From assembly GCA_022013675.1 (NCBI GenBank), contig JAKLPW010000138.1, positions 3,137-67,136 of the forward strand: a DNA stretch of 64,000 bases, written 5' to 3'. The notes under the pieces are model-generated. The model saw only the letters and a program-made list of their open reading frames with translations. It was not told the origin of the DNA and searched no databases. Both the position numbers and the translations under genes were made by a program. The stretch is from Anaerolineae bacterium (GTDB lineage Bacteria > Chloroflexota > Anaerolineae > JAKLPW01). Below are positions 1 through 64,000 of this stretch, piece after piece (positions within the stretch are counted from its first letter, which is position 1; each line of letters opens with the position of its first letter).

Positions 1-960
1 GGTCATGCTCCGCTTCAGAATCGTGGCACGCAGCCATTCGTTGCCCGACTCGATACCCACGCGGATCCCCTGACAGCCAGCGCTCGCCAGAGCCGCTACA
101 ACCTCCTCGTCGCTTTCGATGCGCTCCACTCGGGTGTTGATCCAGAAGGGGTAACCAAACTCCTCGCCGTACGCCTTACAGAACTCCAGGGTCCATTCAC
201 GGTCCAGCGTGAAGGTATCATCCTGAAAGTTAATGACTTTGATGGGATAGCGCTCCCGGATCGCCCGGATTTCGGCCATGACATGCGGCACACTACGAAA
301 GCGAACGTAGCGACCCAGGCCACGAAAGCGCTTCTTCAGTCCCGGATTGCAGCAGTACGAGCAGTTGTAGGGACATCCCCGGCCGCTCATCATATCAATC
401 CAGGCATCATTGTGGGCCAACATGTCGTCATAGTCAAAGATCTCGCGATCGGCAAAGGGCAGATCGTCCAGATCAGCTACCAGCGGGCGCAGCGGGTTGC
501 GGATCACCTCGCCGTTGCGCCTCAGCCAGAGGTTGCGCACGTCCACGTAGTCCTTGCCCTGTTCCAGGCGTTCCACCAGTTCGAGGATCGTGTGTTCTCC
601 CTCTCCCACACAGGCCGCATCAATGGATTCGCAGGCGATTACGTCTGCCGGGCTCAGGGTAGCGTGGGTCCCTCCCGAAAGGACGAAGACACCAGGATGA
701 TGCTGTTTCAGGACAGCGGCATACCGCTCGACGAAAAGATGCTGATGGGTGGTAGACGAGAACCCCACCAGATCAGGTGACTCCGCCTCCACCTCAGCCA
801 GGAATTCCTCTCCGGACAGTTCGCGCTGAAGGTATATCAGGCTGGTCTCGTGACCGGCCTTCTTGAGGACCGCCGAGACGTAGCCCACGCCGTGATAAAA
901 CTTGCGCGAGCCGTACCGTTCGACCCCGCTGACATCCGAATACACAAGTACGATCTTCAT
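1..960 (-). CDS. B12-binding-domain (class B) radical SAM enzyme; 3' end runs off the window
   Basis: Absent from the ORF track because there is no stop in the window. My own reverse translation from ATG (complement of 958-960) gives MKIVLVYSDVSGVERYGSRKFYHGVGYVSAVLKKAGHE... (Rossmann-like N-domain) and ...MMSGRGCPYNCSYCCNP (CxxxCxxC). The frame stays open to position 1. Paralog of 38750-40231. Confidence 0.8.
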   Translation of the reverse strand, partial: MKIVLVYSDVSGVERYGSRKFYHGVGYVSAVLKKAGHETSLIYLQRELSGEEFLAEVEAESPDLVGFSSTTHQHLFVERYAAVLKQHHPGVFVLSGGTHATLSPADVIACESIDAACVGEGEHTILELVERLEQGKDYVDVRNLWLRRNGEVIRNPLRPLVADLDDLPFADREIFDYDDMLAHNDAWIDMMSGRGCPYNCSYCCNPGLKKRFRGLGRYVRFRSVPHVMAEIRAIRERYPIKVINFQDDTFTLDREWTLEFCKAYGEEFGYPFWINTRVERIESDEEVVAALASAGCQGIRVGIESGNEWLRATILKRSMT

Positions 961-1001
961 TTCCCGTCTATCCAATCTGCCATTGTGAGTCCAGATCTGT
1001 C

Positions 1002-4000
1002 CTACTTCTTAATCATGGGCAAGAACCACGGCATAGGCCGAGCGCCAAAGTTCACCTCAATACTCCCACCGGCCGTCAGGTGCTCCTCCCACGTACTCTC
1101 GGTGGTGGAGAAATGCCCGGGGGGATCATATTCAGTCACCCGGTACGTAGCCGGGGCCAGCAGTTGAAAGTAGTAAACTCCATCAGGGCCCGTCAGGTAG
1201 GAAGCCACCTCTTCCCCGATAGCATTCGTTACTACTACAGTGGCCCCCGCCAGCATGTTCTCGCCAGCATCAAGTCTGCCGTTCTCATTCACGTCATTCC
1301 AAATGTATCCTTGCACAACACCGTACTGAGGTATGTCAGTCGCCGTAGGGGTAGGCGAGGCAATAAGTGTAGCGCTGGGCGTCAGTGTCGGCGTAGACGT
1401 AGATGTCGGCGTAGGCGTGATGGTGAGAGTGCTGGTGGGCAACGGAGTAGGGGTAGGCAGGGTGTACTTTAGAGTTAGCTCCGGACGCTTGCTGGTCGCG
1501 GAGTAATCTGATGACGCCACAGAATAGATCACCGACTGGCTACCAATGCCCTTGAGCGTCAGACCACGATTATCCTCCGGTGATGCTGCCCAATCCTGTG
1601 CCAGCGAGCGCAGGTTGAGAGTGACCCAACCTTCAGGGCTTTCCATCCTGACGGTCCCAGCAGGTAGGTCCACGCGATCCGTAGAACCCTTGGCCCCAGC
1701 TTCTTCCCACGCCTCTGCATCGCTGGCTTGATTCCAAGTAGCCTCATCCTCGACCCAATTGCGCAGCATCTTGTGGAAGGTACTATCCAAGGTGCGATCG
1801 TAGTTACGGCTGGTTATGTAGAGGCGCAGAAGAGCGGATTTCACGACAGCATTCTGCGGCACCTCGGAGAGCGGAAAGTAGATCAATGGCGAGTAGATGC
1901 TGTCGTGCTTGACTTTGAGCGTCCACTCACCATCGTAGTTACGGTCCTTTTCATATCCATACAGGTAGGTATCTTCCACGCCAGAATAACCATTAAGGCC
2001 CTGCTGATAGATCAGAGTGGTCAGCGTGCTGGCACCATCCGGATAGATATCGAAGCGATGCTCATTGCCGTTGGGCACAGAGACAGTGAGAATGCCACCA
2101 ACAGGCGCAACAACAGACAACGCATAGTCGCCGGCGGTGAGATCGTAGTCTTCAACGGTGTAGGAGACGCCCGGGTCCAGGCCCATCCAGTTCAGGTCGA
2201 AGCTAATCTCTACCGATGAATTGCGATCATCTGACACCGAAGCATTGATAATGCTCGTGTACGGGTCGTAGTTAGCTTCCACGTAGGTCCAGTAGTGGAC
2301 GCTCCCCGTCTGAGCGATATGCAGCCAGTAGTAGGACTTCGTCTCGTCCGTGCGTATCCTCAGCTCCCGTGGATTATCATTGAGCGTATAGCTGCCCAGG
2401 AAATCGAAGACCCAGTCGACTCCGTAGGGGAGAGGAGTACTATGATCACCCTCGTACCAGCAGAGACAGGTGTGATGATCGGCATCGTAGAAACAATCCA
2501 CCCACGGATACGAAGGCCCGATGGCATCGTAGAGGTCCTGGGCGTGGTGTGGATAGACGACCCCGTCAGACGTGCCATGCAGCATGGCAATGGGAACCTG
2601 CATCAGGTTCATACCCATGCTCTGGCTCGAGCGTCGCTGATACTCAAAGGGAGCCGTGGCCGGGGTATGACCGATCTCTTTTTCGATTGTATCGGAGCGA
2701 TAGCGCTGGGAAGGATCATTGAAGCATTCCCAATGCCAGGCGGCCAGATTAGTGGCCCCTTTCTCCTCCACCACCGCCGCGAAGACATCGGGATACTTGG
2801 CCGCTGTCGTGGCAGCGATCATCCCCCCCATTGACGGCCCGGTCAGATAGACACGCGAAGGATCCACCCTATAGGTGGCTTTCATGACATTCACCAGGTC
2901 AATGATGTCATGCTGTATAGGAAGTGAAGCGGTGTGCTGGCCCCGCAAGCCCGGCGCGGCCAGCAGCCAACCTCGTTCGTTTGCCTCCAGCCCCTTGGCG
3001 TAGACGGCATCAAGATGATTCGCACCCCACCAGGGCAAAGAGATGAGCAGCGGCACGTCCTCCTCACCAGTATAACTCGCGGGCACCTGCGCCATGGCCA
3101 GTTGTTGATGCCCGTCAAATGAGCTGGTTATGGCCCGATAGTCGTAGCGCGGCGCGTCCAGATCGCCCGCCACTACCAGTCGCGCATTAGTGGCCGACCA
3201 GGTCTTGTCACCCCAACTATCGTGGGCCTCCTCATCGTCGGTGATGGTAACCGTGTTCCACCCGGGCGTCAGAATCGCGGGGTCTATCTCCCACATTACT
3301 GTGTGTCCCGCAGCACAGAGAGCGCCGGAATCCCAGGACTCAGACACGCCTATTGACTGGCCATTGACCAGGATCGTGTTCTCGAACTTCACGCCGGCCT
3401 CATCCAGATACAGTCGAGCCCAGGTGGGATCGCCTTCCCAGATCAGCATCAGGTCTGCTGAGTCCGGGTAGTGCCCGGCTGGCCCCACGGTCATACAGTT
3501 AGAAACGGTAGAAGTGATGATGGCACGCGGGGTCGGCGTGGGGGTCGGTACCCCCGTAGGAAAAGGCGTTATTGTGGGCGTGCTAGTTGGTTCCGGAGTC
3601 ACGTCAGGCGAGACCTCGTAGATGACCATCAACTTAGGTAATTGAGATGCGCTACCGTGCTCCGAGGTCCAGAAGGAGCGCTTGATGTTGAGACCGCTGC
3701 CTGACCCCACCAGGATCATACCACGATTCTGTGCCGGGGTGGACACCCAATCCTGCACTAGATTGGTAATCTCCCAATTATACCATTGATTGGTTTCCTG
3801 GATCGTCGTTGTCCCCGCCGCACTGAAATGGCGATCACTGGTATCATCGGCGCCCTTCTGCCCCCACATGTCGCCGCTGCTGGCCATATACCAGCTCGCC
3901 TCCGTCTCTTCCCAGGGTCTGATGAGCTTGTACGCGGTCACCTGGAAGGGATCATTGCAGCGGCGCTCGCAATACCAGTTGGCATACAAGTATAGCCTGG

Positions 4001-4409
4001 CTTCCACCACATCGGCCCAGTAGGGAATGGACGAAATGTCAAAGCGAATGAGGGGCCGCATGATACCGGTGGAGATGACTTTCATGCCAGCATCCACCCC
4101 GTAGTTGTTCCACTCACTCCCAGCCTCCCCCAGAAGGAAAGTCTCTTCCACTCCAGTGTAATCCTGCGAGGGGCTGACTCCATATTGAAACCATACGCTG
4201 ACGCTCTGCTGATGGTACATCGCCGCCTGGCCACCGTCCGTTGAGCCAACATCGGCGTACTGACGCGGATACGTTTCATCCACATAGCCAGATATCTCCG
4301 CCGCAGCGCGAGCCTCTTCCCCATTGAGGACGAGCGCAAACACCACCAACAGAGTCAGACCTATCAGCGACGCCACGAAAGCGTGCAACCAGTTTCGATG
4401 TCTGTACAT
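1002..4409 (-). CDS. Secreted/anchored multidomain protein: 2x DNRLRE-like domain, alpha/beta-hydrolase (esterase/peptidase-like), Pro/Thr linkers, C-terminal SdrD B-like (Cna-B type) domain
   Basis: 1137-aa ORF. The track start at 4415 is GTG; ATG at 4409 gives MYRHRNWLHAFVASLIGLTLLVVFALVL (signal anchor). RPLIRFDISSIP...NRGMILVG and SPLIYFPLSEVP...DNRGLTLKG look like DNRLRE domains. GPSMGG nucleophile elbow, then HGTSDGVV. Linkers TPEPTSTPTITPFPTGVPTPTPTP and LPTPTPLPTSTLTITPTPTSTSTPTLTPS. GYIWNDVNENGRLDAGE...GPDGVYYF...YRVTE matches an SdrD B-like domain. Confidence 0.7.
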   Translation of the reverse strand: MYRHRNWLHAFVASLIGLTLLVVFALVLNGEEARAAAEISGYVDETYPRQYADVGSTDGGQAAMYHQQSVSVWFQYGVSPSQDYTGVEETFLLGEAGSEWNNYGVDAGMKVISTGIMRPLIRFDISSIPYWADVVEARLYLYANWYCERRCNDPFQVTAYKLIRPWEETEASWYMASSGDMWGQKGADDTSDRHFSAAGTTTIQETNQWYNWEITNLVQDWVSTPAQNRGMILVGSGSGLNIKRSFWTSEHGSASQLPKLMVIYEVSPDVTPEPTSTPTITPFPTGVPTPTPTPRAIITSTVSNCMTVGPAGHYPDSADLMLIWEGDPTWARLYLDEAGVKFENTILVNGQSIGVSESWDSGALCAAGHTVMWEIDPAILTPGWNTVTITDDEEAHDSWGDKTWSATNARLVVAGDLDAPRYDYRAITSSFDGHQQLAMAQVPASYTGEEDVPLLISLPWWGANHLDAVYAKGLEANERGWLLAAPGLRGQHTASLPIQHDIIDLVNVMKATYRVDPSRVYLTGPSMGGMIAATTAAKYPDVFAAVVEEKGATNLAAWHWECFNDPSQRYRSDTIEKEIGHTPATAPFEYQRRSSQSMGMNLMQVPIAMLHGTSDGVVYPHHAQDLYDAIGPSYPWVDCFYDADHHTCLCWYEGDHSTPLPYGVDWVFDFLGSYTLNDNPRELRIRTDETKSYYWLHIAQTGSVHYWTYVEANYDPYTSIINASVSDDRNSSVEISFDLNWMGLDPGVSYTVEDYDLTAGDYALSVVAPVGGILTVSVPNGNEHRFDIYPDGASTLTTLIYQQGLNGYSGVEDTYLYGYEKDRNYDGEWTLKVKHDSIYSPLIYFPLSEVPQNAVVKSALLRLYITSRNYDRTLDSTFHKMLRNWVEDEATWNQASDAEAWEEAGAKGSTDRVDLPAGTVRMESPEGWVTLNLRSLAQDWAASPEDNRGLTLKGIGSQSVIYSVASSDYSATSKRPELTLKYTLPTPTPLPTSTLTITPTPTSTSTPTLTPSATLIASPTPTATDIPQYGVVQGYIWNDVNENGRLDAGENMLAGATVVVTNAIGEEVASYLTGPDGVYYFQLLAPATYRVTEYDPPGHFSTTESTWEEHLTAGGSIEVNFGARPMPWFLPMIKK

Positions 4410-4545
4410 TGGCACTTTCTACTCCCTTTGTACGAAGTCCTGCCAGACCTCTTGAGCGACCGAGGAAAACCGACCCTGAGCCTGGTGGACTAACAATGCA
4501 TTATACCTGGAATCAGATCAACCTCCAATTGGAGGGCATTAAGCA

Positions 4546-4647
4546 AGACTTCGGAAGTCTATTGCCCCCGGAAAAACATACTCTGTTCTGTGCAGTTCCA
4601 AACCGGATTGCAGACAACTGCTGCATCGCCGAAGACTTCCGAAGTCT
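4546..4647. repeat. Paired-palindrome intergenic element (AGACTTCGGAAGTCT at 4546-4560 and AGACTTCCGAAGTCT at 4633-4647)
   Basis: Two 15-mers that are reverse complements of each other, each a 7-1-7 palindrome, 87 bp apart. They lie in the 4410-4659 gap. The same architecture recurs at 8926-9024, 53729-53827 and (variant sequence) 23666-23762. Confidence 0.85.
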
Positions 4648-4659
4648 GGCCAGCATCCA

Positions 4660-6648
4660 TCAGCGCACCAGCTCATAAACATGCACCGTATCCACACTGA
4701 TGGGATCCACGGGCACGCACCCTTCTATGACGTCGGACACCCTCTCTCCAAACCAGAGCGGCTCTTCCTGCACCGTCATGACGGGACGCAGTCGCCCGCT
4801 AGATTCGATAGCCGCAGAAACGATGCTCCAATTCTGATCCGGCAGGTCGCCCCACCCTGCATCGTAGGCTCCCTCTCCCACCAGCACCCAGCGCACCCCC
4901 CATGTGCGCAACAGGTCCAGCGTCTCGTCGGAGGGGAAATTGGCCAACTCCGCGTCCTTCACCGCCAGGAACTCCTCCGGATAGAAGGTGCCGTGGCCGT
5001 AGGCCATGGGGTGCCGGTGATATACCGAGCGATAGAGCATCGGACCATTAAGGCCCCGGATGAGCGGGAATTGCATGACCGCCCCTTCCCCCCATTTGGC
5101 CATGTGCTCATCCAAAAGTTGGGCTGCAGTCTTGGAGAAACCGTAAGGAAGCGGAAAAGATGCGAAATCAAAGAGCACCAGGGCAACCAGCAGACTCCCA
5201 AGCAGCGGAATGGGCATTCTTCGCCGGCCGCGTCTCCACGACTCTCCATCTTTGCTCGCGGGCACATCCAGTATAGCCTCATGTTTTTCCTCTTCCCGGG
5301 TGAACCCCAACGCGGCGACGCCCATTCCCGCCAGCACCGCGACCGCGAACACGGTCACTAGCCCGAAACGGTAAAGAGTGCGCATGCCACCTGCAAAGGG
5401 AACGAAGAGGTACGCCAACAAGGCCGGAAGCGGGACCATGATCGCATTGGTAGCTCGCAACGAGTGATACTCCGCAGGATTGAGCGCTAACCGGCCGGTG
5501 AGGACATACATAGCGCGCGAGAAAAGCCCCTCCACCCAGCCGGGGACGGGTATGTAAACCCGCTCTCCTCCCCAGTGTAGCGTCGTTCCCAGGGCAACAA
5601 CGAAAGACAGGCCCGCAATCCAGAGCAAAGCGCGCATCGCGGGTCGGGAACGATCCCATGACCGCAGTCCTATGAATGCCAGTACCAACGCCACCCAGCC
5701 AAGATAGACAAAGCCCGGCACATACCACGGATAGGAGGGAACGTGCCGTCGCGAAGAGAGCACGGCACGGCCCCAGATGGGATGGTACACATTGGGCAAA
5801 AAGAAATCTTCCAGGTTGGCGGCCCACTTCTCCACTTCTCGTAACGACCAACTCATCGTCGCACCGCCGCCACGGATAACCGGGAGGACCACGGGAGCAA
5901 CCAGCAACATGGACACAGTCCCCATCAGCAACACATTGCGCCAGACAACAGCATCCCTCAGACTCGTCCTCCAAGGCCAGAGACGCACTAGAAGATAGAG
6001 TGCCGCGAAAAGGCCCACCACGTAAGCATAGTACCAGGAGGATAGGACGTTCACGGCCAGGAGAACTCCCGACCCAATGGCAAAACGGGCTTTTCTCTCC
6101 CTCAACATTCGTTCCAGGCTCAGAAAGAGCAATGGTATCCATTGAGTCGATATGAGAGGCAGCCACCCCGCCGCCATGGCGTGCATGCGGTAGGGGCAAT
6201 AGGCAAAAATGACCCCCGCAATGACACCCGCCCACTTGCTGCCGGTCAGGTATGTCACCAACAAGTACATGCCCAGGCCCGACAGCACAAAGGAGAGGAA
6301 GAGCAGGCTGTTGAACGCGACCACTTCGTTGCCCAGGATCAGGATCGGAAAGATAAGCGCCTTGTTGGCCAGCATCGTCTCAGAAAGGGAGAGAGCATAG
6401 CCAAAAGGATAGAACATCTCTGGGTTGAAGACCGGCCACTGATGCAAATCCACCAACGAGTGCTTGAACCACCAGAGATCGTAGAGCCACACGAAGTTAT
6501 CCCAAGGTGGTCCCGGAACGGCAGTAGTGAAGTGGCGCGCTAGGGGATAGGTCATCACCAAGGTGAGCGAGGTGAAGAACGCAACAACCCCCAGAATGAC
6601 TCTCCAGCTTCCCCATTTCGGTTGGTTGGACTGTGCCTTTGTATTCAT
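4660..6648 (-). CDS. Large polytopic membrane protein, GT-C-like glycosyltransferase candidate (unclassified); paralog of 31736-33700
   Basis: 662 aa with an ATG start. Many hydrophobic segments, then a late TM (MPIPLLGSLLVALVLFDFASFPL) and a ~180-aa soluble tail. The N-terminal block TYPLARHFTTAVPGPPWDNF...FYPFGYALSLSETMLAN aligns by eye with TYPLVLHLSTAIMGPPGDNF...FYPFGYHVALSETTLSN of 31736-33700. Confidence 0.55.
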   Translation of the reverse strand: MNTKAQSNQPKWGSWRVILGVVAFFTSLTLVMTYPLARHFTTAVPGPPWDNFVWLYDLWWFKHSLVDLHQWPVFNPEMFYPFGYALSLSETMLANKALIFPILILGNEVVAFNSLLFLSFVLSGLGMYLLVTYLTGSKWAGVIAGVIFAYCPYRMHAMAAGWLPLISTQWIPLLFLSLERMLRERKARFAIGSGVLLAVNVLSSWYYAYVVGLFAALYLLVRLWPWRTSLRDAVVWRNVLLMGTVSMLLVAPVVLPVIRGGGATMSWSLREVEKWAANLEDFFLPNVYHPIWGRAVLSSRRHVPSYPWYVPGFVYLGWVALVLAFIGLRSWDRSRPAMRALLWIAGLSFVVALGTTLHWGGERVYIPVPGWVEGLFSRAMYVLTGRLALNPAEYHSLRATNAIMVPLPALLAYLFVPFAGGMRTLYRFGLVTVFAVAVLAGMGVAALGFTREEEKHEAILDVPASKDGESWRRGRRRMPIPLLGSLLVALVLFDFASFPLPYGFSKTAAQLLDEHMAKWGEGAVMQFPLIRGLNGPMLYRSVYHRHPMAYGHGTFYPEEFLAVKDAELANFPSDETLDLLRTWGVRWVLVGEGAYDAGWGDLPDQNWSIVSAAIESSGRLRPVMTVQEEPLWFGERVSDVIEGCVPVDPISVDTVHVYELVR

Positions 6649-6698
6649 AGTTGTACGGGTGTGAGCGGGTTAGCGATCAGCGGTCAGCGATCAGCTCT

Positions 6699-6830
6699 CG
6701 TTGGGTGAGGTCTCCCGACCGAACCCCTCTCCGTTGGGTGAGGTCTCCCGACCAAACCCCTCTCCGTTGGGTGAGGTCTCCCGACCGAACCCCTCTCCGT
6801 TGGGCGAGGTCTCCCGACCGAACCCTCTCA
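6699..6830. repeat. Tandem array A: 4 x 33-bp units cgttgggtgaGGTCTCCCGACCgaacccctctc
   Basis: Units start at 6699, 6732, 6765 and 6798, and the first three are near-identical. The array abuts the stop codon (6828-6830) of the GT2 gene and fills the gap to the next start (6648). Confidence 0.9.
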
Positions 6831-7583
6831 CCCATCATCCTCAGAAGACTGGACGGAAGCGGATCGAGGGAGTGAAGCCTCCGGCAAGGCTGTCCGCCTC
6901 GAGCCGGTCCACACCTGCCAGCGTTTCCAAAAGAGAAAGAGAAGATTGCCCACGCCGTCGCCCCACAGATTAAGCTTGCTCTCCCCAACCCTTGCCGTGT
7001 AATAAATGGGCAACTCTCGCGAGACTAGATCATCGCGAAGAAAGGCCTCGATCTTGAGTTCTTCCGACAGTGACATCCCATCGCTGGTTGCGTTCAGCAA
7101 AGGTAGAACAGACCGCTTGAAGACCCACATCCCTGACTGGGAATCATGCAAACGAATGCCAAAAAGGAGCAGGACGAAGATGTTTAGCAGCCGATTGCCG
7201 AATACGCGCAAGGCGGTGCCCGCCCCACTGCTCTTGTGCCCTGTTCGATCGCACGTAATGAAGTCTATCTCCTCGTCGAACATTACATCCAGTAGGACGG
7301 GAATAAAGTTGCGTGGATACGTTCCATCGCCGTCCATCGTGACGATGATATCCCCACTGGCAGCCTTGAAGCCGGCCTTGTAGGCGGCCCCATAGCCTTG
7401 CCTCCCCTCGAAGACGACTGTTGCTCCCAATTCGCGCGCAACCTTGGCCGTGTCATCCGCGGAGTTGTTGTCCACGACAATGACCTCGTCGACCAGGTCG
7501 GGCATGTCCGACATCACTACCGGGATACCATCTTCCTCATTGTAACACGGCACAACTACGGAAATCGTGCGGCCTTTATACAC
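6828..7583 (-). CDS. GT2 glycosyltransferase, polyprenyl/dolichyl-phosphate sugar synthase-like
   Basis: ISVVVPCYNEEDGI...VIVVDNNSADDT...GQGYGAAYKAGF...IVTMDGDGTYP (GT-A DxD region). GTG start preceded by gaggggga. Confidence 0.8.
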   Translation of the reverse strand: MYKGRTISVVVPCYNEEDGIPVVMSDMPDLVDEVIVVDNNSADDTAKVARELGATVVFEGRQGYGAAYKAGFKAASGDIIVTMDGDGTYPRNFIPVLLDVMFDEEIDFITCDRTGHKSSGAGTALRVFGNRLLNIFVLLLFGIRLHDSQSGMWVFKRSVLPLLNATSDGMSLSEELKIEAFLRDDLVSRELPIYYTARVGESKLNLWGDGVGNLLFLFWKRWQVWTGSRRTALPEASLPRSASVQSSEDDG

Positions 7584-7651
7584 TCTCTGTCCCCCTCAGA
7601 TTTAATATAAACGTACCCTCACCAGCAGCCAGACAGGACAATCCTGAAAGG

Positions 7652-8818
7652 CTACTCCTCCTCAACGTGCGTAATCTTCTCTGCCTGTTTGATCTTCTCA
7701 CCACTCAGCCGATAGCGCATCTTCGCCCCCTTGAGACCGATCCACTCACGCCCCACCCTCGGCAGAACCAACGGGTTGAAAATGATGTTCACGGTCAAGA
7801 AGCATTCGTAGGTGCAGAAACACTTAGAGTCTACTATACCCTTACGAATCGCGCGCGCCTTCGGGCTGAACCAGAGCTTCTTGAAATCATAGTCATAGTC
7901 GCGGACGTTGCCAATCTCCTTGTCCAGTAGCAACTCACAGGGGTGTACCTGGCCTCGGCTGAACATGTTCCCAGCCAACGCTCCCGCATAGCAAGGAATC
8001 TGGAAACGTTGCTCCCGAACGGTCTTGGCAATAATCTTGGGTCGCACCATACGTTTAGCGTTGATGACGTCCCCAAAAGGCATCTTGTAGTAGCCACTCA
8101 ATATGAGATGCCTGTTATCGGCCTCCAACACACGCTGGAACTCCTCATACTTGGCTATATCGAAGTCCTTGGCCCCCGGCTCTCGAGGTGCTCCGCGGGT
8201 CAGCAGAGTGAAGACGGTATTGACCCCTTCCTTACGCTTGAGGTAGTCGTAGAGGTCCAGTAATTGATGCTGATTGTAAGCCGATACAGTTACTTCGACA
8301 CAAGTGCTGAAATTGGGATAGTGCCGTTCCAGCTTACGTAGCTCCCTATAGGTAGTAATAGTCTTATCGAAAAGACCAGGCACACCCCGGATCTCATTAT
8401 GTAACTCAGGGAGGCCATCAATGGAGATATCAATGTGCAGATCGAGATCGGGACAACTGTCAAGGATATCCCGCGTGGTTCGCACAACCCTAGCGGTCAT
8501 GCTACCGTTGGAGGGGATGCCCACGTTGACGGCATGGTTGTTCTTGTGGAATATCTTGACGATCTCGGCCAGGTCGCGGCGGAGGAAAGGCTCCCCGCCC
8601 GTGGGTGTGAAGAAGAGCATATCGTCCATACTGGCCGAGACCTTCTCTATCTCATCTATAGTTAGCTCGTTCTTTATCGTCTCCGGGCGCACCCCAAGCA
8701 GACAGTGCTTGCAGCGCGCATTGCAGTTCTCGGTGACAAAGAAGACAAAATACAACGGCGTGGCACTTCCTTTGTAAATGGCCCTCTTTGCATACTTCAG
8801 ATATCCCAACGCGCCCAT
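7652..8818 (-). CDS. Radical SAM enzyme with SPASM/twitch-like C-terminal Cys cluster
   Basis: FVTENCNARCKHCLL (CxxxCxxC); later CYAGALAGNMFSRGQVHPC (Cx12Gx4C) and CFCTYEC. ATG start at 8818. Confidence 0.8.
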   Translation of the reverse strand: MGALGYLKYAKRAIYKGSATPLYFVFFVTENCNARCKHCLLGVRPETIKNELTIDEIEKVSASMDDMLFFTPTGGEPFLRRDLAEIVKIFHKNNHAVNVGIPSNGSMTARVVRTTRDILDSCPDLDLHIDISIDGLPELHNEIRGVPGLFDKTITTYRELRKLERHYPNFSTCVEVTVSAYNQHQLLDLYDYLKRKEGVNTVFTLLTRGAPREPGAKDFDIAKYEEFQRVLEADNRHLILSGYYKMPFGDVINAKRMVRPKIIAKTVREQRFQIPCYAGALAGNMFSRGQVHPCELLLDKEIGNVRDYDYDFKKLWFSPKARAIRKGIVDSKCFCTYECFLTVNIIFNPLVLPRVGREWIGLKGAKMRYRLSGEKIKQAEKITHVEEE

Positions 8819-8925
8819 ATTATTGTAATACCTCCAACAGTAATGACTAATAGCTCACTATTATACCATAGATGATAGATGATAGAACAGCCCGATTTTG
8901 GTTATGGGGACAGGGTTCTTCCCCT

Positions 8926-9024
8926 AAACTTCGGAAATCTTCCGCGCGACACCGTTCAAACAGAATCTAGTTTGTCCCGACTAGAATGTGGACACCTTGC
9001 ACATGCGATAGACTTCCGAAGTCT
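8926..9024. repeat. Paired-palindrome element (degenerate AAACTTCGGAAATCT at 8926-8940; AGACTTCCGAAGTCT at 9010-9024)
   Basis: Same geometry as 4546-4647 (84-bp spacing). Lies in the 8819-9054 gap. Confidence 0.75.
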
Positions 9025-9054
9025 ACCTCGCGAGCCACCCCAGTTCTCTGTGCC

Positions 9055-10047
9055 TCAGTACCTCTGCCCCCGGGCGTAATCCACAATTGCCCAGACAATT
9101 CCCAGCCCGGAAACGAAAAGATTCAACGGAAGGAACAAGCAACTTCGCAGCAGAAACCACTTCCCTCTCAGTTTCCCCATGAAACCCAGAAATGGCCAGT
9201 TCAAAGCCACGAGCATCACGTAAGCCCCTAGAGCGGGAAGCAGCCAAACCGGCAGCCAGGATGCCAGCGCGAACAGAGCGAACAGAACGATCAATCCAGC
9301 CAGAGGAACTCCTAAGGTAAAGAACCAGGGCACTGAGGCCCAATGCTTGCGCCCGGTACGTCCTAGCTTGTTGCGCAGAAAGGTCATGAACAGACCCCTC
9401 GAACGCTGCAGGTCGCACTTCAGCAGACCCCAGAATCCATAGTGTTTCACGTGCTCCACTGTCAAGCGCTGATCCAGGAAGACCTTGCAGCCACCGGTAA
9501 GCAACCGCTGTCCGAACTCAATGTCTTCAGTAACACTGGCACCCAGGTAGTGTTCATCGAACGCCCCCATGGCCAGAAGGCTCTTCCGACGAATGGAGGC
9601 CACACTGGTGAAGAACAGGCCCACGTACTTAGGTTGTCGGCGGTAAGTATAATGCATCCAAAGGTTCTTGAACTGACTGCAAAAGTTGGCATAGCGTAGC
9701 CGGTGGCCCAAAAGACCCACGACCCCAATCAGAGCATCATCCTGGAAATCCTCGGCGATAGTGCGAAGAGTATCGGGCTGGATGATCACATCGGCATCTG
9801 TGAAGAAGATGATCTCGCCATAGGCCGCCAGAGCACCTTCATTCTTGGCCCAGGCCGCTCCCTTATTGACGGGTTGGCTCATGATTCGGCAAGGATAGCG
9901 CTCCGCGATCGCGCGGCTCTCATCAGTTGAGGCATCATCCACTACTATGACGTCATAATCGCTGTAGTCGGACGCGTAGATAGCTTCGAGACATTCAGCT
10001 AGCGTCTTGGCCCCGTTGTAGACCGGGATTACGACCGAGATGTGCAT
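9055..10047 (-). CDS. GT2 glycosyltransferase with C-terminal transmembrane region
   Basis: MHISVVIPVYNGAKTL...VIVVDDASTDES...FFTDADVI; the C-terminal third is hydrophobic. The track start at 10074 is GTG. ATG at 10047 is preceded by gggaagga and gives the canonical short N-terminus. Confidence 0.8.
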   Translation of the reverse strand: MHISVVIPVYNGAKTLAECLEAIYASDYSDYDVIVVDDASTDESRAIAERYPCRIMSQPVNKGAAWAKNEGALAAYGEIIFFTDADVIIQPDTLRTIAEDFQDDALIGVVGLLGHRLRYANFCSQFKNLWMHYTYRRQPKYVGLFFTSVASIRRKSLLAMGAFDEHYLGASVTEDIEFGQRLLTGGCKVFLDQRLTVEHVKHYGFWGLLKCDLQRSRGLFMTFLRNKLGRTGRKHWASVPWFFTLGVPLAGLIVLFALFALASWLPVWLLPALGAYVMLVALNWPFLGFMGKLRGKWFLLRSCLFLPLNLFVSGLGIVWAIVDYARGQRY

Positions 10048-10172
10048 AATCCTTCCCTGGGAATCATTTCGCACTGCGCGCGCATATCAACCCTGTGCAT
10101 TATACTACACCAATCTGAACGAGAAGTGAAAATGGCCAAGGCCGGTATTACAATATCTTCATACCTTCGTCC

Positions 10173-10327
10173 CGTTGGACGAGCCTCTTGTATTGGGCTC
10201 TTCGAGGTCTCCTGACCGAGTCCAAGGTCTACATACTCGGTCAGGAGACCTCGTCCATCTGAGGTCAGGAGATCTTCGTCCATCCGAGGTCAGGAGATCT
10301 TCATCCATCCGAGAGAGATGATCCTCA
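10173..10327. repeat. Array B: one forward GGTCTCCTGACC unit, a perfect 18-bp inverted repeat (10203-10220 / 10236-10253), then 3 x ~25-bp reverse-oriented units
   Basis: cgaggtctcctgaccgag ...15 nt... ctcggtcaggagacctcg. Then tccatc(t/c)gaggtcaggagatcttc(g/a) at 10254 and 10279, with a degenerate copy at 10304. The array ends at the stop codon of 10328-11002. Confidence 0.9.
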
Positions 10328-11002
10328 TCACTTCTCCCCCCGGCGACGGACCACACAGGCCGGCATACCCACCGCTATGCTATAGGGCGGGATGTCCTTC
10401 GTGACCACGGCCCCGGCCCCGATAATCGCCCCGCGCCCTATGGTAACGCCGTTCAACACGATGACACCTGCCCCCAGCCACACGTCGTCCTCTATGATAA
10501 TATCCCCCCTGGTGGTTATGGGCTGCGAACGAATAGGAGCATCTAGATCATCGAACCCGTGCTCGTAGGGGCTGAAGACACAGTGAGGCGCAATCTGCAC
10601 ATCCTTGCCGATGTGCAGGCTGCCCAGAAAACCCTTGAGATTGCAGGGCCCCTGTACGTGAGTGCCGTCGCCGATGGTGACGGAACCCTTGTGCCCGGTC
10701 TCCACATTGGTACCTCTATAGAGATGAACACCCCGACCCAAGACGATGCGCCCGCCGTGAGGGTGAGCGAAGATCGTCACGAAGTCGTCTACGAAACTTT
10801 GTGGCCCGATCTCCAACTCACAAGCCATGATCTGGGCCTTGGGTGAGATGTACGGCTTCTCTGTCAGATGGGCCAGGATACGCTTGTCCTTGTATGGCCC
10901 GCGTAGGGAACCGGCGATGCACATGCAAAGCCGACCAATGATCGGCCGGTCCGACAATCGCATGCAGATTACCATGATCGCTCGTTTCAGTCTCCACTTC
11001 AT
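10328..11002 (-). CDS. Left-handed beta-helix (hexapeptide repeat) acyl/acetyltransferase
   Basis: C-terminal IIIEDDVWLGAGVIVLNGVTIGRGAIIGAGAVVTKDIPPYSIAVGMPA. The track ORF extends to 11491, but that extension overlaps the epimerase gene out of frame. ATG at 11002 (MKWRLKRAIM) lies 11 nt after the upstream stop. Confidence 0.8.
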   Translation of the reverse strand: MKWRLKRAIMVICMRLSDRPIIGRLCMCIAGSLRGPYKDKRILAHLTEKPYISPKAQIMACELEIGPQSFVDDFVTIFAHPHGGRIVLGRGVHLYRGTNVETGHKGSVTIGDGTHVQGPCNLKGFLGSLHIGKDVQIAPHCVFSPYEHGFDDLDAPIRSQPITTRGDIIIEDDVWLGAGVIVLNGVTIGRGAIIGAGAVVTKDIPPYSIAVGMPACVVRRRGEK

Positions 11003-11013
11003 GAGTATACCCT

Positions 11014-11994
11014 CTAAACGTACCCATTCTCCCGAAACCACTGGACAGCTTGCGCAAAGGCATTCTCCAAGGGCGTCTGCGGCAGCCCTAGTTCCTCGAT
11101 GGCCCTGGACGGATCGCACGTCAACGCCACGGGACGATGTCCTGCTTGCGCCGGCGCAGGTTTCTTTGCTGTTAGCAGCAAGCGCCGCACCTTCGCCCTG
11201 GCGCGAGTCCCGACACTGGCCTTCGCTACCCGAGGCGGAGCAACATCCGAGACTTCTTCCATTAGTCTCAGGAAATCCGCTAGCGCGAGATTCCCATTTA
11301 CATTTCCCAGGATGTAGCGATGACCGATGGCACCCTGCTGTGCAGCCAGGATGTGCCCCCTCGCCACGTCTTCGACCGCAACAAAATTGATTCCTCCAGG
11401 CGCGAAAGAGGGCATCTTCCCTCGCAAATAGTTCACAATGCGCTGTCCGGTGCTGGTCGGCTTGATGTCCCGAGGACCAATGGGCGCACAAGGGTTCACA
11501 ACCACTATCGGGTACCCTTTCTCCCCCAACACAAGAGCCTCGGTCTCAGCCAAAAACTTCGACCGAGCGTAATGGCTGGCCGTGTCCCACAGATTGAATT
11601 CGGTGTCCTCGGTGGGAAGGCTATCGTCTTCAGGCCGACCTATAGTGCCGATGGTGCTGGTGTAGACTATCTTGCTGGCTCCCGCTTCCAGTGCCAGGTT
11701 CAGCACTTTCTTGGTTCCTCGGACGTTCACATCATACATGAAAGGAGCGTCCTCCTCGCAGGTACTATAAAAGCCGGCCACATGATAGACCACATCACAT
11801 TCGCAGAGTCCCTGACGCAAAGCCTCCTCATCCAGCACATCTCCGCACACCGTCTCCACATCCAAGCCTTCCAGGTTACGCAAGCTGCTGGTAGCTCGAA
11901 CCAGCACTCGCACCCGCACGCCATCGTTGAGCAGCTCGCGCACCAGCGCCGATCCCACAAAGCCCGTCGCTCCAGTTACGAATGCTCTCTTCAT
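11014..11994 (-). CDS. NAD-dependent SDR epimerase/dehydratase (HpnA/dihydroflavonol-reductase-like)
   Basis: MKRAFVTGATGFVGSALVRELL (GxxGxxG). The start ATG (11994) overlaps the TGA (11991-11993) of the upstream radical SAM gene as ATGA. The longer track ORF is an out-of-frame overlap artefact. Confidence 0.8.
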   Translation of the reverse strand: MKRAFVTGATGFVGSALVRELLNDGVRVRVLVRATSSLRNLEGLDVETVCGDVLDEEALRQGLCECDVVYHVAGFYSTCEEDAPFMYDVNVRGTKKVLNLALEAGASKIVYTSTIGTIGRPEDDSLPTEDTEFNLWDTASHYARSKFLAETEALVLGEKGYPIVVVNPCAPIGPRDIKPTSTGQRIVNYLRGKMPSFAPGGINFVAVEDVARGHILAAQQGAIGHRYILGNVNGNLALADFLRLMEEVSDVAPPRVAKASVGTRARAKVRRLLLTAKKPAPAQAGHRPVALTCDPSRAIEELGLPQTPLENAFAQAVQWFRENGYV

Positions 11995-13343
11995 GCTTGC
12001 TTCCACCGCCTCTTCAGGCGACTCAGAAGTGTCACCAACCTGCCTCGCCGTGGAGAAGCCCCCGCCTGCTCCAGCTCCTCCTTCAGCTCCAAGAAGGGAA
12101 TCATCTGGCGTTGTACTGACTCCTCGTCCGCCGGACTGATCTCTTGTTCCCACCGTGCCCCAGGATAGTGCTCCAGAGCCTTAACACCCAGGGCCATGGG
12201 CGACATGCGCCGTAACTGGACCAGAGTGTCAGCCACGGCGGAGTCCCCTTGCCCGGGTAGACCCACCATAGCGAAGACCCGGCAACGTATGCCCGCTTCC
12301 CGACAGGCTCGCACCACCTCTGCCGTCTGGGCGACGTACTCCTCCCTCGTCTCATCAGGGCGGAGGCGATTCATTCTTCGCAGGACCTCCTCGCCGGTGG
12401 TCTCCAGTCCGATCTTGATCCAACCACAGCCAGCCTCTTTCATCTGCCTCAGTAGGTCAGCGTCGAAGTGTTCCGGGCGGGACTCGCACTCCCAGGTGAA
12501 TCGCGAGCCTGCGCCCAACTCGGGGCGCTCCCGAATCTCAGCACAGATATCCAGCACCCGCTGTCGATCACGAGCGAAGACCGGATCCCGAAACACCACC
12601 CTCCGAGGTGCGTAGCGCTCCACTAACCAGGACAACTCGGCGACCACGCTCGAAGCCGAACGGGGACGGAAACGATGGCCCTGCGCTGCCACGTAAGGGC
12701 AATAGGCGCAGAGATCGTCACAGCCCCGGCTGCCCATGATGCTCAGGAAGCGATACTTGCGCCACGGAAGCAGGTCCCAAGCTGGATAGGGAACGGCATC
12801 CAGATCGAGAATCCAGCCGTCAACGTCACAGCCCACGACACTCAGATCGGGAGCCCTGAGCAGAGAGGAAAGCGAATCTCCACCCGCCAGGCACCTGCAA
12901 GCAGCCGGGAACAGTGATTCTGGCTCCCCTACGAGCACTGTCGTTGCCTCCCCTTGCTCCAGCACCTCAGAGCCAACGAATCGCATGGCCGGCCCAAAAG
13001 CGATGATATAGGCGTCGGTACACGCTCGCCGCAACCGCCGCAGCATCCCAATGTCCACATCGAGAGTAGCATGAGAAACGAAGACTCCGATGATCTGGAA
13101 TCCCTCCCTCGATGCATAGTCAGCGAGCGCCTTCGCATCCAATCCCTCCACAACGGCATCTATAAGTTCTAGTGCCCAGCCCTCCTGGCGCAGCACCGCT
13201 ACTACCGTAGCAAGGGTATGGGGAGGATAGAGAAAGGCCCCCTCGTAAGGGTATACGTTACCCAAACCGGCGGATCCCTCGCGGTTGGCCGTGGTACCCG
13301 GTTCGCTAGGTGGATTGATTAGCAGCACTCGTCCGGATTTCAT
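11991..13343 (-). CDS. B12-binding-domain (class B) radical SAM enzyme
   Basis: N-terminal Rossmann-like VLLINPP...IIGVFVSHATL...; SIMGSRGCDDLCAYCPY (CxxxCxxC). Confidence 0.8.
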   Translation of the reverse strand: MKSGRVLLINPPSEPGTTANREGSAGLGNVYPYEGAFLYPPHTLATVVAVLRQEGWALELIDAVVEGLDAKALADYASREGFQIIGVFVSHATLDVDIGMLRRLRRACTDAYIIAFGPAMRFVGSEVLEQGEATTVLVGEPESLFPAACRCLAGGDSLSSLLRAPDLSVVGCDVDGWILDLDAVPYPAWDLLPWRKYRFLSIMGSRGCDDLCAYCPYVAAQGHRFRPRSASSVVAELSWLVERYAPRRVVFRDPVFARDRQRVLDICAEIRERPELGAGSRFTWECESRPEHFDADLLRQMKEAGCGWIKIGLETTGEEVLRRMNRLRPDETREEYVAQTAEVVRACREAGIRCRVFAMVGLPGQGDSAVADTLVQLRRMSPMALGVKALEHYPGARWEQEISPADEESVQRQMIPFLELKEELEQAGASPRRGRLVTLLSRLKRRWKQA

Positions 13344-13404
13344 ATTGCTCCCTGACCAGCAGATGCGCTCCGCTGTTCATTCTCAGACGCCTATCCCGTG
13401 CCGA

Positions 13405-15099
13405 TCACTTGATCCGGTAGACGACCGTCAGACCCTTCTCGTCGCGATACTCATAAGCCAGATCCAGATCATCAGGAGGCTGGCCCGTGTTCAACAGGAA
13501 TCCCAGTTGAGGCCGCAGAACCGTCAACTCCCACTCGTCCGCCACCAGATAAGCGGCTCCGTGCGAGCGCGCGTAGCCGATGTAGCGCTCATACTCCGCG
13601 TGGGGCGAGGGCACCCAGTCCCGCTCGGCATACACCGCAATGGAAAGGTCGCGGGCCATGATAATAGCATCAGACGGGATGTTCTCCTGCATCCATAGCC
13701 CAACATCTCGGCGCGCGAAGTTAGTGACCTCTAGCCCATCGCGCACAGCCAAGGGCTGCATCAAGAGGAAGTAGAGCACTACCAGCACCGAGGGCGTCCA
13801 AAGAGCGAACCTCTGCCACCGATCCGCCCGCTTATCCAGCAGATTCTTCAGAGTTGTTGCGAGCCAATCTCCTAGCCAAACCAGGCCGTGCGCCGTCCAG
13901 AGCAGCAGAGCCGGGAACACCGGGGAGAAGAAACGGAGCTCGATGTGGAAAGGAAGAAAGGAAAGCACCGGAGCCATACAGAGCGTCATGAAAACTTCAT
14001 CTATCGCCCGCTCTCGATCCCACGCAACCCCAAAGAGACCCAGGAACACCGGGATCAGCAGATAGGTGGAAAAGGACGTCCTCCTCAAGAACCGCTCCTT
14101 CAACGTACGCGCGTTGGACGCAATGCGCTGCAGGAAAGCCGCCGGGTCACGGAGGATCAAGTCCTGGAGACTTACCTCGAAGCGTTCCTGGGAGAACCAG
14201 ATGATCTCCTTCCCTTCACTGTCCAGGCTTGCAGTAACGCGATCATACTCCGCGGGGTCTTTGTCGACCACGGCGGCCCCGATCTCGTAAGTCACGCCCA
14301 GCTTGCCTGTCACCGTCCATTGTCCGGTGTGGCGATGCAGGTATAGCATATATGGGAGGGTCACCAGCACGAACACCCCAACGAACAGGAGCAGTCCCAT
14401 CAAGGTGTGGCGAACGAACAGACTGCGTCTGATCGCCTTGAGCACGACAATGAAAACTAGCATCACAGCCGCATAGGTGATACCCTCAGGACGGGTCAGG
14501 TAGGCCAGCGAGAAAAGCCCCCCGGCCATGGCGTAGCAAGCGAGGGAGTCATCGAAGGCCGCCCGCAGGACAGCAAACAGCCCACTGTAGATCAGGAGAA
14601 TATAGAGAGGCTCGGACATGGTACCCCAATACTGCACGCTGGTGGTCAAAGCGGGCAGGACGGCCAGCAAACAGATAGCAACGGTCGTGACACGTCTTCC
14701 GTAGATACGACGGCCAATACCGTAGACAGGGACAAGGAGCAAGGAGCCACATATGATGTTCACCACCTCGCTGCCTGCTTCCAGATTATGGATGAGCAGT
14801 CCCACAGCAGCACTGAGGATGGGGAAAAGCGGCGTATAGTGCAGTTCGGGATAGCCTGAGGTGGTGAAGCCTCTCCTGGTGAGCAGATTCACTCCCAGGC
14901 GCAGGTAGTCCGGCTCATCCCATTTGATTACCCTGTCAGCCAGCACGGAAATCAGCACTCGGACCACAAAGGCTGCCAGGACGATAGCCGCCAGGGTCCA
15001 GACCTCATGCTTGTCTGCGACTTGCTTGTCTGCGACTTGCTTGTCTGCGACTTGCTTGTCTGCGACTTGCTTCTCATTGACGGCCGTTTCACTAACCAT
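13405..15099 (-). CDS. GT39/GT83-like (PMT/ArnT-type) GT-C membrane glycosyltransferase with N-terminal VADKQ repeat
   Basis: KWDEPDYLRLGVNLL...HYTPLFPIL...PVYGIGRRIYG, which is the typical first-loop DE motif region. Polytopic with a C-terminal soluble domain. Paralog of 18525-20201. Confidence 0.7.
   Translation of the reverse strand: MVSETAVNEKQVADKQVADKQVADKQVADKHEVWTLAAIVLAAFVVRVLISVLADRVIKWDEPDYLRLGVNLLTRRGFTTSGYPELHYTPLFPILSAAVGLLIHNLEAGSEVVNIICGSLLLVPVYGIGRRIYGRRVTTVAICLLAVLPALTTSVQYWGTMSEPLYILLIYSGLFAVLRAAFDDSLACYAMAGGLFSLAYLTRPEGITYAAVMLVFIVVLKAIRRSLFVRHTLMGLLLFVGVFVLVTLPYMLYLHRHTGQWTVTGKLGVTYEIGAAVVDKDPAEYDRVTASLDSEGKEIIWFSQERFEVSLQDLILRDPAAFLQRIASNARTLKERFLRRTSFSTYLLIPVFLGLFGVAWDRERAIDEVFMTLCMAPVLSFLPFHIELRFFSPVFPALLLWTAHGLVWLGDWLATTLKNLLDKRADRWQRFALWTPSVLVVLYFLLMQPLAVRDGLEVTNFARRDVGLWMQENIPSDAIIMARDLSIAVYAERDWVPSPHAEYERYIGYARSHGAAYLVADEWELTVLRPQLGFLLNTGQPPDDLDLAYEYRDEKGLTVVYRIK
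15008..15073. repeat. In-frame 15-bp tandem repeat (4 copies plus a partial) encoding (VADKQ)n
   Basis: tgcttgtctgcgact repeated at 15008, 15023, 15038 and 15053, inside the 5' end of CDS 13405-15099. Confidence 0.9.
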
Positions 15100-15135
15100 C
15101 TACTTCAACGCCTCCAGATCCATCATCATCAAATC

Positions 15136-15287
15136 GCCAGGCTTCGCAGCGCTAGACTTCGGAGCGCCAGACTTCGGAAGTCTTCACAATCCGGCCCTGA
15201 ACAGTATGCAATCCGATACTCAATAGACTTCCGAAGTCTTTCCGACCTCGCCACACCAGACCTGCGCGCGATAGACTTCCGAAGTCT
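15136..15287. repeat. Cluster of AGACTTC-N-GAAGTCT palindromes plus 3 x 15-bp half-site tandem
   Basis: gccaggcttcgcagc / gctagacttcggagc / gccagacttcggaag(tct) at 15136-15183. Full palindromes at 15169-15183, 15225-15239 and 15273-15287. Confidence 0.85.
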
Positions 15288-16833
15288 CTCTCCCACCAAC
15301 CGCCCCTGCGACAAGCGTCCCAACCCGCCAGGGGATATCGCGAGGGTGAAGTACATCAATGGGAGAAGATAGGGCAAGGTATGCTATCAGCAAGATGATC
15401 ACAAACGTGCCCAGCACCAGAGAACGATCCTCTACCGGCTTCTTACGCATCGCGTAGATGATGTATCCTGCCAGAGTCCCCAATCCCAAGGCCCCAAGCG
15501 GTACAAGCAGGCTCTCCCTTGATCCCCAGCCCCAGCGAACGTGACCCATGGTGGGGATGTAGCACTCTGGGCACTTCCATGCAGAAGGCCACCAGTACTG
15601 CATCAACGGGTTGGCGATCTTCTCGGAGACCTGCGGATTCAAAGCAGTAATGAGAATCATGGCCCCGACGCTGTACAGCGCCAATGGCACGAAAAGCCAA
15701 CGCAGGCCCCTGGGCAGGAAAAGCAAGGGCACGACTACAAAGGGAAGGATGGGAATCAATCGCCGAGGCCCCGGGCTGGTCCCACCCATGGGATTAGGAA
15801 CCACCCAGCTAGCGTTGAACACCAGAAACAGTAGCGCCACCGCGATGAAGAAAAGCGCCTCCCGGCGGTAGGTCTTGTCCCGAATCATGACCCCGAGACC
15901 CACGGGAACCAGCAGCAAGACGGGCGATTGAACGAACAATCCCTTGGCCCCAAAGGTTATCGCCCAGAGAGCTGAAAGGCTCAGCTTGAAGGCCCCCAGA
16001 ACCCCCGACTGGAAAAACCGTCCCCAGGTAACGTGATACTCATAGCCAAACTCCAGCGGATTTCCAAAGCGCACATAGTTATAGTACGCAAGACCCCCTA
16101 TCAACGGCAGGCCTCCGATGAGATAGCGTGCCACGGCCCGCCGGGTCTCGCGAAAGGCCAGGATGTAGAAGAAAAGAGCCAATCCGATAAGAGCCGTCTG
16201 ATACTCCGTGACAATGGCCAATCCCATCAGAAAACCCGCCAAGGAAAGGTTGACGCGGTCCTCCCGACCACAGCGGATCATGAAGACGGTATAGAAAGCG
16301 GCGAAAGCAAAGAGGGCCGCCGTAACGTGCGCGTAGTAGAGCGTAGAGAACGGCAGCACTAAGGTCCCCAGACCACAAGCCACAACGATGAGAGACGGCA
16401 GGATGGTCGCCCCACGTAGCATCTTGAGAAAACGGTAGAGAAAAACAGCCAGGAGAGCGGATGGACCCGCCACGGTGAAGGCCGTCAGCAAATAGAGCCA
16501 GTAGCGCGTGATGGTGGGCGATGCCGCCGAGGCCTGGACCTCGATATTGCGCCCCAGTCCTTGCAGACGATCCATAGCATAGTACACCCCAACGCCCAGG
16601 GCCGAGAGCCCAGGAGCGCTGTAGCTGTAATAGTGATCGCCGTATCTCCCCTTGTCTTCCGTGTTTTGATGATAGCTATCAATGTGCGCCTCCTGATCAC
16701 GGGCCAGGGAGAGAGTCAGGTCCAGGCGTGCATTCTGGCTCCATCCTGCCTCCTGGATGAAGTAGGTGTAGAAAGTAAGTAAGACGATGAACAGAAGGAA
16801 CTCTTTCTTACCTCTCAATCGATCGGCAATCAT
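15220..16833 (-). CDS. Polytopic membrane protein, GT-C-like glycosyltransferase candidate (unclassified)
   Basis: 537 aa, ATG start, hydrophobic throughout. The N-terminal loop is NARLDLTLSLARDQEAHIDSYHQNTEDKGRYGDHYYSYSAPGLS. The last ~25 codons run through the palindrome repeats (..TSEVYRAQVWCGEVGKTSEVY), so the true C-terminus is uncertain. Confidence 0.5.
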   Translation of the reverse strand: MIADRLRGKKEFLLFIVLLTFYTYFIQEAGWSQNARLDLTLSLARDQEAHIDSYHQNTEDKGRYGDHYYSYSAPGLSALGVGVYYAMDRLQGLGRNIEVQASAASPTITRYWLYLLTAFTVAGPSALLAVFLYRFLKMLRGATILPSLIVVACGLGTLVLPFSTLYYAHVTAALFAFAAFYTVFMIRCGREDRVNLSLAGFLMGLAIVTEYQTALIGLALFFYILAFRETRRAVARYLIGGLPLIGGLAYYNYVRFGNPLEFGYEYHVTWGRFFQSGVLGAFKLSLSALWAITFGAKGLFVQSPVLLLVPVGLGVMIRDKTYRREALFFIAVALLFLVFNASWVVPNPMGGTSPGPRRLIPILPFVVVPLLFLPRGLRWLFVPLALYSVGAMILITALNPQVSEKIANPLMQYWWPSAWKCPECYIPTMGHVRWGWGSRESLLVPLGALGLGTLAGYIIYAMRKKPVEDRSLVLGTFVIILLIAYLALSSPIDVLHPRDIPWRVGTLVAGAVGGRETSEVYRAQVWCGEVGKTSEVY

Positions 16834-16858
16834 GTTCGCCTCCTACTCCCAACCACCG

Positions 16859-18445
16859 CTAATCCCTCTCGTAGAGATAGACGTCCACGGTCTCTACTGC
16901 GTAGCGATACGAGAGATCAGAATTAGCAAGATGATAGCGTTCATCCAATTTGTCTTTCAATACTCGAATCTGGTCGAAGGTGCTCCGTCCCGGATAGGCA
17001 TCCAGGGGTGCCAGGAACCAGACACGCCCATCCTCACCCAACCGACGCTCCACGAAGGACAGCGTCGGCTCGATAGCTTCGGAGGCATCATCCCAGCGCC
17101 GGCCATAATGCGCCCAGACTATCTCCTCGACGCGCCCCAGTGAGGCCGGGAAGGCCACCTGGACCAGATCCCCATCGTAGTAGTAATTGAAAGTGGTAGC
17201 CAAATAATCGGGAGCGATGATGATGACGTCTCCCTCACCAGCTTCCGCTTCCATGCGGGCTGCCACCTCTCGCAGACTGGACATGGGACGTCTGTAGACT
17301 CCCGGCCAGCTTCTGCTCCAGAGCAACAGTATGAGCAAGATGCCTACTGCCACGCCGAGCTTCCAGCGAATGGCCCACAGCCCCCGCGCCATGACCAGGC
17401 AGAGAGCCGGGAACATGACCAGCGTCACGTAGCTGGGAATCACACCCACGGCGCGTGGGGTTAAGAGAACACCCAGCAGGATAGGCGCGAACAGACAGAC
17501 AACCGCCAGGTCCAGAGCAGGGCACAGCCGATACTTGATCCCGAACTCCCTGTCGCTCGCAGTAAAGGTCAGAGTGCCAATGGCGAAAAGCACCACCCAG
17601 GGATAGACCCTGTCCCAGGGCCAGAATAGTGAAGTCAGATCGTTGAACAGACGCAGCACATTGTCGAACTTGGAGATGTGCTTCAGCCATTCTCCCATGA
17701 TGACCAACTGCCGGGCCTGCTGCAGAAAAATGGGTACCCAGGGCACATACGCAGCCACGACGACGATCTGTGCTAGAAGCCAGCGCCACCAGAGCTCCCG
17801 AAGCCTACGCTTCCAGAGCATCTCGAATCCCATCCAGAGGTTCTCAGCGACGACGAAGAGCACGCCCCAGTTATGTGTGTAGACCAGCATGATGGAGGCA
17901 GCCACCCAACCGACCCACGCCATCCTATCCCCTCGCGTCCAAATACGCCACAGTAGCAACATGGAGATCGTGCTCAACAGTGGCACCAGCGAGTACATCC
18001 GCGCGGTGCGGGAGTAGAGCACGTGCAGCGGCAACAGGGCAGCAATGAGCGTCGCCACCAGGGCAATCTTGTCATCGAAGAGCTTGCGCCCCAGGCGATG
18101 TACCAACGGCACAGCGAGCGCCCCGCAGAGAGTGGAGAAGAGCCGAATGGCCCACTCGCCCCTGCCGAACAAAATAGTCCAGAAATGCATGATTAAGTAG
18201 TAGAGCGGCGGGTGCCCGTCGTTCCTCAATGCCTCGATGATGCCCCTCGGAAAGGGTTTTGCGGCAATGAAGATCCCCTGAGCCTCGTCGCGCCAGAAGC
18301 CCAAGCCACCCAAACCGTACACGCGCAAGGCCAGGCCGACCAGCGTCAGGATCAACACGATGATCAAGTTCGTCCTGCTTCCGGCCAAGTCAGAATACCG
18401 GCGTTTTCTGGAATTCTCAATTTCGCGTACGTGATTCAAAGACAC
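16859..18445 (-). CDS. GT39-like GT-C membrane glycosyltransferase (paralog set with 33697-35196 and 36041-37534)
   Basis: GFWRDEAQGIF...HPPLYYLIMHFW...IRLFSTLCGALAVPLVHRLGRKLF...LLPLHVLYSRTARMYSL. Non-ATG (GTG) start in the track. Confidence 0.7.
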   Translation of the reverse strand: MSLNHVREIENSRKRRYSDLAGSRTNLIIVLILTLVGLALRVYGLGGLGFWRDEAQGIFIAAKPFPRGIIEALRNDGHPPLYYLIMHFWTILFGRGEWAIRLFSTLCGALAVPLVHRLGRKLFDDKIALVATLIAALLPLHVLYSRTARMYSLVPLLSTISMLLLWRIWTRGDRMAWVGWVAASIMLVYTHNWGVLFVVAENLWMGFEMLWKRRLRELWWRWLLAQIVVVAAYVPWVPIFLQQARQLVIMGEWLKHISKFDNVLRLFNDLTSLFWPWDRVYPWVVLFAIGTLTFTASDREFGIKYRLCPALDLAVVCLFAPILLGVLLTPRAVGVIPSYVTLVMFPALCLVMARGLWAIRWKLGVAVGILLILLLWSRSWPGVYRRPMSSLREVAARMEAEAGEGDVIIIAPDYLATTFNYYYDGDLVQVAFPASLGRVEEIVWAHYGRRWDDASEAIEPTLSFVERRLGEDGRVWFLAPLDAYPGRSTFDQIRVLKDKLDERYHLANSDLSYRYAVETVDVYLYERD

Positions 18446-18524
18446 CTCTCACATCCCCAAACGCCACACTAGCTCCAGACCAGACACACTGTCATTCTGA
18501 GCGAAGCGAATAATCTGCCCTACA

Positions 18525-20201
18525 TCACTTCACCCGCACAACTACCAATCGCTCCTCTTCGCTGTTATCGACATGCACCCACTCGAAACCCGGCGGCAAT
18601 GTCTCCTCCTGGAGTAGCGCCTCGAACTGAGGGCGCAGATGCACCACCTCTCGTTCGTCAATCACGAAATACTCAGCCCCCTTGAGCCGGGCATAGTGGA
18701 GCACCTCGGGTATCTCGGCGTTGGGAGTGGGCACCCATCGGGCGTCGGCGTGGAAAGCGATAGCCGGGTAACGGGACATGATGATCGTGTCGCGATCCAC
18801 GCGATCCTCCAGCCAGAGCCCCACATCCTTGTGTGCCATGCGGTACGAACCGCTACTGGTAGTCCGTAGGGTAACAGGCAGACGGGATGCAAAGAAAGCC
18901 AACACCAGAACGAGAGGGAGCGTGACGCAGAGCTTACTCCAGAGAGGAGCGGATTTGCTTTCGCCCTCATCTGGACCCCGCCTACGCCCCTTCATTGCTA
19001 GAAGCGTGTCGGCAAGCCATTGCCCCCAGACATGCAAACCCTTCGCCACCCAAACCACTATAGTAGGCAACAAGGTAGCGATATAGCGATCCTGAATGAA
19101 GAACAGGATGAATCCCAATACCGGCAGGGCCGAAGCCAACCAGATCAACTCACGCTTAGCTCTCACCTTATCCCAGGGCACACCGAACAGCCCTAGGGCC
19201 ACAAAGGGCACTAGGAAGGATGGAAAGAGATTGGCCGAGAAGAGAGATCCCAGGAACTTCCAGGTGTTGCGATAGAGCAGTCGAAGGAACTCCACCGGAT
19301 ACTGGCTCACGTAGTCTAACATACTGACGTTGTAGCTCTCGTGGGAGAAGAAGAAGACCTCCTCGCCAGTATTGTCGAGCCCCCAGGTGGCCCTGTCGAA
19401 GGCAGCAGTATCTCCCTTGCTCAAACCGATGCAGGTCACGAATGTTACGCCCGCTTTCTCGGTTACCATCCAAGAACCGGTATGGAGGCTGACGTAATAG
19501 GCATAGGGCATGAAGAAGAGCAAGAACCCGGCGACGTAGGCCACCAATCCCAGCAGCACCGGCCGCGTGAAGAGCCGCCGCTCAAAGAGCTTGACGACCA
19601 CCAAGGCCCCGGCGATGATCACCAGGTGGCCGATAGCCTCGGGTCGTATAAGATAGGCCAGCGCGAAAGAGGCCCCAGCCCCGGCGTAGTACCGACCTTG
19701 ATCTCTCTCCATGGCAAGAATCGCACAATAGACGCCCAGGTAGATGAAGAAGTAGTACGGCGGCTCTGTCAGGGTTCCCCAGCGCAACACTGCTGCCGTC
19801 AGAGCCGGCCAGAGCGCCAGCAGAAGAACGCTGATGTAGCCAACAGCCTTGCCGTAGAAGCACCGGGCCGTTAGATAGATGGGCGCCACCAGCAAGGTTC
19901 CGAAGAGCACGTAACAGATGCTGCTTGCCAGCTCCATGCTCCTGGTCACCAAGTATAGCAGACCGGTAAGAAGTGGGTACAAGGGGGTGTGGTGCACGTC
20001 CGAGTACCCCGTAAAGCTGTAGCCCTGTCCGGTCAACCAGTTGCGCCCCAGCCAAAGATAGAAAGGCTCGTCGCCCCAGACCACCCTGTCGAAGCTGAGC
20101 AGGTATATGCGCACGCCCATGACCAGCATGGCCAGGCCCGCAACTATCCATTTCTCCGGAGCCTTCTCCAGGGAGTTGCGAACGCTTGCTATCCATTTCA
20201 T
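18525..20201 (-). CDS. GT39/GT83-like (PMT/ArnT-type) GT-C membrane glycosyltransferase
   Basis: VWGDEPFYLWLGRNWL...HHTPLYPLL...APIYLTARCFYG. Start set at ATG 20201 (MKWIASV), 7 nt after the upstream stop; the track extension to 20309 overlaps the DUF2304 gene. Confidence 0.7.
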   Translation of the reverse strand: MKWIASVRNSLEKAPEKWIVAGLAMLVMGVRIYLLSFDRVVWGDEPFYLWLGRNWLTGQGYSFTGYSDVHHTPLYPLLTGLLYLVTRSMELASSICYVLFGTLLVAPIYLTARCFYGKAVGYISVLLLALWPALTAAVLRWGTLTEPPYYFFIYLGVYCAILAMERDQGRYYAGAGASFALAYLIRPEAIGHLVIIAGALVVVKLFERRLFTRPVLLGLVAYVAGFLLFFMPYAYYVSLHTGSWMVTEKAGVTFVTCIGLSKGDTAAFDRATWGLDNTGEEVFFFSHESYNVSMLDYVSQYPVEFLRLLYRNTWKFLGSLFSANLFPSFLVPFVALGLFGVPWDKVRAKRELIWLASALPVLGFILFFIQDRYIATLLPTIVVWVAKGLHVWGQWLADTLLAMKGRRRGPDEGESKSAPLWSKLCVTLPLVLVLAFFASRLPVTLRTTSSGSYRMAHKDVGLWLEDRVDRDTIIMSRYPAIAFHADARWVPTPNAEIPEVLHYARLKGAEYFVIDEREVVHLRPQFEALLQEETLPPGFEWVHVDNSEEERLVVVRVK

Positions 20202-20208
20202 CACTACT

Positions 20209-20613
20209 CTACTCACGTTTCCCATCCTCATCGCTATCACGACCCTCCAACTCCTCCACCCGTTTGGTAAGCAGAGCAATCTCCTGGACCAGCACCTTGA
20301 TCTGCTCACTGAACCGGGAGATGCTCATCGAGAACTGGAAGAGAATCAGCAATATACAGACCAGGGCAATCAGGAAGATGAAGGCCGGCGGATAGAGAAT
20401 ACCCAGTGCGTAGGAGATGGCATCTACAACATCGACGAAGATAGGCACCAGCACCAAGAGAATGGCCGTCAGTATCCACAAGAGCGCATACTGCTCCTTG
20501 ATCTTGCGGGTGCGCACCTGGTTGATAACGAAGAATGCCACGGCCACCCCCAGAAGGATGACGAATATTCGTGTTTGCAGTTCCATCGGTTCAGCGATCA
20601 TCCTTGCCTCCAA
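20209..20613 (-). CDS. DUF2304-like small membrane protein
   Basis: 134 aa with 3-4 TM segments (RIFVILLGVAVAFFVINQVRTRKIKEQYALLWILTAILLVLVP...), then an amphipathic coiled tail. This layout matches DUF2304 proteins, which usually sit beside GT2 genes. Confidence 0.55.
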   Translation of the reverse strand: MEARMIAEPMELQTRIFVILLGVAVAFFVINQVRTRKIKEQYALLWILTAILLVLVPIFVDVVDAISYALGILYPPAFIFLIALVCILLILFQFSMSISRFSEQIKVLVQEIALLTKRVEELEGRDSDEDGKRE

Positions 20614-20762
20614 TTTGATCCGAACTTACCTCGTTACATGAACCGGATGTGAGTTATCCGCTTGCCAGGGATTGCCAAATCCCGGCCTTCTACCCTATGG
20701 GACAGAAATTTGACAATTCCCTTGGAGCCGAATAACTGCCGGCAGATCTTCACCGAGGTGTA

Positions 20763-22031
20763 CTAGTCCCAAGGTTTGGCTGGATGCCGCTTTAGCCAAG
20801 CTACCAGAATACACCAGAGAGCTAACCCACCAAAGAGATAATGCGATTGCAGGAACCTGATAACAATCGGAATGTTGTAGCGATAGTCCCGGGCCACGAT
20901 GACGTAAGAGAGCGCCATCAGCAAAGGCCACCACAGCGATAGTCGCTCCTCCTCTCCCATCTGGAAGCCCAGAACGATGAACGGGAGCAGCAACCAGGTA
21001 TACGTGTAAAGTGGAGAGGGAGGCATGACCAATAGTATCGCCGTCACCACCAGACCGTACTCCAGGCCGAACCGTCTCTCGCGCGGATCCCCAGATCCCC
21101 AGGTGATCAAGCACGAGACGATGATCACCACTCCCGAACAGAGGAGAGTCAGCCCATTCGCCAGCCAGGGGAGGTTCATTCCCCGCACAGGCTGAGCGAA
21201 GAGATTGTCTGTCAGTGCCCGAGTGAAGAAGGCATTGAAACACATGTGATAAGGATAAGCGACGAACCCACCGCTGGAATACAGGGACGTGAATTCGAGA
21301 TACCCGGGGATCGTGTCGAATCCCACCACAGCGTAAGAGCCAACTACCAGCACCAGTGCCACAATCCCCGCCCATAGCACCGGACGCCAGCGCCGCTTCC
21401 AAAGAAGATAACCAACCAGAATGGCGGCAAAGAACTTGATCGCTATGGCGAGCCCCAGGAGGGCCCCTGCCCAACCTTCGAGTCCTCTTTTAAGCAAGTA
21501 GAAACTCAACCCAATAGCCAGGAAGATGAGCACATCTATCTGGCCCAGGCGCAGACCCACAAGCGCAGGCCGGAAGCCATAGAGCAACAAGAGAGCCAGC
21601 GCCAGCCGAGGAGGCGTGATCATTCCCTGCGAGAGAAGTATCAACCAGCACCCCAGGCCCAAAGCAATCACGTTCAGCGTAGCCCAAATGACCGAGGCCC
21701 AGGCATAGGGCAAGTAACTCAGCGGAAGCAACAGTATCGCCAGCACCGGAGTGTACGAATAGGGCCAGACAGTATTCTCCGCCTTATAGTCGAAGTCGCC
21801 GCTCTCCATTGCCTCCTTGAATGACACCACGTCGGCATAGATGTCACGCCCCTCGCGAAGGTCGACCGCTGCCTTGAAATAGACGGCAAAATCGTGGTTG
21901 TTGGTGATCATCAGCACGCGCCCGTAGCTCACGACCACCATCACGGCCAAAAGTGCGACCACGAACCACCAGGTCTTCACAGGGATGATATACTTGGGAA
22001 CCAGCTTCCCCGCCTCAGCGTCTCTCCCCAT
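20763..22031 (-). CDS. GT87/DUF2029-like (PimE-type) GT-C membrane glycosyltransferase
   Basis: LRLGQIDVLIFLAIGLSFYLLKRGLEGWAGALLGLAIAIKFFAAILVGYLLWKRRWRP. ATG at 22031 is preceded by ctGGAGGtataac; the track start at 22049 would overlap the CE4 gene. Confidence 0.7.
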   Translation of the reverse strand: MGRDAEAGKLVPKYIIPVKTWWFVVALLAVMVVVSYGRVLMITNNHDFAVYFKAAVDLREGRDIYADVVSFKEAMESGDFDYKAENTVWPYSYTPVLAILLLPLSYLPYAWASVIWATLNVIALGLGCWLILLSQGMITPPRLALALLLLYGFRPALVGLRLGQIDVLIFLAIGLSFYLLKRGLEGWAGALLGLAIAIKFFAAILVGYLLWKRRWRPVLWAGIVALVLVVGSYAVVGFDTIPGYLEFTSLYSSGGFVAYPYHMCFNAFFTRALTDNLFAQPVRGMNLPWLANGLTLLCSGVVIIVSCLITWGSGDPRERRFGLEYGLVVTAILLVMPPSPLYTYTWLLLPFIVLGFQMGEEERLSLWWPLLMALSYVIVARDYRYNIPIVIRFLQSHYLFGGLALWCILVAWLKRHPAKPWD

Positions 22032-22032
22032 G

Positions 22033-22911
22033 TTATACCTCCAGCACATCGCGGAGGGGAGCGAATCGAAACGTACTCAGCAACCTCTCCAGTTTGCTCA
22101 ACGTTGAGTTGATGTTGTAGTAGGTCACGAAACGTGACAACGGCGAGAGGGATCTTAGCCGCAGGGTATCCCGGAATGTCTCCCAGGGATGCATATAGAG
22201 CACGAAAGGCTGTCCCTGCCGGTTGATGCGTCGCAATGCCCAGCGCAGGAACGGATAGGGGATCGCTCGCAGATAGAACCCGCCACACACAGGCAGAGCA
22301 AGACTCCCTATCCTCAATGCCGATAGAGGAAACTCGACCAAGTCTCCCGCACCGGCGTCCACCGTAATGTCAGCCTCTGAAGGATGATACGGACTGGCCG
22401 GACAACCGTTCACACCATAAAGATAAGTACGCAGAGGAAAGATGCTGGAATCGTAACGATAACCGTGCTCTTTCAGCACTTCAATCGCCCAGCGACGCTC
22501 GTTGTCCAGGGAGAAGGTCGGAGCCCGATAGCCAACGATGTCCTTCATGTCGACGATCTCCTCCATAACCTCAGCAAAGGCCTCCAACTCCTGACGAAAA
22601 TCATTTGGCTCCATCTCCCAAAGAGGGCGATGACTCATGCCATGGCAGGCAATCTCATGGCCCGCCTTCCCAATCTCCCCTATCAGGTTGGGGTGCATGG
22701 CAGCCACCTCTCCCACCACGAAGAAGGTGGCCCTGACACTATAACGATCCAAGAGAGCCAGAATAGGGTGGGTAGCTTCCTCTACCTGGGGCCGCGGTTC
22801 GCCCTCCAGGTTGTGCCGGATCAACTCGGCGTGATACCAGTCTTCCACGTCAAAGGAGAGCGCGTTCAGAGTTGTCCCTGCTTGAGCATTCAAGGAGTTA
22901 TCCTCTCTCAT
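22033..22911 (-). CDS. Polysaccharide deacetylase (CE4, DUF3473-type)
   Basis: LSFDVEDWYH...ATFFVVGEVAAMHPNLIGEIGKAGHEIACHGMSH. Confidence 0.8.
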   Translation of the reverse strand: MREDNSLNAQAGTTLNALSFDVEDWYHAELIRHNLEGEPRPQVEEATHPILALLDRYSVRATFFVVGEVAAMHPNLIGEIGKAGHEIACHGMSHRPLWEMEPNDFRQELEAFAEVMEEIVDMKDIVGYRAPTFSLDNERRWAIEVLKEHGYRYDSSIFPLRTYLYGVNGCPASPYHPSEADITVDAGAGDLVEFPLSALRIGSLALPVCGGFYLRAIPYPFLRWALRRINRQGQPFVLYMHPWETFRDTLRLRSLSPLSRFVTYYNINSTLSKLERLLSTFRFAPLRDVLEV

Positions 22912-23653
22912 GGCGCGCAGTGTCAGGGCGAACGGCGTTGACGTGGGTCCGCTGGCGCAGCATCACGATGAAGATAGCCAGTGCCATCTTGAAGACGTAG
23001 TAGATTGGCTTCAGGCTGGCATGCATGGACTCCCCGCTAATGCGCTCCCGCATGGTGACAGGCACTTCCTTAACCCGAAAACCCGCGTAGTGAAGCAGTA
23101 TGATGGTATCGGCATCGGGGAAATCCACCGGATAGTTGTCGCGCGAGAAGAACTCAAGTACCTCGCGGTTCAAAGCCTGTAGTCCGGAGGTGGCGTCGGT
23201 GAAGTGCCGCCCGGTGGCCACAGAGACCAGATGCGAGAAGATGGACATACCAACTCTCCGAACCCAGGAGCTCTGATACTCCATACGCCCCAGGAAGCGA
23301 GATCCCAGCGCCACGTCGGCCTCTCTGCTCTCGACCACCTCCAGCAAAGCGGGCACGGAGCGGGGATCGTGCTGGCCGTCGCTATCCATCATAACCGCGT
23401 AGTCGTAACCCCGCTGAATGGCATACCGGAAACCGGTTTGCACGGCTCCCCCGTAGCCCAGATTACAGGGCAGGCGGACTACCTCGGCTCCCATGCGCTC
23501 GGCCACGGCAGCAGTATCGTCACTTGAGTAATCATCAATGACCACGAAATCCAACCCCTGTACGGCCTGGCGTAGTTCCGTGATGACCCGTTCGATATTC
23601 CCGGCCTCATTGTGGGCCGGCATGACGATGATCGTTCTTGACTCTTTGCTCAT
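22898..23653 (-). CDS. GT2 glycosyltransferase, GtrB/CsbB-like polyprenyl-phosphate sugar synthase
   Basis: IIVMPAHNEAGNI...VVIDDYSSDDT...NLGYGGAVQTGF...MMDSDGQHDP, plus a C-terminal TM (IYYVFKMALAIFIVML). Overlaps the downstream CE4 start by 14 nt. Confidence 0.8.
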   Translation of the reverse strand: MSKESRTIIVMPAHNEAGNIERVITELRQAVQGLDFVVIDDYSSDDTAAVAERMGAEVVRLPCNLGYGGAVQTGFRYAIQRGYDYAVMMDSDGQHDPRSVPALLEVVESREADVALGSRFLGRMEYQSSWVRRVGMSIFSHLVSVATGRHFTDATSGLQALNREVLEFFSRDNYPVDFPDADTIILLHYAGFRVKEVPVTMRERISGESMHASLKPIYYVFKMALAIFIVMLRQRTHVNAVRPDTARHERG

Positions 23654-23665
23654 TTCGCTCCCTGT

Positions 23666-23762
23666 AGGTGCCCGGCACTTGGAATCGTCTCTTGAAAAAT
23701 AACAGGTATTTCTAACGTCTGTCCGAACACTGCTGTAACGAGTTCGTAAGTGCCAGGCACCT
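23666..23762. repeat. Paired-palindrome element, variant sequence (AGGTGCCCGGCACTT at 23666-23680; AAGTGCCAGGCACCT at 23748-23762)
   Basis: Two GTGCC-N-GGCAC palindromes in mutual inverted orientation (14/15 match), 82 bp apart, in the 23654-23826 gap. Confidence 0.8.
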
Positions 23763-23826
23763 GTAAGTCTCTAACTGCGTAACTCCTGTCAGTCAGTAGG
23801 ACTATTCCACGGGATTACTTCGTAGA

Positions 23827-26226
23827 TCACCACTGCGTTGACGTTGTTCGACATGAGGAAATCCGCGATTTCCTCCACCATGTGACCACGGCAACCAACA
23901 AGATCAAAGTCCCAAGAGAGACCGCTGCCCCTACCCACACGATCCAGGGCCGAACGTAGCGAAACTTGATGCGGTGCTCGCCATCGGGAATCCAAACTCC
24001 CAGAAAGGCGTAATTGGCCCGCACTAACTCCGCCTGCTCTCCATCTACCATCACCTGCCAATTCGGATACCACGACTCGCTCACCATTAGCAATGCCGGT
24101 CCTCGGGCCACCCCCCAGGCCTCTATTTCGTGAGGACCCGTGCCTCCCTCTACCAAACGAGGTGCCAGAACTGCCTTGGCCACATAGCCAATCCCAGAAA
24201 GACCGGCAACTCCAGACAGGGCATCATTGGAGACAACTCGGGCGCCCAGGGCTTCTTCGACCTCAGTCCGCACGCCACTACTCCGCTCCAGGGCCTCATC
24301 TAGCAACAGGTAGTCGTACCTCTGCAACTCTTCCAGACTGTAGTCGTCCAAGTAGGGCGAGTGGCCACATACGAGTCCTGTTCTCTGATCCAACAACGAC
24401 GGCAACAGCTTCAATACTTCTGGTCTATCAGGTCCTACGTAAAGGGCGACCTGCGAATACAGCCGCGCGGCCGGTCCCCAATCGGGGTGTTCCAAAATGG
24501 TTATGTGCTCCCCTTGCCAGGCCACCCGATCGTAGCCCTTTTCACGCAAGTCTTCCATAGCCTGTTGGTGTTCAGACATCTCTGGACGAAACAGGATGTA
24601 GCGCACCGCGCTTAGATCCAATGCCTTGTCCCTGTCCCCCCAATTGAAGAGACTGAAAGCATGCAGCGGGGCCCCGTTATCATAGTATCCCCAGAAGCGC
24701 GGCACCGGCCCCTCGATAATGCCATACGTGTAGAGATACTGATTGGTAGGAGAGAGCGCATAGTCCCAGGCTCGGAACCCCTCCCCTTGCTCGGTCAGCC
24801 AACTGTAGGCTTGCACTTCATCGGAGTGGAAATAGGCCGGTCGAATCTGAAAGACAGCTCCTCCCGGGTCATAGTCAAAGGCCACCAGCACTAGTAGAAT
24901 CAGGCAGAGACCAATCCGCAGCCAATAACAGCGGATGCGGGGCATGAGCCACGCCACCCCTTGCCCGGCCAGCATCGCCATGGCCAGGGCCACCAGCATC
25001 ATCCCCCGGTGAGACTGGAACCGCAGAGTGCCCAGGAAAGGGACCAATCCCAGGGGATTCACGGGTGCTCGCGGCCCTAAAGCCACCAGGAAACTGAGCA
25101 CCAATATCAGCAGAACCGCTGGTACTACCCAAGTCTTGCGACTTCGCAGGAGACCCGCCGCTGCCAATCCCAGCGCCACGAAGCCCACATACCAGGCGTT
25201 GAGGCCCCCAAAGGAGCGCCAGATGCCCGGCAGACCCTCCGTTGTGACGGGCAGATGCAGCCGCTGCAAAGCAGCCACCAACAACAGGCGCGGCGAGATG
25301 GCGTAGTCGGCCTGGATCTCATCCGAAATCAGCGATTCCGTGCCTCGCTTCAGATGCACTCCCACGTAGGGAAGCTCCGCCACAGCAGGCAACATCACGC
25401 AAGCAGCCAATCCCGCAGCCACCAGCCCCGCGAGAACCAGGGGCAGAATATCTCGCCAGATAGTGGTGATGTGGCGAATCACGGCCACGGCCTGACGGAT
25501 GCCGATATAAAGACCCAGACAGAGAGCGCTGACAGCAGTACGGTCGATGTTGATCAGCGGGAAGAGCCCCACGGCAGCGCCCATCCCCAGCCAGTACATG
25601 CTGCGGTTCTGCGTGTCCCGCCGGCCGTATTCGTAGAGAGCGAAAGGCAAGGGCAGCACAGCCCAGAAAAGCGCGTGCTCCCACCACTCTATCCCCATGT
25701 GCAAATGATACGGAAAAGCTCCGTAGACAAGCCCCCCGACCAGAGCCGCGCTTCGCCGCCCCGTCACTGAGTAGACCCACTCATACATGCTGATGGCAGA
25801 AAGGGCGTAAGCAGTCAGGTACAAACCCACCAGGCACACTTCAATCGAAAGACCGGTGAGCAGCGTGGCCAGAGCAACCCCAAAGTAGACGGGGTAGGCC
25901 AGGAACCGCACCCAGGGATACCCCCCAAACTCATAGGGGTCCCATTCAGGGAGCAAATGACCCTGCAGTACTTGCTCACGCAGACGCCAGGTGAAGCTCA
26001 AAGGCGGCACCATCTCCAGGCGAGAAGATACGGGCACTCCTGCCCCAGTCGCTCTGAGCGAGATCGCAGGAAGCCAGCCTTTCAGGAAGAAGACCATGAC
26101 GGCAGCCAGCAAGAGCTGATCCAACCATCTATTCTGTTGCAGGTACCGGAACGCTCGATCCATCAGATGGTCGTTCCCATCAAGAGGGATCGCACCTCCG
26201 GTAAATCTTCCACGCTTCTCGCGCAT
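23827..26226 (-). CDS. Large polytopic membrane protein with YfhO-like architecture (GT-C candidate)
   Basis: 799 aa. About 430 aa of TM segments, a ~300-aa soluble domain and a final C-terminal TM (IVWVGAAVSLGTLILLVAVVTWW). N-terminal EWDPYEFGGYPWVRF. The start is uncertain (alternative is MDRAFRYL). Confidence 0.5.
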   Translation of the reverse strand: MREKRGRFTGGAIPLDGNDHLMDRAFRYLQQNRWLDQLLLAAVMVFFLKGWLPAISLRATGAGVPVSSRLEMVPPLSFTWRLREQVLQGHLLPEWDPYEFGGYPWVRFLAYPVYFGVALATLLTGLSIEVCLVGLYLTAYALSAISMYEWVYSVTGRRSAALVGGLVYGAFPYHLHMGIEWWEHALFWAVLPLPFALYEYGRRDTQNRSMYWLGMGAAVGLFPLINIDRTAVSALCLGLYIGIRQAVAVIRHITTIWRDILPLVLAGLVAAGLAACVMLPAVAELPYVGVHLKRGTESLISDEIQADYAISPRLLLVAALQRLHLPVTTEGLPGIWRSFGGLNAWYVGFVALGLAAAGLLRSRKTWVVPAVLLILVLSFLVALGPRAPVNPLGLVPFLGTLRFQSHRGMMLVALAMAMLAGQGVAWLMPRIRCYWLRIGLCLILLVLVAFDYDPGGAVFQIRPAYFHSDEVQAYSWLTEQGEGFRAWDYALSPTNQYLYTYGIIEGPVPRFWGYYDNGAPLHAFSLFNWGDRDKALDLSAVRYILFRPEMSEHQQAMEDLREKGYDRVAWQGEHITILEHPDWGPAARLYSQVALYVGPDRPEVLKLLPSLLDQRTGLVCGHSPYLDDYSLEELQRYDYLLLDEALERSSGVRTEVEEALGARVVSNDALSGVAGLSGIGYVAKAVLAPRLVEGGTGPHEIEAWGVARGPALLMVSESWYPNWQVMVDGEQAELVRANYAFLGVWIPDGEHRIKFRYVRPWIVWVGAAVSLGTLILLVAVVTWWRKSRISSCRTTSTQW

Positions 26227-26312
26227 CGCCAGAAGTCACGCTCCTACCCAGGTAGGGCATACGTTCATGAAGCCAGGAAGTCGAACCTCGCGGCTCTCCC
26301 GACGTCTGTCCA

Positions 26313-27788
26313 CTATTGTGCCACTCCACCTTCTGGGCACACGGATACCAGCAGACGTGAGCCCGATTGCCGTACGATTTCTCCCGGCAGCCCTTCGTGC
26401 CACGTATTCGTGGTGGTGAGCACAAAGGCACAACCCGTGTCCAATTGGGCCAGGCGGTCTCGCAGATCTTTCTCTCCGCCGCTAACTATTGTGACAAGTC
26501 GTTCCGCATAGAAGAGATCGGCGGGCATGACAAAGTCATTCATGCCCTCGTAGCTCAGAACCACATCGTCCTGCTCCACCCGATAGGGAATCGCCGAGGC
26601 GACGTACTTGTACTTCGCAGATCCATCTCTCGGGCTGGGTAACCTGGGATTGAGCAACAGCATAGCCACCAGGACGAAAGCCCACCCGTAGCGCCTTCCC
26701 AGCACCTTCTCAACAAAGGCAGCAACCATGAGAGTCAGGGCAGGATAGACGATCACGATGTACCAGCCAATCTTGGTCTGCACAAGGCTGAACAGACACA
26801 AGGGCAACAGAATCCAGGCCAGGACGAAAAGGGCCGCCCGGTCGCGTTTCCACAAAATGCGATAGATGGAATACGCCAGGGCAGGGATCATGAGCCAGCA
26901 CCAGAAAGGGAACCCCTTGCAGATATTGCGCAGGTAGTAGGCAGCGTCTTGCAGGTGATACTGCTCGTCCAGAGTCCGCATCGAGCGTCCCAGCAGATGC
27001 TTGCCCACGTACACGTCAAGGAACTCCTTACCATGAATCGCTACCTGGCCCGCGTGCCACGGCAAAGCTATCATCACGGCCAGAAGAAGCCCCACCCATA
27101 GCTGCCATCGGCCAAGACCGCGACTGCCTTGAGTGAGCAAACTCAGCAGCGCGACGATGACCCAGGGAAGCAAAGCCACAACGCTCTTGGTCATCAGCCC
27201 CACGCCCACAGGCACGCCCATCCACAACAGATACTTGGGGCGTTCCAATCCCAGCCAGCCGAGATATATAGCCACCACGATGGTAAAGGTCAAAGGGACG
27301 TCCATCTGCCCAATACGTGAGAGACTCAGAAAGTTATATCCGTGACTATAGGCCAGGTTGTTGACTCCCAGGAGCAACACTCCCGCAGCAAGCCCCACGC
27401 GACGGCTGTAAAGCCGGACCCCAACGAAGTAGGTGCCCAGAACGACCCCTATCCCCGACATCGCCGCCCAGAAACGAGCAGCGAATTCGCTGACTCCGAA
27501 GACCTTGTAAGCCATCACGGTGAGCCAGATGTAGAGGGGGGGCTTCTCCAGGAACGGAACCCCGTTGCGATGTAGGGTGAACACGTCCTTGGTCCACACC
27601 ATCTCCCGGGCCACCTGAGCATAGGTTGCCTCGTCCCAATTGAAAAGGCTTCCCTCTCCCAGCTTCCAGAACATCAGGGCGGCAGCCAGCAGGCCCAGGC
27701 CCAAGGGCGGCAAGAGATGGCGCAGCTTCACACGCCAACCAATCTCTCTCTCCCACGTTCCTTCCACCAGATCTAGGATACTCATCAC
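26313..27788 (-). CDS. GT39/GT83-like (ArnT/PMT-type) GT-C membrane glycosyltransferase
   Basis: SLFNWDEATYAQVAREMV...FLEKPPLYIWL...FAARFWAAMSGIGVVLGTYFVG. Confidence 0.75.
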   Translation of the reverse strand: MMSILDLVEGTWEREIGWRVKLRHLLPPLGLGLLAAALMFWKLGEGSLFNWDEATYAQVAREMVWTKDVFTLHRNGVPFLEKPPLYIWLTVMAYKVFGVSEFAARFWAAMSGIGVVLGTYFVGVRLYSRRVGLAAGVLLLGVNNLAYSHGYNFLSLSRIGQMDVPLTFTIVVAIYLGWLGLERPKYLLWMGVPVGVGLMTKSVVALLPWVIVALLSLLTQGSRGLGRWQLWVGLLLAVMIALPWHAGQVAIHGKEFLDVYVGKHLLGRSMRTLDEQYHLQDAAYYLRNICKGFPFWCWLMIPALAYSIYRILWKRDRAALFVLAWILLPLCLFSLVQTKIGWYIVIVYPALTLMVAAFVEKVLGRRYGWAFVLVAMLLLNPRLPSPRDGSAKYKYVASAIPYRVEQDDVVLSYEGMNDFVMPADLFYAERLVTIVSGGEKDLRDRLAQLDTGCAFVLTTTNTWHEGLPGEIVRQSGSRLLVSVCPEGGVAQ

Positions 27789-27820
27789 AGCCCTCTACAT
27801 CGTTGTGCCTGCGCCATCCC

Positions 27821-28016
27821 CATTGGCAAAGGTCTCCCGACCGCGCTCCGTTGCCGAAGATCTCCCGACCGCCCCCCGTTGCCGAAGGTCTCCCGACCGC
27901 CCCCCGTTGCCGAAGGTCTCCCGACCGCGCCCCGTTGGCAAAGGTCTCCCGACCGCGCCCCGTTGGCAAAGGTCTCCCGACCGCGCCCCGTTGGCAAAGG
28001 TCTCCCGACCGCGCCC
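27821..28016. repeat. Tandem array C: 7 x 28-bp units cgttggcaaaGGTCTCCCGACCgcgccc
   Basis: Units start at 27821, 27849, 27877, 27905, 27933, 27961 and 27989. Units 5-7 are identical; units 2-4 form a cgttgccgaag subtype. The 18-mer gcgcagcaagcagcgccc follows at 28026-28043. Confidence 0.95.
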
Positions 28017-28064
28017 TACCACAGAGCGCAGCAAGCAGCGCCCCCAACGAGGATTTCCGACTAT

Positions 28065-28256
28065 CTAGAACAGCGTATATATAAACGCTGCCAACGGCGA
28101 AGCCTCGGTGATAAACACCAACAGAGCCAGCAGGACTACCAGCACAACAATGGGCGCCAGCCACCACCGCTTGCGTCGCTTCAGGAACAGGAAAAACTCT
28201 TTGATAAACTTCCCGAAATCGGCAAATATGTACAGTTTTTTCATCATGGGTTCCAT
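28065..28256 (-). CDS. DUF5989-like small membrane protein
   Basis: ...FGKFIKEFFLFLKRRKRWWLAPIVVLVVLLALLVFITEASPLAAFIYTLF. The basic patch, single TM and C-terminal (F)IYTLF are typical of DUF5989 proteins next to carbamoyltransferases. Confidence 0.65.
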   Translation of the reverse strand: MEPMMKKLYIFADFGKFIKEFFLFLKRRKRWWLAPIVVLVVLLALLVFITEASPLAAFIYTLF

Positions 28257-28309
28257 TCACCCCTTTCTTCTGGCACCACTGAGGTGCTGTTTACACTATC
28301 TCCATCTCG

Positions 28310-29506
28310 CTATGGCGAGACGAGCAGATCACTTCCCCTCAACGCCTGGTACAGCGACTCGGCCACCAGCCGATGCCCCTCCTCACTGAAGTGAGCCATA
28401 TCTACAAACAGGCCAGAAACTTTAGCTTCAGAAAGAACGGGTCTGGGATCAACGTAGAAGGTACCGCGCTCATGAGCATAGTCACTCAATCTCTCCTCCG
28501 GAACCGGCGGTCCACTGCGCTGCAACTGATACTGCCAGGGAAGCAGAACAACGGCCCAAGGCACGCCTGTTTTCTCTGATAGAGATTCAAAATCATCCCA
28601 CTGTTTCGCCAACCACTGCCACTCAACAGTGTCGTAACTAGCTAGTTTAGCATCCATCTCCTGGTACTGTTGTCGCAACTCGCCCTGTATCGGATCACGT
28701 ATCCCTAGAGTCTTGAGCAGAGCATCGTAGCGCCGAACCAGGAAGCTATAGAACGCGGAGTGCTCTCGCAGAAATCCCTTGAAGGGAATCGGCAACCGTC
28801 CCCTTGCTTCCTCACCAGGCGATTCCTGTAGAGTCGAAGAGAGCGTATCCTCACCCCCTACACCCCCAGGATTGGGGATCATCTCCTCAGGCAACCCACC
28901 CAACGTCTCCAGCGTGTGGGCATCCACGTGTCGGCGTGGATCATCCACATCATTGACACAGAAGCCGACGATGACCAAATCGGGATCAAGGGCCACACCC
29001 ACATTGCACCAGGTAGCCAATTCCTGATATGTGTTGTAACCACTGACTCCCGCGTTGATGACCTGAAAGCGAAGCCCCGCCTCCGCGCTCTCATTGAGCA
29101 ACTCTTCCAACACCTTGGGGTAGGTTTGCCCCAGATTCATGGCAGGCCCGAAGGTCATGGAATCCCCTAGCATCAGGATGCGAAAGACCCCTTCCGGTTT
29201 CTCCTCAGGGAACTCCTCGTCCCGGAACCCCAAGGAGTTGATGGCATAGAGCGCGTGGCGCGAGCCGGAATCGAGTTCCAGGCGAGCACCAGGCCGGAGT
29301 TCGTACACCCGTTGCGGATCGTCGCTGATCTGATGCAATCCCTTAAAATCGAGGATGCCCTCAGGATTGATCATTACCAATCGGGTGCTCTCATCCAGTT
29401 TCAGTATCCGAGTCACAACCTCGCCAAAGGCAAGGAAGATCCCGACGCTGATCAACAGCGCCAGCAGACTCATCAAGTAGGATCTGGACTTGTCACTTTC
29501 CATCAT
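28310..29506 (-). CDS. SGNH/GDSL-family hydrolase (membrane-anchored)
   Basis: N-terminal TM. FRILMLGDSMTFG (block I), NAGVSGYNT (II), VGFCVNDVDD (III), DMAHFSEEGHRLVA (V). Confidence 0.75.
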   Translation of the reverse strand: MMESDKSRSYLMSLLALLISVGIFLAFGEVVTRILKLDESTRLVMINPEGILDFKGLHQISDDPQRVYELRPGARLELDSGSRHALYAINSLGFRDEEFPEEKPEGVFRILMLGDSMTFGPAMNLGQTYPKVLEELLNESAEAGLRFQVINAGVSGYNTYQELATWCNVGVALDPDLVIVGFCVNDVDDPRRHVDAHTLETLGGLPEEMIPNPGGVGGEDTLSSTLQESPGEEARGRLPIPFKGFLREHSAFYSFLVRRYDALLKTLGIRDPIQGELRQQYQEMDAKLASYDTVEWQWLAKQWDDFESLSEKTGVPWAVVLLPWQYQLQRSGPPVPEERLSDYAHERGTFYVDPRPVLSEAKVSGLFVDMAHFSEEGHRLVAESLYQALRGSDLLVSP

Positions 29507-29528
29507 CGCTTCCTAAGTATCGCCCCAC

Positions 29529-29640
29529 CGTTGGCGAAGATCTCCCGACCGAGCTCATCGTTGGCGAAGGTCTCCTGACCGAGTCGGTTGGGCGACCACA
29601 TCCTAACCGACCGAGCCGTTGGGCGCAGCAAGCAGCGCCC
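29529..29640. repeat. Array D: 2 good plus 2 degenerate units of the GGTCTCC(C/T)GACC family, ending in the hairpin GGGCGC-agcaagca-GCGCCC
   Basis: cgttggcgaagatctcccgaccgagctcat / cgttggcgaaggtctcctgaccgagtcg / degenerate unit / cgttgggcgcagcaagcagcgccc. The array abuts the carbamoyltransferase stop codon (29641-29643). Confidence 0.85.
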
Positions 29641-31332
29641 CTATGCGATCCCGTTCTTCCGAATCACGAAACGGTCCATGACCAATACATCAATGCCCGT
29701 GCCGGCAAAGCAGCGGTAGGCATTCTCCGGCGTACAGACGATTGGCTCGCCGCGCACATTGAAGGACGTATTGATGAGCACCGGAGTACCAGTGATCTTC
29801 TCGAACTCCACTATCAGATCGTAGTAGATCCCGTTGTGTTCCTTCGTAACCGTCTGCGGTCGAGCAGTCCCATCCACATGAGTCACGGAAGGAATCTCAG
29901 CTCGCTTCTCCTCCCTCACCTCGGAGAGAATCACCATAAAAGGCATTGGATAATCCGGTTTGAGATACTCCCCTACCTTCTCCCGCAGCAACACCGGCGC
30001 AAAGGGCCGGAAATCCTCACGATGTTTCACTCTATCATTCAGGATGTCCTTCATATCCGGGTCACACGGGTTCGCCAGGATGCTACGGCTGCCCAAGGCC
30101 CGCGGCCCAAACTCCATCCGTCCCTGGAACCAACCCACAATGAGGCTATCGGCGATCATCTGTGCTGTGAGCGGCAGAAGTTCCTCGATATCATACTCCT
30201 CATACGAAATGCCCTCCTTATCCAGAAAAGCGCGCACCTCTTCCGTGGTGAAAGAGGGGCCCAGATAGGCATCGTTCATGACGTGAACGCGAGGTTTGTC
30301 CAGGAGCATGTTCCAGATGTAAGCAGCCACTCCGACTGAACCGCCGTCGTCACCCGCAGCGGGCTGGACCCAGATGTCCTTGAAAGGAGTCTCACTCAGA
30401 ATACGCCCGTTGGCTACGCAATTGAGCGCCACGCCTCCGGCCATGCAGAGAGCGTCCGCATGAGTCAATTCATACAGATGGTTGGCTGCGTTGAGAAGCG
30501 CCTCCTCCAGCACCAACTGCACGCTGGCTGCCAGATCCATGTTCTGCTGCGAGATCTCCGATTCAGGCTTGCGTGGTTCACCAAACTCCTGCCGGAACTT
30601 GTCGCTGAGCATAGTGAGACCGTAGTGATAGGCGAAGTAGCTCATATCGAGCCGGTAGCTGCCATCGGGTCGAATGTCGATCACCTTTTTGAGAGCGTCA
30701 TAGTACGTGGGCTTTCCGTAGGAAGCCAAGCCCATGACCTTGTACTCGTCGTTGTTCACTTTGAACCCCAGGTGCGCTGTGACGGCGGAGTAGAAGAGTC
30801 CCAGGGAATGGGGGTAGCGGATCTCTTTCATGATCTCGACCTTGTTACCCCGCCCTACCCCGTAGGTGGTAGTACTCCATTCTCCAACGCCGTCAGTAGT
30901 AAGGATCGCCGCCTCCTCGAAAGGCGAGAAGAGAAAAGCGCTGGCCGCATGGGACATGTGGTGATCTGTGAAAAGTACCTTTCCGTTGTAATCCAACTCG
31001 CGCCTGATCAGCGACGGGATCCAGAGTTTCTGGCCCAACCAAAGTGGCATGGCCTTCAAGTAAGCCCCAAAGGAGCGCGGGAAAGTGGCCATGTACGAGA
31101 AAAGAATGCGCTCGAACTTGATCAAGGGCTTCTCATAGAACCCGACGTAGTCTACCTCGTCAATGCTGATATTCCCCTCGCGCAGACAATACTCGATAGC
31201 ATTGATGGGGAAGTCGAAGTCATGTTTCTTGCGGGTGAAGCGTTCCTCTTCGGCAGCAGCAACTACCCTACCGTCTTTCATGAGACAGGCCGCCGCATCG
31301 TGGTAGAAACAGGAAATCCCAAGGATATTCAT
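29641..31332 (-). CDS. Carbamoyltransferase (NodU/CmcH family)
   Basis: MNILGISCFYHDAAACLMKDGRVVAAAEEERFTRKKHD... at the N-terminus, 563 aa, with C-terminal ...PVLINTSFNVRGEPIVCTP. Confidence 0.9.
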   Translation of the reverse strand: MNILGISCFYHDAAACLMKDGRVVAAAEEERFTRKKHDFDFPINAIEYCLREGNISIDEVDYVGFYEKPLIKFERILFSYMATFPRSFGAYLKAMPLWLGQKLWIPSLIRRELDYNGKVLFTDHHMSHAASAFLFSPFEEAAILTTDGVGEWSTTTYGVGRGNKVEIMKEIRYPHSLGLFYSAVTAHLGFKVNNDEYKVMGLASYGKPTYYDALKKVIDIRPDGSYRLDMSYFAYHYGLTMLSDKFRQEFGEPRKPESEISQQNMDLAASVQLVLEEALLNAANHLYELTHADALCMAGGVALNCVANGRILSETPFKDIWVQPAAGDDGGSVGVAAYIWNMLLDKPRVHVMNDAYLGPSFTTEEVRAFLDKEGISYEEYDIEELLPLTAQMIADSLIVGWFQGRMEFGPRALGSRSILANPCDPDMKDILNDRVKHREDFRPFAPVLLREKVGEYLKPDYPMPFMVILSEVREEKRAEIPSVTHVDGTARPQTVTKEHNGIYYDLIVEFEKITGTPVLINTSFNVRGEPIVCTPENAYRCFAGTGIDVLVMDRFVIRKNGIA

Positions 31333-31391
31333 AGAGCGTTAACCTCCGCGTTTGATGATATAAGTGACTCTCGCCTGATCAAAATCCGGCG

Positions 31392-31634
31392 TCAGGACTG
31401 TCGCAAACAGTCCTCGAGATCCGCCTCCCTCCTCTCCCACTGGTGCCAGACCGACGGCGCGGTAGGACAGGGACGCATATCCAGTAAGTCTTTACCGGCC
31501 ACCATCGCGATAAGAGCCGTTATTCCAAAGAGCGTGAAGTAGACGATGCTGAGCAAAACGGTGTTAACTACTCTTCCCCATGCCCTGGCGACTGTCTTCA
31601 AGCCCTCCCAAATCGCTCCCAGAACCTCTTTCAC
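31392..31634 (-). CDS. SxtJ-like small membrane protein (short form)
   Basis: GTG start preceded by aaggaggg. WGRVVNTVLLSIVYFTLFGITALIAMVAGKDLLDMR...SVWHQWERR resembles the C-terminal half of SxtJ-family proteins, which precede carbamoyltransferases. Confidence 0.55.
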   Translation of the reverse strand: MKEVLGAIWEGLKTVARAWGRVVNTVLLSIVYFTLFGITALIAMVAGKDLLDMRPCPTAPSVWHQWERREADLEDCLRQS

Positions 31635-31735
31635 GTTGAAAAACCCTCCTTCTTAGAGTGTTGAACATCAACTGTTGGTCAATATCCAGCTATCGGCACT
31701 ACTAAATACTGCTCTCAAATGGCAAACTCTTGCAG

Positions 31736-33700
31736 TCACTCCACTATCTCATAGACGAATAATCGATCCACCAGGTATGCCTTCTGCGTACACCCTGCGA
31801 TCAACTCCGTCGTCGGTACGAGGGGCGACGGGGGCACATCCCGCAACAGCCGATCACCGTAGTAGACAGGCTCATCGTCAGTGGTCAATACAAGACGTAA
31901 CCCACTGCTGTCATCCAGTTGGCGCTTCATCTCGGGCCACCCATCTCCGTACCACGCGCTGCCAACCTGCGCGTAGCGCACGTCCCAACTTCGCAAGAGA
32001 TCCAGGCTGTCTGCGTCAGGGAATCCGCGTAACACATCGTCTGCCTCGCGGAACGCCTTGGGCAAGAAGGTACCGTAGCCATAGGCTATCGCCTTTCCGT
32101 GCGTTATACTGCGGTAGAGCTGCTCCCCATACCAGCTTCGATCCAGAGGGTACTGGATCACTGCGCCGTCCTCAGCCTCCTCCGAAAGCCAGCGATCCAC
32201 CGGCTGCGGCTTTACAGTAGAATAGCCAAAAGCATAGGGCAAAACGGCAAAATCGAACAGGATCAGCGATATGGCCAACAGATAGATGTAGCTGCGCCGT
32301 GACTTGGACCCGATACCCCCTCTCTGCGCAGACAGTCCCATCCAACGGGAGATCCCCATGCCCGCCATCACCGCTACCACGCACGAGGTCACCAGGCCAA
32401 AGCGCGCCCAGACGCGCATGCTATTGGCGAAGGGAAGAAAGAGATAGACCAACAACCCTGGCATGGGTACCGGAACAGCTCCAGGCCGTACCATAGCATA
32501 GTAGGACACCTTGTTCAGCGCCAGCTTGCCGGTCAGCACATACATTCCCTTGTGGAACAGATCTGCCAACGCCCCAGGAAGCGCAATGTAGACCGGGTCA
32601 GGGCCCAGGTGGAGCGTTGTTCCCAGGGCCAGCACCAGGAAGACCCCCCCTAACCAGAGATAGGCGCGCTTCACTGGCCCAGACTCCTCAAGTCGCCATC
32701 CCATTACCGCCAGCAACAGAGGCACGAGACCCCAATAAAGCAGGTTCTCGTGCACATTCTGGGGCCAACGAGCCATGATCGAGCTTCCCCAGAACGGATG
32801 CATGGCACTGGGGAGCACGAAGTCCAGCAGGCCGGCCGACCACTGATCCACATAGTTCAGCGAAAGCGAAGCGTGAGCCGTCTCACCCTGAGCTGAGAGC
32901 TGCAGCAAAGGCCAGGCTGCCGGGACTACCAGTAGACCAGCGACCACCAAGAAGATGGCTCCTCCTAGAAACCTTCGGCGGTTCAGCCAGCCTCGTTGCC
33001 AGGGCTTCGCGCGTACCAGAACGTAAATCGCCACCACCAGTCCATACATGTAGGCGTAGTACCAGGACGAGAGAGCGCCCAAAGCGTAGAACAGACCGGC
33101 CCAGACTGCATCGCTACGCCGGCAGTCCCGCACCCAACGTTCAGTGGCCCACAGAAGCAAAGGTAGCCACTGAGTGCCCATGAGGGGGAGATGACCGGCC
33201 CCCAGATGCGCCATGCGGTAGGGAGTAAACGCAAAGATGGCTCCACTGAGCATCCCCGCTCCCTTGCTTCCCGTCAGGTCACGGACCAGCAGATACATGC
33301 CGTATCCCGAGAGCACGAAGGAGATCAAGACAGCGATGTTGTAGGCCACAACCTCCCCCAAAAGGGCCGTCACCGGAAGCACCGGGAGGATGTTCGACAG
33401 AGTTGTCTCCGACAGTGCTACGTGATATCCAAAGGGGTAGAAAACCTGCGGGATAAAAAAAGGCGATGTCCCCTCTTCTAGCAGCGCATGTTCAAACCAG
33501 TATACTTTGTAAAGGTACTCGAAATTATCCCCTGGTGGCCCCATGATGGCCGTGCTCAGATGGAGTACCAGCGGGTAGGTCATGATCAGACTCAGTATTG
33601 TAAAGATAAACAGAGGATGGGTCAAAACCAACCAGCCACGATGGCATAGAGAGCCATGTTCTGCACTCAGCATTTCAGTCTGCATCCCGCGCTCTGTCAT
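31736..33700 (-). CDS. Large polytopic membrane protein, GT-C-like candidate; paralog of 4660-6648
   Basis: 654 aa, alignable by eye with 4660-6648 along the whole length. ATGA overlap with the upstream stop (33697-33700). Confidence 0.55.
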   Translation of the reverse strand: MTERGMQTEMLSAEHGSLCHRGWLVLTHPLFIFTILSLIMTYPLVLHLSTAIMGPPGDNFEYLYKVYWFEHALLEEGTSPFFIPQVFYPFGYHVALSETTLSNILPVLPVTALLGEVVAYNIAVLISFVLSGYGMYLLVRDLTGSKGAGMLSGAIFAFTPYRMAHLGAGHLPLMGTQWLPLLLWATERWVRDCRRSDAVWAGLFYALGALSSWYYAYMYGLVVAIYVLVRAKPWQRGWLNRRRFLGGAIFLVVAGLLVVPAAWPLLQLSAQGETAHASLSLNYVDQWSAGLLDFVLPSAMHPFWGSSIMARWPQNVHENLLYWGLVPLLLAVMGWRLEESGPVKRAYLWLGGVFLVLALGTTLHLGPDPVYIALPGALADLFHKGMYVLTGKLALNKVSYYAMVRPGAVPVPMPGLLVYLFLPFANSMRVWARFGLVTSCVVAVMAGMGISRWMGLSAQRGGIGSKSRRSYIYLLAISLILFDFAVLPYAFGYSTVKPQPVDRWLSEEAEDGAVIQYPLDRSWYGEQLYRSITHGKAIAYGYGTFLPKAFREADDVLRGFPDADSLDLLRSWDVRYAQVGSAWYGDGWPEMKRQLDDSSGLRLVLTTDDEPVYYGDRLLRDVPPSPLVPTTELIAGCTQKAYLVDRLFVYEIVE

Positions 33701-35196
33701 CCCTTCGCCTTTTCCGCCCGGTACATCACCAGATCAACGCTACCGGTGAAGTGCACCTCTCCCACGCACACCAGGTCATGACGAGCATTCAGAGCCTTTT
33801 CCATTCCTCGATTGAGCGTGTGGCTGAAGACCAACCAGACGTTCTCGTAGCCTGAAGCAGCCTCCGCCGCCAGAGCAGTCAACTCACCTTCATCGGTCAG
33901 GCCCCGCCACACCAGCCGCATCTCCGTGTCCCGCTGATAGTAATGACGCAAGGGTATCACGGCATCCGCATCCACAACGAAGATCAGATCGTTGGCTCCT
34001 ACGGAAACCTCCAGGTAATGCGCCAGGCCACGCCAGTCCTCCTTCTGTTGCTTCTGATACATGGTCTGGAGCGAACGCGCCGAAACAAGGAAAATCGCTC
34101 CAGCGAGGATTACCCTCCACGCGAGAGGCCTAACCCTCGACACCCCCCGGCCCATCAGAATGACGAACGGTGGCAGGAACGGGAGTAAGTAACGGAGCAC
34201 GTACATATTGCGTACCTGCGAAATGACGAAGATTGTGCCCAGAGGCACTAGCAGGTAGAGCAGACAGAAGATGACCTCCTCGTCAAAGGGAAAACGCAAC
34301 ACGACCCCCTCCCGACTGATCTTCAAAGAGGCAATGCCCATCAGGATGGCGATAGCTGCGGCCAGAGTTCCTCCCCAGATCCATGCTCGTCCACCCCCGA
34401 AGGTAGTGCCGAAGCTGAAGGCTACGAAAGTGTCCAGCAGGTCGCGCAGCCCCGTGCTGCCGTAGCGAACGTCAATCCAGGCCCACCATCCCTGTTGCTG
34501 CTGGTTGACCAACCCCCAGAGCAACGGCAGCGCCAGGACCCCGGCAACGGCTTCCACGCCCAGCCAACTCCAGAACCTTCTCTTGCTGATCTGCCGCGTA
34601 CCCAGCAAGTAGAGAACGTAAACACCCTGAGACAGGATGACGAATGCGGCGAAGGTATGCGTATACAATCCCGCTACTGCGCACAGGATGTACGCGATCC
34701 AGTCGCCTATCCTTCCCCTGCGAATTCCTCTTAGGAAGAAGTAGGACGAGAAAAGCGAGAACGCCGTCACAAGGCCATACATACGCACTTCCTGGGAATA
34801 CCAGATGTGCAAAGGGGAAAGGGCCAGCAGCGCCGCGCTCCAAAGCCCAACCCGCTTATCGAATAGCTCCCACGCCAACAGATAGACACCCGCGACGCTG
34901 CAAGCCCCAATCAACACCGAAAGTAGGCGGATAGTAAGATCCTCTCGCCCCAGCCAGAGCCAGAAGTGCAGGAGCAGGTGATACAGATTTCGATCCGTGA
35001 AGGGAGGGCCCTCCAAGCGGAAAGGGGAGAAATCCCACAGGGGTCTCGCCGCAAACGCCACGCTATATGCCTCGTCGAACCAGAAGCTCTCGGCGGTCAG
35101 ACGATAGAGTCGCAGGAACAGCGCGCCTCCTGCGATGAGAGCAGGCACGAGGGGGAAAACCTCAAGAGAAGACGCCCTCTTTTCGCTTTTCGCCAT
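33697..35196 (-). CDS. GT39-like GT-C membrane glycosyltransferase
   Basis: SFWFDEAYSVAF...LYHLLLHFWLWLG...IRLLSVLIGACSVAGVYLLAWELF...LSPLHIWYSQEVRMYGL. Confidence 0.7.
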   Translation of the reverse strand: MAKSEKRASSLEVFPLVPALIAGGALFLRLYRLTAESFWFDEAYSVAFAARPLWDFSPFRLEGPPFTDRNLYHLLLHFWLWLGREDLTIRLLSVLIGACSVAGVYLLAWELFDKRVGLWSAALLALSPLHIWYSQEVRMYGLVTAFSLFSSYFFLRGIRRGRIGDWIAYILCAVAGLYTHTFAAFVILSQGVYVLYLLGTRQISKRRFWSWLGVEAVAGVLALPLLWGLVNQQQQGWWAWIDVRYGSTGLRDLLDTFVAFSFGTTFGGGRAWIWGGTLAAAIAILMGIASLKISREGVVLRFPFDEEVIFCLLYLLVPLGTIFVISQVRNMYVLRYLLPFLPPFVILMGRGVSRVRPLAWRVILAGAIFLVSARSLQTMYQKQQKEDWRGLAHYLEVSVGANDLIFVVDADAVIPLRHYYQRDTEMRLVWRGLTDEGELTALAAEAASGYENVWLVFSHTLNRGMEKALNARHDLVCVGEVHFTGSVDLVMYRAEKAKG

Positions 35197-35278
35197 TCCT
35201 TGTACTCCCTACCAGTCCTCGGTCAAAGCCGCTCGGGCATCCGTCGCGCCGAGCCAAACATCCTGTTCTTCTGAGCTC

Positions 35279-35989
35279 TCACTTCCCGATGCGACTGTCC
35301 AGGCGAAACCGCCAGACTTTCCATAGAGCCTCGCGCACAATGCTACCCGACATCTTGGACTCCCCTACTCGCCGGTCCACGAAGACGATAGGTACCTCCA
35401 CCAAACGGAAGCCTCGCCGGAAAGCCCTGTATTTCATCTCGATCTGAAAAGCATAACCATTGGATGTGACTGCATCCAGGTCCACTGCCTCCAGCACATC
35501 TCGCCGCCAGCAATTGAAGCCACCCGTCAGGTCCCATATCGGCATGCCCAGGATGACCCTGGCGTAGAGACTCCCTCCGCGGCTGATCAACTGGCGGACA
35601 AGTCCCCAGTTCTCCGTCCCTCCACCCGAAACGTAGCGGGACCCCACGACCACATCAGTTGCCCGGGCCGCTTCGAGTAGGCTGGGGATGTAAGCGGGAT
35701 CGTGCGAGAAATCGGCATCCATCTCAAAGACGTACTGCGCACCTTGCTGCAAGGCATACTTGAATCCTGTGATGTAGGCGCTGCCCAATCCCATTTTACC
35801 TTGGCGATGGATAACGTGCACTCGCTCATCGCGAACAGAGAGAGCATCGGCGATCTCCCCCGTGCCATCAGGCGAGTTATCATCCACGATGGCAACGTGC
35901 ACGTCCACCGGTTGACTCAGGACGGCCTCCGCTATCTTCTCCATGTTCTCGCACTCATTGTAGGTTGGAATAACTACCATGACCTGCAT
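35279..35989 (-). CDS. Polyprenol-phosphate mannose synthase-like GT2 (Ppm1/DPM1 type)
   Basis: MQVMVVIPTYNECENM...VAIVDDNSPDGTGEIA...GKMGLGSAYITGF...FEMDADFSHDP. ATG at 35989 is preferred to the track start at 36037. Confidence 0.85.
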   Translation of the reverse strand: MQVMVVIPTYNECENMEKIAEAVLSQPVDVHVAIVDDNSPDGTGEIADALSVRDERVHVIHRQGKMGLGSAYITGFKYALQQGAQYVFEMDADFSHDPAYIPSLLEAARATDVVVGSRYVSGGGTENWGLVRQLISRGGSLYARVILGMPIWDLTGGFNCWRRDVLEAVDLDAVTSNGYAFQIEMKYRAFRRGFRLVEVPIVFVDRRVGESKMSGSIVREALWKVWRFRLDSRIGK

Positions 35990-36040
35990 GGGCAACCTCT
36001 GCTCCCCTCTACCACCGAAGCTAATACTCATGAGCAAGAC

Positions 36041-37534
36041 TCATCGCTCGATCTGATACAGCACTACCCTCCCAACGCCACGATACTCCCACGCACCCAG
36101 ACGCGAGTAGAGGGAGTCCAACTCCTGCTCCAGGAGTCCCTCCGGATCGGTATAGTGACCCGGCTCATGAATCAGCCACAGGCGACGATGCCCTGCCAGA
36201 TGCTCCGCCAACACCTCTTCCAGACCCTCTTCCGGCAATGGCACCGGGGCATCCCCATAGACGTCCACTACTCCCTGAGCATAGTAATCGAAGGGCTTGA
36301 CATTCCAGCCCGGACTGAACATGACCACATCGCCCGATTCAGACCGTTCGACGACGTAGGCTGCAGTACTGCGCCAGTCAGGATTCTGCGCCTCTCGCAC
36401 GTTAATGAACACTCCCACGGCCTGGGTCAACGCCAGCAGAACCACAAGTCCCCAGCGCACCCAGGGCCATCGCACCACCGTTGCGCCTCGCGCCACCAAG
36501 AGCAGAAACGCCGGTAAGAAAGGAAGTAGATAACGCATAGCATACATCGGCTTCCATTGCGACAGTACCCACGCCGTCCCTAAAGGCACTACCAGATATG
36601 CGACGACGAAAACAAGTGCTTGAGTATTTGAGAGGCGTGCCTGCGATGACTCGCGCTTTCTCACCCCCAGGGACGCTAAAGCCCCACAGGCCCCAAAGAG
36701 GAGATAGGCCGCACGCCGGGCCAGGGACGGGTACCAATGCCGCGTCATGCCGATGATGTAGGCCATGGCTGTGTGCACAAGGACATCAATCGGTGGCGCA
36801 CCCAGGGAACGAGCCACCCACCCGCCCCCTCCCTGGCTCACCTGCCGCACAAGGACCGGCAACCAGGGAGCGAAACACAACGACACCGCAGCCTGGGCTG
36901 GGATCCACCCCCCCAGAGTTCGGCGCCACTGGGAATCCGTCAAGCAAAGATACGCCATGAAGAGATTCTGAAACAGAACGATGAAAAAGGCATAGTAGTG
37001 CGTATACAGGCTCAGAGAAGTAGTGAGCACATATCCGACCCAGGCCGGCCAGCCCTTGCCCCTCAACAACTCCAACATACAATAGGCCGAACACGTGGTC
37101 AGCAATGCGAGTAGCGCGTACATGCGCGTCTCTTGCGAGTACCACAAGTGAAAAGGAGAGAGAGCCAGTAACAGCGCGCCCGCCAACCCGGTCGCTCGAT
37201 CAAAAAGCGAACGGCCAATACCATACACGAGAGGCACCGTCAGCGTCCCGGCCAGGGCAGAAAGGGCCCTGATGGCCCCCTCACTGCTCCCGAGAGCCAG
37301 CCAGTAGTGCAGTAATGAGTAGTAGAACGGAGGATGGATGTCCACCGCAGTCCAGCCGACCATCTCGCGCAGCTCCATCCGAGCCAGAAAGAGGCTGGTC
37401 GCTTCGTCCAGCCAGAGGCTCTCGCCCCCTAGATGATAGAAGCGTACCAATGCCGCCATAGCGGTAATCAGAGCCACCGCGAGCATCCAGATATCCTCTC
37501 GTGACCGATCGTGCAACTTCAGGTACGTCACCAA
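36041..37534 (-). CDS. GT39-like GT-C membrane glycosyltransferase
   Basis: SLWLDEATSLFL...HPPFYYSLLHYWLALG...IRALSALAGTLTVPLVYGIGRSLF...LSPFHLWYSQETRMYAL. Confidence 0.7.
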   Translation of the reverse strand: MVTYLKLHDRSREDIWMLAVALITAMAALVRFYHLGGESLWLDEATSLFLARMELREMVGWTAVDIHPPFYYSLLHYWLALGSSEGAIRALSALAGTLTVPLVYGIGRSLFDRATGLAGALLLALSPFHLWYSQETRMYALLALLTTCSAYCMLELLRGKGWPAWVGYVLTTSLSLYTHYYAFFIVLFQNLFMAYLCLTDSQWRRTLGGWIPAQAAVSLCFAPWLPVLVRQVSQGGGGWVARSLGAPPIDVLVHTAMAYIIGMTRHWYPSLARRAAYLLFGACGALASLGVRKRESSQARLSNTQALVFVVAYLVVPLGTAWVLSQWKPMYAMRYLLPFLPAFLLLVARGATVVRWPWVRWGLVVLLALTQAVGVFINVREAQNPDWRSTAAYVVERSESGDVVMFSPGWNVKPFDYYAQGVVDVYGDAPVPLPEEGLEEVLAEHLAGHRRLWLIHEPGHYTDPEGLLEQELDSLYSRLGAWEYRGVGRVVLYQIER

Positions 37535-37751
37535 TGCCTCACACTCATCTACCTAAACCAGCACGGGCGGCATAATGCGGCCACCCTGGCACACTTTATC
37601 CGCATGAATCGTAGGGGCTGGTTTCTCTCCGGCAAGAACCATTCCTGCGCCACCAAGGCCAGATGTCATGGAAACCCTTCGGGTAGCGGAGGGGCGAAAC
37701 CTGCCCCTATTAAGATCGGCACCAACCGCACAAACAGGATCCGTAACCAAA

Positions 37752-38759
37752 TCAAGAATGTTGTACCGGTATGTTCCCCTGCGCGGTGAAGAGCGTCGGT
37801 TTCCACCAAGCCCACTCCACGCATTTGCTGCACGAAGGCACATTCTCAAGATCGTTGCGCAAATGCTTGCGGCGCAACTCCGCCATCTGAGGCCCGCGCC
37901 ACGCTTTCATTACCCCATTGGCCACATTCCCTAACGGATAGCTGGCATTGAAATCCCGATCGCACGACATCAGAGTGCCATCCCAATAGATGTGCACGTG
38001 GTACCATAGATTGGGGCAGTGGAAACGCGGTGGGAGAGCAATCTCCTTCTCCGGTCGCAGTCCGCTGATGTCCTCTACCTGGTCGCCCCACGAATCGAAA
38101 GCCTTGACATTGACCCGATCCACGCCGGGCATCCTCCAGATGCGCCCGAATTCCTCGATCTCGTCCAGAGTGGGCTGAATCTCAATGATCTGGACCTTGA
38201 CCTCCGGGCGTGGGTAGCCACCAGCATGTCGTAGTTCAATGAACCTGAGAATGTTCGCCCTGGTCTCTTCAAAATCCGCACTGCGCCGGATCTTCTCGTA
38301 GGTTTCGGGTCTGGTGCCATCCAGACAGAGGTAGATAGTGCCTAATCCGGCCTCCAGGATTTCCTGGCTGATCTCCGGCGTGAGAAGCGTAGCGTTGGTG
38401 GATATCTCCGCGTGCAGCCCCTTCTCGCGACAGTAGGCGATCATCTCCACGATTCGAGGATGGAGCAAGGGCTCACCCCAAATGTGAAGCGTCGTCGCCT
38501 TGACATGGGGAGCCATCTCATCCACGACCTGCCGGAAGAGATCGTAATCTATGAAACCCTTCTTCCGAGTGACCTGTCCCAGGCCGGTTGGGCACATGAT
38601 GCAGCGGAGATTGCAGATATTGGTGGATTCGAGATACATCCGATCAGGGTACGTCCAGGGCCGCGTGTTGCCCAGGGTGTAATTGGCCCATTTGGCTGCC
38701 ATGGTAGCGCGACGTTTATAACGACGAATCCGATTGTCCACTCTGGTTGCTATGCCCAC
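37752..38759 (-). CDS. Radical SAM enzyme with SPASM/twitch-like C-terminal domain
   Basis: LESTNICNLRCIMCPTG (CxxxCxxC); CPNLWYHVHIYWDGTLMSC (Cx12Gx4C); CSKC near the C-terminus. Overlaps the upstream gene by 10 nt. Confidence 0.8.
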   Translation of the reverse strand: MGIATRVDNRIRRYKRRATMAAKWANYTLGNTRPWTYPDRMYLESTNICNLRCIMCPTGLGQVTRKKGFIDYDLFRQVVDEMAPHVKATTLHIWGEPLLHPRIVEMIAYCREKGLHAEISTNATLLTPEISQEILEAGLGTIYLCLDGTRPETYEKIRRSADFEETRANILRFIELRHAGGYPRPEVKVQIIEIQPTLDEIEEFGRIWRMPGVDRVNVKAFDSWGDQVEDISGLRPEKEIALPPRFHCPNLWYHVHIYWDGTLMSCDRDFNASYPLGNVANGVMKAWRGPQMAELRRKHLRNDLENVPSCSKCVEWAWWKPTLFTAQGNIPVQHS

Positions 38760-40231
38760 TCTCTGGTCCTTTCCTTCCGAAAACTTCCCAACCCACCCAG
38801 TAAACGACTGTTAAGAATCGCACACCCAGCCACTCGAACCAGCCGCAGGCGGGAAACCTGCCATAGAGCTGTTCCCCATAGTTTGCCAAAGGCCCTGACA
38901 TATTTACGTTTGCGCTTTCCCTCAGCGAACGTCCGTTTGGCTTTCGCGGCCACGCGACTCAGAGCCTGATCGGACACCTCCGAGACATTCAGGAAAGGCT
39001 CAATCTCCTCGGCATAGTTGTTGTAGTAGTAGGCGCGGCTGAAGTCCTGGTTGAACTGGATCTCGGGACGCTTCGCCACCAACTCGCTCCACAAACGGGT
39101 GCCCGGGAACGGCGTCGTTAGGCTGAACATGGCATCATCTAGATCCAACTCGGCAGCAAAATCAATGGTCTGCCGCATCGTGGCCTCAGTGTCGCCAGGA
39201 AGTCCCAGCATGAAGTATCCCTTGGACCGAATGCCCGACTGTGCCGTCCAGGTCACGGCCTGGCGCACTTGGTCCTTGGTGATACGTTTCCCAATGGCCG
39301 CCAGGATCTCGTCGTTGCCCGACTCAATTCCATAATGTATCTGGCGACAGCCGGAGCGGTACATGAGATCGAGAACCTCCGGGTCCACGCGATCCACGCG
39401 GCCCAGACATTGCCACCGAATGATCAGGCTCTCGTCAATAATGCGCTGCGTAATAGCTTTCAGACGCTTGCGATTAATAGTGAACAGATCATCGATGAAG
39501 TAGATGTTGGCAATGTCATATTGACTGATGATCTGACGCAGTTCGGCAATGATGTTATCAGTGCTTCGCTGGCGATACGTACGCCCGACTATGCCCTTGA
39601 AGCAATAACTGCAATTGTAGGGACAGCCTCGACTGGAGAGCACCGTAATCATACGCTCACCATCCGGAGCATAGAGCGGATAGGCTTTCAGATCAAACAG
39701 ATGTCGCGCCGGCGAAGGCAGTCCGTCCAGGTCACGGATCAGAGGGCGATCAGGATTGCACTGCACAACACCATCCTGCATATAGCAAAGTCCCTGGATA
39801 GCAGCCAGTGTCCCATCGGACGGGCGCGGCCCTTCCGACTCCAGCGCACGTACCAGCTCAATGATCGTCGCCTCCCCTTCACCATAGACCAGGTAATCCA
39901 CAAACGGCTCCTGGGTCACCCGCTCAGGAAAAACGGTGGCATGGGGTCCACCAATGACCAGAGGACAACCAACGCGCTCCTTGACAAACTCCGCCGTCTC
40001 AGCCACTGCGTGGTACGTATTGGTCATGGCAGTGATGCCCACCAACTGGGGATCGAACTCGCCTAACTCTTCTATCTGTTCCGATAGAGGCCGGTCCGGA
40101 TAAAGTCCAAAATCGTGAACGCGGACTTCGTGTCCTTCGCGTTCCAGCACCGCGGCCAGGTAAGCCAATCCCAACGGCGGATAGCTATTCACCATCTTAT
40201 TCCATTTGGGAGAAATGAGCGATACTCTCAT
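38750..40231 (-). CDS. B12-binding-domain (class B) radical SAM enzyme
   Basis: MRVSLISPKW...PPLGLAYLAAVLEREGHEVRVHDF (B12-binding-like domain); VLSSRGCPYNCSYCFKG. ATG at 40231; the track extension to 40543 overlaps the SGNH C-terminal ORF. Confidence 0.8.
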   Translation of the reverse strand: MRVSLISPKWNKMVNSYPPLGLAYLAAVLEREGHEVRVHDFGLYPDRPLSEQIEELGEFDPQLVGITAMTNTYHAVAETAEFVKERVGCPLVIGGPHATVFPERVTQEPFVDYLVYGEGEATIIELVRALESEGPRPSDGTLAAIQGLCYMQDGVVQCNPDRPLIRDLDGLPSPARHLFDLKAYPLYAPDGERMITVLSSRGCPYNCSYCFKGIVGRTYRQRSTDNIIAELRQIISQYDIANIYFIDDLFTINRKRLKAITQRIIDESLIIRWQCLGRVDRVDPEVLDLMYRSGCRQIHYGIESGNDEILAAIGKRITKDQVRQAVTWTAQSGIRSKGYFMLGLPGDTEATMRQTIDFAAELDLDDAMFSLTTPFPGTRLWSELVAKRPEIQFNQDFSRAYYYNNYAEEIEPFLNVSEVSDQALSRVAAKAKRTFAEGKRKRKYVRAFGKLWGTALWQVSRLRLVRVAGCAILNSRLLGGLGSFRKERTREWA

Positions 40232-40250
40232 GATTGAATCGGCCGCTCCG

Positions 40251-40793
40251 TCATGATCCGGACGTAGCTGGCTCACGTGCTTCCAGCGCGTCCACCAGAG
40301 AGCGAGCAACGAGTTCATGCCCGCTATAGTTCCAATGCCCCCAGTGCAGTTCCTTTCCGTGAGTCTCGTAGTCCTTCCTGAAGATACTCTGCAGCCCGAT
40401 AAATCCAACGCCCAGCTCCTCCGAGTACGACCGAAGATCGTCCTCAAAGAAGCATGGATCAAATGTCGAATCGATCTCCCGATACCTCTCCTCCACCATT
40501 GGGAGATGCGCGTCGTTATCAGATACGACAAGCACGAACTCAATGCCCTCGCTCTTGCAGATACCGGCCATTTCCCTGAGTAGAATCTTATTCAGCTCAT
40601 AGCTCCTGGAGTATGACTCATCGGGATCGGACGTACACAGGCTAAGAAAACCGGTAATCGAGGCAGGCTGGGGACTCTCCCCACCTTCTTCCCCCTCGTC
40701 TATACGTCTGTTCAGTCTATAGACATTGTATCGGTTAGAGATGAGCGAAACCAATGCTGAGCGCTGCTTTATGTAGTTTATCCTCGATCTCAT
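40251..40793 (-). CDS. SGNH hydrolase, C-terminal half (frameshifted/split gene)
   Basis: INYIKQRSALVSLISNRY parallels FLREHSAFYSFLVRRY of the intact paralog 28310-29506. The C-terminal HWNYSGHELVARSL resembles block V. The start overlaps the stop of 40790-41407 as ATGA. Confidence 0.6.
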   Translation of the reverse strand: MRSRINYIKQRSALVSLISNRYNVYRLNRRIDEGEEGGESPQPASITGFLSLCTSDPDESYSRSYELNKILLREMAGICKSEGIEFVLVVSDNDAHLPMVEERYREIDSTFDPCFFEDDLRSYSEELGVGFIGLQSIFRKDYETHGKELHWGHWNYSGHELVARSLVDALEAREPATSGS

Positions 40794-41407
40794 TTCATAT
40801 CATACTCAGATGTGTTCGAGAAACTAGTGTCAAGCACTAGTTGCCCTTCATCAGAAACACTGAAGAACGGGCGAGATTTATTGGGGGCTGTCTCCCTGCT
40901 CACTTCTGCAATGTCGTTCCCCGGGAAGAAGAACAGTATCACCATGTCGGGCTTAAACCTAAGAATGTCCCGTCTTAGGACGATCAGCTCTTCTGATTGC
41001 GTGAAACCGGACCTGCCAAAAGTCATCAACTCAAAAGCGTTCGCAGAGGTTCTGTTGAGTTCCTTTTCGGCAAGGGCCAAGAACGTTCTTTCTAACTCTA
41101 CTTGAAACGCCTCCACGAAGCTATCGCCCAGGACAGCTACCCTGTAGGTGTTCTCAGGCTTCTCTAATGCCCATTCATCGTCTCGCCATCCATAGTTGTT
41201 CATTCTTCCTGTGATGGGATGGTCATTCTCTCTGTTGTACCAGTATTCGCAATTGGGAGTGAATCGATATCCGATTTCCTCATCTGGCTCAGAGCAGCTC
41301 AGGCAAGCACCAAAGAGGTGAGTACGTCTTAGCAACACTTCCAGGGCAAGCAGCGTAAGCACGATACTTACCACACATATCCACAGGTTAACTAATCTCT
41401 CCCGCAT
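40790..41407 (-). CDS. SGNH hydrolase, N-terminal half (frameshifted/split gene)
   Basis: N-terminal TM. VAVLGDSFVEAF (block I), FGRSGFTQ (II), FFFPGNDIAE (III). Ends ...TSEYDMK* in an a-rich tract. Visibly lower GC than its neighbours. Confidence 0.6.
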   Translation of the reverse strand: MRERLVNLWICVVSIVLTLLALEVLLRRTHLFGACLSCSEPDEEIGYRFTPNCEYWYNRENDHPITGRMNNYGWRDDEWALEKPENTYRVAVLGDSFVEAFQVELERTFLALAEKELNRTSANAFELMTFGRSGFTQSEELIVLRRDILRFKPDMVILFFFPGNDIAEVSRETAPNKSRPFFSVSDEGQLVLDTSFSNTSEYDMK

Positions 41408-41900
41408 CCTGTTTTACCTTAGGGCTTCCAAGAACGAGCCTCGTAAATCTGTCTGACGAATCTGGTGAGAGAACTCTCGACTCGCAACAGTCTCGCAGTT
41501 GCAGTCTCGCAGTCGCAGTCTCCCACATGCCAGGGTCCTGATCCTCTCCAAGGTCTCTTGCTGAAGACGCACGGCCCGGATCGGTACCCCATTCACCTAC
41601 AGCCCCGCCACCAGTATAAGTGTTGACAAGGCAGTATCAAACACTTTGGTCCGATGCAAACAGGCTCTCACCCCATGGGAGTACTGTTGAGGTAAGATCT
41701 CACGAGGACGGGCCCCGCCGTGGGGCTCTAGGATGACTCAAGTTTCTCCCTTCGAGCAACACAACTCGACTCGGGGGAAACCGCGGTTCTTGCTGCATCA
41801 TACGATACCCATGCACTGACCCGCTCACGCAGCCATTCCACAGGGAAGAACGGGCAAGGGTCAAGAGTGAGAACACCCTCTCTTCAAAACGGGGTTACTT

Positions 41901-42353
41901 CTACGCAGTCCTCGCCGGACGATAGCAGCAATGGGCGGACAGGAGAATCTGCCGTATGTACTCGTGGCTGATGCGATCAACGATGCGACGTTTCCGAGCT
42001 TGCTCAGCCAATCGGTGTAGAGTCCAGTTGCTGAAATTAAGACCCAGGTCCCGAGGCTTGGTCTCAGCCAGCCGCACGATCTCAAGTTTCTGGTTCTCCG
42101 TGAAGCGAGGCTTGGCTCCTCCAGACCGATTGCTGACCAGCCCTCTGCAACCTCTCTCGTTGAAACGATGAATCCACTTGCGCAGGTTGGCCGGGTGCGC
42201 GTCGGTTATCTCCCCAATCTCCGGGACCCGATAACCCTCACTGGAGAGGAAGATCACTCCGGCCCGATGCCTCAACTCGGCTTCCTCGCCTTCCAGCCAT
42301 CCTCTTAGCTGTTTCTCTTCGCCCTCGGTCAGCTCGCGGACGTACAGAACCAT
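41901..42353 (-). mobile_element. IS630-family transposase N-terminal (HTH) fragment; DDE domain missing
   Basis: MVLYVRELTEGEEKQLRGWLE...RAGVIFLSSEGYRVPEIGEI...LRKWIHRFNERGCRGL...KPRFTENQKLEIVRLAE...FSNWTLHRLAE...ISHEYIRQIL, then a premature stop. ATG at 42353 is preceded by aggagggg. No catalytic domain is readable downstream. Confidence 0.65.
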
Positions 42354-42823
42354 TGTAACCCCTCCTATCTGACCAGACTCAAACATGGCTCAAGGCGGGG
42401 TCACTCTCTCAGCTCACGCCCCGCTCTGACCATCATACCCGGGTATTCGCATGGCACGACAATAGCCACACTTGGCCACATTATAACGGCCAAACATGAA
42501 AAAACGATGAAAACCGGGTACGGCGGGGGTTACAAATTGTTCATATACACTCCTCTTCAAACCGCCTGTGTCAATATTCCTTCAAACACTCACGTTTGAA
42601 TATCAGACACGTGACGACACTATCTGATTTCAACTTACAAGTATACACCATTTCTACCTGTATGAGAAATCCTTGAATCGAAGAAAACTGGTGAGGACTT
42701 CTGAGGTCGGGCGCGCGCAGGGAATGTCTACCCGCTCCACAGGGATCGCCAGATCCCGACTTCGCTCGCCAAGACCGACTCCCCGCACGGGGATTTGGCA
42801 ATCTCCTCTGAACTAGATGGGCA

Positions 42824-45226
42824 CTAGTCGCGGCGCGGTGGCAAAGTAGTGAAATCTATGGCGAGGGCCTCCGCCGCTTCCAACTTCTTCGGCAAAGTGA
42901 AGAGGAACGCGCTTCCCTTGCCTTCTTCACCCTCCGCCCAGATCATCCCTTGATGGTATTCGACGATATGCTTACAGATAGTCAACCCCAGGCCTGTACC
43001 ACGGTATGGGCGCGTAGTGGTGCTATCCACCTGGTAGAAACGGTCGAAGATTTTTTCACGCTCATCGGGGGGAATGCCGATACCGGTGTCAGACACGGAG
43101 ACTCTTATCTGCTCCCCCAAATCTACAGCCCCCACGGTAACAGAGCCGCCCTTGGGAGTGAACTTGATAGCATTATGTGCCAGGTTGGTGATAACCTGAG
43201 TAATACGCATGCGATCCGCCTTGATCAATGGGAAGTCCGAAGGCACCTCGGTCATCAACCTAACTCCCTTCTCATCGGCCATAGGAGTCAGATTATCCAT
43301 GACACACCCAGCCACCTCCGCAATAGAAACCGCCTCCAGGCGCAGCTTGACCTGACCAGACTCCAGACGGGAGAACTCCAGCAAGTCCTGGATGAGGCTC
43401 TGCAGATGGTCGGTCTGGGTGCGGACAGTATTCAGGAAATCCCGTTGTGTCTCGCTGATCTCTCCAGTTTTCCCCATTAGGATGATATCCACAAACCCCT
43501 TGATGGAATGTAGAGGGGTTTTTAGTTCATGGGACACGACGGAAAGGAAATTCGACTTCATACGTTCCAGTTCCTTTTGTCCCGTGATGTCTCGAAGTAC
43601 CGCCACCACCCCTTGCACCACGCCTTCATCGCCGCCAATAGTGGTAGCCAGAGCCTGATAGATCTTCTCCGCGCCTTCGCGGCCATCGTCCAGGGATACC
43701 TCCTCAACCAGGAGAGCTTCCTTCTCCTTTAGAGTCTCCTCCAGCAGCTTCAGCAATGTCTCATTGGGGATAACTTCCGTTAGCGGAGTTCCGTGAGCCA
43801 CACTACCTCTGACGGCAAAGATACGAGCAGCGACTGGGTTTAGCATGGTCAGACACAATTGCGGATCCGTGACGATTACGGCATCGCCAATACCCCATAG
43901 AATAGCCTCCAACTCGCTGCTCTTCTCGCGCACGCTCTGGTACAGGCGCGCTGTCTCCTGTTTCTCCTGGTTCAGCCTTTCGTAGAGACGCGAGTTCGTG
44001 ACGGCGATGGCAGCCTGATCGGCAAATGCACCCAGCATGCTCACGTCTTCCCTGGTGAAAGCACTGACGCTAGGGCTGGTTGCACTAAGCGCACCGATGG
44101 AAATGCCATCAGAGATAAGTGGTACACTTATCATGGAGGCGATGGGCCACTCGCCCACGGTTACAAAGCGCTCGTCGAGACTAACATCGGCGATGAAGGC
44201 CTCCCGCCCGTGCGTCACAACCCATCCGGCAATCCCCTCATTACGCTTGAAGCGGGTACCCCAAAGATCAGCGTCCAGTATCCCAGAAGCGGCCCTGATC
44301 ACGATCTCTCCGCTTCGCGCATCCAGAAGAGCAACGGAACACCGAGCGCCTCGCAACACCCCAGAAGCATTGGCCACGATCAGCCGCAGGACATCTCCCA
44401 GTTCCAGGGCTGAGTTAACGGCCTTCACGCCCTCCTGTAGTGAACGTAGCTCCAACACCCTCTGTCCCATCGCTCGGGCTGTGCGCTCAAACCCTGGGAA
44501 CTGCTGATCAACAGCACCTTGTCCTCTGTCAGACTCATAGGCAGGGCCACGACGGTGTTCCATCAGCCACCCAAGTCCCATATTCCCTATCATAATACCA
44601 AGCAGACCCAGATAGCGCATCAGGAAAGCTTGATCGGCAAGAAAGAAAAGGCTGTTCAAGCCGATATACAGCGTGGCCACGTAAAGGAGTCCCGACAGGA
44701 AGGGCACGTAGATGATGGGCGAAAAGTAGGGATAGTAGAACGCTGCCTTAAAGGCCAGCACGCCATAGAGCAAATAGCCCTCGCTGGCCAGCCCGCCCGT
44801 ATGAAGGACGAGATAGCTTGCATAGGCATAGTCAGCCCCATAGGAGAGAATGATGGATGCTCGCTTGATGATGTTCCAAAGGTCCCCATCCCCCGCTACT
44901 CCGGACGAGCCAACTCCGCCATAGAGAAAGAAATCTCCCCCTGGCCCAGCGGATCCCGGGTCGGACAGATCCTCCGGTCTTGCGGGGCGACTGGACCAAA
45001 ACACGACTGTGAAGAATAGATTCGTGAGCGCGTAGAGTAGCGAGCCTAGGATCACACCACTGGGAAAATGGCGGCCATTGAACACCCAGATGACGAACAA
45101 CCCCAATAGCCACAATGTCCACTTTAGCGGATTCCCGAGGCGATGTTCTTTACGGTAGAGCCAGGAAAGACGATACTCCTCGCTCGCCAGGGCAATGTCT
45201 TTTTCTCCTGTTATCATCAAATCCAT
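42824..45226 (-). CDS. Sensor histidine kinase (polytopic N-terminus, GAF, PAS, HisKA, HATPase_c)
   Basis: FLSVVSHELKTPLHSIKGF (H box), NLAHNAIKFTPKGG (N), VSDTGIGIP (G1), GTGLGLTICK (G2). About 230 aa of N-terminal TM segments. Confidence 0.9.
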   Translation of the reverse strand: MDLMITGEKDIALASEEYRLSWLYRKEHRLGNPLKWTLWLLGLFVIWVFNGRHFPSGVILGSLLYALTNLFFTVVFWSSRPARPEDLSDPGSAGPGGDFFLYGGVGSSGVAGDGDLWNIIKRASIILSYGADYAYASYLVLHTGGLASEGYLLYGVLAFKAAFYYPYFSPIIYVPFLSGLLYVATLYIGLNSLFFLADQAFLMRYLGLLGIMIGNMGLGWLMEHRRGPAYESDRGQGAVDQQFPGFERTARAMGQRVLELRSLQEGVKAVNSALELGDVLRLIVANASGVLRGARCSVALLDARSGEIVIRAASGILDADLWGTRFKRNEGIAGWVVTHGREAFIADVSLDERFVTVGEWPIASMISVPLISDGISIGALSATSPSVSAFTREDVSMLGAFADQAAIAVTNSRLYERLNQEKQETARLYQSVREKSSELEAILWGIGDAVIVTDPQLCLTMLNPVAARIFAVRGSVAHGTPLTEVIPNETLLKLLEETLKEKEALLVEEVSLDDGREGAEKIYQALATTIGGDEGVVQGVVAVLRDITGQKELERMKSNFLSVVSHELKTPLHSIKGFVDIILMGKTGEISETQRDFLNTVRTQTDHLQSLIQDLLEFSRLESGQVKLRLEAVSIAEVAGCVMDNLTPMADEKGVRLMTEVPSDFPLIKADRMRITQVITNLAHNAIKFTPKGGSVTVGAVDLGEQIRVSVSDTGIGIPPDEREKIFDRFYQVDSTTTRPYRGTGLGLTICKHIVEYHQGMIWAEGEEGKGSAFLFTLPKKLEAAEALAIDFTTLPPRRD

Positions 45227-45381
45227 CTCTTCATATCTGCCGCGTTGCAGTGCTCTCGACTTGATTCATCCCGTGCTGGTGAGTTATGGGAGCAAGTTAC
45301 GGCTCTCTGCTACCCAAATGATACCCACGAGATCTGGTCCTGGTGCCACAGGAATGTTATCTGCGCGAACGAAACCGGCCC

Positions 45382-46449
45382 CTACTCCAGAGAGAAAAGC
45401 TGGCAATACCAGAGTCCGCTGTTCGTGCCTGCATAAAGCAACCAGGGATAGCTGGGATCAACGGCCAGAGTTCGTACGGTGGCGTTGCCTAGTCCTCTCT
45501 TCAGAGGAATCCAGTCCTGGCCTCCATCGTAGCTGCGGTACACTCCCTCATATTCGATGCCGACGTACAATGTTTGGTCATCAGTAGGACTGACCGCAAC
45601 AGCATACATCCTGTGCCCAGTCCACTCCTCGCCGCGCACCTGCCAGGTAACACCGCCATCGTCGGTCCCATATAATCCACTATCGGTCCCAGCGTAGACA
45701 ATGCTCCCCTGATGGCCCGACGCCAGAGTAAAGACTTGTGCATCGGGGAGGGACCAGATCCAGGAGGCTCCCCCGTCCATTGTAAGTAACAGCCCTCGCC
45801 CTGATGTGCCCAGATATATCCTGTCAGGGTCATCGAAGGATATCGCCATGCAGAGGATTTCCGTGCTGCCCCTCCAGCCGCCCCGCGCCTCCCACGTCGC
45901 GCCGCCGTCAATGCTGCGATAGAACTGATTCTCTGTGGCAGCATAGACCCACGAAGGATGACCGGAGGGGACGCCAAGTACGTGTATACGGCGATCGGTC
46001 AATCCAGCCAGAACCACCCAGGACTCACCGCCACTCTCACTTTTGTAGAGGCTCGGCCGACCAGGAGTGACGCTGCGCAAGGCTGTATATATCACCAAGG
46101 GATCGCTCGGATCCACGCTGAAGGCGCGGACCTGGACCTGGCCCAGGCTTCCTGTGGGAAGTCCGTCGCTGACTGATACCCATGCTCGCTCTGGCCCACT
46201 GCTGCGATAGATGCCATGGGTGCTAAGGACGGCATAGTATATCGCCCCCTCCCACCCCCTGGCGACATCCAGGCTTCTTACCTCACCCCACCCCTCGAAG
46301 AAGGGCTCACGGGTCCATACAAGGATGCCGTCCTGATGAGCAATTGCAGGCGTGAGGAACAGAGGAAACAGAAAGCAGGCCAGGGCCAGCAAAACCTGTC
46401 TCACCTTGTGAGAAGCCACGATCTGGCTTGTAGAAACTCCCAACCTCAT
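45382..46449 (-). CDS. Secreted BNR/Asp-box beta-propeller protein (Ycf48/sialidase-like fold)
   Basis: Signal peptide. Repeated SxDxGxTW-type boxes: SESGGESW, SIDGGATW, TMDGGASW, TDDGGVTW, SYDGGQDW. Confidence 0.75.
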   Translation of the reverse strand: MRLGVSTSQIVASHKVRQVLLALACFLFPLFLTPAIAHQDGILVWTREPFFEGWGEVRSLDVARGWEGAIYYAVLSTHGIYRSSGPERAWVSVSDGLPTGSLGQVQVRAFSVDPSDPLVIYTALRSVTPGRPSLYKSESGGESWVVLAGLTDRRIHVLGVPSGHPSWVYAATENQFYRSIDGGATWEARGGWRGSTEILCMAISFDDPDRIYLGTSGRGLLLTMDGGASWIWSLPDAQVFTLASGHQGSIVYAGTDSGLYGTDDGGVTWQVRGEEWTGHRMYAVAVSPTDDQTLYVGIEYEGVYRSYDGGQDWIPLKRGLGNATVRTLAVDPSYPWLLYAGTNSGLWYCQLFSLE

Positions 46450-46494
46450 GATAGCGCCACCTCCTCAACCTGGCCCCCATCGGGGAGGCCGTGT

Positions 46495-47943
46495 TCAAGT
46501 CCGTATTGGCGGTTTCGGAGTGTTGGTCGGTGACTTCGGAGGCTTGCTCGTCGGCGGTGGCGAAGGGGTATTGGTCGGCAAGGGCGTGTTGGTACTTGTC
46601 GGAATAGGAGTGCGCGTGGCCGTTGGCCGGGGAGTATATGTCGGCGTAGCCGGTATGGCCGTGCTGGTCGGAGTGACAGTCGGAGTCAGAGCGGCTGCGA
46701 TCGATGTAATCCTCACGGCCGCCTCGTCACCCTCGCAGACACCCAAGGAAAGAATGGCTCGATACCCCTGCAATGCGGCTTCCAGCTCGCCGGCATCCTC
46801 ACGTGTGCGCGCCATGTTCAGATGCGCCTGGCAAAGCAACTGCGCGGCGCGTCCGCCCGCATAGTCAGGACGCGCGACATAGAGAACGCTCAGGGCTGCG
46901 ATTGATCTCTCCCAGTACCCCTGATCGAACAGGTCGCATCCCTCAAGATAGGTTTCGGCCAGTTCGCGTTCGGCGGCGGGGCGTCCATCGCTGGGATTCA
47001 ACACGGCGGCCTCGTCGAAACGAGCGATCGCCTGCGTCACCTGATCCAGGTTGGCACCAGAGGTATCTACCAACTCCAGCCCATAGCCATAATAGCTATC
47101 GAAGAGATAGCGCTGCACTTCTTGAGCGCGATAGGTATCATCCAGAGCCTTCAGTTGCTCAAATCGTTCGATAGCCGATGCCCACTTCTGCTGCTCATAG
47201 AAGGACAGGGCATCGGAGTAAAGGAACTCCAATTGGCTCTGTCTCTCGACGAAGACTATCTGTTCATCAACATCCCGATAGTTGGCATCCACCTCCAGGA
47301 TAGCCTTGAAGTACTGAAGAGCAGAATCCCACTGGCGATCACTCATGTATCTCACAGCCTCTTCATAGTAGGCTTTGGCTAAACCTACCTGAGCCTCGCG
47401 GTCGCCAGGGACAATAGTGAGCAATTCCTGGAAAACGTTGATCGCGCCTCGATAGTTGCCCGCTACGAGATATGCCTGCCCCAGGTTACGGAGACGGTCC
47501 TCCCGTTGCGTGTTGCCCAGGCCAGGGAGCATCCCCTGATCATAAAGCACTGCAAAAGCGACAGCCGCCAGAAAGATCAGTGCAACCAGTAACCCTGGCC
47601 AGGTACGCCGCCTCATGGGAGGTGGGGGCATGAACTCTACCCCGGATTCTTCCCGTTCTTCTACCTTCCCTACTGGGCGGCCAGGTGCCGGTTCCTTACG
47701 CTCGGGCTGAATCGCTTCCAGTTGAATGAAGATGTTGAGCTCATCCAGCAAAGCGTCAATGCCTCGCCGCTCGCTCTGTATGGCTTTGAGACACACGAAG
47801 CAGTCGCGAGCCTCCCGCCACTGCCGGCGGCGATAGTGAGCCATTCCCCGGCTATAGAGAAGATTGGCATCCTCCGCACTCTTCCCTTCATCGTCAGGAA
47901 GTTGGTCATCCCCAGCGTTGCCGCTTCTCTTCTCGCTTTCCAT
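46495..47943 (-). CDS. TPR-repeat membrane protein with C-terminal Pro/Thr-rich tail
   Basis: One TM (WPGLLVALIFLAAVAFAVLY). Multiple TPR-like A/Y/L-patterned helices. Last ~66 aa: TPTVTPTSTAIPATPTYTPRPTATRTPIPTSTNTPLPTNTPSPPPTSKPPKSPTNTPKPPIRT. Confidence 0.7.
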   Translation of the reverse strand: MESEKRSGNAGDDQLPDDEGKSAEDANLLYSRGMAHYRRRQWREARDCFVCLKAIQSERRGIDALLDELNIFIQLEAIQPERKEPAPGRPVGKVEEREESGVEFMPPPPMRRRTWPGLLVALIFLAAVAFAVLYDQGMLPGLGNTQREDRLRNLGQAYLVAGNYRGAINVFQELLTIVPGDREAQVGLAKAYYEEAVRYMSDRQWDSALQYFKAILEVDANYRDVDEQIVFVERQSQLEFLYSDALSFYEQQKWASAIERFEQLKALDDTYRAQEVQRYLFDSYYGYGLELVDTSGANLDQVTQAIARFDEAAVLNPSDGRPAAERELAETYLEGCDLFDQGYWERSIAALSVLYVARPDYAGGRAAQLLCQAHLNMARTREDAGELEAALQGYRAILSLGVCEGDEAAVRITSIAAALTPTVTPTSTAIPATPTYTPRPTATRTPIPTSTNTPLPTNTPSPPPTSKPPKSPTNTPKPPIRT

Positions 47944-48492
47944 GAGTACTCCTCAAACTGCAAGCTCTAAGACTAATGAGTCATGATCTGGCCTACCAGA
48001 GAACATCTAGTTCCCAGAGCATAGGCAGATTCTAGCGCACTTTGTACTTTTTGGCAAGGGATAATCGGAGTCAGTTCCGCACCATGTTGGCGCAGTCTGT
48101 ATCCGCCAGCGTAGAGGCAGGTTTCATTGGGGCAGGAACTACTCTGCGCCAGCAGAGCCAGATCCCTCCAGTGCCCTTCGAGTAGAGAAAGCCCCAAACC
48201 TGCCCCTGCAACTTGATGACCGTGGGCCCAGGAACCTACATTCAGCGAGAGGGCCACTCTGACGAGCTTCCAGCCACCAGCGAACAACAGTCAGCGTTCC
48301 GGTTGCCCCGGAACGCCGACCGCTGATAGCCGACAGCCAGCCCTCGATGAGAGACTGCCGCAAGCTTACTACTCTAGCAACGTCTCCACTCCCACCAGGC
48401 CCGACTGCGCACTCCAAAGACGATATGTGGAAGGTTTTGCCCCAAAACACTCAACATCACTCTGAATACCCGTCAGCGAAGCAGGCACTCGA

Positions 48493-51400
48493 TTACCAGC
48501 GACGATAAGGCGGGGAATCTAGCTCCATGGATGGAGGCCCAGGCTCTCGCTCCACTTCATCCCATTGCCCCATCTGACCACCCGCGACACCACTCCCCGT
48601 GTGCCCATCACACACGAGAGGAAGATAAATCGTCCGTGGCACGATCAGCCGTACGTCATCCACATAGGTCCAGGTATTATACCACCTGTCTTCCCGATTC
48701 CAATTGGCGAATTTAATCTCCACATTCCGAACCGCGGTCGGGTGCTGGAAAGCAGAAATATCCAATGGAACGACCTTGCATTGCAGGTCGAACAGCTTAG
48801 GAGGATCATACCCCTTGTCTACTGGGCCCGGGTTATAGTCAGGATCGCGATTTCCATCACGCCACAAGAGATACTCTTCCGCCTGATGGTCAATGAGACT
48901 CACGTCGAAAGAGTCACCAACAGCCCCCCCTGACCACTCCAGCAAATCATAGGTCTTCGTCCTGCACCGCAAGCTTATCGCCAGATTAGGCACCTGGTTT
49001 CGAGGGGGCAACTGGATACTCTTCGATATAGTGGCCGCGCCTATCGGCACATTGTCCCAGCCCACCCCCTTTTCAGGATGCCCAAGCAACACCTCCGGCG
49101 CCGTGCCACATGCCTGGGCAGTGTTGGTCACGGCCTCGGCAGGATCGCCGGGCACGAAGGACCAACCCAGCAACCCGTCACTGAAATCCCCATTCTGCAG
49201 CGAGTCCACCCAGGTGTAGACATCACCGGAGGACCAATCTCCCCGTCGTCCGGCCTCATCAGTGCCACTGGCGCGGAAGTAGTAGATGTGCCCCCGTTCC
49301 CCATTCGTGAAAGTCCTCGAGGTGTCCGAAGTCCTTATCAACCAGTCTGTCCAACCTCCGGTGAGATCTCTCTTGTATTGCACATCGTACAACGCTACAC
49401 TGCCACCGTGAGTCGGATCGCGTCCCGTCCATCTCACGTCGAAAGAGGTGTCTTTCGAGTAAGGCGGAGGCGAAATGCTGGCCACGGGTGGGTTCAGGTC
49501 GATCTTGACGGTCAGATATCTTGGAGTTTCCGGGTTTCCCGCCTGATCAACGGCATAGTAACCCACCGTGTGAGTGCTATCGCCGTCCACGCCCACGGTG
49601 ACGACGTAACCTGTCACACCGGTCACGACCTCGCAGTGCCATGATCCGCCATCCACACGATACCAGATGCGGCTAACACCAGCCACAGCATCGGTGGACG
49701 TCAGCGTTACCGTAACGGGCGTGGTGTACCAGCCCCCCAGACCGGCATTCCCCTCGGTTACCTCAGCCACCGTTTGCGGGGGCGTAATATCGTAACAGAT
49801 CGATGTCTCGGCATAGTTGTGGTAATCAGCATTTCCGGCACGATCCTTCAGCCAGACGTAAACGTCGTAGCTTCCTTCACCATCCGCCTGAATATCAGGG
49901 ATGCTCTCTACCTCATCACGAACAACGTATCCATCGCGGTCGCGGGGCCCCAGCGGCATACCTCCCAGTTTGTAATAGGCTCCCCCGATGCCGGAGGTAA
50001 CGTCATCCGGATTGGTCCAATGCACCGAGAAGTTATTCACCCGGGCACACGTCGAAGGCTCTGCCGCGAGACCGATAGGTGCCGAGGGTGGGACGGTATC
50101 AATGTGCACATAGACAGTCTGCGTCGGCTCACTGTTTCCGGCCAGGTCTATGGAGTAGTACTCCACGCTGAGGCGGAATCCATCGCCACTAACATCGAAA
50201 TTGGTGCCGGTCTGCCAGTCACCGCCATCAATCCGATAGTAAGTCTGCGCGACCTCGGAGAGCAAATCCTCAGGCGAGAGATCCACGTTCACTGTGGAGA
50301 GATACCATCCATCCTCTCCCTCCGTGCCTGTGAGAACACAGGCCGTCTCCGGCGGGGTAGCATCGTATTGGAACACCCGCAATGCCTGCCGATTGTTGCG
50401 ATAGTCTATGTTGTCAGCGCAGTCTTCAAGCCAGAGAGAGACACCGTGCGCGCCTTCGCTGTCGACCACCACCTGGATGCTATTACCATCGGTGGCAACG
50501 GCCACACCATCGTAGTTCCCGGTTGGAGGCACGTCTAGTTTGTAGTAAGCCAGCTTGATAGGAGCTACATCCTCGGGAATAAGCGGGTCGTCCCAAGTCA
50601 GAGTAAAGGTAGGCTCCCTGCTCCAAGTGACCGGAGTACCTTGCAGATTGCGGGGCTTACCCGGAGCAGTGCGATCAATCCCCACCGTGATAATGTTAGT
50701 ATCCTCAACAACCTCAACGTTGCCAGCATAGTCCACAGAGCGATAGGCGTAGTCCCAGGCCCCTTCGCGGGTCTCGGTGAAGCTGCTTCCCTGCTGCCAG
50801 GTTCCTGCAGACAACATCCGGTACTCCGTATATGCCAGGCCTGCTCCTGGTTCCGGATCTACCGCTGTGAACGTCACCGTGACCGACTCCTTCGACCATC
50901 CGTCGCAGCCATTCACGCCTGGAATGTCGGCTGTTGTCGTCGGCGGCACCGTATCTATGCGTATGAGGTTCTCGTAGACGTGCCAGTCCTCCATGTTGCC
51001 AGCGTTATCCCGAGAGCGATACGCTACCTTGTAGGACCCCTCCTTGCCACTGACGACGAAGGGATTGCCAGTCTGCTCCGGACCATCGTCAATCCGATAG
51101 TAGCTTATTCCTTCGCCGGACACGAGATCGGTTACCGTCAGAGTAACGGTGACCGGCGTTTTGTGCCAGTCACTGGGCGCCGGCAGGGGGCTTAGTTCAT
51201 GGGTCGTCGTGGGAGGATGGGTATCGATGGGCACAGTCTCCGTCACAGGTGGATCCTGTACGTTTGTCGCATTGTCCACACCGCGAAACTCGAAGCTCCG
51301 CTGGCTGTCATCGCTGACAACGATCGGGCGGCTGTACTCCTGCCAGTCAAGCTCTCCAGCCGGCCGCAAGTCAATGCGCGCGCATCCGGACCCGTCTCCC

Positions 51401-52698
51401 GGGTCTTCACACTGCAGCGTCAGCGCCACCGTAGCAGTGAACCAGCCATCGGAGTTTGCCGAGCGGTCATATTCCCCGACCGTGGCCTCGGGCGGAGTGG
51501 CATCGTACCAGAGGATATCCCCCGCGTGGTCAGTGTTCTGGTAATCAGCGTTGCCAGCCCCGTCCACCAGCCAGACATAAATATCGTTCTTCCCCTCCAT
51601 GGGCACAGCGAGACAAGGAAGGCTGGAGATGTCCACTTCGTCCACAAAGCCATCATAATCGCCGTTGGAGACCGGCGCAGCGTTGAACTTGTAGTACGCG
51701 CCCGCGATGCCGGAGTGGTCACCTGGGTTGCCCCAAGTCACGGTAAAACAATTGGTATTGGTATATATAGCCGGCGGAGAAACGGCCATGTTGTAAGGCA
51801 CAGACGGAGCGCTGATATCATAGGTGAATACACTAGTGGCGGATATCGACTGCTCGTTGCCAGCCTTATCAATGGCGAAGGACTCAACGGTGTACGTCCT
51901 CTCATCACCATGGGTGGCAGGATCAAAGGTATAGGTCCAGCCACCAGAGCCACCGGAGGCGGTTATCCAGATTCTGGGAGTCTGCCAGCCGGACCCATTC
52001 CAGTACCCACTGGGATCGTGCCTCCAAAGGGTGATGTCCACGGACTCCACGTCGGAAGTCTCATCGCTGGCCGTGCCCTCAACCTGCCCGGGCCAGACGG
52101 TGGGCCCACCGTAGTACCCCGAGGTACTCACGGAAGATTCAGGCGACGTGCTATCCACCCAAAGAGGAAAAGGATCGCTTTCCTCATCGTTGTTAGGATC
52201 GTCACGATCCTGTATGCTAAACTGAATCCGATTGGAAACGCCCGAATCGGGGAAGCTCAGATCAGTGACAGTCATGTAGACCGTGGAAGTCACCGCCCCC
52301 AGACTCGCCGTCAGATTAGTTTCGAGCCACTCCGTCCAATTGGAACCTCCGTCAGTGGATGTGCGATATCGCGAAGTGTTGGGCTTGAGCCCATCCGGAT
52401 CCACAACCGTGACCGTGCAGATGAAGGGGTTCCTCACCCATTGGCTATCAGGTTCGAAATCCTGCCACACGTCGTTGCCCTCCGACAGGACGGCAATATC
52501 CTGGGCGGACGCCCCCCTGCTCCGCAGCCAGACAGCCGTCGCCGAGACATCGAAATACGCCCGAGTAGTGAGAGTATTGCCCGGTGCTAGCAGCACCAGC
52601 AGCGCCAACAATGACGACACTAACAGCCATACTCCGGGCATGAAAAACGCTCTGGCTCTCAGACCAGATGACGAATCTACTCTTTTTCCAATCCGCAT
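48493..52698 (-). CDS. Giant secreted protein with ~10 Ig-like/beta-sandwich repeats (OmpL47/chitobiase-C-like signature) and a C-terminal jelly-roll-like domain
   Basis: Recurrent Y(R/K)xDGGxW...G...V.Y.S.DxAGNxE pattern: IDKAGNEQ, VDGAGNADY, RDNAGNMED, VDYAGNVEV, IDLAGNSEP, KDRAGNADY, VDQAGNPET... Start placed at ATG 52698 (MRIGKRVDSS...FFMPGVWLLVSSLLALLVLLAP signal); the start is uncertain. Confidence 0.7.
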   Translation of the reverse strand: MRIGKRVDSSSGLRARAFFMPGVWLLVSSLLALLVLLAPGNTLTTRAYFDVSATAVWLRSRGASAQDIAVLSEGNDVWQDFEPDSQWVRNPFICTVTVVDPDGLKPNTSRYRTSTDGGSNWTEWLETNLTASLGAVTSTVYMTVTDLSFPDSGVSNRIQFSIQDRDDPNNDEESDPFPLWVDSTSPESSVSTSGYYGGPTVWPGQVEGTASDETSDVESVDITLWRHDPSGYWNGSGWQTPRIWITASGGSGGWTYTFDPATHGDERTYTVESFAIDKAGNEQSISATSVFTYDISAPSVPYNMAVSPPAIYTNTNCFTVTWGNPGDHSGIAGAYYKFNAAPVSNGDYDGFVDEVDISSLPCLAVPMEGKNDIYVWLVDGAGNADYQNTDHAGDILWYDATPPEATVGEYDRSANSDGWFTATVALTLQCEDPGDGSGCARIDLRPAGELDWQEYSRPIVVSDDSQRSFEFRGVDNATNVQDPPVTETVPIDTHPPTTTHELSPLPAPSDWHKTPVTVTLTVTDLVSGEGISYYRIDDGPEQTGNPFVVSGKEGSYKVAYRSRDNAGNMEDWHVYENLIRIDTVPPTTTADIPGVNGCDGWSKESVTVTFTAVDPEPGAGLAYTEYRMLSAGTWQQGSSFTETREGAWDYAYRSVDYAGNVEVVEDTNIITVGIDRTAPGKPRNLQGTPVTWSREPTFTLTWDDPLIPEDVAPIKLAYYKLDVPPTGNYDGVAVATDGNSIQVVVDSEGAHGVSLWLEDCADNIDYRNNRQALRVFQYDATPPETACVLTGTEGEDGWYLSTVNVDLSPEDLLSEVAQTYYRIDGGDWQTGTNFDVSGDGFRLSVEYYSIDLAGNSEPTQTVYVHIDTVPPSAPIGLAAEPSTCARVNNFSVHWTNPDDVTSGIGGAYYKLGGMPLGPRDRDGYVVRDEVESIPDIQADGEGSYDVYVWLKDRAGNADYHNYAETSICYDITPPQTVAEVTEGNAGLGGWYTTPVTVTLTSTDAVAGVSRIWYRVDGGSWHCEVVTGVTGYVVTVGVDGDSTHTVGYYAVDQAGNPETPRYLTVKIDLNPPVASISPPPYSKDTSFDVRWTGRDPTHGGSVALYDVQYKRDLTGGWTDWLIRTSDTSRTFTNGERGHIYYFRASGTDEAGRRGDWSSGDVYTWVDSLQNGDFSDGLLGWSFVPGDPAEAVTNTAQACGTAPEVLLGHPEKGVGWDNVPIGAATISKSIQLPPRNQVPNLAISLRCRTKTYDLLEWSGGAVGDSFDVSLIDHQAEEYLLWRDGNRDPDYNPGPVDKGYDPPKLFDLQCKVVPLDISAFQHPTAVRNVEIKFANWNREDRWYNTWTYVDDVRLIVPRTIYLPLVCDGHTGSGVAGGQMGQWDEVEREPGPPSMELDSPPYRRW

Positions 52699-52858
52699 TA
52701 TCCTTGCACCTCTTGTCAGTGGTCTTGGTCCCGCAGCCAGCGAGCGCGGGGACTGTCTGTTCCCCAACCACGAGCTTCCGCTCCGGTCTTGCACCTGACG
52801 GCGAGGCACTTACATCTTGACATCCCAGCAATCCCTGGCTCATACCTCAGTAAGATAA

Positions 52859-53551
52859 CTACTTGGACCTCTCGAAACGATAGCCCATGCCCCGCACGGT
52901 GACGATGTGCTTGGGATCGGAGGGATCATCCTCTAGCTTGGTCCGCAAGCGCCGGATGTAGACGGCAATCTGGTTGCTGTAGCCCTCATACTCATAGCCC
53001 CATGCAGTGCTGAGCAGGTAGTCGTGAGTAAGCACCCTGCCCGCATTGCGCATCAATACGTGCAGGAGCCGAAATTCGATGGGTGTCAGCTCCACGACTC
53101 TGTTATCGGACAAGAAGACCTTGTTGCCGACCGGATCCAGACGAATGTCCCCCACAGCCACACGAGACTGGGAGTCATCGAAAGCGGAGAATGCTTCAGT
53201 ACGACGCAACACTGCCTTGACCCGTGCCAGAAGCTCCGCCGGCTCAAAAGGCTTGGCCAGATAGTCGTCGGCCCCCATCTTGAGGCCAGTCACCTTGTCA
53301 ACGGTCTCCCCTTTAGCAGAGAGCATGATGATAGGCACGTCCATGGTCTGTCGAATGCGTCGGCAGACCTCCAGGCCGTCAATCTGTGGCATCATGACAT
53401 CCAGGATCACCAAATCGGGCAACTCACGCTCCACCAGTTCCAAACCAGATCGTCCGTTGTCAGCAGTAATGACCTCGTATCCTTCGTCCCGAAGCAGAAA
53501 ACTGGTCCACTTCACGGTAGGCGGATCATCATCCACAATCAAAATACGCAT
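52859..53551 (-). CDS. OmpR/PhoB-family response regulator
   Basis: MRILIVDDD...LVILDVMMPQIDG (receiver); LTPIEFRLLHVLM...VYIRRLRTKLE...TVRGMGYRF (winged helix). ATG at 53551 is preceded by aaggag; the track start at 53566 is GTG. Confidence 0.9.
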   Translation of the reverse strand: MRILIVDDDPPTVKWTSFLLRDEGYEVITADNGRSGLELVERELPDLVILDVMMPQIDGLEVCRRIRQTMDVPIIMLSAKGETVDKVTGLKMGADDYLAKPFEPAELLARVKAVLRRTEAFSAFDDSQSRVAVGDIRLDPVGNKVFLSDNRVVELTPIEFRLLHVLMRNAGRVLTHDYLLSTAWGYEYEGYSNQIAVYIRRLRTKLEDDPSDPKHIVTVRGMGYRFERSK

Positions 53552-53599
53552 GGCTCTCTCCTTCACCTCATCGCCTCATTCTTGCGAAATACGCTCCGG

Positions 53600-53641
53600 T
53601 TTCAAGTGCTTGATTTCAAGTGCTTGATTTCAAGTGCTTAC
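53600..53641. promoter_or_regulatory. 3 x 14-bp direct repeat tttcaagtgcttga, 49-90 nt upstream of the response-regulator start
   Basis: Units at 53600, 53614 and 53628. Unit junctions create CTTGA-TT-TCAAG palindromes. Confidence 0.6.
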
Positions 53642-53728
53642 TTACTGTTTGTGGTCTGTTTTACACCAGTAGTATACCACCGCTTGAGTCTTGTCGCAAA
53701 GGCTTCGTCTGGGAGGATGTTGAGGAAA

Positions 53729-53827
53729 AGACTGCGGAAGTCTAGCATATGTCCGAGGCGTACTGGCTCGATTCGGTCCTCAGCGGATTCCAGACGACTC
53801 TTGTCCCGCCGAAGACTTCCGCAGTCT
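53729..53827. repeat. Paired-palindrome element (AGACTGCGGAAGTCT at 53729-53743; AGACTTCCGCAGTCT at 53813-53827)
   Basis: The two 15-mers are exact reverse complements, 84 bp apart. The internal and right-flank sequence (cggattccagacgact...ccgccgaagacttccgcagtctggca) is homologous to 4600-4652. Confidence 0.85.
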
Positions 53828-53933
53828 GGCAACACCCCCTGCAAGATCATCTTGACTCTATTATATCACTTGAAATCGGAACGCGCAAGCACCTCCAGAC
53901 AGAGAAACAACCACACTTCACGGTCACCACTGT

Positions 53934-53981
53934 GACACGTCATCTTTAAGACACGTCATCTTTAAGACGCATCATCTACGA
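53934..53981. repeat. 16-bp direct repeat gacacgtcatctttaa (2 exact copies plus 1 degenerate)
   Basis: Units at 53934, 53950 and 53966, in the divergent intergenic region about 245 nt upstream of the 54225 start. Confidence 0.8.
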
Positions 53982-54224
53982 CGGCCACACCAATGGAAAA
54001 GATACGGCGAGGGGATGCACCATGTTTCTTATGGGCAGGTTTAGTCTGCGCAAGGATCATCGTCCCACTGGACCTGTTTGCTCCGAAATCCCCATCGATC
54101 CCCTGGTTGCAGAAAAGGCAGAATTCCACTATAGTATATCCAAGCTAAGAGGCACATCCAACCGGCATCGTCCGCACAAAAGAGCTCCCAACCTGTCTCG
54201 GAAACTCGGTACGGAGGAGGGGTT

Positions 54225-55253
54225 TTGAGATACACCGTATCCGTCATCGCGACCGTAAAGAATGAGGGGCAGTCCATGCGCCGCCTGCTGGACTCTCTCG
54301 TCACCCAGACTCGCTTGCCCGATGAAGTGATCATTGTGGATGGGGGGTCCATCGACGAGACGCGCGATATCCTGCGTGAGTACGCCGAAGCAGGCCACCT
54401 GCCACTACGGGTGCTGATACGAGAAGGGAGCAACATTGCCGAGGGGCGCAATGCAGCTATCGCAGCGGCCCAAGGCCAGATCATCGCCACCACCGATGCC
54501 GGTGTTCTCCTGGAACCGATCTGGCTGGAGGAGCTCCTCCGCCCCTTGGAGGAAGTCGAAGACGTGGCCGTAGTAGGTGGGTTCTTCGTCCCCGACCCCC
54601 AAACAACATTCGAAATTGCCATGGGTGCCACTGTGCTGCCGACCCTTTCGGACATCGATCCGGCTAAGTTCCTACCTTCCAGTCGATCCGTGGCGTACAA
54701 GAAAGAGGCATGGGCATCACTGGATGGCTATCCCGAATGGCTGGGATACTCGGAGGACGTGCTCTTCGATCTAGCACTGCGATTTAGAGGATACCGCTTC
54801 GCCTTCGCGCCCGCCGCGAAGGTACGTTTCCGACCCCGTTCGAACTTGAGAGCCTTCTGGAGACAGTATCGCAACTATGCTATGGGCGACGGTGTAGCGC
54901 TCCTCTGGACAGAGCGTCATCTCATCCGATATGGCACCTATATTGTCGCGCTCCCTCTCCTGTTGGCTTTCGCTCTGACCCACCATCCTCTCTGGTGGCT
55001 GGCTCTAGCACTGGGGGCTATCTTCTACACCCGTGCACCATACCGCCGGCTCCAGCCCTACCTCGCAGGTCTCCCATGGTCACAGAAGGCCCTCGCGCTC
55101 TCGCTGGTACCTGTCATTCGCGTGACGGGAGACCTGGCCAAAATGGCTGGCTATCCCCTGGGACTTCCCCAGGGACTCAGAAACCGAGCGCGGATAGAAA
55201 CATACCTGGGGCCGAATGCCTGCCTCCGGGGGATATTCCCCTTCCGCTCGTGA
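54225..55253 (+). CDS. GT2 glycosyltransferase with C-terminal membrane segment(s)
   Basis: TTG start preceded by ggaggagggg. VSVIATVKNEGQSM...VIIVDGGSIDET...GRNAAIAAAQGQIIATTDAG. Hydrophobic YGTYIVALPLLLAFALTHHPLWWLALALGAIFY. Confidence 0.75.
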   Translation: MRYTVSVIATVKNEGQSMRRLLDSLVTQTRLPDEVIIVDGGSIDETRDILREYAEAGHLPLRVLIREGSNIAEGRNAAIAAAQGQIIATTDAGVLLEPIWLEELLRPLEEVEDVAVVGGFFVPDPQTTFEIAMGATVLPTLSDIDPAKFLPSSRSVAYKKEAWASLDGYPEWLGYSEDVLFDLALRFRGYRFAFAPAAKVRFRPRSNLRAFWRQYRNYAMGDGVALLWTERHLIRYGTYIVALPLLLAFALTHHPLWWLALALGAIFYTRAPYRRLQPYLAGLPWSQKALALSLVPVIRVTGDLAKMAGYPLGLPQGLRNRARIETYLGPNACLRGIFPFRS

Positions 55254-55269
55254 TGGTCCTGGGCTCGTT

Positions 55270-55300
55270 GGCGAAGGTCTCCCGACCGAGCCCTCCGTTG
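55270..55300. repeat. Solitary unit of the GGTCTCCCGACC family
   Basis: cgttggcgaaggtctcccgaccgagccctcc, between the two plus-strand GT2 genes. Confidence 0.8.
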
Positions 55301-55371
55301 ACCCTGCCCCTGCTTTGTGCTACAATAGACCCACCAACCAAGAGGCAGACAAGGGGGGACAAAGGGCACCC

Positions 55372-56292
55372 ATGCACGATCTGGCTATAGTGATCGTCAA
55401 CTACAACACTCGGGACCTCCTGCGGGCCTGCCTAAGTTCCATATATCAGAGCCAAGGCGACCTGAGCTACAAGGTACACGTGGTGGACAACTGCTCCACC
55501 GATGGCAGCGCCGAGGTGGTGCGGCGGGAGTTTCCCCAGGTGGACGGAGTGACGCAGTGTGAGAGTAACTGCGGCTATCCTGCCGCCAACAACATCGGGT
55601 TCCGTGCCGCCGGATTGGGACAGAGTAGTAGCGGATCGGAACCCAGATACGCGCTTATGCTCAACGCGGACACCGCCCTGCCGCCCGATGCTCTCCAGCA
55701 GATGGTCGACTTCATGGACGCTCATCCGCAAGCAGGTGTCGCGGGGCCAAAGCTGGTGCGGCCGGATGGAACCCTCGACAAGGCCTGCCGAAGGAGCTTC
55801 CCATCACCAGAGGTGTCATTCTATCGCCTCGCAGGCCTAAGCCGGATCTTCCCCAAGAACCAGCGCTTCGCGCGCTACAATCTCGACTATCTCGATGTAG
55901 ATGAAATAGCCGAGATAGACGCTGTCGTGGGAGCGTTCATGATCATTAGGGGAGATACGTTGCGAGATATCGGCCTGTTGGACGAGAGCTTCTTCATGTA
56001 CGGCGAGGACCTGGATCTCTGCTATCGGGCCAAGCAGAAAGGTTGGAAAGTCTACTACTACCCGGCTGTGACGGTACTACATCATAAGGGAGAGTCGAGC
56101 AAACAGCGAAGCTATCATTCCATCTACCATTTCTATCGTTCCATGTACGTCTTCCATCGCAAGCATTACTGGCAAAGCACTCTCTTCCTTTTGAACTGGC
56201 TCATCACCCTGGGCATCGTGACCCTCGGAGGGTGGGCCCTGCTCCGAAACGTCTTTCGCCCCTCTGGGCGGAGGCGGGTAGCTTCAGCATAA
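55372..56292 (+). CDS. GT2 glycosyltransferase (rhamnosyltransferase/WbbL-like)
   Basis: MHDLAIVIVNYNTRDLL...VVDNCSTDGS...MLNADTALP...FMYGEDLDLCYR. ATG at 55372; the track extension runs through the repeat unit. Confidence 0.8.
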   Translation: MHDLAIVIVNYNTRDLLRACLSSIYQSQGDLSYKVHVVDNCSTDGSAEVVRREFPQVDGVTQCESNCGYPAANNIGFRAAGLGQSSSGSEPRYALMLNADTALPPDALQQMVDFMDAHPQAGVAGPKLVRPDGTLDKACRRSFPSPEVSFYRLAGLSRIFPKNQRFARYNLDYLDVDEIAEIDAVVGAFMIIRGDTLRDIGLLDESFFMYGEDLDLCYRAKQKGWKVYYYPAVTVLHHKGESSKQRSYHSIYHFYRSMYVFHRKHYWQSTLFLLNWLITLGIVTLGGWALLRNVFRPSGRRRVASA

Positions 56293-56306
56293 GTCTTGCG
56301 GAGAGT

Positions 56307-57707
56307 ATGGAGATGACGCGAAAGGCCAGTTTCTTTTTTACATTCCTGACCACTCTCGTGGATGCGGCGATGACCTACATGGGCTTTTTCATTGCCTATC
56401 AGCTTCGTCAGCGCCTTCCCTATCCCACTGCCCTTGACCTTCCCCCCTTCTCCTACTACTTTGGCATGCTGGCCATTCAAATCCCGACCATGCTCTTCGT
56501 CTTCTTTCTCGCCCGTCTATACCACCAGAATAGGGGCCTCCCGACCTTCGACCGGATCTATTCCATCTTCGTCGCTGTCTCGGTTGGGATCATTGCCTCA
56601 ACGGCAGCGACCACGTTCGTCCACAGGAACGAGTTGGACTACACTCGCGGCATGGTGGTCTACGACTGGCTTGTGACTGCGATTCTGGTGGTAATTGGGC
56701 GGCTGATGACCCAAACCCTTCGCTCATCGCATCAGATGCGTCATCCCACCCACGTGTTGCTGATCGGAGCCGGTGATATCGGCAGGATGGTTCTCCAGAA
56801 GCTTGTCCAATCACCACGCCTGGGATACAAAGTCGTGGGCTTCGCCGATGAGTCCCCTGAACGCCACGAAGTCGCCGGCATTCCCGTCCTGGGCAACCTG
56901 AGCAACGTGGGCGCTATCATCCAGGAACATGGCGTGGAAGAGGCAATCATCACCTTGCCTGGAGCATCTCATGAACAGGCGCTGGACATCATCTCCCAAT
57001 GCGAGCGGCAGCGCGTCATGGTGCGGCTATTCCCGGACCTCTTCCAGATCATAGCCTCTCAAGTCACCATATCGGATCTGGACGGTCTTCCCCTCTTGAA
57101 TGTGCGCGACGTGGCTCTTCGCGGCTGGCGCTTGACCTTGAAGCGAACCATGGACGTTGCCTTCAGCGCCGTGAGCCTAATACTTCTTTCTCCCATCCTG
57201 CTCTTCATCGCCCTGCTGATCAAGCTGGACTCACCCGGCCCCGTGTTCTATGCTCAGATACGGGTAGGATTGGATGGCAAGCCTTTCCCCATGCTCAAGT
57301 TCCGTTCCATGCGTATGGATGCGGAGGCCGAGACAGGACCAGTGTGGGCCAGCGAGAACGACCCCCGCCGGACTCGCCTGGGGTCCGCCCTGCGCCGCTT
57401 GTCCGTTGATGAACTACCTCAGTTCATCAACGTGCTGGTAGGCCAAATGAGTCTGGTAGGGCCTCGCCCGGAGCGGCCGATCTTCGTGGAACAGTTCAAA
57501 CAGGTGGTACCGCGGTACATGGACCGTCACATGGAGAAAGCCGGGCTAACTGGCTGGGCACAAGTCAATGGCCTGCGTGGCGATACTTCCATCATCGAGC
57601 GTACCAAATATGACATCTACTACATCGAGAACTGGTCGCTGTTGTTCGACATCAAGATACTGCTGATGACCCTCGGTAGCGGACTTAGGAGCAAGAACGC
57701 CTACTAA
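56307..57707 (+). CDS. Polyprenyl glycosylphosphotransferase (WbaP/EPS 'bacterial sugar transferase' family)
   Basis: N-terminal TMs, LLIGAGDIGRMV Rossmann-like region, PGPVFYAQIRVGLDGKPFPMLKFRSM...DELPQFINVLVGQMSLVGPRPERP. Confidence 0.9.
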   Translation: MEMTRKASFFFTFLTTLVDAAMTYMGFFIAYQLRQRLPYPTALDLPPFSYYFGMLAIQIPTMLFVFFLARLYHQNRGLPTFDRIYSIFVAVSVGIIASTAATTFVHRNELDYTRGMVVYDWLVTAILVVIGRLMTQTLRSSHQMRHPTHVLLIGAGDIGRMVLQKLVQSPRLGYKVVGFADESPERHEVAGIPVLGNLSNVGAIIQEHGVEEAIITLPGASHEQALDIISQCERQRVMVRLFPDLFQIIASQVTISDLDGLPLLNVRDVALRGWRLTLKRTMDVAFSAVSLILLSPILLFIALLIKLDSPGPVFYAQIRVGLDGKPFPMLKFRSMRMDAEAETGPVWASENDPRRTRLGSALRRLSVDELPQFINVLVGQMSLVGPRPERPIFVEQFKQVVPRYMDRHMEKAGLTGWAQVNGLRGDTSIIERTKYDIYYIENWSLLFDIKILLMTLGSGLRSKNAY

Positions 57708-57999
57708 TCCCCCCAGTTCCCCCAGTCCCCCAGGGATTGAAAGCCCTGTCTGAATTCGAAAAGTGCCCGCAGGCACTGAACTTCAATGCAGAGGCCAATC
57801 CCTGATGGGGCCTGCCCTGAGTCGCACCCTGAGCCCGTCGAAGGGCATGGTCCAAGGGACTTCTCAGTTTCAGCCGGTGATATTCATTCACCAAGAAGCG
57901 TATTAACCATACGTTAACCCCCCCGTAACCAGATGGAGACCTTCATGTGGTAGACTGTACTCACCAGAGAGGTAATCTAGGATAGGTGAGGGATCAGAC

Positions 58000-58734
58000 A
58001 TGGACGGCAAGAATCATCGAATTAGCTTGTTTCTAGGGGTAGCGCTCATCATCAACCTAACCTTCGCTCCCGTGGTTCTAGCGGGCCCGCGAGGATTAGG
58101 GTGGGCTATCATAGGACTCCTCAGCGACTCCAAGATCTGTGGCACAGCGTATCACGACTGGAATGCCAACGGGGTCAGAGACCCTGAGGAGCCTCCCATG
58201 CCCAGCGCCCGCATCTCGCTGGAGGATCCGCGCTGCGGCCTGCTTCTGTCCACCATAACGGACTCGGATGGTACCTACGCTTTCCCCGAACTGATAATGG
58301 GAACATACCTGATTACCGCCGAGGACGCCCCGGGGTATTGCTCCACCACTCCCAACAGCTTCCTGGTGGAAATCGGATTCGGACAGAAGATAGAGATCAA
58401 CTTTGGTGACCTGCTGGTAATTCCCGGATGCTTCCCGGCTATCGCCGGTCAGGTATTCGAGGACCTCAACACTAGCGGCGAGCGCGACGATGGAGAGCCT
58501 CTGCTGTCCAACGTCCTGGTAACACTGAGTAGCGAGGATGGCTCACTCACCATTAGAAGATTCACGGATGAGTTCGGGAGATACCAATTCGAGGACCTTG
58601 CCCCAGGCCGCTATACCGTGACGGAGACCAATCCCGAGGAGTACCCGATTTCAACCACTCCAGATGAGGTAGACGTGCTCATCGAGGGCCCCATGCCCAT
58701 CGAGGTTCACTTCGGCGACCGCGGGGCGAGCTGA
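58000..58734 (+). CDS. Secreted protein with two SdrD B-like (Cna-B type) domains
   Basis: Signal peptide. GTAYHDWNANGVRDPEE...SDGTYAF...TYLITAE and GQVFEDLNTSGERDDGE...EFGRYQF...RYTVTE. Confidence 0.7.
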   Translation: MDGKNHRISLFLGVALIINLTFAPVVLAGPRGLGWAIIGLLSDSKICGTAYHDWNANGVRDPEEPPMPSARISLEDPRCGLLLSTITDSDGTYAFPELIMGTYLITAEDAPGYCSTTPNSFLVEIGFGQKIEINFGDLLVIPGCFPAIAGQVFEDLNTSGERDDGEPLLSNVLVTLSSEDGSLTIRRFTDEFGRYQFEDLAPGRYTVTETNPEEYPISTTPDEVDVLIEGPMPIEVHFGDRGAS

Positions 58735-58825
58735 CGCTGGCCTCGTCCCACGGCACGAACAAGCTCACGCAAAATCGCCAAGATCACAAGACTCGGTCAG
58801 GAGACCTTCATCCAACAAAGGGATC

Positions 58826-59200
58826 TCAGGCTGCACGGATCGGCACCGGTCTCAGGGATGTGATGGGAATGGTCTCCGAAACTGAAGGCGTGTAGGTTGA
58901 CAAAGAGAGGATATCGCTCACGGGGGGGCGCAGCAGAATACCAAGCACGATTTCTCGGAGTTCATCAGACAGTTGGGCAAGCCCTACAAGGGGGAAACTA
59001 CGCGGGCCAACTTCTGTCTTCTGAGCCAAGAGGGAGTACTCCAGGAAGGTCAGTCCTATCGCTCTGTGCTCTTTCTTGTTGATGCGCAGCAGGATGTGAT
59101 CATTCAGCTCGATGCCCGTTGCCTTCTCCCCTGGCACAAACGAAATGTACAAGGTATCGCTTATCTCGTCATAGTTGAAGACTGGCTTCGTGATAGTCAT
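58826..59200 (-). CDS. DUF2283-like protein (antitoxin-like)
   Basis: NYDEISDTLYISFVPGEKATGIELNDHILLRINKKEHRAIGLTFLEY matches the YDxxxDxLYIxF DUF2283 signature. The start lies 4 nt after the upstream stop. Confidence 0.55.
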   Translation of the reverse strand: MTITKPVFNYDEISDTLYISFVPGEKATGIELNDHILLRINKKEHRAIGLTFLEYSLLAQKTEVGPRSFPLVGLAQLSDELREIVLGILLRPPVSDILSLSTYTPSVSETIPITSLRPVPIRAA

Positions 59201-59204
59201 GGGT

Positions 59205-59534
59205 TCACCCTATCTCTTTCTGATAGGCCGTGACAACGTAGTCGCTAGGAATAGGTTCACCGCCTTGACCCTCGCCATACCTGAACAGCACAATGGCGAC
59301 AATGTGCGTGTTGTCCTCTGCCAAATCGTCAAACCCCTCGACGTATCGATACTTCTGTGGGTTCAGAGGGTCCTGTTTCCGCTTCCCAGACCGGATCGTG
59401 GCTTTCAGGTGTTCCTCATAGGCTGACATTTCGGGATGGTTAGTCGCCTCGACAATATGCCTCCACCGTTCGTGAGTCAGATAGATGTCGTTGCCGTAGC
59501 GATCGCAAACTGACCAACGCTTGCCAGCAGTCAT
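59205..59534 (-). CDS. Small hypothetical protein, toxin-like partner of DUF2283 (DUF4258-like?)
   Basis: ATG at 59534 is preceded by gaagga. MTAGKRWSVCDRYGNDIYLTHERWRHIVEATNHPEM...THIVAIVLF...YVVTAYQKEIG. Family assignment is not secure. Confidence 0.4.
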   Translation of the reverse strand: MTAGKRWSVCDRYGNDIYLTHERWRHIVEATNHPEMSAYEEHLKATIRSGKRKQDPLNPQKYRYVEGFDDLAEDNTHIVAIVLFRYGEGQGGEPIPSDYVVTAYQKEIG

Positions 59535-59811
59535 GATATTCCTTCTGCCATGAATTGCCATAGGAAAGCCATTCACAGAACAATTATATCATAAAGAACT
59601 TGGACTGTCGAACCAGAGCCGTTTTTGCCACATCACGTCCGAACTCACTCACAAGGCAAGTCCTACGGATGCGAAACTCGCTTCGATTACCACTTGTGAA
59701 AGCACTTCCCATCGACAGGATTAAGGAATCTCTATCAGAGCTTGGGTAAGGCAAACCCACTTCCCCAGACCTAGTCAATGCGCTAATGGCTCTTAAGAGC
59801 TTGGATGTTCG

Positions 59812-60375
59812 TCACGATGTCAGATGAATCTTGCCGAGGTTGTGAAAGGCCAGGAAGAGAGAGCTGACGTGCAGAGACTGAATGAAGTCACCGTTGACAA
59901 GGCGTTCGATGACTTCTATTAGAGGCATCACAATGACTTCGATCTGTTCCGTATCGTCTGGGCATGGGGACCCTGCCAGTTCCACATCTGTTGTCAGAAA
60001 GCAGTGAACGAGGTTGTTGTTATTAGAAGGGTTGGGGGAGACGACACCTGTTTCAACGAAGGTAGAGCCTGTGTAGCCGGTCTCTTCACGCAACTGCCGC
60101 TTGATGGCAACCACAGGGGAAGCATCAGTTGGTTCTACAACACCACCCGGCAGTTCGAGTAGCGTTCTTCGCAAGCCATGTCGGTATTGCCGCACAAGGA
60201 CGACTTTCTCGTCCGCCGTCAGAGCAACAACGTTGACCCAAGGCGAATATTCGAAGACATAGCAGGCAGGGAGGATAGGGCCGTTCGGCATCTCACACCT
60301 ATCTGCCCGCAACGATAGGCAACGATTTTTGATGACATGTCGAGACTCCAGCACTTTCCAGTCGAATCGATGCAT
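59812..60375 (-). CDS. NUDIX hydrolase
   Basis: Nudix box GGVVEPTDASPVVAIKRQLREETGY. Confidence 0.85.
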   Translation of the reverse strand: MHRFDWKVLESRHVIKNRCLSLRADRCEMPNGPILPACYVFEYSPWVNVVALTADEKVVLVRQYRHGLRRTLLELPGGVVEPTDASPVVAIKRQLREETGYTGSTFVETGVVSPNPSNNNNLVHCFLTTDVELAGSPCPDDTEQIEVIVMPLIEVIERLVNGDFIQSLHVSSLFLAFHNLGKIHLTS

Positions 60376-60384
60376 AGAATAACC

Positions 60385-61005
60385 TCACAATACCTTGCGC
60401 ATCAGCAAGTAGTGATCCACGCCGATGCGATGCCTCAGCGGGGGTCGCTGCACTCGTTCCACGATATACCCAACTCGAGCATAGAGACTCCTTGCCGCCG
60501 CACTGTGTGACGCCACGTGGAGTAAAAGTGCCTCAAACCCCTGCCTCTTGGCGAGTTCTTCTGCATGATTCAGAAGGGTCCTCCCGATGCCTCGCCGCTG
60601 CCAAGCCGGACGCACACCGAGCGTGGCGATGTAGAGCTCGTCCCGGCGAACGGGCCTCCCCAAAAAGAGAAGCAACATAGGCGCCAGCCCCAGTAGCGCC
60701 CGCACCACTCCGCTCCAGCCAAGAACAGGCCGCCATACGGACCCGATGCCCCTCAATCGGCTACGCGCGAAATCCACGCGGGCCATGACCTGCAACATCC
60801 CCACGGTCTGTCCCTCCACCTTGGCCACCGTCAGATTGTGTCGGCCTACGGCCTCAAGGAGAGGCACCGTGCACCGTGCAACAGTGGAAATGTCGTCTCC
60901 AAAGAGGAGACGATACTCATCAAACGCCTCCGCAACCACCAGCGCAGCGGGTTGGATGTCGGCCTCCGTTGCCAGACGGATAATAATGCCCGCTTCGTTC
61001 TCCAT
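60385..61005 (-). CDS. GNAT-family N-acetyltransferase
   Basis: LGVRPAWQRRGIGRTLLNHAEELAKRQGF (acetyl-CoA binding Q/RxxGxG/A motif). ATG at 61005 is preceded by ggagg. Confidence 0.8.
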   Translation of the reverse strand: MENEAGIIIRLATEADIQPAALVVAEAFDEYRLLFGDDISTVARCTVPLLEAVGRHNLTVAKVEGQTVGMLQVMARVDFARSRLRGIGSVWRPVLGWSGVVRALLGLAPMLLLFLGRPVRRDELYIATLGVRPAWQRRGIGRTLLNHAEELAKRQGFEALLLHVASHSAAARSLYARVGYIVERVQRPPLRHRIGVDHYLLMRKVL

Positions 61006-61176
61006 GCAAGGATTGCCTCCCGATTCAACCGGGAACAACTCAAGGCCTGCCTTATCAATGACAGATACCCCGTATTGTCCCTTCCTTCGGTTGCTTCCCT
61101 TCGGTAACGCTCTTGCCCGTGGCTTCTCACCCGCCGGATTTCTGGCTGAAGGCTGAGTGCTGATAGCTTATTCTGC

Positions 61177-62442
61177 CTAACTCACCGTGCCTGGAACAGA
61201 TCGTTTGCGGAACTCCCCCCGTGGCACGCGGAAATAGGCCCAGAAAAGCAGTGCGCCCACTACCGATACGCCAGCCGCCCCAAGGAACAGAGCACGGTAA
61301 CCCAGAGCCGCAATGGCGTAGCCCCCGCCCAGGGTCATGGCAGTAATACTCAACCCCACCCCCATCATCATCGCGCCAGACATAGCCAGCCGCCACCGGG
61401 GCGACACCAGCTCCAGACCAAATAGCCTAAAGGGACCAGTCGTCAAGGAGAACAGAACCGTTACGCCCATATAACCGATCCCGGCCGCGCCAGGATGGGG
61501 GATCAGCGCCAAGGGCAACAGACTGAGAGCGATGCCCAGCGAACCCCAGGCAATCACGCGCCTGTTTCCCCACCGCGCCACCAGCATAGGCGTGGCCAGC
61601 GCAACTGGCACCGATACCAGTAGCCCGGCAGCCGACAAAGCGCCGATGAGAACAGTTGACACATGGAGATCATCGTCGAGGTAGACGTTGAAGAAAGTGC
61701 GGGCCGCTACTCGACCAGCCATCCTGAGCACCACCACGATCGTCAGCATGATGATCAGACGATAGGGCATACGTCCACCCTGGGTGCTTTCACCTTTCTC
61801 CTCCTCGGGGGTAACTTCCCGCGTTGACCGCAGGACTAACAGCCCGGGGATGAGCAACACAGAGGCCAGCAACAATGCATAGCCATAGGGTGCAGAATCG
61901 TTCGCAGAAGTGTCCACCATTACCGCAATAACAGACGGCAGCACACCACCTGCCAGGCTGCCAGCAAACCCGGCCAGAGGCGCAAGGGCCACTTGCAACG
62001 AGACGGCAAGACTGCGCTCAGAAGGTCCCGTGGCAGCCATCAGGAACGGCGTCCCATTGACGTAGTAGAGAGTCAACCCGAGATGAGAAAGCACCACGGT
62101 GCCCAGAATCCACGCCATCTGCCACTCGGTGGGCAGAAAATGGGCCAGGGAGTATGCTCCATAGCCGATGGTCATCGCGCCCACTCCGGCGATCAGTGCG
62201 CGGCGGGTGCCCCAACGTTGACCAACAGTACCCGCAGGCAACGAGGAGAAAGCCATGACGAAGGCCCCCACCGCATTGACCAGGCCGATGAACTCCGGAC
62301 CGTAGCCCAAACGCAGCAGGTAGATGTTGAAGAGTACTGTAGCGATTCCATCCACTGTGAACCCGTTCAGGGCAGTGGAGATCAGATAGAGGCGCACGTC
62401 TCGGTCGAACCTGCGCAGATTCTGGCGGTAGTCAGTCAGCAA
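61177..62442 (-). CDS. MFS transporter
   Basis: 421 aa with about 12 hydrophobic segments and a central loop (TREVTPEEEKGESTQGGRMPYR). TTG start. Confidence 0.7.
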   Translation of the reverse strand: MLTDYRQNLRRFDRDVRLYLISTALNGFTVDGIATVLFNIYLLRLGYGPEFIGLVNAVGAFVMAFSSLPAGTVGQRWGTRRALIAGVGAMTIGYGAYSLAHFLPTEWQMAWILGTVVLSHLGLTLYYVNGTPFLMAATGPSERSLAVSLQVALAPLAGFAGSLAGGVLPSVIAVMVDTSANDSAPYGYALLLASVLLIPGLLVLRSTREVTPEEEKGESTQGGRMPYRLIIMLTIVVVLRMAGRVAARTFFNVYLDDDLHVSTVLIGALSAAGLLVSVPVALATPMLVARWGNRRVIAWGSLGIALSLLPLALIPHPGAAGIGYMGVTVLFSLTTGPFRLFGLELVSPRWRLAMSGAMMMGVGLSITAMTLGGGYAIAALGYRALFLGAAGVSVVGALLFWAYFRVPRGEFRKRSVPGTVS

Positions 62443-62605
62443 AGCGAACCCCTTTCATGGAAAGCGTTGAGCGCAGAAGTTATCCAATACTACCGGTGAA
62501 CACCGGACAAGTCAAACCTGGGTAGCACAGCAATTCTCAATATGGCAAAGAGGTGGTAGAATAGGGAGATAAAACATGTAAGCTAGTGAGGAAGGGAGGG
62601 GCAGG

Positions 62606-63910
62606 TTGCGGTTTCGTACGATGTTGAGCATGCTGAGAGAGAGTCTGGCGGGGATACCGGAGCATCGCCAGGGTGAGAACACAAAATACGAGATCACAGA
62701 TGCTGGTTTGGCGGCGTTCGGGGTGTTTTTCATGCAATCACCGTCGTTTCTGGCACATCAGCGAGACATGCAACGACAGAAAGGCCAGAACAATGCCAGC
62801 AGTTTGTTTGAGGTTGAACAGATTCCGAGCGATGGGCAGATTCGCAACTTGCTGGACCCTCTGGATGCAGCGCAATTGGAGGCGGTGTTCTGGGGGATAT
62901 ATGCGAAATTGGATGCAGGAGAGTATCTGGCCGACTATCAGGGTGTCGCGGAGACACGCCTGATCTCGCTGGACGGGACCCAATACTTCTCATCTCAGAA
63001 GGTTCATTGCGACAATTGCCGGGTGACAGTCAAGGATGAGGAGAAGCATTATGCGCACCAGGTGCTCCTGGCGGTCTTGTGTGCGGCAGAGCAAGCCCAT
63101 GTGGTGTGTCTGGAACCGGAGTTTATCACGCCTCAAGATGGGCACAAGAAACAGGACTGTGAGCAGCAAGCGATCAAACGCTGGGTGGAGCGCAATGCTA
63201 GGCGTTTTGAGCCGTGGAGCGTGACGATCTTAACCGATGATCTGCATTGTCACCAGCCCACCTGCGAGTTGCTGCTGAAGCACAATCTGCATTTCATTCT
63301 CACCTGCAAGCCGGAGTCCCATTCGACGCTATATGAAGAACTGCAGCTTCTGGAACGAGTAGAGGGTGCAATTTCGACCAAGACCGTGCGCCGATGGAAT
63401 GGACGTTATCACGAGCGATTGGTCTATCGTTGGGCGGAACAAGTGCCGTTGCGGAAAGGAGCCAAGCCGCTGAGGGTCAATTGGTGTGCCTTGAGGGTGG
63501 TCCGTGAAGATAGCGGCAAGGAGTTATACCACAATGCCTGGGCCACGGATCATGTCCTGAACGAGGCGACTGTCGTGGCGGTTGCCAGGGACGGTCGCAG
63601 TCGTTGGAAGGTGGAGAACGAGGGCATCAATGTGCTCAAGAATCGAGGCTACAACTTTGAACACAACTACGGTCACGGTAAACAGCACCTCTCGACAGTG
63701 CTGTTGACGCTCTTGTTGCTAGCCTTTCTTTTCCATACCGCTCTGGATCTCAGTTGCTTGATGTACCAGGCCGTGCGCCGCGAACTGGGTACCCGACGTA
63801 CCTTTTTCAACGACTTGCGAGCGCTGACCCGTTACCTCTACTTCCTCAGTTGGCAGGCATTGCTCGCCTTCATGCATCACCGGCTCGAATTAGGCCCCGA
63901 GCCTACTTGA
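62606..63910 (+). mobile_element. DDE transposase (IS4-superfamily-like); IS ends not identified
   Basis: LISLDGTQYF, ILTDDLHCH and DGRSRWKVENEGINVLK (YREK-like region). The track start is TTG; ATG at 62621 is possible. No convincing terminal inverted repeats within the window. Confidence 0.65.
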
Positions 63911-64000
63911 GGCACTGATCTTTGATCATTGATGTCGTTTTGCGCCTGCTCACTGAGTAGGTAGGCGTTGCCCCCTGCCCAAGATCGGAGTTCCTGACTC

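Follow-up and report, generated by a model that had tools for sequence, protein, structure and literature searches.

What might an uncultured Chloroflexota bacterium of the order Ardenticatenales build with eleven GT-C membrane glycosyltransferases and five radical SAM enzymes, encoded in one ~41-kb cluster of 31 genes on a single strand? The cluster occupies positions 1–41407 of the window, the whole stretch of 64,000 nucleotides analysed here, which comes from a metagenome assembly. A preliminary description had seen in it an extracytoplasmic assembly line, fed by lipid carriers, that could not be mapped to any described pathway. Genes are named below by their lower coordinate.

The cluster is tightly packed. 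All family-supported genes (Pfam) lie on the minus strand, as had been described, and the region is 93.6% coding with refined starts (those of the 38750, 18525, 11014, 10328, 20763 and 9055 ORFs had been over-extended); nine long plus-strand ORFs within it are antisense to supported genes and have no Pfam match. The overlaps quoted earlier are real, with ATGA at 11991–11994 and 33697–33700, 10 nt shared at 38750–38759 and 14 nt at 22898–22911; a further ATGA overlap lies at 40790–40793, and a single nucleotide separates genes 22033 and 20763. The earlier gene list was incomplete, three small membrane genes (20209–20613, 28065–28256, 31392–31634) having been missed, nor is the cluster bounded at position 1: in a contig of the same organism's MAG it goes on beyond the window start with methyltransferase, Wzx-like flippase and GT4 genes. 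At the other end the minus-strand run extends to ~53.5 kb, the extra genes being unrelated regulatory and surface-protein genes; an HTH transposase-like fragment is found at 41901. Is the cluster a single transcription unit? Gaps of 173–280 nt between blocks, some filled with tandem repeats, suggest several; promoter and terminator scans of the cluster gave signals not above those of shuffles. The intergenic repeats are as follows.

6695–6829: tandem repeat, 33 nt x 4.2, core GGTCTCCCGACC
10206–10313: repeats, 25 nt x 3, related to the GGTCTCCCGACC family
27818–28016: tandem repeat, 28 nt x 7.1, core GGTCTCCCGACC

The polytopic proteins dominate the cluster, and the count of eleven GT-C-like transferases holds: nine have Pfam support (31736 and 23827 weakly) and two (15220 and 4660) were assigned with AlphaFold models and Foldseek.

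4660–6648, minus strand: GT-C of YfhO/PTPS_related/DUF6311 type with a C-terminal globular domain (Pfam YfhO 36.5 bits; YfhO and PTPS_related both above cut-off)
13405–15099, minus strand: GT-C, PMT_2, loop 1 KWDEPDY (Pfam, motif); perfect 15-nt x 4.3 repeat (QVADK) at the N-terminus
15220–16833, minus strand: GT-C, LA_3751/3752-like, without a Pfam family (NCBIfam 61.9 bits; AF2/Foldseek)
16859–18445, minus strand: GT-C, PMT_2, loop 1 WRDE (Pfam 55.5 bits)
18525–20231, minus strand: GT-C, PMT_2, loop 1 WGDEPFY (Pfam 50.6 bits); alternative starts at 20231 or 20201
20763–22031, minus strand: GT-C, GT87, PimE-like (Pfam GT87 109.3 bits), loop-1 NNHDF invariant in the alignment
23827–26226, minus strand: GT-C, YfhO-like, 799 aa (Pfam YfhO 40.2 bits, C-terminal end only); 26% identical to 4660 over 319 aa (BLASTP)
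26313–27785, minus strand: GT-C, ArnT-like PMT/PMT_2, loop 1 NWDEATY (NCBIfam ArnT 87.5 bits, cut-off 567)
31736–33700, minus strand: GT-C, DUF6311/YfhO-like, paralogue of 4660 (BLASTP; Pfam YfhO and PTPS_related below cut-off)
33697–35196, minus strand: GT-C, PMT_2, loop 1 WFDE, distantly MT1671-mannosyltransferase-like (Pfam/NCBIfam, motif)
36041–37534, minus strand: GT-C, PMT_2, loop 1 WLDE (Pfam/NCBIfam, motif)

A loop-1 Asp is present in 11/11. All six proteins previously singled out for a first-loop xDE motif of PMT/ArnT type belong to PMT_2, with WDE, GDE, RDE, FDE or LDE in loop 1, and the GT87-like and YfhO-like assignments also stood. Could some of these proteins be transporters, the alternative raised at the outset for HMM and structure searches? 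The model of 15220 (pLDDT 85.4) matches ALG9, ArnT, AftB, ALG3, STT3 and Pmt4 at Foldseek probability 1.00 and PimE at 0.98 (TMq 0.34–0.47), with transporter matches at or below 0.18, and that of 4660 (pLDDT 90.6; D50 of loop 1 invariant in the alignment) matches STT3/AglB/PglB, AftD (TMq 0.54), DPY19, ArnT and Emb at 1.00 each; high-probability structural matches of both are to GT-C enzymes only. The searches proposed at the outset did not refute the assignment: the polytopic proteins are GT-C enzymes, not transporters.

What would supply and tailor their donors? The remaining genes are the following.

1–975, minus strand: B12-binding radical SAM, N-terminal 325 aa, cut by the window start (Pfam B12-binding 75.6, Radical_SAM 55.2 bits; CPYNCSYC motif); the full gene (474 aa) is at 12711–14135 in L022
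1002–4409, minus strand: secreted multidomain protein (DNRLRE 164, CBM96 66.6, Peptidase_S9 48 bits) with a signal/TM segment, two DNRLRE/CBM96 domains, an alpha/beta esterase, an SdrD-B domain and Pro/Thr-rich linkers; position kept in L022
6828–7583, minus strand: GT2, candidate AglJ/dolichyl-phosphate-hexose-transferase-like polyprenyl-phosphate-sugar synthase (Pfam GT2 94 bits; NCBIfam AglJ 119.9 and DPhHxTase 118.2 bits, both under cut-off)
7652–8818, minus strand: radical SAM/SPASM enzyme (Pfam Radical_SAM 45.3, SPASM 19.4 bits; PDB SkfB and BlsE ~30 bits); a 73% identical orthologue ends L011
9055–10047, minus strand: GT2 with three C-terminal TM helices, EpsD/MftF/GT21/HpnI-like (Pfam/NCBIfam)
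10328–11002, minus strand: hexapeptide-repeat acyl/acetyltransferase, WbbJ/WcaF-like, cytoplasmic (Pfam/NCBIfam); its L022 counterpart is called at 224 aa
11014–11994, minus strand: extended SDR reductase/epimerase, HpnA-like, cinnamoyl-CoA-reductase type (NCBIfam HpnA 313 bits, cut-off 368; PDB 3wj7 209 bits), its start sharing ATGA with the 11991 stop
11991–13343, minus strand: radical SAM, AprD4-like, with a weak B12-like N-domain (NCBIfam AprD4 112 bits, cut-off 500)
20209–20613, minus strand: DUF2304 small 3-TM protein, GacJ/Rv3632 family (Pfam 86.7 bits)
22033–22911, minus strand: CE4 polysaccharide deacetylase with DUF3473 (Pfam DUF3473 123, Polysacc_deac_1 73 bits; TIGR03006, XrtA-type deacetylase, 248 bits, cut-off 276)
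22898–23653, minus strand: GT2, candidate PpgS-like polyprenyl-phosphate-HexNAc synthase (NCBIfam PpgS 111.5 bits, cut-off 370; PDB DPMS 71, ArnC 48 bits)
28065–28256, minus strand: DUF5989 small 1-TM protein (Pfam 68 bits); equivalent position in L004 and L009
28310–29506, minus strand: SGNH/GDSL hydrolase with an N-terminal membrane anchor, hence probably extracytoplasmic (Pfam Lipase_GDSL_2 51.2 bits)
29641–31332, minus strand: carbamoyltransferase, NodU/CmcH type, cytoplasmic (Pfam 311 + 241 bits)
31392–31634, minus strand: 80-aa 1-TM ORF, with gene calls in L001 and L002; no Pfam family match
35279–36031, minus strand: GT2, dolichol/polyprenol-phosphate-mannose-synthase-like (Pfam GT2 114.8 bits; PDB DPMS 5mlz 138 bits)
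37752–38759, minus strand: radical SAM/SPASM enzyme (Pfam Radical_SAM 66.3, SPASM 45.2 bits)
38750–40231, minus strand: B12-binding radical SAM, class B (Pfam B12-binding 78.9, Radical_SAM 87.1 bits; BchE 207 and HpnJ 179 bits, both under cut-off)
40251–41407, minus strand: SGNH-like hydrolase in two ORFs (40790–41407, N-part with TM anchor; 40251–40793, C-part); identical split in L001

Three of the GT2 proteins (6828, 22898 and 35279) are DPMS/PpgS/AglJ-like. The fourth, membrane-anchored 9055, carries C-terminal TM helices of EpsD/MftF/GT21 type instead of being a Ppm-type synthase, and may be a lipid- or polymer-directed glycosyltransferase, so that the three to four lipid-phosphate-sugar synthases originally counted become three clear ones. 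Gene 22033 encodes neither a signal peptide nor a TM helix, and its product is therefore probably cytoplasmic. All five radical SAM enzymes, the one truncated at the window start included, contain CX3CX2C, and three of the five have sugar-active enzymes as their nearest solved or curated relatives: AprD4 in the case of 11991 (6fd2, 89.8 bits over residues 1–398) and of 38750 (117 bits, beside TsrM and TokK in the PDB), and BlsE (42 bits) and DesII (29 bits) in that of 37752. Gene 11991 is a candidate sugar diol-dehydratase. The carbamoyltransferase, hexapeptide acyltransferase, CE4 deacetylase, SDR and SGNH hydrolases listed earlier are likewise all present by Pfam/NCBIfam.

From these families we lean, without great firmness, towards an envelope glycosylation locus in which repeated modules of GT2 synthesis, cytoplasmic tailoring, flipping and GT-C transfer act on a wall polysaccharide or lipoglycan. 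Modules of this kind are already known as the multi-component transmembrane glycosylation system. On the cytoplasmic face 22898 (aided by the DUF2304 protein), 35279 and 6828 would load single sugars onto polyprenyl phosphate, and cytoplasmic enzymes would tailor them, whether as lipid-linked sugars or already at the nucleotide-sugar stage. The CE4/DUF3473 protein may convert a HexNAc to a free amino sugar, as ArnD does on Und-P-Ara4FN; 11991 together with SDR 11014, to which it is translationally coupled, would eliminate a hydroxyl in two steps, dehydration followed by reduction; 38750 and 1–975 would most likely C-methylate; the two SPASM enzymes might oxidise, epimerise or decarboxylate; and 10328 and 29641 would add acetyl and carbamoyl groups, respectively. 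The radical SAM substrates could alternatively be nucleotide sugars, lipids or peptides; we know of no precedent for radical SAM action on polyprenyl-linked sugars. Donors would then be flipped across the membrane; the window itself encodes no GtrA, ArnE/F or Wzx flippase, and a Wzx/MOP-family gene sits just past its start. Both the tailoring of lipid-linked donors and MOP-family donor flippases have precedent (PMC11127046; GacK, bioRxiv 10.1101/180810). Outside the membrane, the eleven GT-C transferases would pass sugars to the acceptor, and the membrane-anchored SGNH enzymes and the secreted CBM96/esterase protein may trim the product or acylate it. As acceptor, a polysaccharide that is wall-associated or lipid-anchored is most probable, in keeping with a context of Wzx-like and GT4 genes just outside the window, the CBM96/esterase protein within the cluster and a Bac_transf phosphoglycosyltransferase encoded at 56232; the Pro/Thr-rich linkers of secreted proteins are less probable. 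No LCP ligase and no same-strand priming enzyme was found.

How close does this come to known systems? No characterised locus matches gene for gene, and literature searches turned up neither a paper that connects GT-C arrays with radical SAM enzymes nor one on such loci in Chloroflexota. Calling the locus unmappable was nonetheless too pessimistic for its core, which follows the logic of ArnC/ArnD/ArnT, PpgS/Rv3632/Rv3779 and GacI/GacJ/GacL. In the lipid A L-Ara4N system of Enterobacteria, an N-acylated amino sugar is first placed on undecaprenyl phosphate by a GT2 and, once a member of the CE4 superfamily has deacylated it on the lipid, handed on in its free amino form by a GT-C outside the membrane; genes 22898, 22033 and 20763 show the corresponding packing, and 26313 is the closest ArnT relative in sequence (5ezm, 82 bits). 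The cluster differs in having no ArnA/ArnB or ArnE/F, in scores far under the equivalog cut-offs (for ArnC 51 against 529), and in that the GT-C adjoining its deacetylase is GT87, not GT83. Lipid A is generally taken to be absent from Chloroflexota, which would call for an acceptor other than that of the Arn system. Mycobacterial GalN decoration of arabinogalactan by PpgS (Rv3631)/Rv3632/Rv3779 and GacI/GacJ/GacK/GacL of Streptococcus pyogenes, where a Wzx-family protein flips the donor, share with the core a GT2 polyprenyl-P-HexNAc synthase, a DUF2304 activator and a GT-C; among NCBIfam models 22898 matches PpgS best. Both GacJ and Rv3632 bind their GT2 polyprenyl-P-HexNAc synthase and raise its activity (bioRxiv 10.1101/180810; PMC9671496). 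Unlike there, the DUF2304 gene here comes after the GT-C rather than the GT2 gene, the module is set among ten further GT-C genes, and a deacetylase is encoded between GT2 and GT-C, its mycobacterial counterpart being still unidentified (PMC9671496).

Other likenesses are partial. Mycobacterial and corynebacterial LM, LAM and arabinogalactan assembly (PimE, MptA-D, EmbA-C, AftA-D, Ppm1) also relies on many GT-C enzymes (GT87, PMT-like and AftD-like folds), which lengthen a glycan on the outer side of the membrane with polyprenyl-phosphate sugars made by a DPMS-like GT2, and obtains one donor, DPA, by modifying a lipid-linked sugar. Those GT-C genes are chromosomally scattered, with at most ~four adjacent; they are not known to have radical SAM, carbamoyl or CE4 partners, and identity is marginal (PimE 9dm5 27 bits to 20763; MT1671 52–56 bits). 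The three-component systems (GtrA/GtrB/Gtr*, CsbB/GtcA/YfhO, Pgf, GT136 pentofuranose) share the logic of synthase, flippase and GT-C, include YfhO-family members, and can have auxiliary enzymes that diversify the donor (PMC11127046). They usually pair one synthase with one GT-C to add a single side-chain sugar, whereas this cluster has 3–4 synthases, 11 GT-C and ~ten tailoring enzymes, and no GtrA/GtcA was found. AprD4/AprD3, which carry out apramycin C3'-deoxygenation, likewise combine a radical SAM enzyme bearing a B12-like N-domain with an adjoining NAD(P)H reductase; the alignment of 11991 with AprD4 is full-length, and AprD4 is its best NCBIfam match, although far below cut-off and in the context of envelope glycan synthesis, not an aminoglycoside cluster. 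No curated equivalog cut-off, be it for PpgS, ArnT, AprD4, HpnA or the XrtA-type deacetylase, was reached by any of the proteins, so that none is given a specific activity.

Is the arrangement conserved? The synteny search proposed at the outset recovered a block of YfhO, GT2, GT2, CE4, GT87, DUF2304, two to three copies of PMT_2 and the AprD4-like radical SAM gene in ~10 Ardenticatenales/Chloroflexota genomes. This YfhO-to-11991 block is found in L006/7/15, L012, L013, L014, L017, L018 and L019 (GT87 identity 38–49%), with 23827 kept upstream of the GT2 genes; in L009 and L011 the SDR and hexapeptide genes join the block, as do GT2 (9055) and SPASM (7652) in L011. The 9055 position after the hexapeptide gene is kept in L011 and L022. 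DUF2304 is present in all related loci, followed in most by the 18525-type PMT_2 and in L011, L017 and L018 by the 13405-type with the 18525-type next. Orthologues of 11991 directly follow one of these two PMT_2 types in L006/7/15, L009–L014 and L017–L019, so that the partnership of radical SAM and GT-C genes noted earlier extends to relatives. Nucleotide-aminosugar genes occur within the relatives' block, DegT and GNAT in L011 and Epimerase_2 in L008. The order-wide core spans only ~13–17 kb; the distal third (28–41 kb) is present only in the near-identical L001/L002 and elsewhere piecemeal.

Could the acceptor be protein? On this reading, which we hold to be rather unlikely, PMT_2, YfhO and OST-like GT-C enzymes would put tailored polyprenyl-phosphate sugars on Ser/Thr of Pro/Thr-rich linkers in secreted and surface proteins, in the manner of actinobacterial Pmt/Ppm1 and the streptococcal Pgf system. 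PMT_2 membership with the PMT/ArnT-type DE motif in six proteins, the closeness of the 4660 model to the oligosaccharyltransferases STT3, AglB and PglB, a weak PgfM1/PgfM2 match of 23827 and an additional TMEM260_N/PMT_2 protein in L009 all point this way, as does the secreted 1002–4409 protein inside the cluster with its long linkers; others of the kind are 46495 and 48493 just upstream. However, such linkers are common in Chloroflexota proteins generally; the relatives of the GT87, ArnT-like and AftD-like enzymes use glycolipid or polysaccharide acceptors; the 4660 translation, inspected by eye, has no WWDYG-type OST motif; the neighbouring Wzx and GT4 genes and the CBM96/esterase protein indicate polysaccharide; and eleven transferases with heavy tailoring imply a long or branched glycan, not short O-mannosyl chains.

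Less probable again is a hotspot of independent decoration modules, each a GT2 with one or two GT-C, amassed by duplication, not one pathway: each would furnish its own envelope polymer with a single side-chain sugar, for example as surface variation against phages, and the radical SAM/SDR/hexapeptide/GT2 (9055) block would serve another product, for instance a modified membrane glycolipid. The paralogue pairs (4660/31736 42%, 13405/18525 36%, 33697/36041 33%; 30–42% overall), the repeat-bearing gaps between blocks, the variable module content of related loci and the solitary distant homologues of 15220 in other phyla agree with such a history, and HpnA-like 11014, the GT21/HpnI-like matches of 9055 and the scores of the B12-radical SAM enzymes against HpnJ and the ladderane-type lipid radical SAM family would fit a lipid product. 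Against this, the order PMT_2 then 11991, right after the GT87/DUF2304 core, is kept in at least nine loci, a sign that the radical SAM block and the GT-C genes are functionally linked; hopanoid and ladderane models, HpnA excepted, are all missed by wide margins, and squalene-hopene cyclase and HpnH are absent from the window. We regard as very improbable, and by the synteny close to refuted, a last reading in which most of the array is in decay or the assembly is a chimera without coherent function: the split SGNH gene, its halves joined by ATGA, suggests that part of the array may be decaying, and the transposase-like fragment and metagenomic source also speak for this reading, but every other ORF is intact and matches its family at full length, coding density is high, and gene order is identical in the independent assemblies L001, L002 and L022 (99–100% identity) and the same in many others (38–89%).

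Of the assembly line first proposed, the GT-C, GT2 and radical SAM families are confirmed; the single line stays a supposition, the locus being modular with only its core conserved. This array is best explained as a locus for glycosylation of the cell envelope that is kept within the order Ardenticatenales, and of which relatives carry a shorter form.

Thirty-one genes (with refined starts) take up 93.6% of window positions 1–41407, and open reading frame listing, translation, and Pfam and NCBIfam scans place every family-supported one on the minus strand, just as the preliminary description had claimed; the negative GC skew along the whole cluster fits this coding strand. The quoted overlaps are likewise there (ATGA at 11991–11994 and 33697–33700, 10 nt at 38750–38759, and 14 nt at 22898–22911), together with an additional ATGA overlap at 40790–40793. 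Nine long plus-strand ORFs in the same interval lack a Pfam match and were dismissed as antisense shadows of real genes, and ORFs 27346–28260 and 54041–54700 are spurious low-complexity translations, the former also overlapping repeats and real genes.

What had to be revised is the extent of the cluster, which does not end at the window start. The contig L022, the second contig of GCA_043825035.1, overlaps window 1–13.3 kb and runs beyond it, encoding a full 474-aa B12-radical SAM protein, a SAM methyltransferase, a Polysacc_synt (Wzx/MOP) protein whose gene lies ∼1.2 kb outside the window, and two GT4 glycosyltransferases; thus, the cluster is longer than first stated and adjoins conventional polysaccharide genes. 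When the truncated radical SAM gene was used to walk outward through metagenomes, short contigs alone came back, and the cluster was followed to L022 position 19011. Where, then, do individual operons begin and end? Scans for sigma-70 promoters (12 vs 9.0 and 4 vs 9.4) and intrinsic terminators (23 vs 16.7 and 20 vs 17.0) did not rise above shuffled controls and gave no operon boundaries. Rfam at gathering thresholds gave no match, hence no riboswitch, including the cobalamin riboswitch, and the tRNA search found none, hence no tRNA island border.

The surroundings offer several observations of their own. At the upstream border, after a 493-nt gap, 41901–42386 encodes a 161-aa protein that resembles HTH_32/HTH_23 transposases but has no catalytic domain; it may be a mobile-element remnant. 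Further upstream on the same strand are a GAF-PAS histidine kinase (42824–45226) and an OmpR-type response regulator (52859–53566). In a distant relative, L008, a kinase lies directly upstream of the cluster (L008:1–1934; C-terminal part 60% identical), and the GAF-PAS kinase is a possible dedicated regulator. Positions 45382–52809, also on this strand, encode three predicted surface or secreted proteins, one with BNR/Sortilin repeats, one a TPR protein whose 60-aa tail is rich in Pro/Thr, and one of 1438 aa containing five beta-barrel domains of the OmpL47 type; all three are possible glycosylation substrates. Divergent on the plus strand, 55216–58734 carries a GT2 enzyme, a Bac_transf polyprenyl-phosphate phosphoglycosyltransferase with CoA_binding_3 (226 bits), and an SdrD-B/CarboxypepD_reg protein, and resembles the opening of a second polysaccharide pathway of conventional type, from which a primed acceptor could come. 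Tandem arrays (periods 33, 25, and 28 nt) occupy four cluster gaps (6695–6829, 10206–10313, 27818–28016, and 29539–29580) and recur at 55276, 56535, and 58795. Their common core, GGTCTCCCGACC, has a 4-bp stem and a 4-nt loop, with 18 matches where chance predicts 0.57; of the loci fetched, only the same-organism contig L022 has it, and it therefore looks like a species-specific REP-like element.

The count of eleven GT-C proteins holds, by Pfam and NCBIfam for nine and by AlphaFold models and structure search for 15220 and 4660 (genes are named by start coordinate). All eleven have 7–12 TM segments in a hydropathy scan, and acidic loop-1 motifs of the GT-C type are found:

13405, 16859, 18525, 26313, 33697, and 36041, minus strand: PMT_2 proteins (Pfam 38–56 bits vs cut-off 26), with WDE, GDE, RDE, FDE, and LDE motifs across the six; 26313 is nearest to ArnT (NCBIfam 87.5 bits; PDB 5ezm 82 bits), and for 13405 no relative of solved structure passes E<=1
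20763, minus strand: GT87 family member (PF09594 109.3 bits vs 25), loop 1 NNHDF with H52 and D53 invariant; below the equivalog cut-off of the PRK13375 mannosyltransferase model (49.8 bits vs 413); PimE 9dm5 27 bits
23827, minus strand: YfhO-like, the match confined to the C-terminal end; loop 1 EWDPYE
4660 and 31736, minus strand: paralogues, above (4660) and below (31736) cut-off for YfhO and PTPS_related, 31736 being DUF6311 in precomputed annotation; loop 1 PPWDNF/PPGDNF, D50 invariant
15220, minus strand: no Pfam family, and in NCBIfam only 62 bits to the putative GT family LA_3751/3752 of Leptospira; loop 1 I51–D52 nearly invariant

Could such polytopic proteins be transporters? This alternative, which the preliminary description had named as an outcome that would count against it, was put to the least certain pair, 15220 and 4660, whose AF2 models are helical bundles. 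The 15220 model (45-sequence alignment, pLDDT 85.4, pTM 0.88) matches ALG9, ArnT, AftB, ALG3, STT3, and Pmt4 with probability 1.00 and PimE with 0.98 (TMq 0.34–0.47), vs <=0.18 for transporters. The 4660 model (pLDDT 90.6, pTM 0.91) matches STT3, AglB, PglB, AftD (TMq 0.54), DPY19, ALG12, ArnT, Emb, and AftA, with probability 1.00 for STT3, AglB, PglB, AftD, DPY19, Emb, and AftA. By these matches the two are GT-C enzymes and not transporters, with modest TM-scores (0.34–0.54) and with the structural support covering this pair, the other nine being judged by Pfam and NCBIfam. An oligosaccharyltransferase role for 4660 and 31736, which the fold matches might invite, was not adopted, as no WWDYG-type motif is visible. 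Paralogue identities (4660/31736 42%, 13405/18525 36%, 33697/36041 33%, and 16859/36041 30%) show that the window's version of the locus was partly produced by duplication. The 5' end of 13405 also contains a perfect tandem repeat (15 nt x 4.3, 15008–15072); it encodes (QVADK)n in the cytoplasmic N-terminal part of the protein, which may vary in length there.

Of the three to four lipid-phosphate-sugar synthases first proposed, three stand at the family level and the doubtful fourth, 9055, belongs to a different GT2 kind. Three small membrane genes, one of them central to what follows, had been overlooked: the DUF2304 gene, a DUF5989 gene (28065–28256, 68 bits), and an 80-aa ORF (31392–31634). 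The donor-related features are as follows:

35279, minus strand: GT2, 138 bits to Pyrococcus DPMS 5mlz; lies between two PMT_2 genes
22898, minus strand: GT2, PpgS 111.5 bits vs cut-off 370, DPMS 71 bits, ArnC 48 bits; overlaps the CE4 gene by 14 nt
6828, minus strand: GT2, AglJ and dolichyl-P-hexose transferase each ∼120 bits; lies beside a YfhO-type GT-C gene
9055, minus strand: GT2 with three TM helices at the C-terminus; its matches are of the EpsD/MftF/GT21/HpnI type
22033, minus strand: probably cytoplasmic CE4/DUF3473 deacetylase, TIGR03006 248 vs cut-off 276; ends 1 nt before the GT87 gene, which is followed by DUF2304 and PMT_2
20209–20613, minus strand: DUF2304 protein, PF10066 86.7 bits vs cut-off 25.5; kept in every related locus

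None of the three synthase-type GT2 proteins reaches an equivalog cut-off. GacJ and Rv3632, both DUF2304 proteins, bind GT2 enzymes producing polyprenyl-P-GlcNAc/GalNAc and stimulate them, and the transfer of that sugar by a GT-C enzyme follows on the outer side of the membrane (bioRxiv 10.1101/180810; PMC9671496). For lipid-linked GalNAc, the mycobacterial route requires deacetylation by an enzyme reported as unidentified (PMC9671496). Family scans of the window genes found no dedicated flippase (GtrA/GtcA, ArnE/F, or Wzx/MATE).

This arrangement is conserved. Relatives were collected from GT87 homologues and their contigs and by an alignment-based scan of species-representative genomes, and all window proteins were compared with 21 loci by tblastn. 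A genome-contig scan with the single GT87 protein gave no relative, and the alignment-based scan found them; exact-protein look-ups with the GT87 protein (long ORF start) and a 1135-aa secreted protein came back empty. The closest database proteins are annotated as belonging to a Chloroflexota MAG. The carbamoyltransferase 29641 is identical in GCA_043825035.1, where a 12-kb contig (L001) has the gene order of window 28–41 kb at 99–100% identity. A block consisting of YfhO, GT2 (35279-like), GT2 (22898), CE4/DUF3473, GT87, DUF2304, PMT_2 (18525), PMT_2 (16859), PMT_2 (13405), and radical SAM (11991) genes is found again, with its gene order and orientation preserved, in L006/7/15, L012, L013, L014, L017, L018, and L019, with the 13405-type gene preceding the 18525-type gene in L017 and L018. 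GT87 identity across these contigs is 38–49%, and they are labelled uncultured Ardenticatenales, Ardenticatenaceae, Anaerolineae, or Chloroflexota. The smallest invariant set (L008 and L016) is GT2 (22898), CE4, GT87, DUF2304, and PMT_2.

Around this core, content varies. The closer relatives L004 (70%) and L009/L010 (72%) also have the SGNH, DUF5989, ArnT-like, 15220, SDR, and hexapeptide genes, and L011 (38%) retains the SDR and hexapeptide genes, GT2 (9055), and the SPASM gene (7652, 73% identity). Relatives also add nucleotide-aminosugar genes: L011 has DegT and GNAT, L008 has UDP-GlcNAc 2-epimerase, and L006 has a nucleotidyltransferase. Relatives at ∼72% identity (L009:5158–7212 and L009:8171–8920; also L004) have an extra GT-C protein with TMEM260_N, PMT_2, and ILEI domains, as well as a SAM methyltransferase on the opposite strand and a different, DUF3473-less type of CE4 ahead of GT2. 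Module content is thus fluid even among close relatives. The window's version is the largest among the compared loci. Distant 15220 homologues in other phyla, checked for like clusters, stand alone. The core block of L019 (JAOSJS010000001.1, Ardenticatenaceae MAG FR_9) sits on one 10.4-Mb contig, very large for Chloroflexota, and this contig is a good reference for whole-genome context.

The tailoring enzymes, including all five radical SAM proteins, bore out the preliminary description. CX3CX2C is present in each of the five:

7652 and 37752, minus strand: SPASM-type; the closest solved relatives of 37752 are the sugar-modifying BlsE and DesII
11991, minus strand: AprD4-like (model NF033070 112 bits vs cut-off 500), CDDLCAYC motif present; B12-binding 31.0 bits, under the cut-off of 32.1 as expected for an AprD4-like protein
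38750, minus strand: class B, i.e. B12-binding (78.9 bits) plus Radical_SAM core (87.1 bits)
1–975, minus strand: class B ORF leaving the window, B12-binding 75.6 and Radical_SAM 55.2 bits
11014, minus strand: HpnA-like, reductase-type SDR (3wj7 209 bits; also the cinnamoyl-CoA reductase family), translationally coupled (ATGA) to 11991
10328, minus strand: hexapeptide transferase
29641, minus strand: carbamoyltransferase
28310, minus strand: membrane-anchored SGNH hydrolase
40251 and 40790, minus strand: split SGNH-type hydrolase (40251–41407), two ORFs with an ATGA overlap

The same split is found in the independent contig L001, and the sequence could encode a two-part protein or a recent pseudogene. 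The carbamoyltransferase/SGNH pair is flanked by the two tiny single-TM proteins, DUF5989 (in the same place in L004 and L009) and the family-less 80-aa protein; such small proteins go with carbamoyltransferases in other clusters, for example saxitoxin sxtJ/K. In L021 (2415–4205 and 10001–11026), a Pseudomonadota MAG contig, a distant GT87 homologue (25%) lies ∼6 kb from a carbamoyltransferase gene (47% to 29641), which hints at a GT-C/carbamoyltransferase linkage outside Chloroflexota as well.

What might the radical SAM enzymes do? C-methylation is the commonest activity among class B enzymes. None of the radical SAM, SDR, acetyltransferase, or carbamoyltransferase proteins has a signal peptide or TM segment, so these tailoring enzymes must work in the cytoplasm, on nucleotide sugars or lipid-linked sugars. 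AprD4 and the NADPH reductase AprD3 deoxygenate an amino sugar (PMC5461906), and by this analogy our preferred reading, which we infer, is that the conserved pair 11991 and 11014 would carry out an AprD4/AprD3-like deoxygenation. A hopanoid or ladderane-like lipid pathway was considered for the SDR and B12-radical SAM proteins and rejected as the main reading: HpnA alone (313 vs 367.65) comes near its cut-off, HpnJ (94.7 and 178.6 vs 577.6) and HpnB and HpnI (<=52 bits) fall short, and neither a squalene-hopene cyclase nor HpnH is found within the window.

How does the cluster compare with known systems? It shares its logic with other multi-component transmembrane glycosylation systems, and each component can be placed in a known family, yet none of the curated equivalog cut-offs is reached (PpgS 111/370, ArnT 87/567, AprD4 112/500, HpnA 313/368, and TIGR03006 248/276). 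In the Arn pathway, the CE4-superfamily enzyme ArnD deformylates Und-P-Ara4FN ahead of ArnT. The cluster differs from this lipid A L-Ara4N system in that its best scores against ArnT (87.5 vs 567) and ArnC (51 vs 529) fall short, the ArnA, ArnB, and ArnE/F families are absent from the window, and CE4 22033 has no ArnD match. The PpgS/Rv3632/Rv3779 system has its DUF2304 partner represented here; the PpgS equivalog score falls short, and the adjacent GT-C protein here is GT87. No described locus equals the cluster gene for gene. In the literature searched, where absence is no proof, there was no paper joining GT-C arrays with radical SAM enzymes, no such Chloroflexota locus, and no precedent for a conserved radical SAM gene directly after PMT_2 genes. 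With eleven GT-C proteins, three to four donor synthases, and some ten tailoring enzymes, the cluster is unusually large, and its radical SAM partner is conserved. It would amount to a new principle only if its radical SAM enzymes act on lipid-linked sugars.

All functional statements are based on homology, structure prediction, and synteny in an uncultured organism. The core is the best-supported part of the proposed mechanism: polyprenyl-P-HexNAc would be converted to polyprenyl-P-HexN, flipped, and its sugar transferred by GT87 and/or PMT_2. The synthases 35279 and 6828 would supply two further donors, the 11991–11014 pair would add its deoxygenation, and the Wzx-like gene just beyond the window is a flippase candidate. 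There is precedent both for the alteration of lipid-linked donors by auxiliary enzymes (PMC11127046) and for donor flippases of the MOP family, such as GacK (bioRxiv 10.1101/180810; PMC11127046).

On which acceptor would these sugars end up? A polysaccharide or lipoglycan is, by a little, the likelier answer, given relatives of the GT87, ArnT-like, and AftD-like types, the Wzx and GT4 genes next to the cluster, the secreted CBM96/DNRLRE-esterase inside the cluster and the extracytoplasmic SGNH enzymes, and the GT21/HpnI-like 9055, which could make a glycolipid primer. Protein O-glycosylation, to which we assign a rather low probability, would fit PMT_2 family membership itself, the OST-like fold predicted for 4660, weak PgfM matches, and the long Pro/Thr linkers of the embedded secreted protein and of nearby surface proteins; looser or mixed arrangements make up the rest of this rough split. 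Extending the polysaccharide or lipoglycan reading, one can imagine that the five radical SAM enzymes, with the SDR, CE4, and acetyl- and carbamoyltransferases, tailor sugars on polyprenyl phosphate into deoxy, C-methyl, and amino donors that have no nucleotide-sugar counterpart, and that the eleven GT-C enzymes polymerise these into a lipoglycan or wall polymer, a defining and as yet undescribed envelope component of Ardenticatenales, the Chloroflexota analogue of LM/LAM or arabinogalactan. We consider this full picture speculative and probably incorrect as a whole.

If true, envelope biogenesis would gain a new type of reaction, in which radical SAM enzymes work on lipid-linked sugar donors; and if these enzymes act on lipid-linked or envelope sugars, radical SAM carbohydrate chemistry would reach from antibiotic pathways to envelope assembly. 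The CE4/DUF3473 deacetylase, placed between a PpgS-like GT2 and a GT-C gene, is a candidate for the missing deacetylase of the mycobacterial GalN pathway (PMC9671496). Structural and glycoengineering work could draw on the cluster, which brings together diverse GT-C enzymes and matched donor synthases in a compact form. Chloroflexota envelope polymers are essentially uncharacterised, and an order-wide locus gives genetics a concrete way into one of them, making it a good lead for the envelope biology of an unstudied order.

Follow-up and report, generated by a model that had tools for sequence, protein, structure and literature searches.

Overlapping B12-domain and twitch-type radical SAM genes conserved in Anaerolineae: a candidate pair for the tailoring of sugars

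What do two radical SAM enzymes of different types act on when they are encoded by overlapping genes at the head of a cell-envelope glycosylation operon? The question is raised by a stretch of 64,000 nucleotides (the window) from a member of the Anaerolineae, bacteria that are abundant in sediments, digesters and activated sludge. SPASM radical SAM enzymes usually mature ribosomal peptides or proteins; an earlier note on this DNA saw no peptide substrate, and named the glycan itself, its lipid anchor or residues of secreted proteins as candidates. Among these, the evidence gathered here favours sugar.

Results

The two genes lie on the minus strand, the first (38750..40231) encoding a B12-binding-domain radical SAM enzyme of 493 residues, counted from the ATG at 40231, and the second (37752..38759) a twitch-type radical SAM enzyme of 335 residues, counted from its GTG. 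They overlap by 10 nt (38750..38759, minus strand), with the TAG of the B12 gene at 38752-38750, the GTG start of the twitch gene at 38759, and the stretch GGAAAGGA 5' of this GTG. An in-frame ATG or GTG occurs at the identical overlap position in 24 of 38 related Chloroflexota loci, and independent gene calls give the 10-nt overlap in L001, L002, L003, L086, L087 and L088 as well. The conservation of both the overlap and the start position argues that the pair is translationally coupled. The earlier description of two radical SAM enzyme types overlapping by 10 nt is confirmed by Pfam, by motifs, by reading of the sequence and by the independent gene calls.

Pfam analysis of the first enzyme gives an N-terminal B12-binding domain (PF02310, residues 15-126, 79.6 bits, cut-off 32.1) and a Radical_SAM domain (PF04055, 87.9 bits, cut-off 29.5), and the cysteines of its CPYNCSYC (CX3CX2C) motif are invariant in 55 homologs. 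By its PF02310 domain the enzyme is assigned to class B, a domain that alone does not establish use of cobalamin; AprD4, the apramycin radical SAM 1,2-diol dehydratase, has a B12-binding domain yet works without cobalamin. No cobalamin riboswitch or other Rfam element was found in the window. AprD4 is the best match in sequence (1.2e-32) and, with an AF2 model of pLDDT 86.3, the best PDB fold (E = 8e-24, TM 0.69/0.74), other fold matches being TsrM, OxsB and MgmA, a protein glutamine methylase. In the NCBIfam profile search, in which curated cut-offs define family membership, the top match is BchE (TIGR02026, 207.7 bits vs a cut-off of 481.35), followed by HpnJ (TIGR03471, 179.4 bits vs 577.6); a ladderane-lipid model gives 161 bits and the AprD4-family diol dehydratase model NF033070 132.2 bits (cut-off 500), and there is partial similarity to HpnR. 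Identity as BchE, the annotation that JGI gives to many homologs, was rejected on the score and on the lack of bacteriochlorophyll/tetrapyrrole genes in the window, identity as HpnJ on the score and on the lack of hpn/shc genes in the window and related loci, and membership of the AprD4 family on the score. HpnJ is the best model for two paralogs in L034, with HpnJ scores overall of 179-200 bits, and a sister-clade ortholog (see below) scores best against ApyD (201 bits, cut-off 750).

The second enzyme matches the Pfam models Radical_SAM (66.3 bits, cut-off 29.5) and SPASM (45.2 bits, cut-off 21.5), and carries the motifs CNLRCIMC and C248-x12-G-x4-C266. Across 58 homologs C49, C53 and C56 are invariant as are, in the C-terminal region, only C248, C266, C310 and C313 (C-x12-G-x4-C ... 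C-x2-C), with C110 the sole further near-invariant cysteine. SPASM enzymes with two auxiliary clusters have 7-8 C-terminal cysteines in the arrangement Cx9-15Gx4C ... Cx2Cx5Cx3C ... C; the presence of just four led us to reject a two-cluster SPASM identity, despite the Pfam match, and therefore to assign the enzyme to the twitch type with a single auxiliary cluster, like BtrN. A twitch domain is by definition a truncated SPASM domain with one auxiliary cluster, which in BtrN has four cysteine ligands, and the twitch class is typical of small-molecule or sugar substrates rather than of peptides (PMC9012708). The cysteine pattern thus predicts an enzyme like BtrN, in which a single auxiliary [4Fe-4S] cluster is ligated by cysteines only; of the label "SPASM/twitch" given earlier, the radical SAM assignment and the match to SPASM stand, but not a two-cluster SPASM domain.

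For the AF2 model of the twitch enzyme (pLDDT 86.7), the three best PDB folds are BtrN (Foldseek E = 4.3e-13, TM 0.74 on the target), DesII and BlsE, the last of which is also the best sequence match. The RiPP enzymes SuiB, SkfB and CteB trail these folds by less than two orders of magnitude in E-value, EpeE is a further fold match, and GDGT-MAS appears among both the sequence and the fold matches. The NCBIfam list is topped by tungsten-cofactor maturase and NirJ/AhbC/AhbD models, which cover only the N-terminal core. Identity as an anaerobic sulfatase-maturating enzyme was rejected, one auxiliary cluster being possible and no sulfatase being present among the annotated window genes; the anSME model is absent from the 25 best NCBIfam matches. 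The subfamily assignment by NCBIfam models that had been proposed for the pair places neither enzyme in a characterised family, every score being far below cut-off.

Directly downstream of the pair is a gene for a PMT_2 GT-C glycosyltransferase (GT39/GT83-like; 36041..37534, minus strand; Pfam PMT_2 53.7 bits), and the same strand encodes a small GT2 enzyme resembling polyprenyl-phosphate sugar synthases of the DPM1/ArnC/PpgS type (35279..36037; Glycos_transf_2 114.8 bits; best NCBIfam matches PpgS and AglJ, both below cut-off) and the second PMT_2 GT-C glycosyltransferase of the module (33697..35196; 54.6 bits), which has orthologs in clade A loci. The glycosylation context that had been described for the pair therefore holds. 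Upstream, also on the minus strand, is an HTH_32 protein gene (41901..42386; HTH_32 55.9 bits), the product of which resembles an IS630-type transposase reduced to its HTH part, the catalytic domain being missing (IS630 model 59.7 bits, cut-off 100); it is conserved upstream of the pair, is a probable regulator, and in L001, L002 and L087 its gene overlaps the B12 gene directly, by 4 nt. In this genome alone, a split SGNH/GDSL hydrolase gene (40251..41407, minus strand; ORFs 40790-41407 and 40251-40793) stands between the HTH gene and the pair, its two ORFs aligning to residues 68-182 and 333-389, in the N- and C-terminal halves, of a paralog at 28310-29506; most relatives lack it, and in L001, L002, L087 and L088 no such gene separates the HTH gene from the pair. 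Thus, of the placement of the pair between an SGNH hydrolase and a GT39-like gene, the downstream PMT_2 gene is upheld, but the hydrolase gene is split in two and has weak Pfam support (E = 0.0018, below cut-off). Elsewhere, a GT2 and a polysaccharide deacetylase are encoded at 22033-23653, and large secreted proteins (Big-like, CBM96/S9, LVIVD) are encoded near the pair in the window and in relatives.

The same enzyme types do recur lower in the cluster, as had been observed, with B12-type genes at 11991-13343 and 1-960 and a SPASM/twitch-like gene at 7652-8818, all on the minus strand. The first of these (11991..13343) is weakly AprD4-like (Radical_SAM 61 bits, B12-binding 31 bits; AprD4 model 112.4 bits, cut-off 500); with it are genes for an NAD-dependent sugar epimerase/dehydratase (11014..12153, minus strand; Pfam Epimerase 115.2 bits), the true start of which probably lies downstream of 12153 and the position of which is also filled in L089-L091, and for a hexapeptide-repeat acyltransferase (10328..11491, minus strand; Hexapep 47.9 bits; WbbJ/WcaF-like, below cut-off), the ORF of which runs too far 5', the domain occupying the last ~125 residues and the counterparts in L089-L091 having 230 residues. 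A radical SAM gene, an epimerase gene and a hexapeptide acyltransferase gene follow one another in L090 and L091, matching the position of 11991..13343. In the gene at 7652..8818, Pfam finds Radical_SAM only (45.3 bits), the C-terminal pattern being Cx12Gx4C...CxCx3C; it lies between two GT2 genes, an arrangement kept in L089-L091, and its ortholog adjoins the pair in L011 and L012 (60% identity). The gene at 1..960, cut by the window edge, matches BchE (120 bits) and ApyD (119 bits), both below cut-off; its ortholog directly follows the twitch gene in L011, L012 and L018 (55-62% identity), and its counterpart in L089 and L091 is followed by a methyltransferase gene and a Wzx-like flippase gene. 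The distal block is syntenic in L089-L091, on contigs that also carry pair orthologs, along with NTP-transferase, NUDIX protein and Wzx-like flippase genes, so that the suggestion that this recurrence is part of a conserved design is supported.

The pair is nearly confined to Anaerolineae, in which it is single-copy (36 MAGs, one locus each) and retains 55-70% identity across the class in hundreds of genomes. It splits into two sister clades that differ in gene context. In the clade of the window, a PMT_2 gene is always directly downstream: after the twitch gene come PMT_2 orthologs (42-46% identity) in L001-L010 and L045 and a PMT_2 gene in L086-L088, and in L003-L005 and L086 a GT2 gene comes next in order after the pair and PMT_2. 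The pair-then-PMT_2 order is kept despite differing flanks, several loci having the GT2 and second PMT_2 genes too, and L001, L002 and L087 encode an EamA/SMR-type small protein. In the sister clade (30 species-level loci), no GT-C or PMT_2 gene lies within 10 kb of the pair and a GT2 gene does so in just 2 of the 30; the pair instead shares its arrays with 3-5 additional B12-radical-SAM paralogs, one more radical SAM gene and a class I methyltransferase gene, the arrays being flanked by housekeeping genes (SufR-like, MoaA, IscA-like, RtcB, transaldolase, holA and SecD), with the MoaA, SufR-like and IscA-like genes upstream of several arrays. The expectation that the pair would always accompany GT-C genes is therefore borne out in the window's clade, but not in its sister, and it may be that the GT-C linkage reflects a single ancestral rearrangement. 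Members of the wider family (30-37% identity) have DPM1-like GT2 and hexapeptide acyltransferase genes as neighbours in several phyla, and some are fused to a hexapeptide acyltransferase (P0320) or to a histidine phosphatase (P0370); relatives of the GT2 at 35279..36037 (40-44% identity) adjoin distant twitch homologs in other phyla, and one pair of the wider family, in L056, belongs to a glycan cluster that also contains YfhO, GT4 and epimerase genes.

With respect to a peptide substrate, the gaps flanking the pair contain no credible small precursor ORF, Pfam finds no PqqD/RRE domain in either pair protein, and near the pair the window encodes neither such a domain nor a leader peptidase or an ABC transporter for export. 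Some sister-clade arrays do contain small ORFs, none of which occurs in the window. An ORF of 68 residues is conserved in 8 of the 30 loci of this clade and missing from both the window and most loci; its conservation is even from end to end, which is not the pattern of a leader-plus-core peptide. Identity of the pair as RiPP maturases was therefore rejected, there being neither an adjacent precursor gene nor a peptide-recognition domain, in agreement with the earlier remark that no peptide substrate was in sight.

Discussion

On the observed domain content, cysteine pattern, conserved coupling, gene order and taxonomic distribution of the pair we base the tentative proposal, which we regard as quite possible, that it performs radical tailoring of a nucleotide-linked or polyprenyl-phosphate-linked sugar. 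Several lines of evidence point in this direction. The nearest structures, AprD4, BtrN, DesII and BlsE, are of enzymes acting on carbohydrates; the coupling, the twitch type and, in the window's clade, the operon with PMT_2 are conserved; the other radical SAM genes are located among sugar genes in an order conserved in L089-L091; and the neighbours and fusions in the wider family are of sugar type too. HpnJ and calditol synthase (Cds) provide published precedent for radical SAM enzymes working on lipid-linked sugars (PMC13459092). Against the proposal are the sister-clade loci, without GT-C genes and with GT2 in only 2 of 30, and the proximity in E-value of SuiB, SkfB and CteB; moreover, the structural matches are modest (TM 0.56-0.74, 15-24% identity) and class B structures few, which makes the argument from the nearest enzymes a weak one. 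Literature searches found no paper on this gene pair and no biochemical data. The pair most likely tailors a sugar rather than a peptide, with the lack of a precursor ORF and of a PqqD/RRE domain counting against the latter, and, together with the three further radical SAM enzymes of the cluster, most likely tailors carbohydrate.

In the scheme that follows we infer which class of substrate is used, which of the two enzymes acts first and by what chemistry. The substrate would be a nucleotide sugar, or a sugar put on polyprenyl phosphate by the DPM1/ArnC-like GT2 (35279-36037). The twitch enzyme may abstract a hydrogen atom from the sugar and pass an electron to its auxiliary cluster, resulting in oxidation, epimerisation or decarboxylation, as with BtrN, DesII or BlsE, and the B12-domain enzyme may, like GenK, AprD4 or HpnJ, methylate or rearrange that sugar. 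The modified lipid-linked sugar would then be flipped across the membrane, where the downstream PMT_2 GT-C enzymes would transfer it to an envelope glycan or secreted protein. A more far-reaching version, which we consider unlikely as a whole, is that the five radical SAM enzymes build an unprecedented sugar (C-methylated, branched, deoxygenated or ring-contracted) on a polyprenyl-phosphate carrier, that around a dozen GT-C enzymes assemble from it an envelope or sheath glycan specific to Anaerolineae, and that the B12/twitch pair is an obligate two-enzyme complex.

The sister-clade context is no less typical of pathways for lipids or cofactors. Its arrays of 4-6 B12-domain radical SAM genes with a methyltransferase gene, and no sugar genes within 10 kb apart from the two GT2 cases, would fit the pair and its paralogs modifying the polyprenyl carrier or the hydrocarbon chain of a membrane lipid or glycolipid by methylation, cyclisation or cross-linking, as do GrsA/B, Gmm, HpnP/HpnR, Tes and ladderane enzymes, in which case the GT-C linkage would come from enzymes that use lipid-linked donors or decorate that lipid. 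Radical SAM enzymes acting on lipid tails are usually encoded without pathway neighbours. The partial similarity of the B12 enzyme to the ladderane-lipid, HpnJ and HpnR models and the GDGT-MAS matches of the twitch enzyme point the same way, and a review covers lipid-modifying radical SAM enzymes both of B12-dependent type (GrsA/B, Gmm, HpnP/HpnR) and with auxiliary metal centres (PMC13459092). We nonetheless judge action on lipid somewhat unlikely: no inspected locus contains fatty acid, isoprenoid or glycerol-ether biosynthesis genes, scores to lipid families are all far below cut-off, the best structural matches are sugar enzymes and not GDGT-MAS, the wider-family fusions and neighbours are sugar-type, and every radical SAM gene in the window adjoins GT2, epimerase or acyltransferase genes. 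It is highly improbable that the B12 protein is a BchE-type or other cofactor enzyme (for tetrapyrrole, a cobamide lower ligand or metallocofactor maturation) working with a twitch cofactor maturase, the glycosylation neighbours being incidental. The leading NCBIfam models of both proteins, the JGI labels and the MoaA, SufR-like and IscA-like genes near sister-clade arrays are of this kind, but the scores are all less than half of the curated cut-offs, with the twitch matches confined to the N-terminal core, the window contains no genes of tetrapyrrole, cobamide or molybdopterin-enzyme type, a riboswitch is lacking there, and the operon with PMT_2 is kept across different flanks.

Maturation of a nearby large secreted protein, or of an unrecognised precursor encoded elsewhere, by C-methylation (B12 enzyme) and cross-linking, epimerisation or oxidation (twitch enzyme) is consistent with the Pfam SPASM match, with the peptide- and protein-modifying enzymes among the folds (SuiB, SkfB, CteB and EpeE for the twitch enzyme; MgmA for the B12 enzyme), with the ApyD match of the sister-clade ortholog, with the 68-residue ORF and with the Big-like, CBM96/S9 and LVIVD proteins encoded nearby. 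We regard it as quite improbable, given that the twitch enzyme has at most one auxiliary cluster, that the neighbourhood lacks the precursor, recognition, protease and export functions considered above, that the 68-residue ORF is uniformly conserved and missing from most loci, and that the ApyD score is far below cut-off; single-copy conservation at 55-70% identity across a bacterial class is also unusual for a RiPP cluster.

The pair is among the best-conserved lineage-specific enzyme sets of Anaerolineae and is covered by no curated family model. If a lipid-linked sugar is tailored, radical SAM sugar chemistry would extend from antibiotic pathways to bulk envelope glycans and GT-C enzymes would gain a new donor class; if the joint polyprenyl-phosphate version is true, it would provide the first example of GT-C glycosyltransferases receiving lipid-linked donors made by radical SAM chemistry; and if lipids are modified instead, the pair may point to unrecognised biomarker lipids of Anaerolineae. 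The two contexts, GT-C operon versus radical-SAM-only array, give a clear experimental handle under either reading.

Comparison with known enzymes places these proposals in context. Like AprD4, TsrM, MgmA, OxsB and CysS, the B12 enzyme joins a Rossmann-type B12-binding domain, at the N-terminus, to a radical SAM barrel; it differs from AprD4 in being only 23-24% identical and in having a C-terminal helical extension of ~75 residues (helices over residues 421-485). The twitch enzyme shares with BtrN (the butirosin 2-deoxy-scyllo-inosamine dehydrogenase), SpeY, BlsE and DesII a radical SAM core with a truncated SPASM (twitch) domain C-terminal to it, and with BtrN four conserved cysteines that could ligate one auxiliary cluster in a small protein without a peptide-recognition domain. 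In contrast to BtrN, to which its identity is only about 15%, it is longer by ~90 residues (335 against 246 in the matched chain), carries a helix of ~30 residues at its N-terminus, is obligately paired with a B12-domain enzyme and has no aminoglycoside genes nearby.

At the level of pathways, in the ArnC/ArnD/ArnE-F/ArnT and mycobacterial PpgS/Rv3779 systems a small GT2 makes a polyprenyl-phosphate sugar that is edited while lipid-linked, ArnE/F-type proteins flip such donors, and a PMT_2-family GT-C enzyme then transfers the sugar outside the membrane. The small GT2 and PMT_2 GT-C enzymes, and the EamA/SMR-type protein of some relatives, resemble these components at the level of weak model matches; the editing there is hydrolytic (by deformylase or deacetylase), not radical SAM chemistry. 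In the HpnI/HpnK/HpnJ system, a lipid is glycosylated by a GT2, after which the sugar is trimmed by a deacetylase and, still bound to the lipid, remodelled by a radical SAM enzyme. The ring-contracted head group is lost when hpnJ or cds is deleted; contraction of the ring itself is a proposed reaction and not a demonstrated one (PMC13459092). The present system differs in that HpnJ scores fall far short of the cut-off, that neither a squalene-hopene cyclase gene nor any other hpn gene was seen, and that the acceptor would be polyprenyl phosphate, with GT-C transfer afterwards. The logic of the HpnI/HpnK/HpnJ and Cds systems may nevertheless be the same as that of the window, which encodes both a GT2 and a polysaccharide deacetylase and the B12 enzyme of which has HpnJ as its second-best model.

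Results

The window genes lie mostly on the minus strand, the two considered here among them. The upstream gene (38750-40231, minus strand; 493 aa, ATG at 40231) encodes a PF02310 B12-binding domain (79.6 bits, Pfam) and, after it, a radical SAM domain (87.9 bits) whose motif reads CPYNCSYC, i.e. a B12 radical SAM enzyme, the class given in the earlier note. The downstream gene (37752-38759, minus strand; 335 aa, GTG start) encodes a radical SAM domain (66.3 bits; CNLRCIMC) and a C-terminal Pfam SPASM match (45.2 bits) spanning C248-x12-G-x4-C266. With the TAG stop codon of the B12 gene at 38752-38750 and the GTG of the second gene at 38759, the overlap is 10 nt. This overlap, reported previously, is no quirk of ORF calling; it is identical in independent gene calls on metagenomic contigs at the related loci L001, L002, L003, L086, L087 and L088, and in our own scan 24 of 38 related loci had an in-frame ATG or GTG at exactly the position required, 10 nt before the upstream stop codon ends. 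The sequence GGAAAGGA precedes the GTG, which is preferred as the start because of the purine-rich stretch upstream and because most homologs are of 333-340 aa with the same overlap; an ATG at 38705 is a less likely start. An apparent 809-aa fusion of the two genes in locus L080 is an artefact of longest-ORF calling, the genes being in different frames. A promoter and terminator scan performed no better than on shuffled sequence, and no Rfam family matched anywhere in the window at the gathering threshold, hence neither a cobalamin nor a SAM riboswitch.

No NCBIfam model reached its cut-off for either enzyme of the pair, for the three other radical SAM proteins of the window or for the paralogs at locus L034. 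The best scores of the B12 enzyme were for BchE (207.7 versus a cut-off of 481), HpnJ (179.4 versus 578), PhpK (161.6 versus 600), a ladderane-lipid model (161 versus 360) and ApyD (159 versus 750), and that of the second enzyme for a tungsten-cofactor maturase (104 versus 380, over the N-terminal core only). Judged by these profile scores, both enzymes are outside every curated family; the earlier note had proposed such a subfamily check, in which no characterized family claimed either of them. Alignments of 16 and of 58 homologs show that the second enzyme retains C49/C53/C56 and, in its C-terminal domain, only C248, C266, C310 and C313, which therefore leave room for one auxiliary cluster, not two. 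Since only one such cluster is predicted, the enzyme is classed as twitch-type (as defined in PMC9012708) and not as a full SPASM enzyme, so that of its original SPASM label the Pfam match stands, whereas the full cysteine complement does not.

The AlphaFold models of both proteins are confident (pLDDT 86.7 for the twitch enzyme, 86.3 for the B12 enzyme). Foldseek searches of the PDB with the twitch model returned BtrN first (4.3e-13), then DesII and BlsE, followed by SuiB, MoaA, SkfB and CteB; the B12 model returned AprD4 first (8e-24), then TsrM, MgmA, OxsB and CysS. Sequence searches of the PDB concur, with AprD4 (1.2e-32) for the B12 enzyme and BlsE (4.8e-10) for the twitch enzyme. The closest solved relatives of both predicted enzymes thus act on carbohydrates, which is weak evidence for the substrate because the identities are remote (15-24%).

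Homologs of each protein at 57-91% identity number in the hundreds; those with a named source all come from Anaerolineae or Chloroflexota metagenome-assembled genomes (MAGs), and many lie on shared contigs. A profile search of 1.84 billion representatives gave one representative at 547 bits, the next full-length match at 313 bits and a 190-aa fragment at 334 bits, with a broad family of about 3,400 representatives (E <= 1e-30) further down; the score gap marks the orthologous group of the pair, at the level of profile scores, as a distinct clade. Scanning GTDB with one genome per species gave at least 547 relatives. The closest 36 loci are spread over as many MAGs of Anaerolineae, Caldilineales or Ardenticatenales, one to a MAG; pairs or singletons of lower similarity are present in Planctomycetota, Binatia and Bathyarchaeota, and relatives at 30-37% identity in Aminicenantes and other phyla.

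To compare contexts, ORFs of the loci were matched to the window proteins by BLAST and searched with HMMs built from the PMT_2, YfhO, GT2 and GT87 proteins of the window. A neighbour-joining tree of the twitch proteins contains two sister clades. In clade A (the window, L001-L010, L045 and L086-L088) the gene directly after the twitch gene is always a PMT_2 GT-C gene, with more PMT_2 genes, a small GT2 and YfhO-like genes farther on, joined in some loci by a small membrane protein of the EamA/SMR type. The flanks vary, the upstream side being occupied by Big-like protein, TPR, BNR, GAF-PAS kinase and HTH genes, by GT87 or by pyruvate-phosphate dikinase. In the 30 loci of clade B, by contrast, the HMM search found no PMT_2 gene within 10 kb of the pair; only 3 loci have a weak glycosyltransferase match of any kind, and only 2 of the 30 a GT2 gene within 10 kb. 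The supposition that the pair travels with GT-C genes accordingly holds for clade A and fails for clade B. A single rearrangement may lie behind the GT-C linkage, which clade A has retained in many species and between differing flanks.

In clade B the pair belongs to arrays that also contain a class I methyltransferase, a relative of the radical SAM gene at window 7652-8818 and three to five additional radical SAM paralogs with a B12 domain, flanked by SufR-like, MoaA, IscA-like, RtcB, LVIVD-repeat, transaldolase, holA and SecD genes; a supposed upstream B12 paralog is in fact RtcB. Arrays of four to six B12-domain radical SAM paralogs occur at L034 (6558-19764), L023, L027, L029, L033, L036 and L043, accompanied by a twitch gene, another radical SAM gene and a class I methyltransferase; no member reaches any curated family cut-off, and the flanks, with SufR-like, MoaA, IscA-like and RtcB genes, are of housekeeping type. 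Some clade B arrays contain two small conserved ORFs (L034 18082-18288 and 18300-18617), one of 68 aa (MSSFSNPHYMYLF...; eight loci, 59-97% identity) and one of about 100 aa. Neither has a family match, the latter having none in Pfam, although its N-terminus presumably recalls antitoxins of the AF2212/DUF104 type. Both were rejected as universal substrates because they are missing from the window and most loci.

Upstream of the pair, the reported SGNH hydrolase (40251-41407, minus strand) retains its SGNH likeness but is not intact, being one gene split into two ORFs (40790-41407 and 40251-40793, overlapping by 4 nt) that correspond to the two halves, N- and C-terminal, of an unbroken paralog at 28310-29506. 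The split could reflect a frameshift, a pseudogene or a sequencing error; L001, L002, L087 and L088 have no SGNH gene at this place. The HTH protein (41901-42386, minus strand) is equivalent to the DNA-binding N-terminus of an IS630 transposase (59.7 bits versus a cut-off of 100) and lacks a catalytic domain; in relatives the stop of its gene overlaps the B12-gene start by 4 nt, which suggests a domesticated regulator. It ends a conserved block (41901-53566, minus strand) of response regulator, Big-like secreted protein (1438 aa), TPR protein, BNR/sortilin-like protein, GAF-PAS histidine kinase and HTH protein, syntenic from the Big-like gene to the HTH gene in L001, L002, L045 and L087. The glycosylation system may act on the secreted proteins of this block.

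The cluster as a whole has three small GT2s resembling polyprenyl-phosphate sugar synthases, seven PMT_2 genes, three YfhO-like genes, one GT87 gene, a polysaccharide deacetylase, a carbamoyltransferase, SGNH hydrolases and a hexapeptide acyltransferase. The acyltransferase ORF (10328-11491, minus strand) is over-extended, its counterparts in relatives being about 230 aa, and hides in another frame an NAD-dependent sugar epimerase/dehydratase gene (11014-12153, minus strand; Pfam 115 bits). The order in this block is radical SAM (11991-13343), epimerase, acyltransferase, GT2, radical SAM (7652-8818), GT2, YfhO, CBM96/S9 esterase and radical SAM (1-960). L089 and L091 are syntenic with it from the epimerase up to and including the last radical SAM gene, of B12 type, and run on into a methyltransferase and a Wzx-like flippase; L090 shows two pieces only (radical SAM/epimerase/hexapeptide and, separately, GT2/radical SAM/GT2). 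A radical SAM gene directly precedes the epimerase in L090 and L091, and nearby are a NUDIX gene in L091 and an NTP-transferase gene in L090. The L089-L091 contigs measure 76,206, 221,927 and 119,452 bp, sizes that recur among the listed homologs of the pair. All five radical SAM genes of the window thus stand, in a conserved order, among genes for handling sugars. Orthologs of 1-960 (55%) and 7652-8818 (60%) come directly after the pair in L011 and L012, and the radical SAM genes of the window therefore form one set, which bears out the proposal that their recurrence is part of the cluster's design.

Elsewhere in the cluster, a PpgS-like GT2, a polysaccharide deacetylase (TIGR03006, 248 bits versus a cut-off of 276, plus DUF3473) and a GT87 GT-C gene stand in a row (22033-23653 and 20763-22049, minus strand). 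A 537-aa protein (15220-16833, minus strand) has no Pfam match, scores 61.9 bits (cut-off 200) against the LA_3751/LA_3752 putative glycosyltransferase family and has a 35% identical homolog in L003-L005; it may be an undescribed membrane glycosyltransferase. A divergently placed GT2 and a Bac_transf initiating sugar-phosphate transferase (55216-57707, plus strand) suggest a second glycan pathway, linked to polyprenyl diphosphate, beside the GT-C cluster.

In the wider family, twitch homologs at 30-37% identity often adjoin hexapeptide acyltransferases and a GT2 40-44% identical to window 35279-36037, and natural fusions join twitch enzymes to a hexapeptide acyltransferase (protein P0320) or a branch-1 histidine phosphatase (P0370). 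At L056 a B12/twitch pair (34%/34% identity) is part of a glycan cluster that includes YfhO, GT4, asparagine synthase, GDSL hydrolase, epimerase and LPG-synthase-type membrane proteins. The Planctomycetota pair at L038 has a methyltransferase and four amidohydrolases alongside, and its surroundings look more like a natural-product cluster.

Discussion

The pair is an uncharacterized, lineage-specific two-enzyme module, and our search of the full-text literature found nothing on it or on radical SAM arrays in Anaerolineae. A carbohydrate is the substrate that we favour, tentatively, given that the pair shares an operon with GT2 and PMT_2 genes, that each of the five radical SAM genes has sugar genes for neighbours and that the wider family shows fusions and neighbours of sugar type, with the sugar-enzyme folds as weak support. 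The main counter-evidence is clade B, whose orthologs, having no GT-C neighbour and rarely a GT2, fit a pathway acting on lipids or other small molecules equally well or better, although overall we rate this rival as less likely than a carbohydrate. A peptide substrate is unlikely: the small ORFs flanking the pair are unconvincing as precursors, in agreement with the earlier note, there is no RRE domain, peptidase or exporter, the twitch enzyme has room for one auxiliary cluster at most, and the pair is single-copy and conserved across the whole class.

If the substrate is a carbohydrate, we infer a scheme in which the GT2 would load a sugar on polyprenyl phosphate, the twitch enzyme would oxidize, epimerize or decarboxylate the loaded sugar, the B12-domain enzyme would methylate or rearrange it, and the GT-C enzymes would transfer the modified sugar outside the membrane. 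HpnI/HpnK/HpnJ and Cds provide cases of radical SAM enzymes genetically tied to the remodelling of a lipid-bound sugar, for which ring-contraction chemistry has been proposed, not demonstrated (PMC13459092). With respect to known systems, the conserved C-terminal site of the twitch enzyme resembles the four-cysteine site of BtrN, and the row of GT2, deacetylase and GT87 genes in the window resembles the ArnC/ArnD or PpgS logic, i.e. the editing of a lipid-linked sugar.
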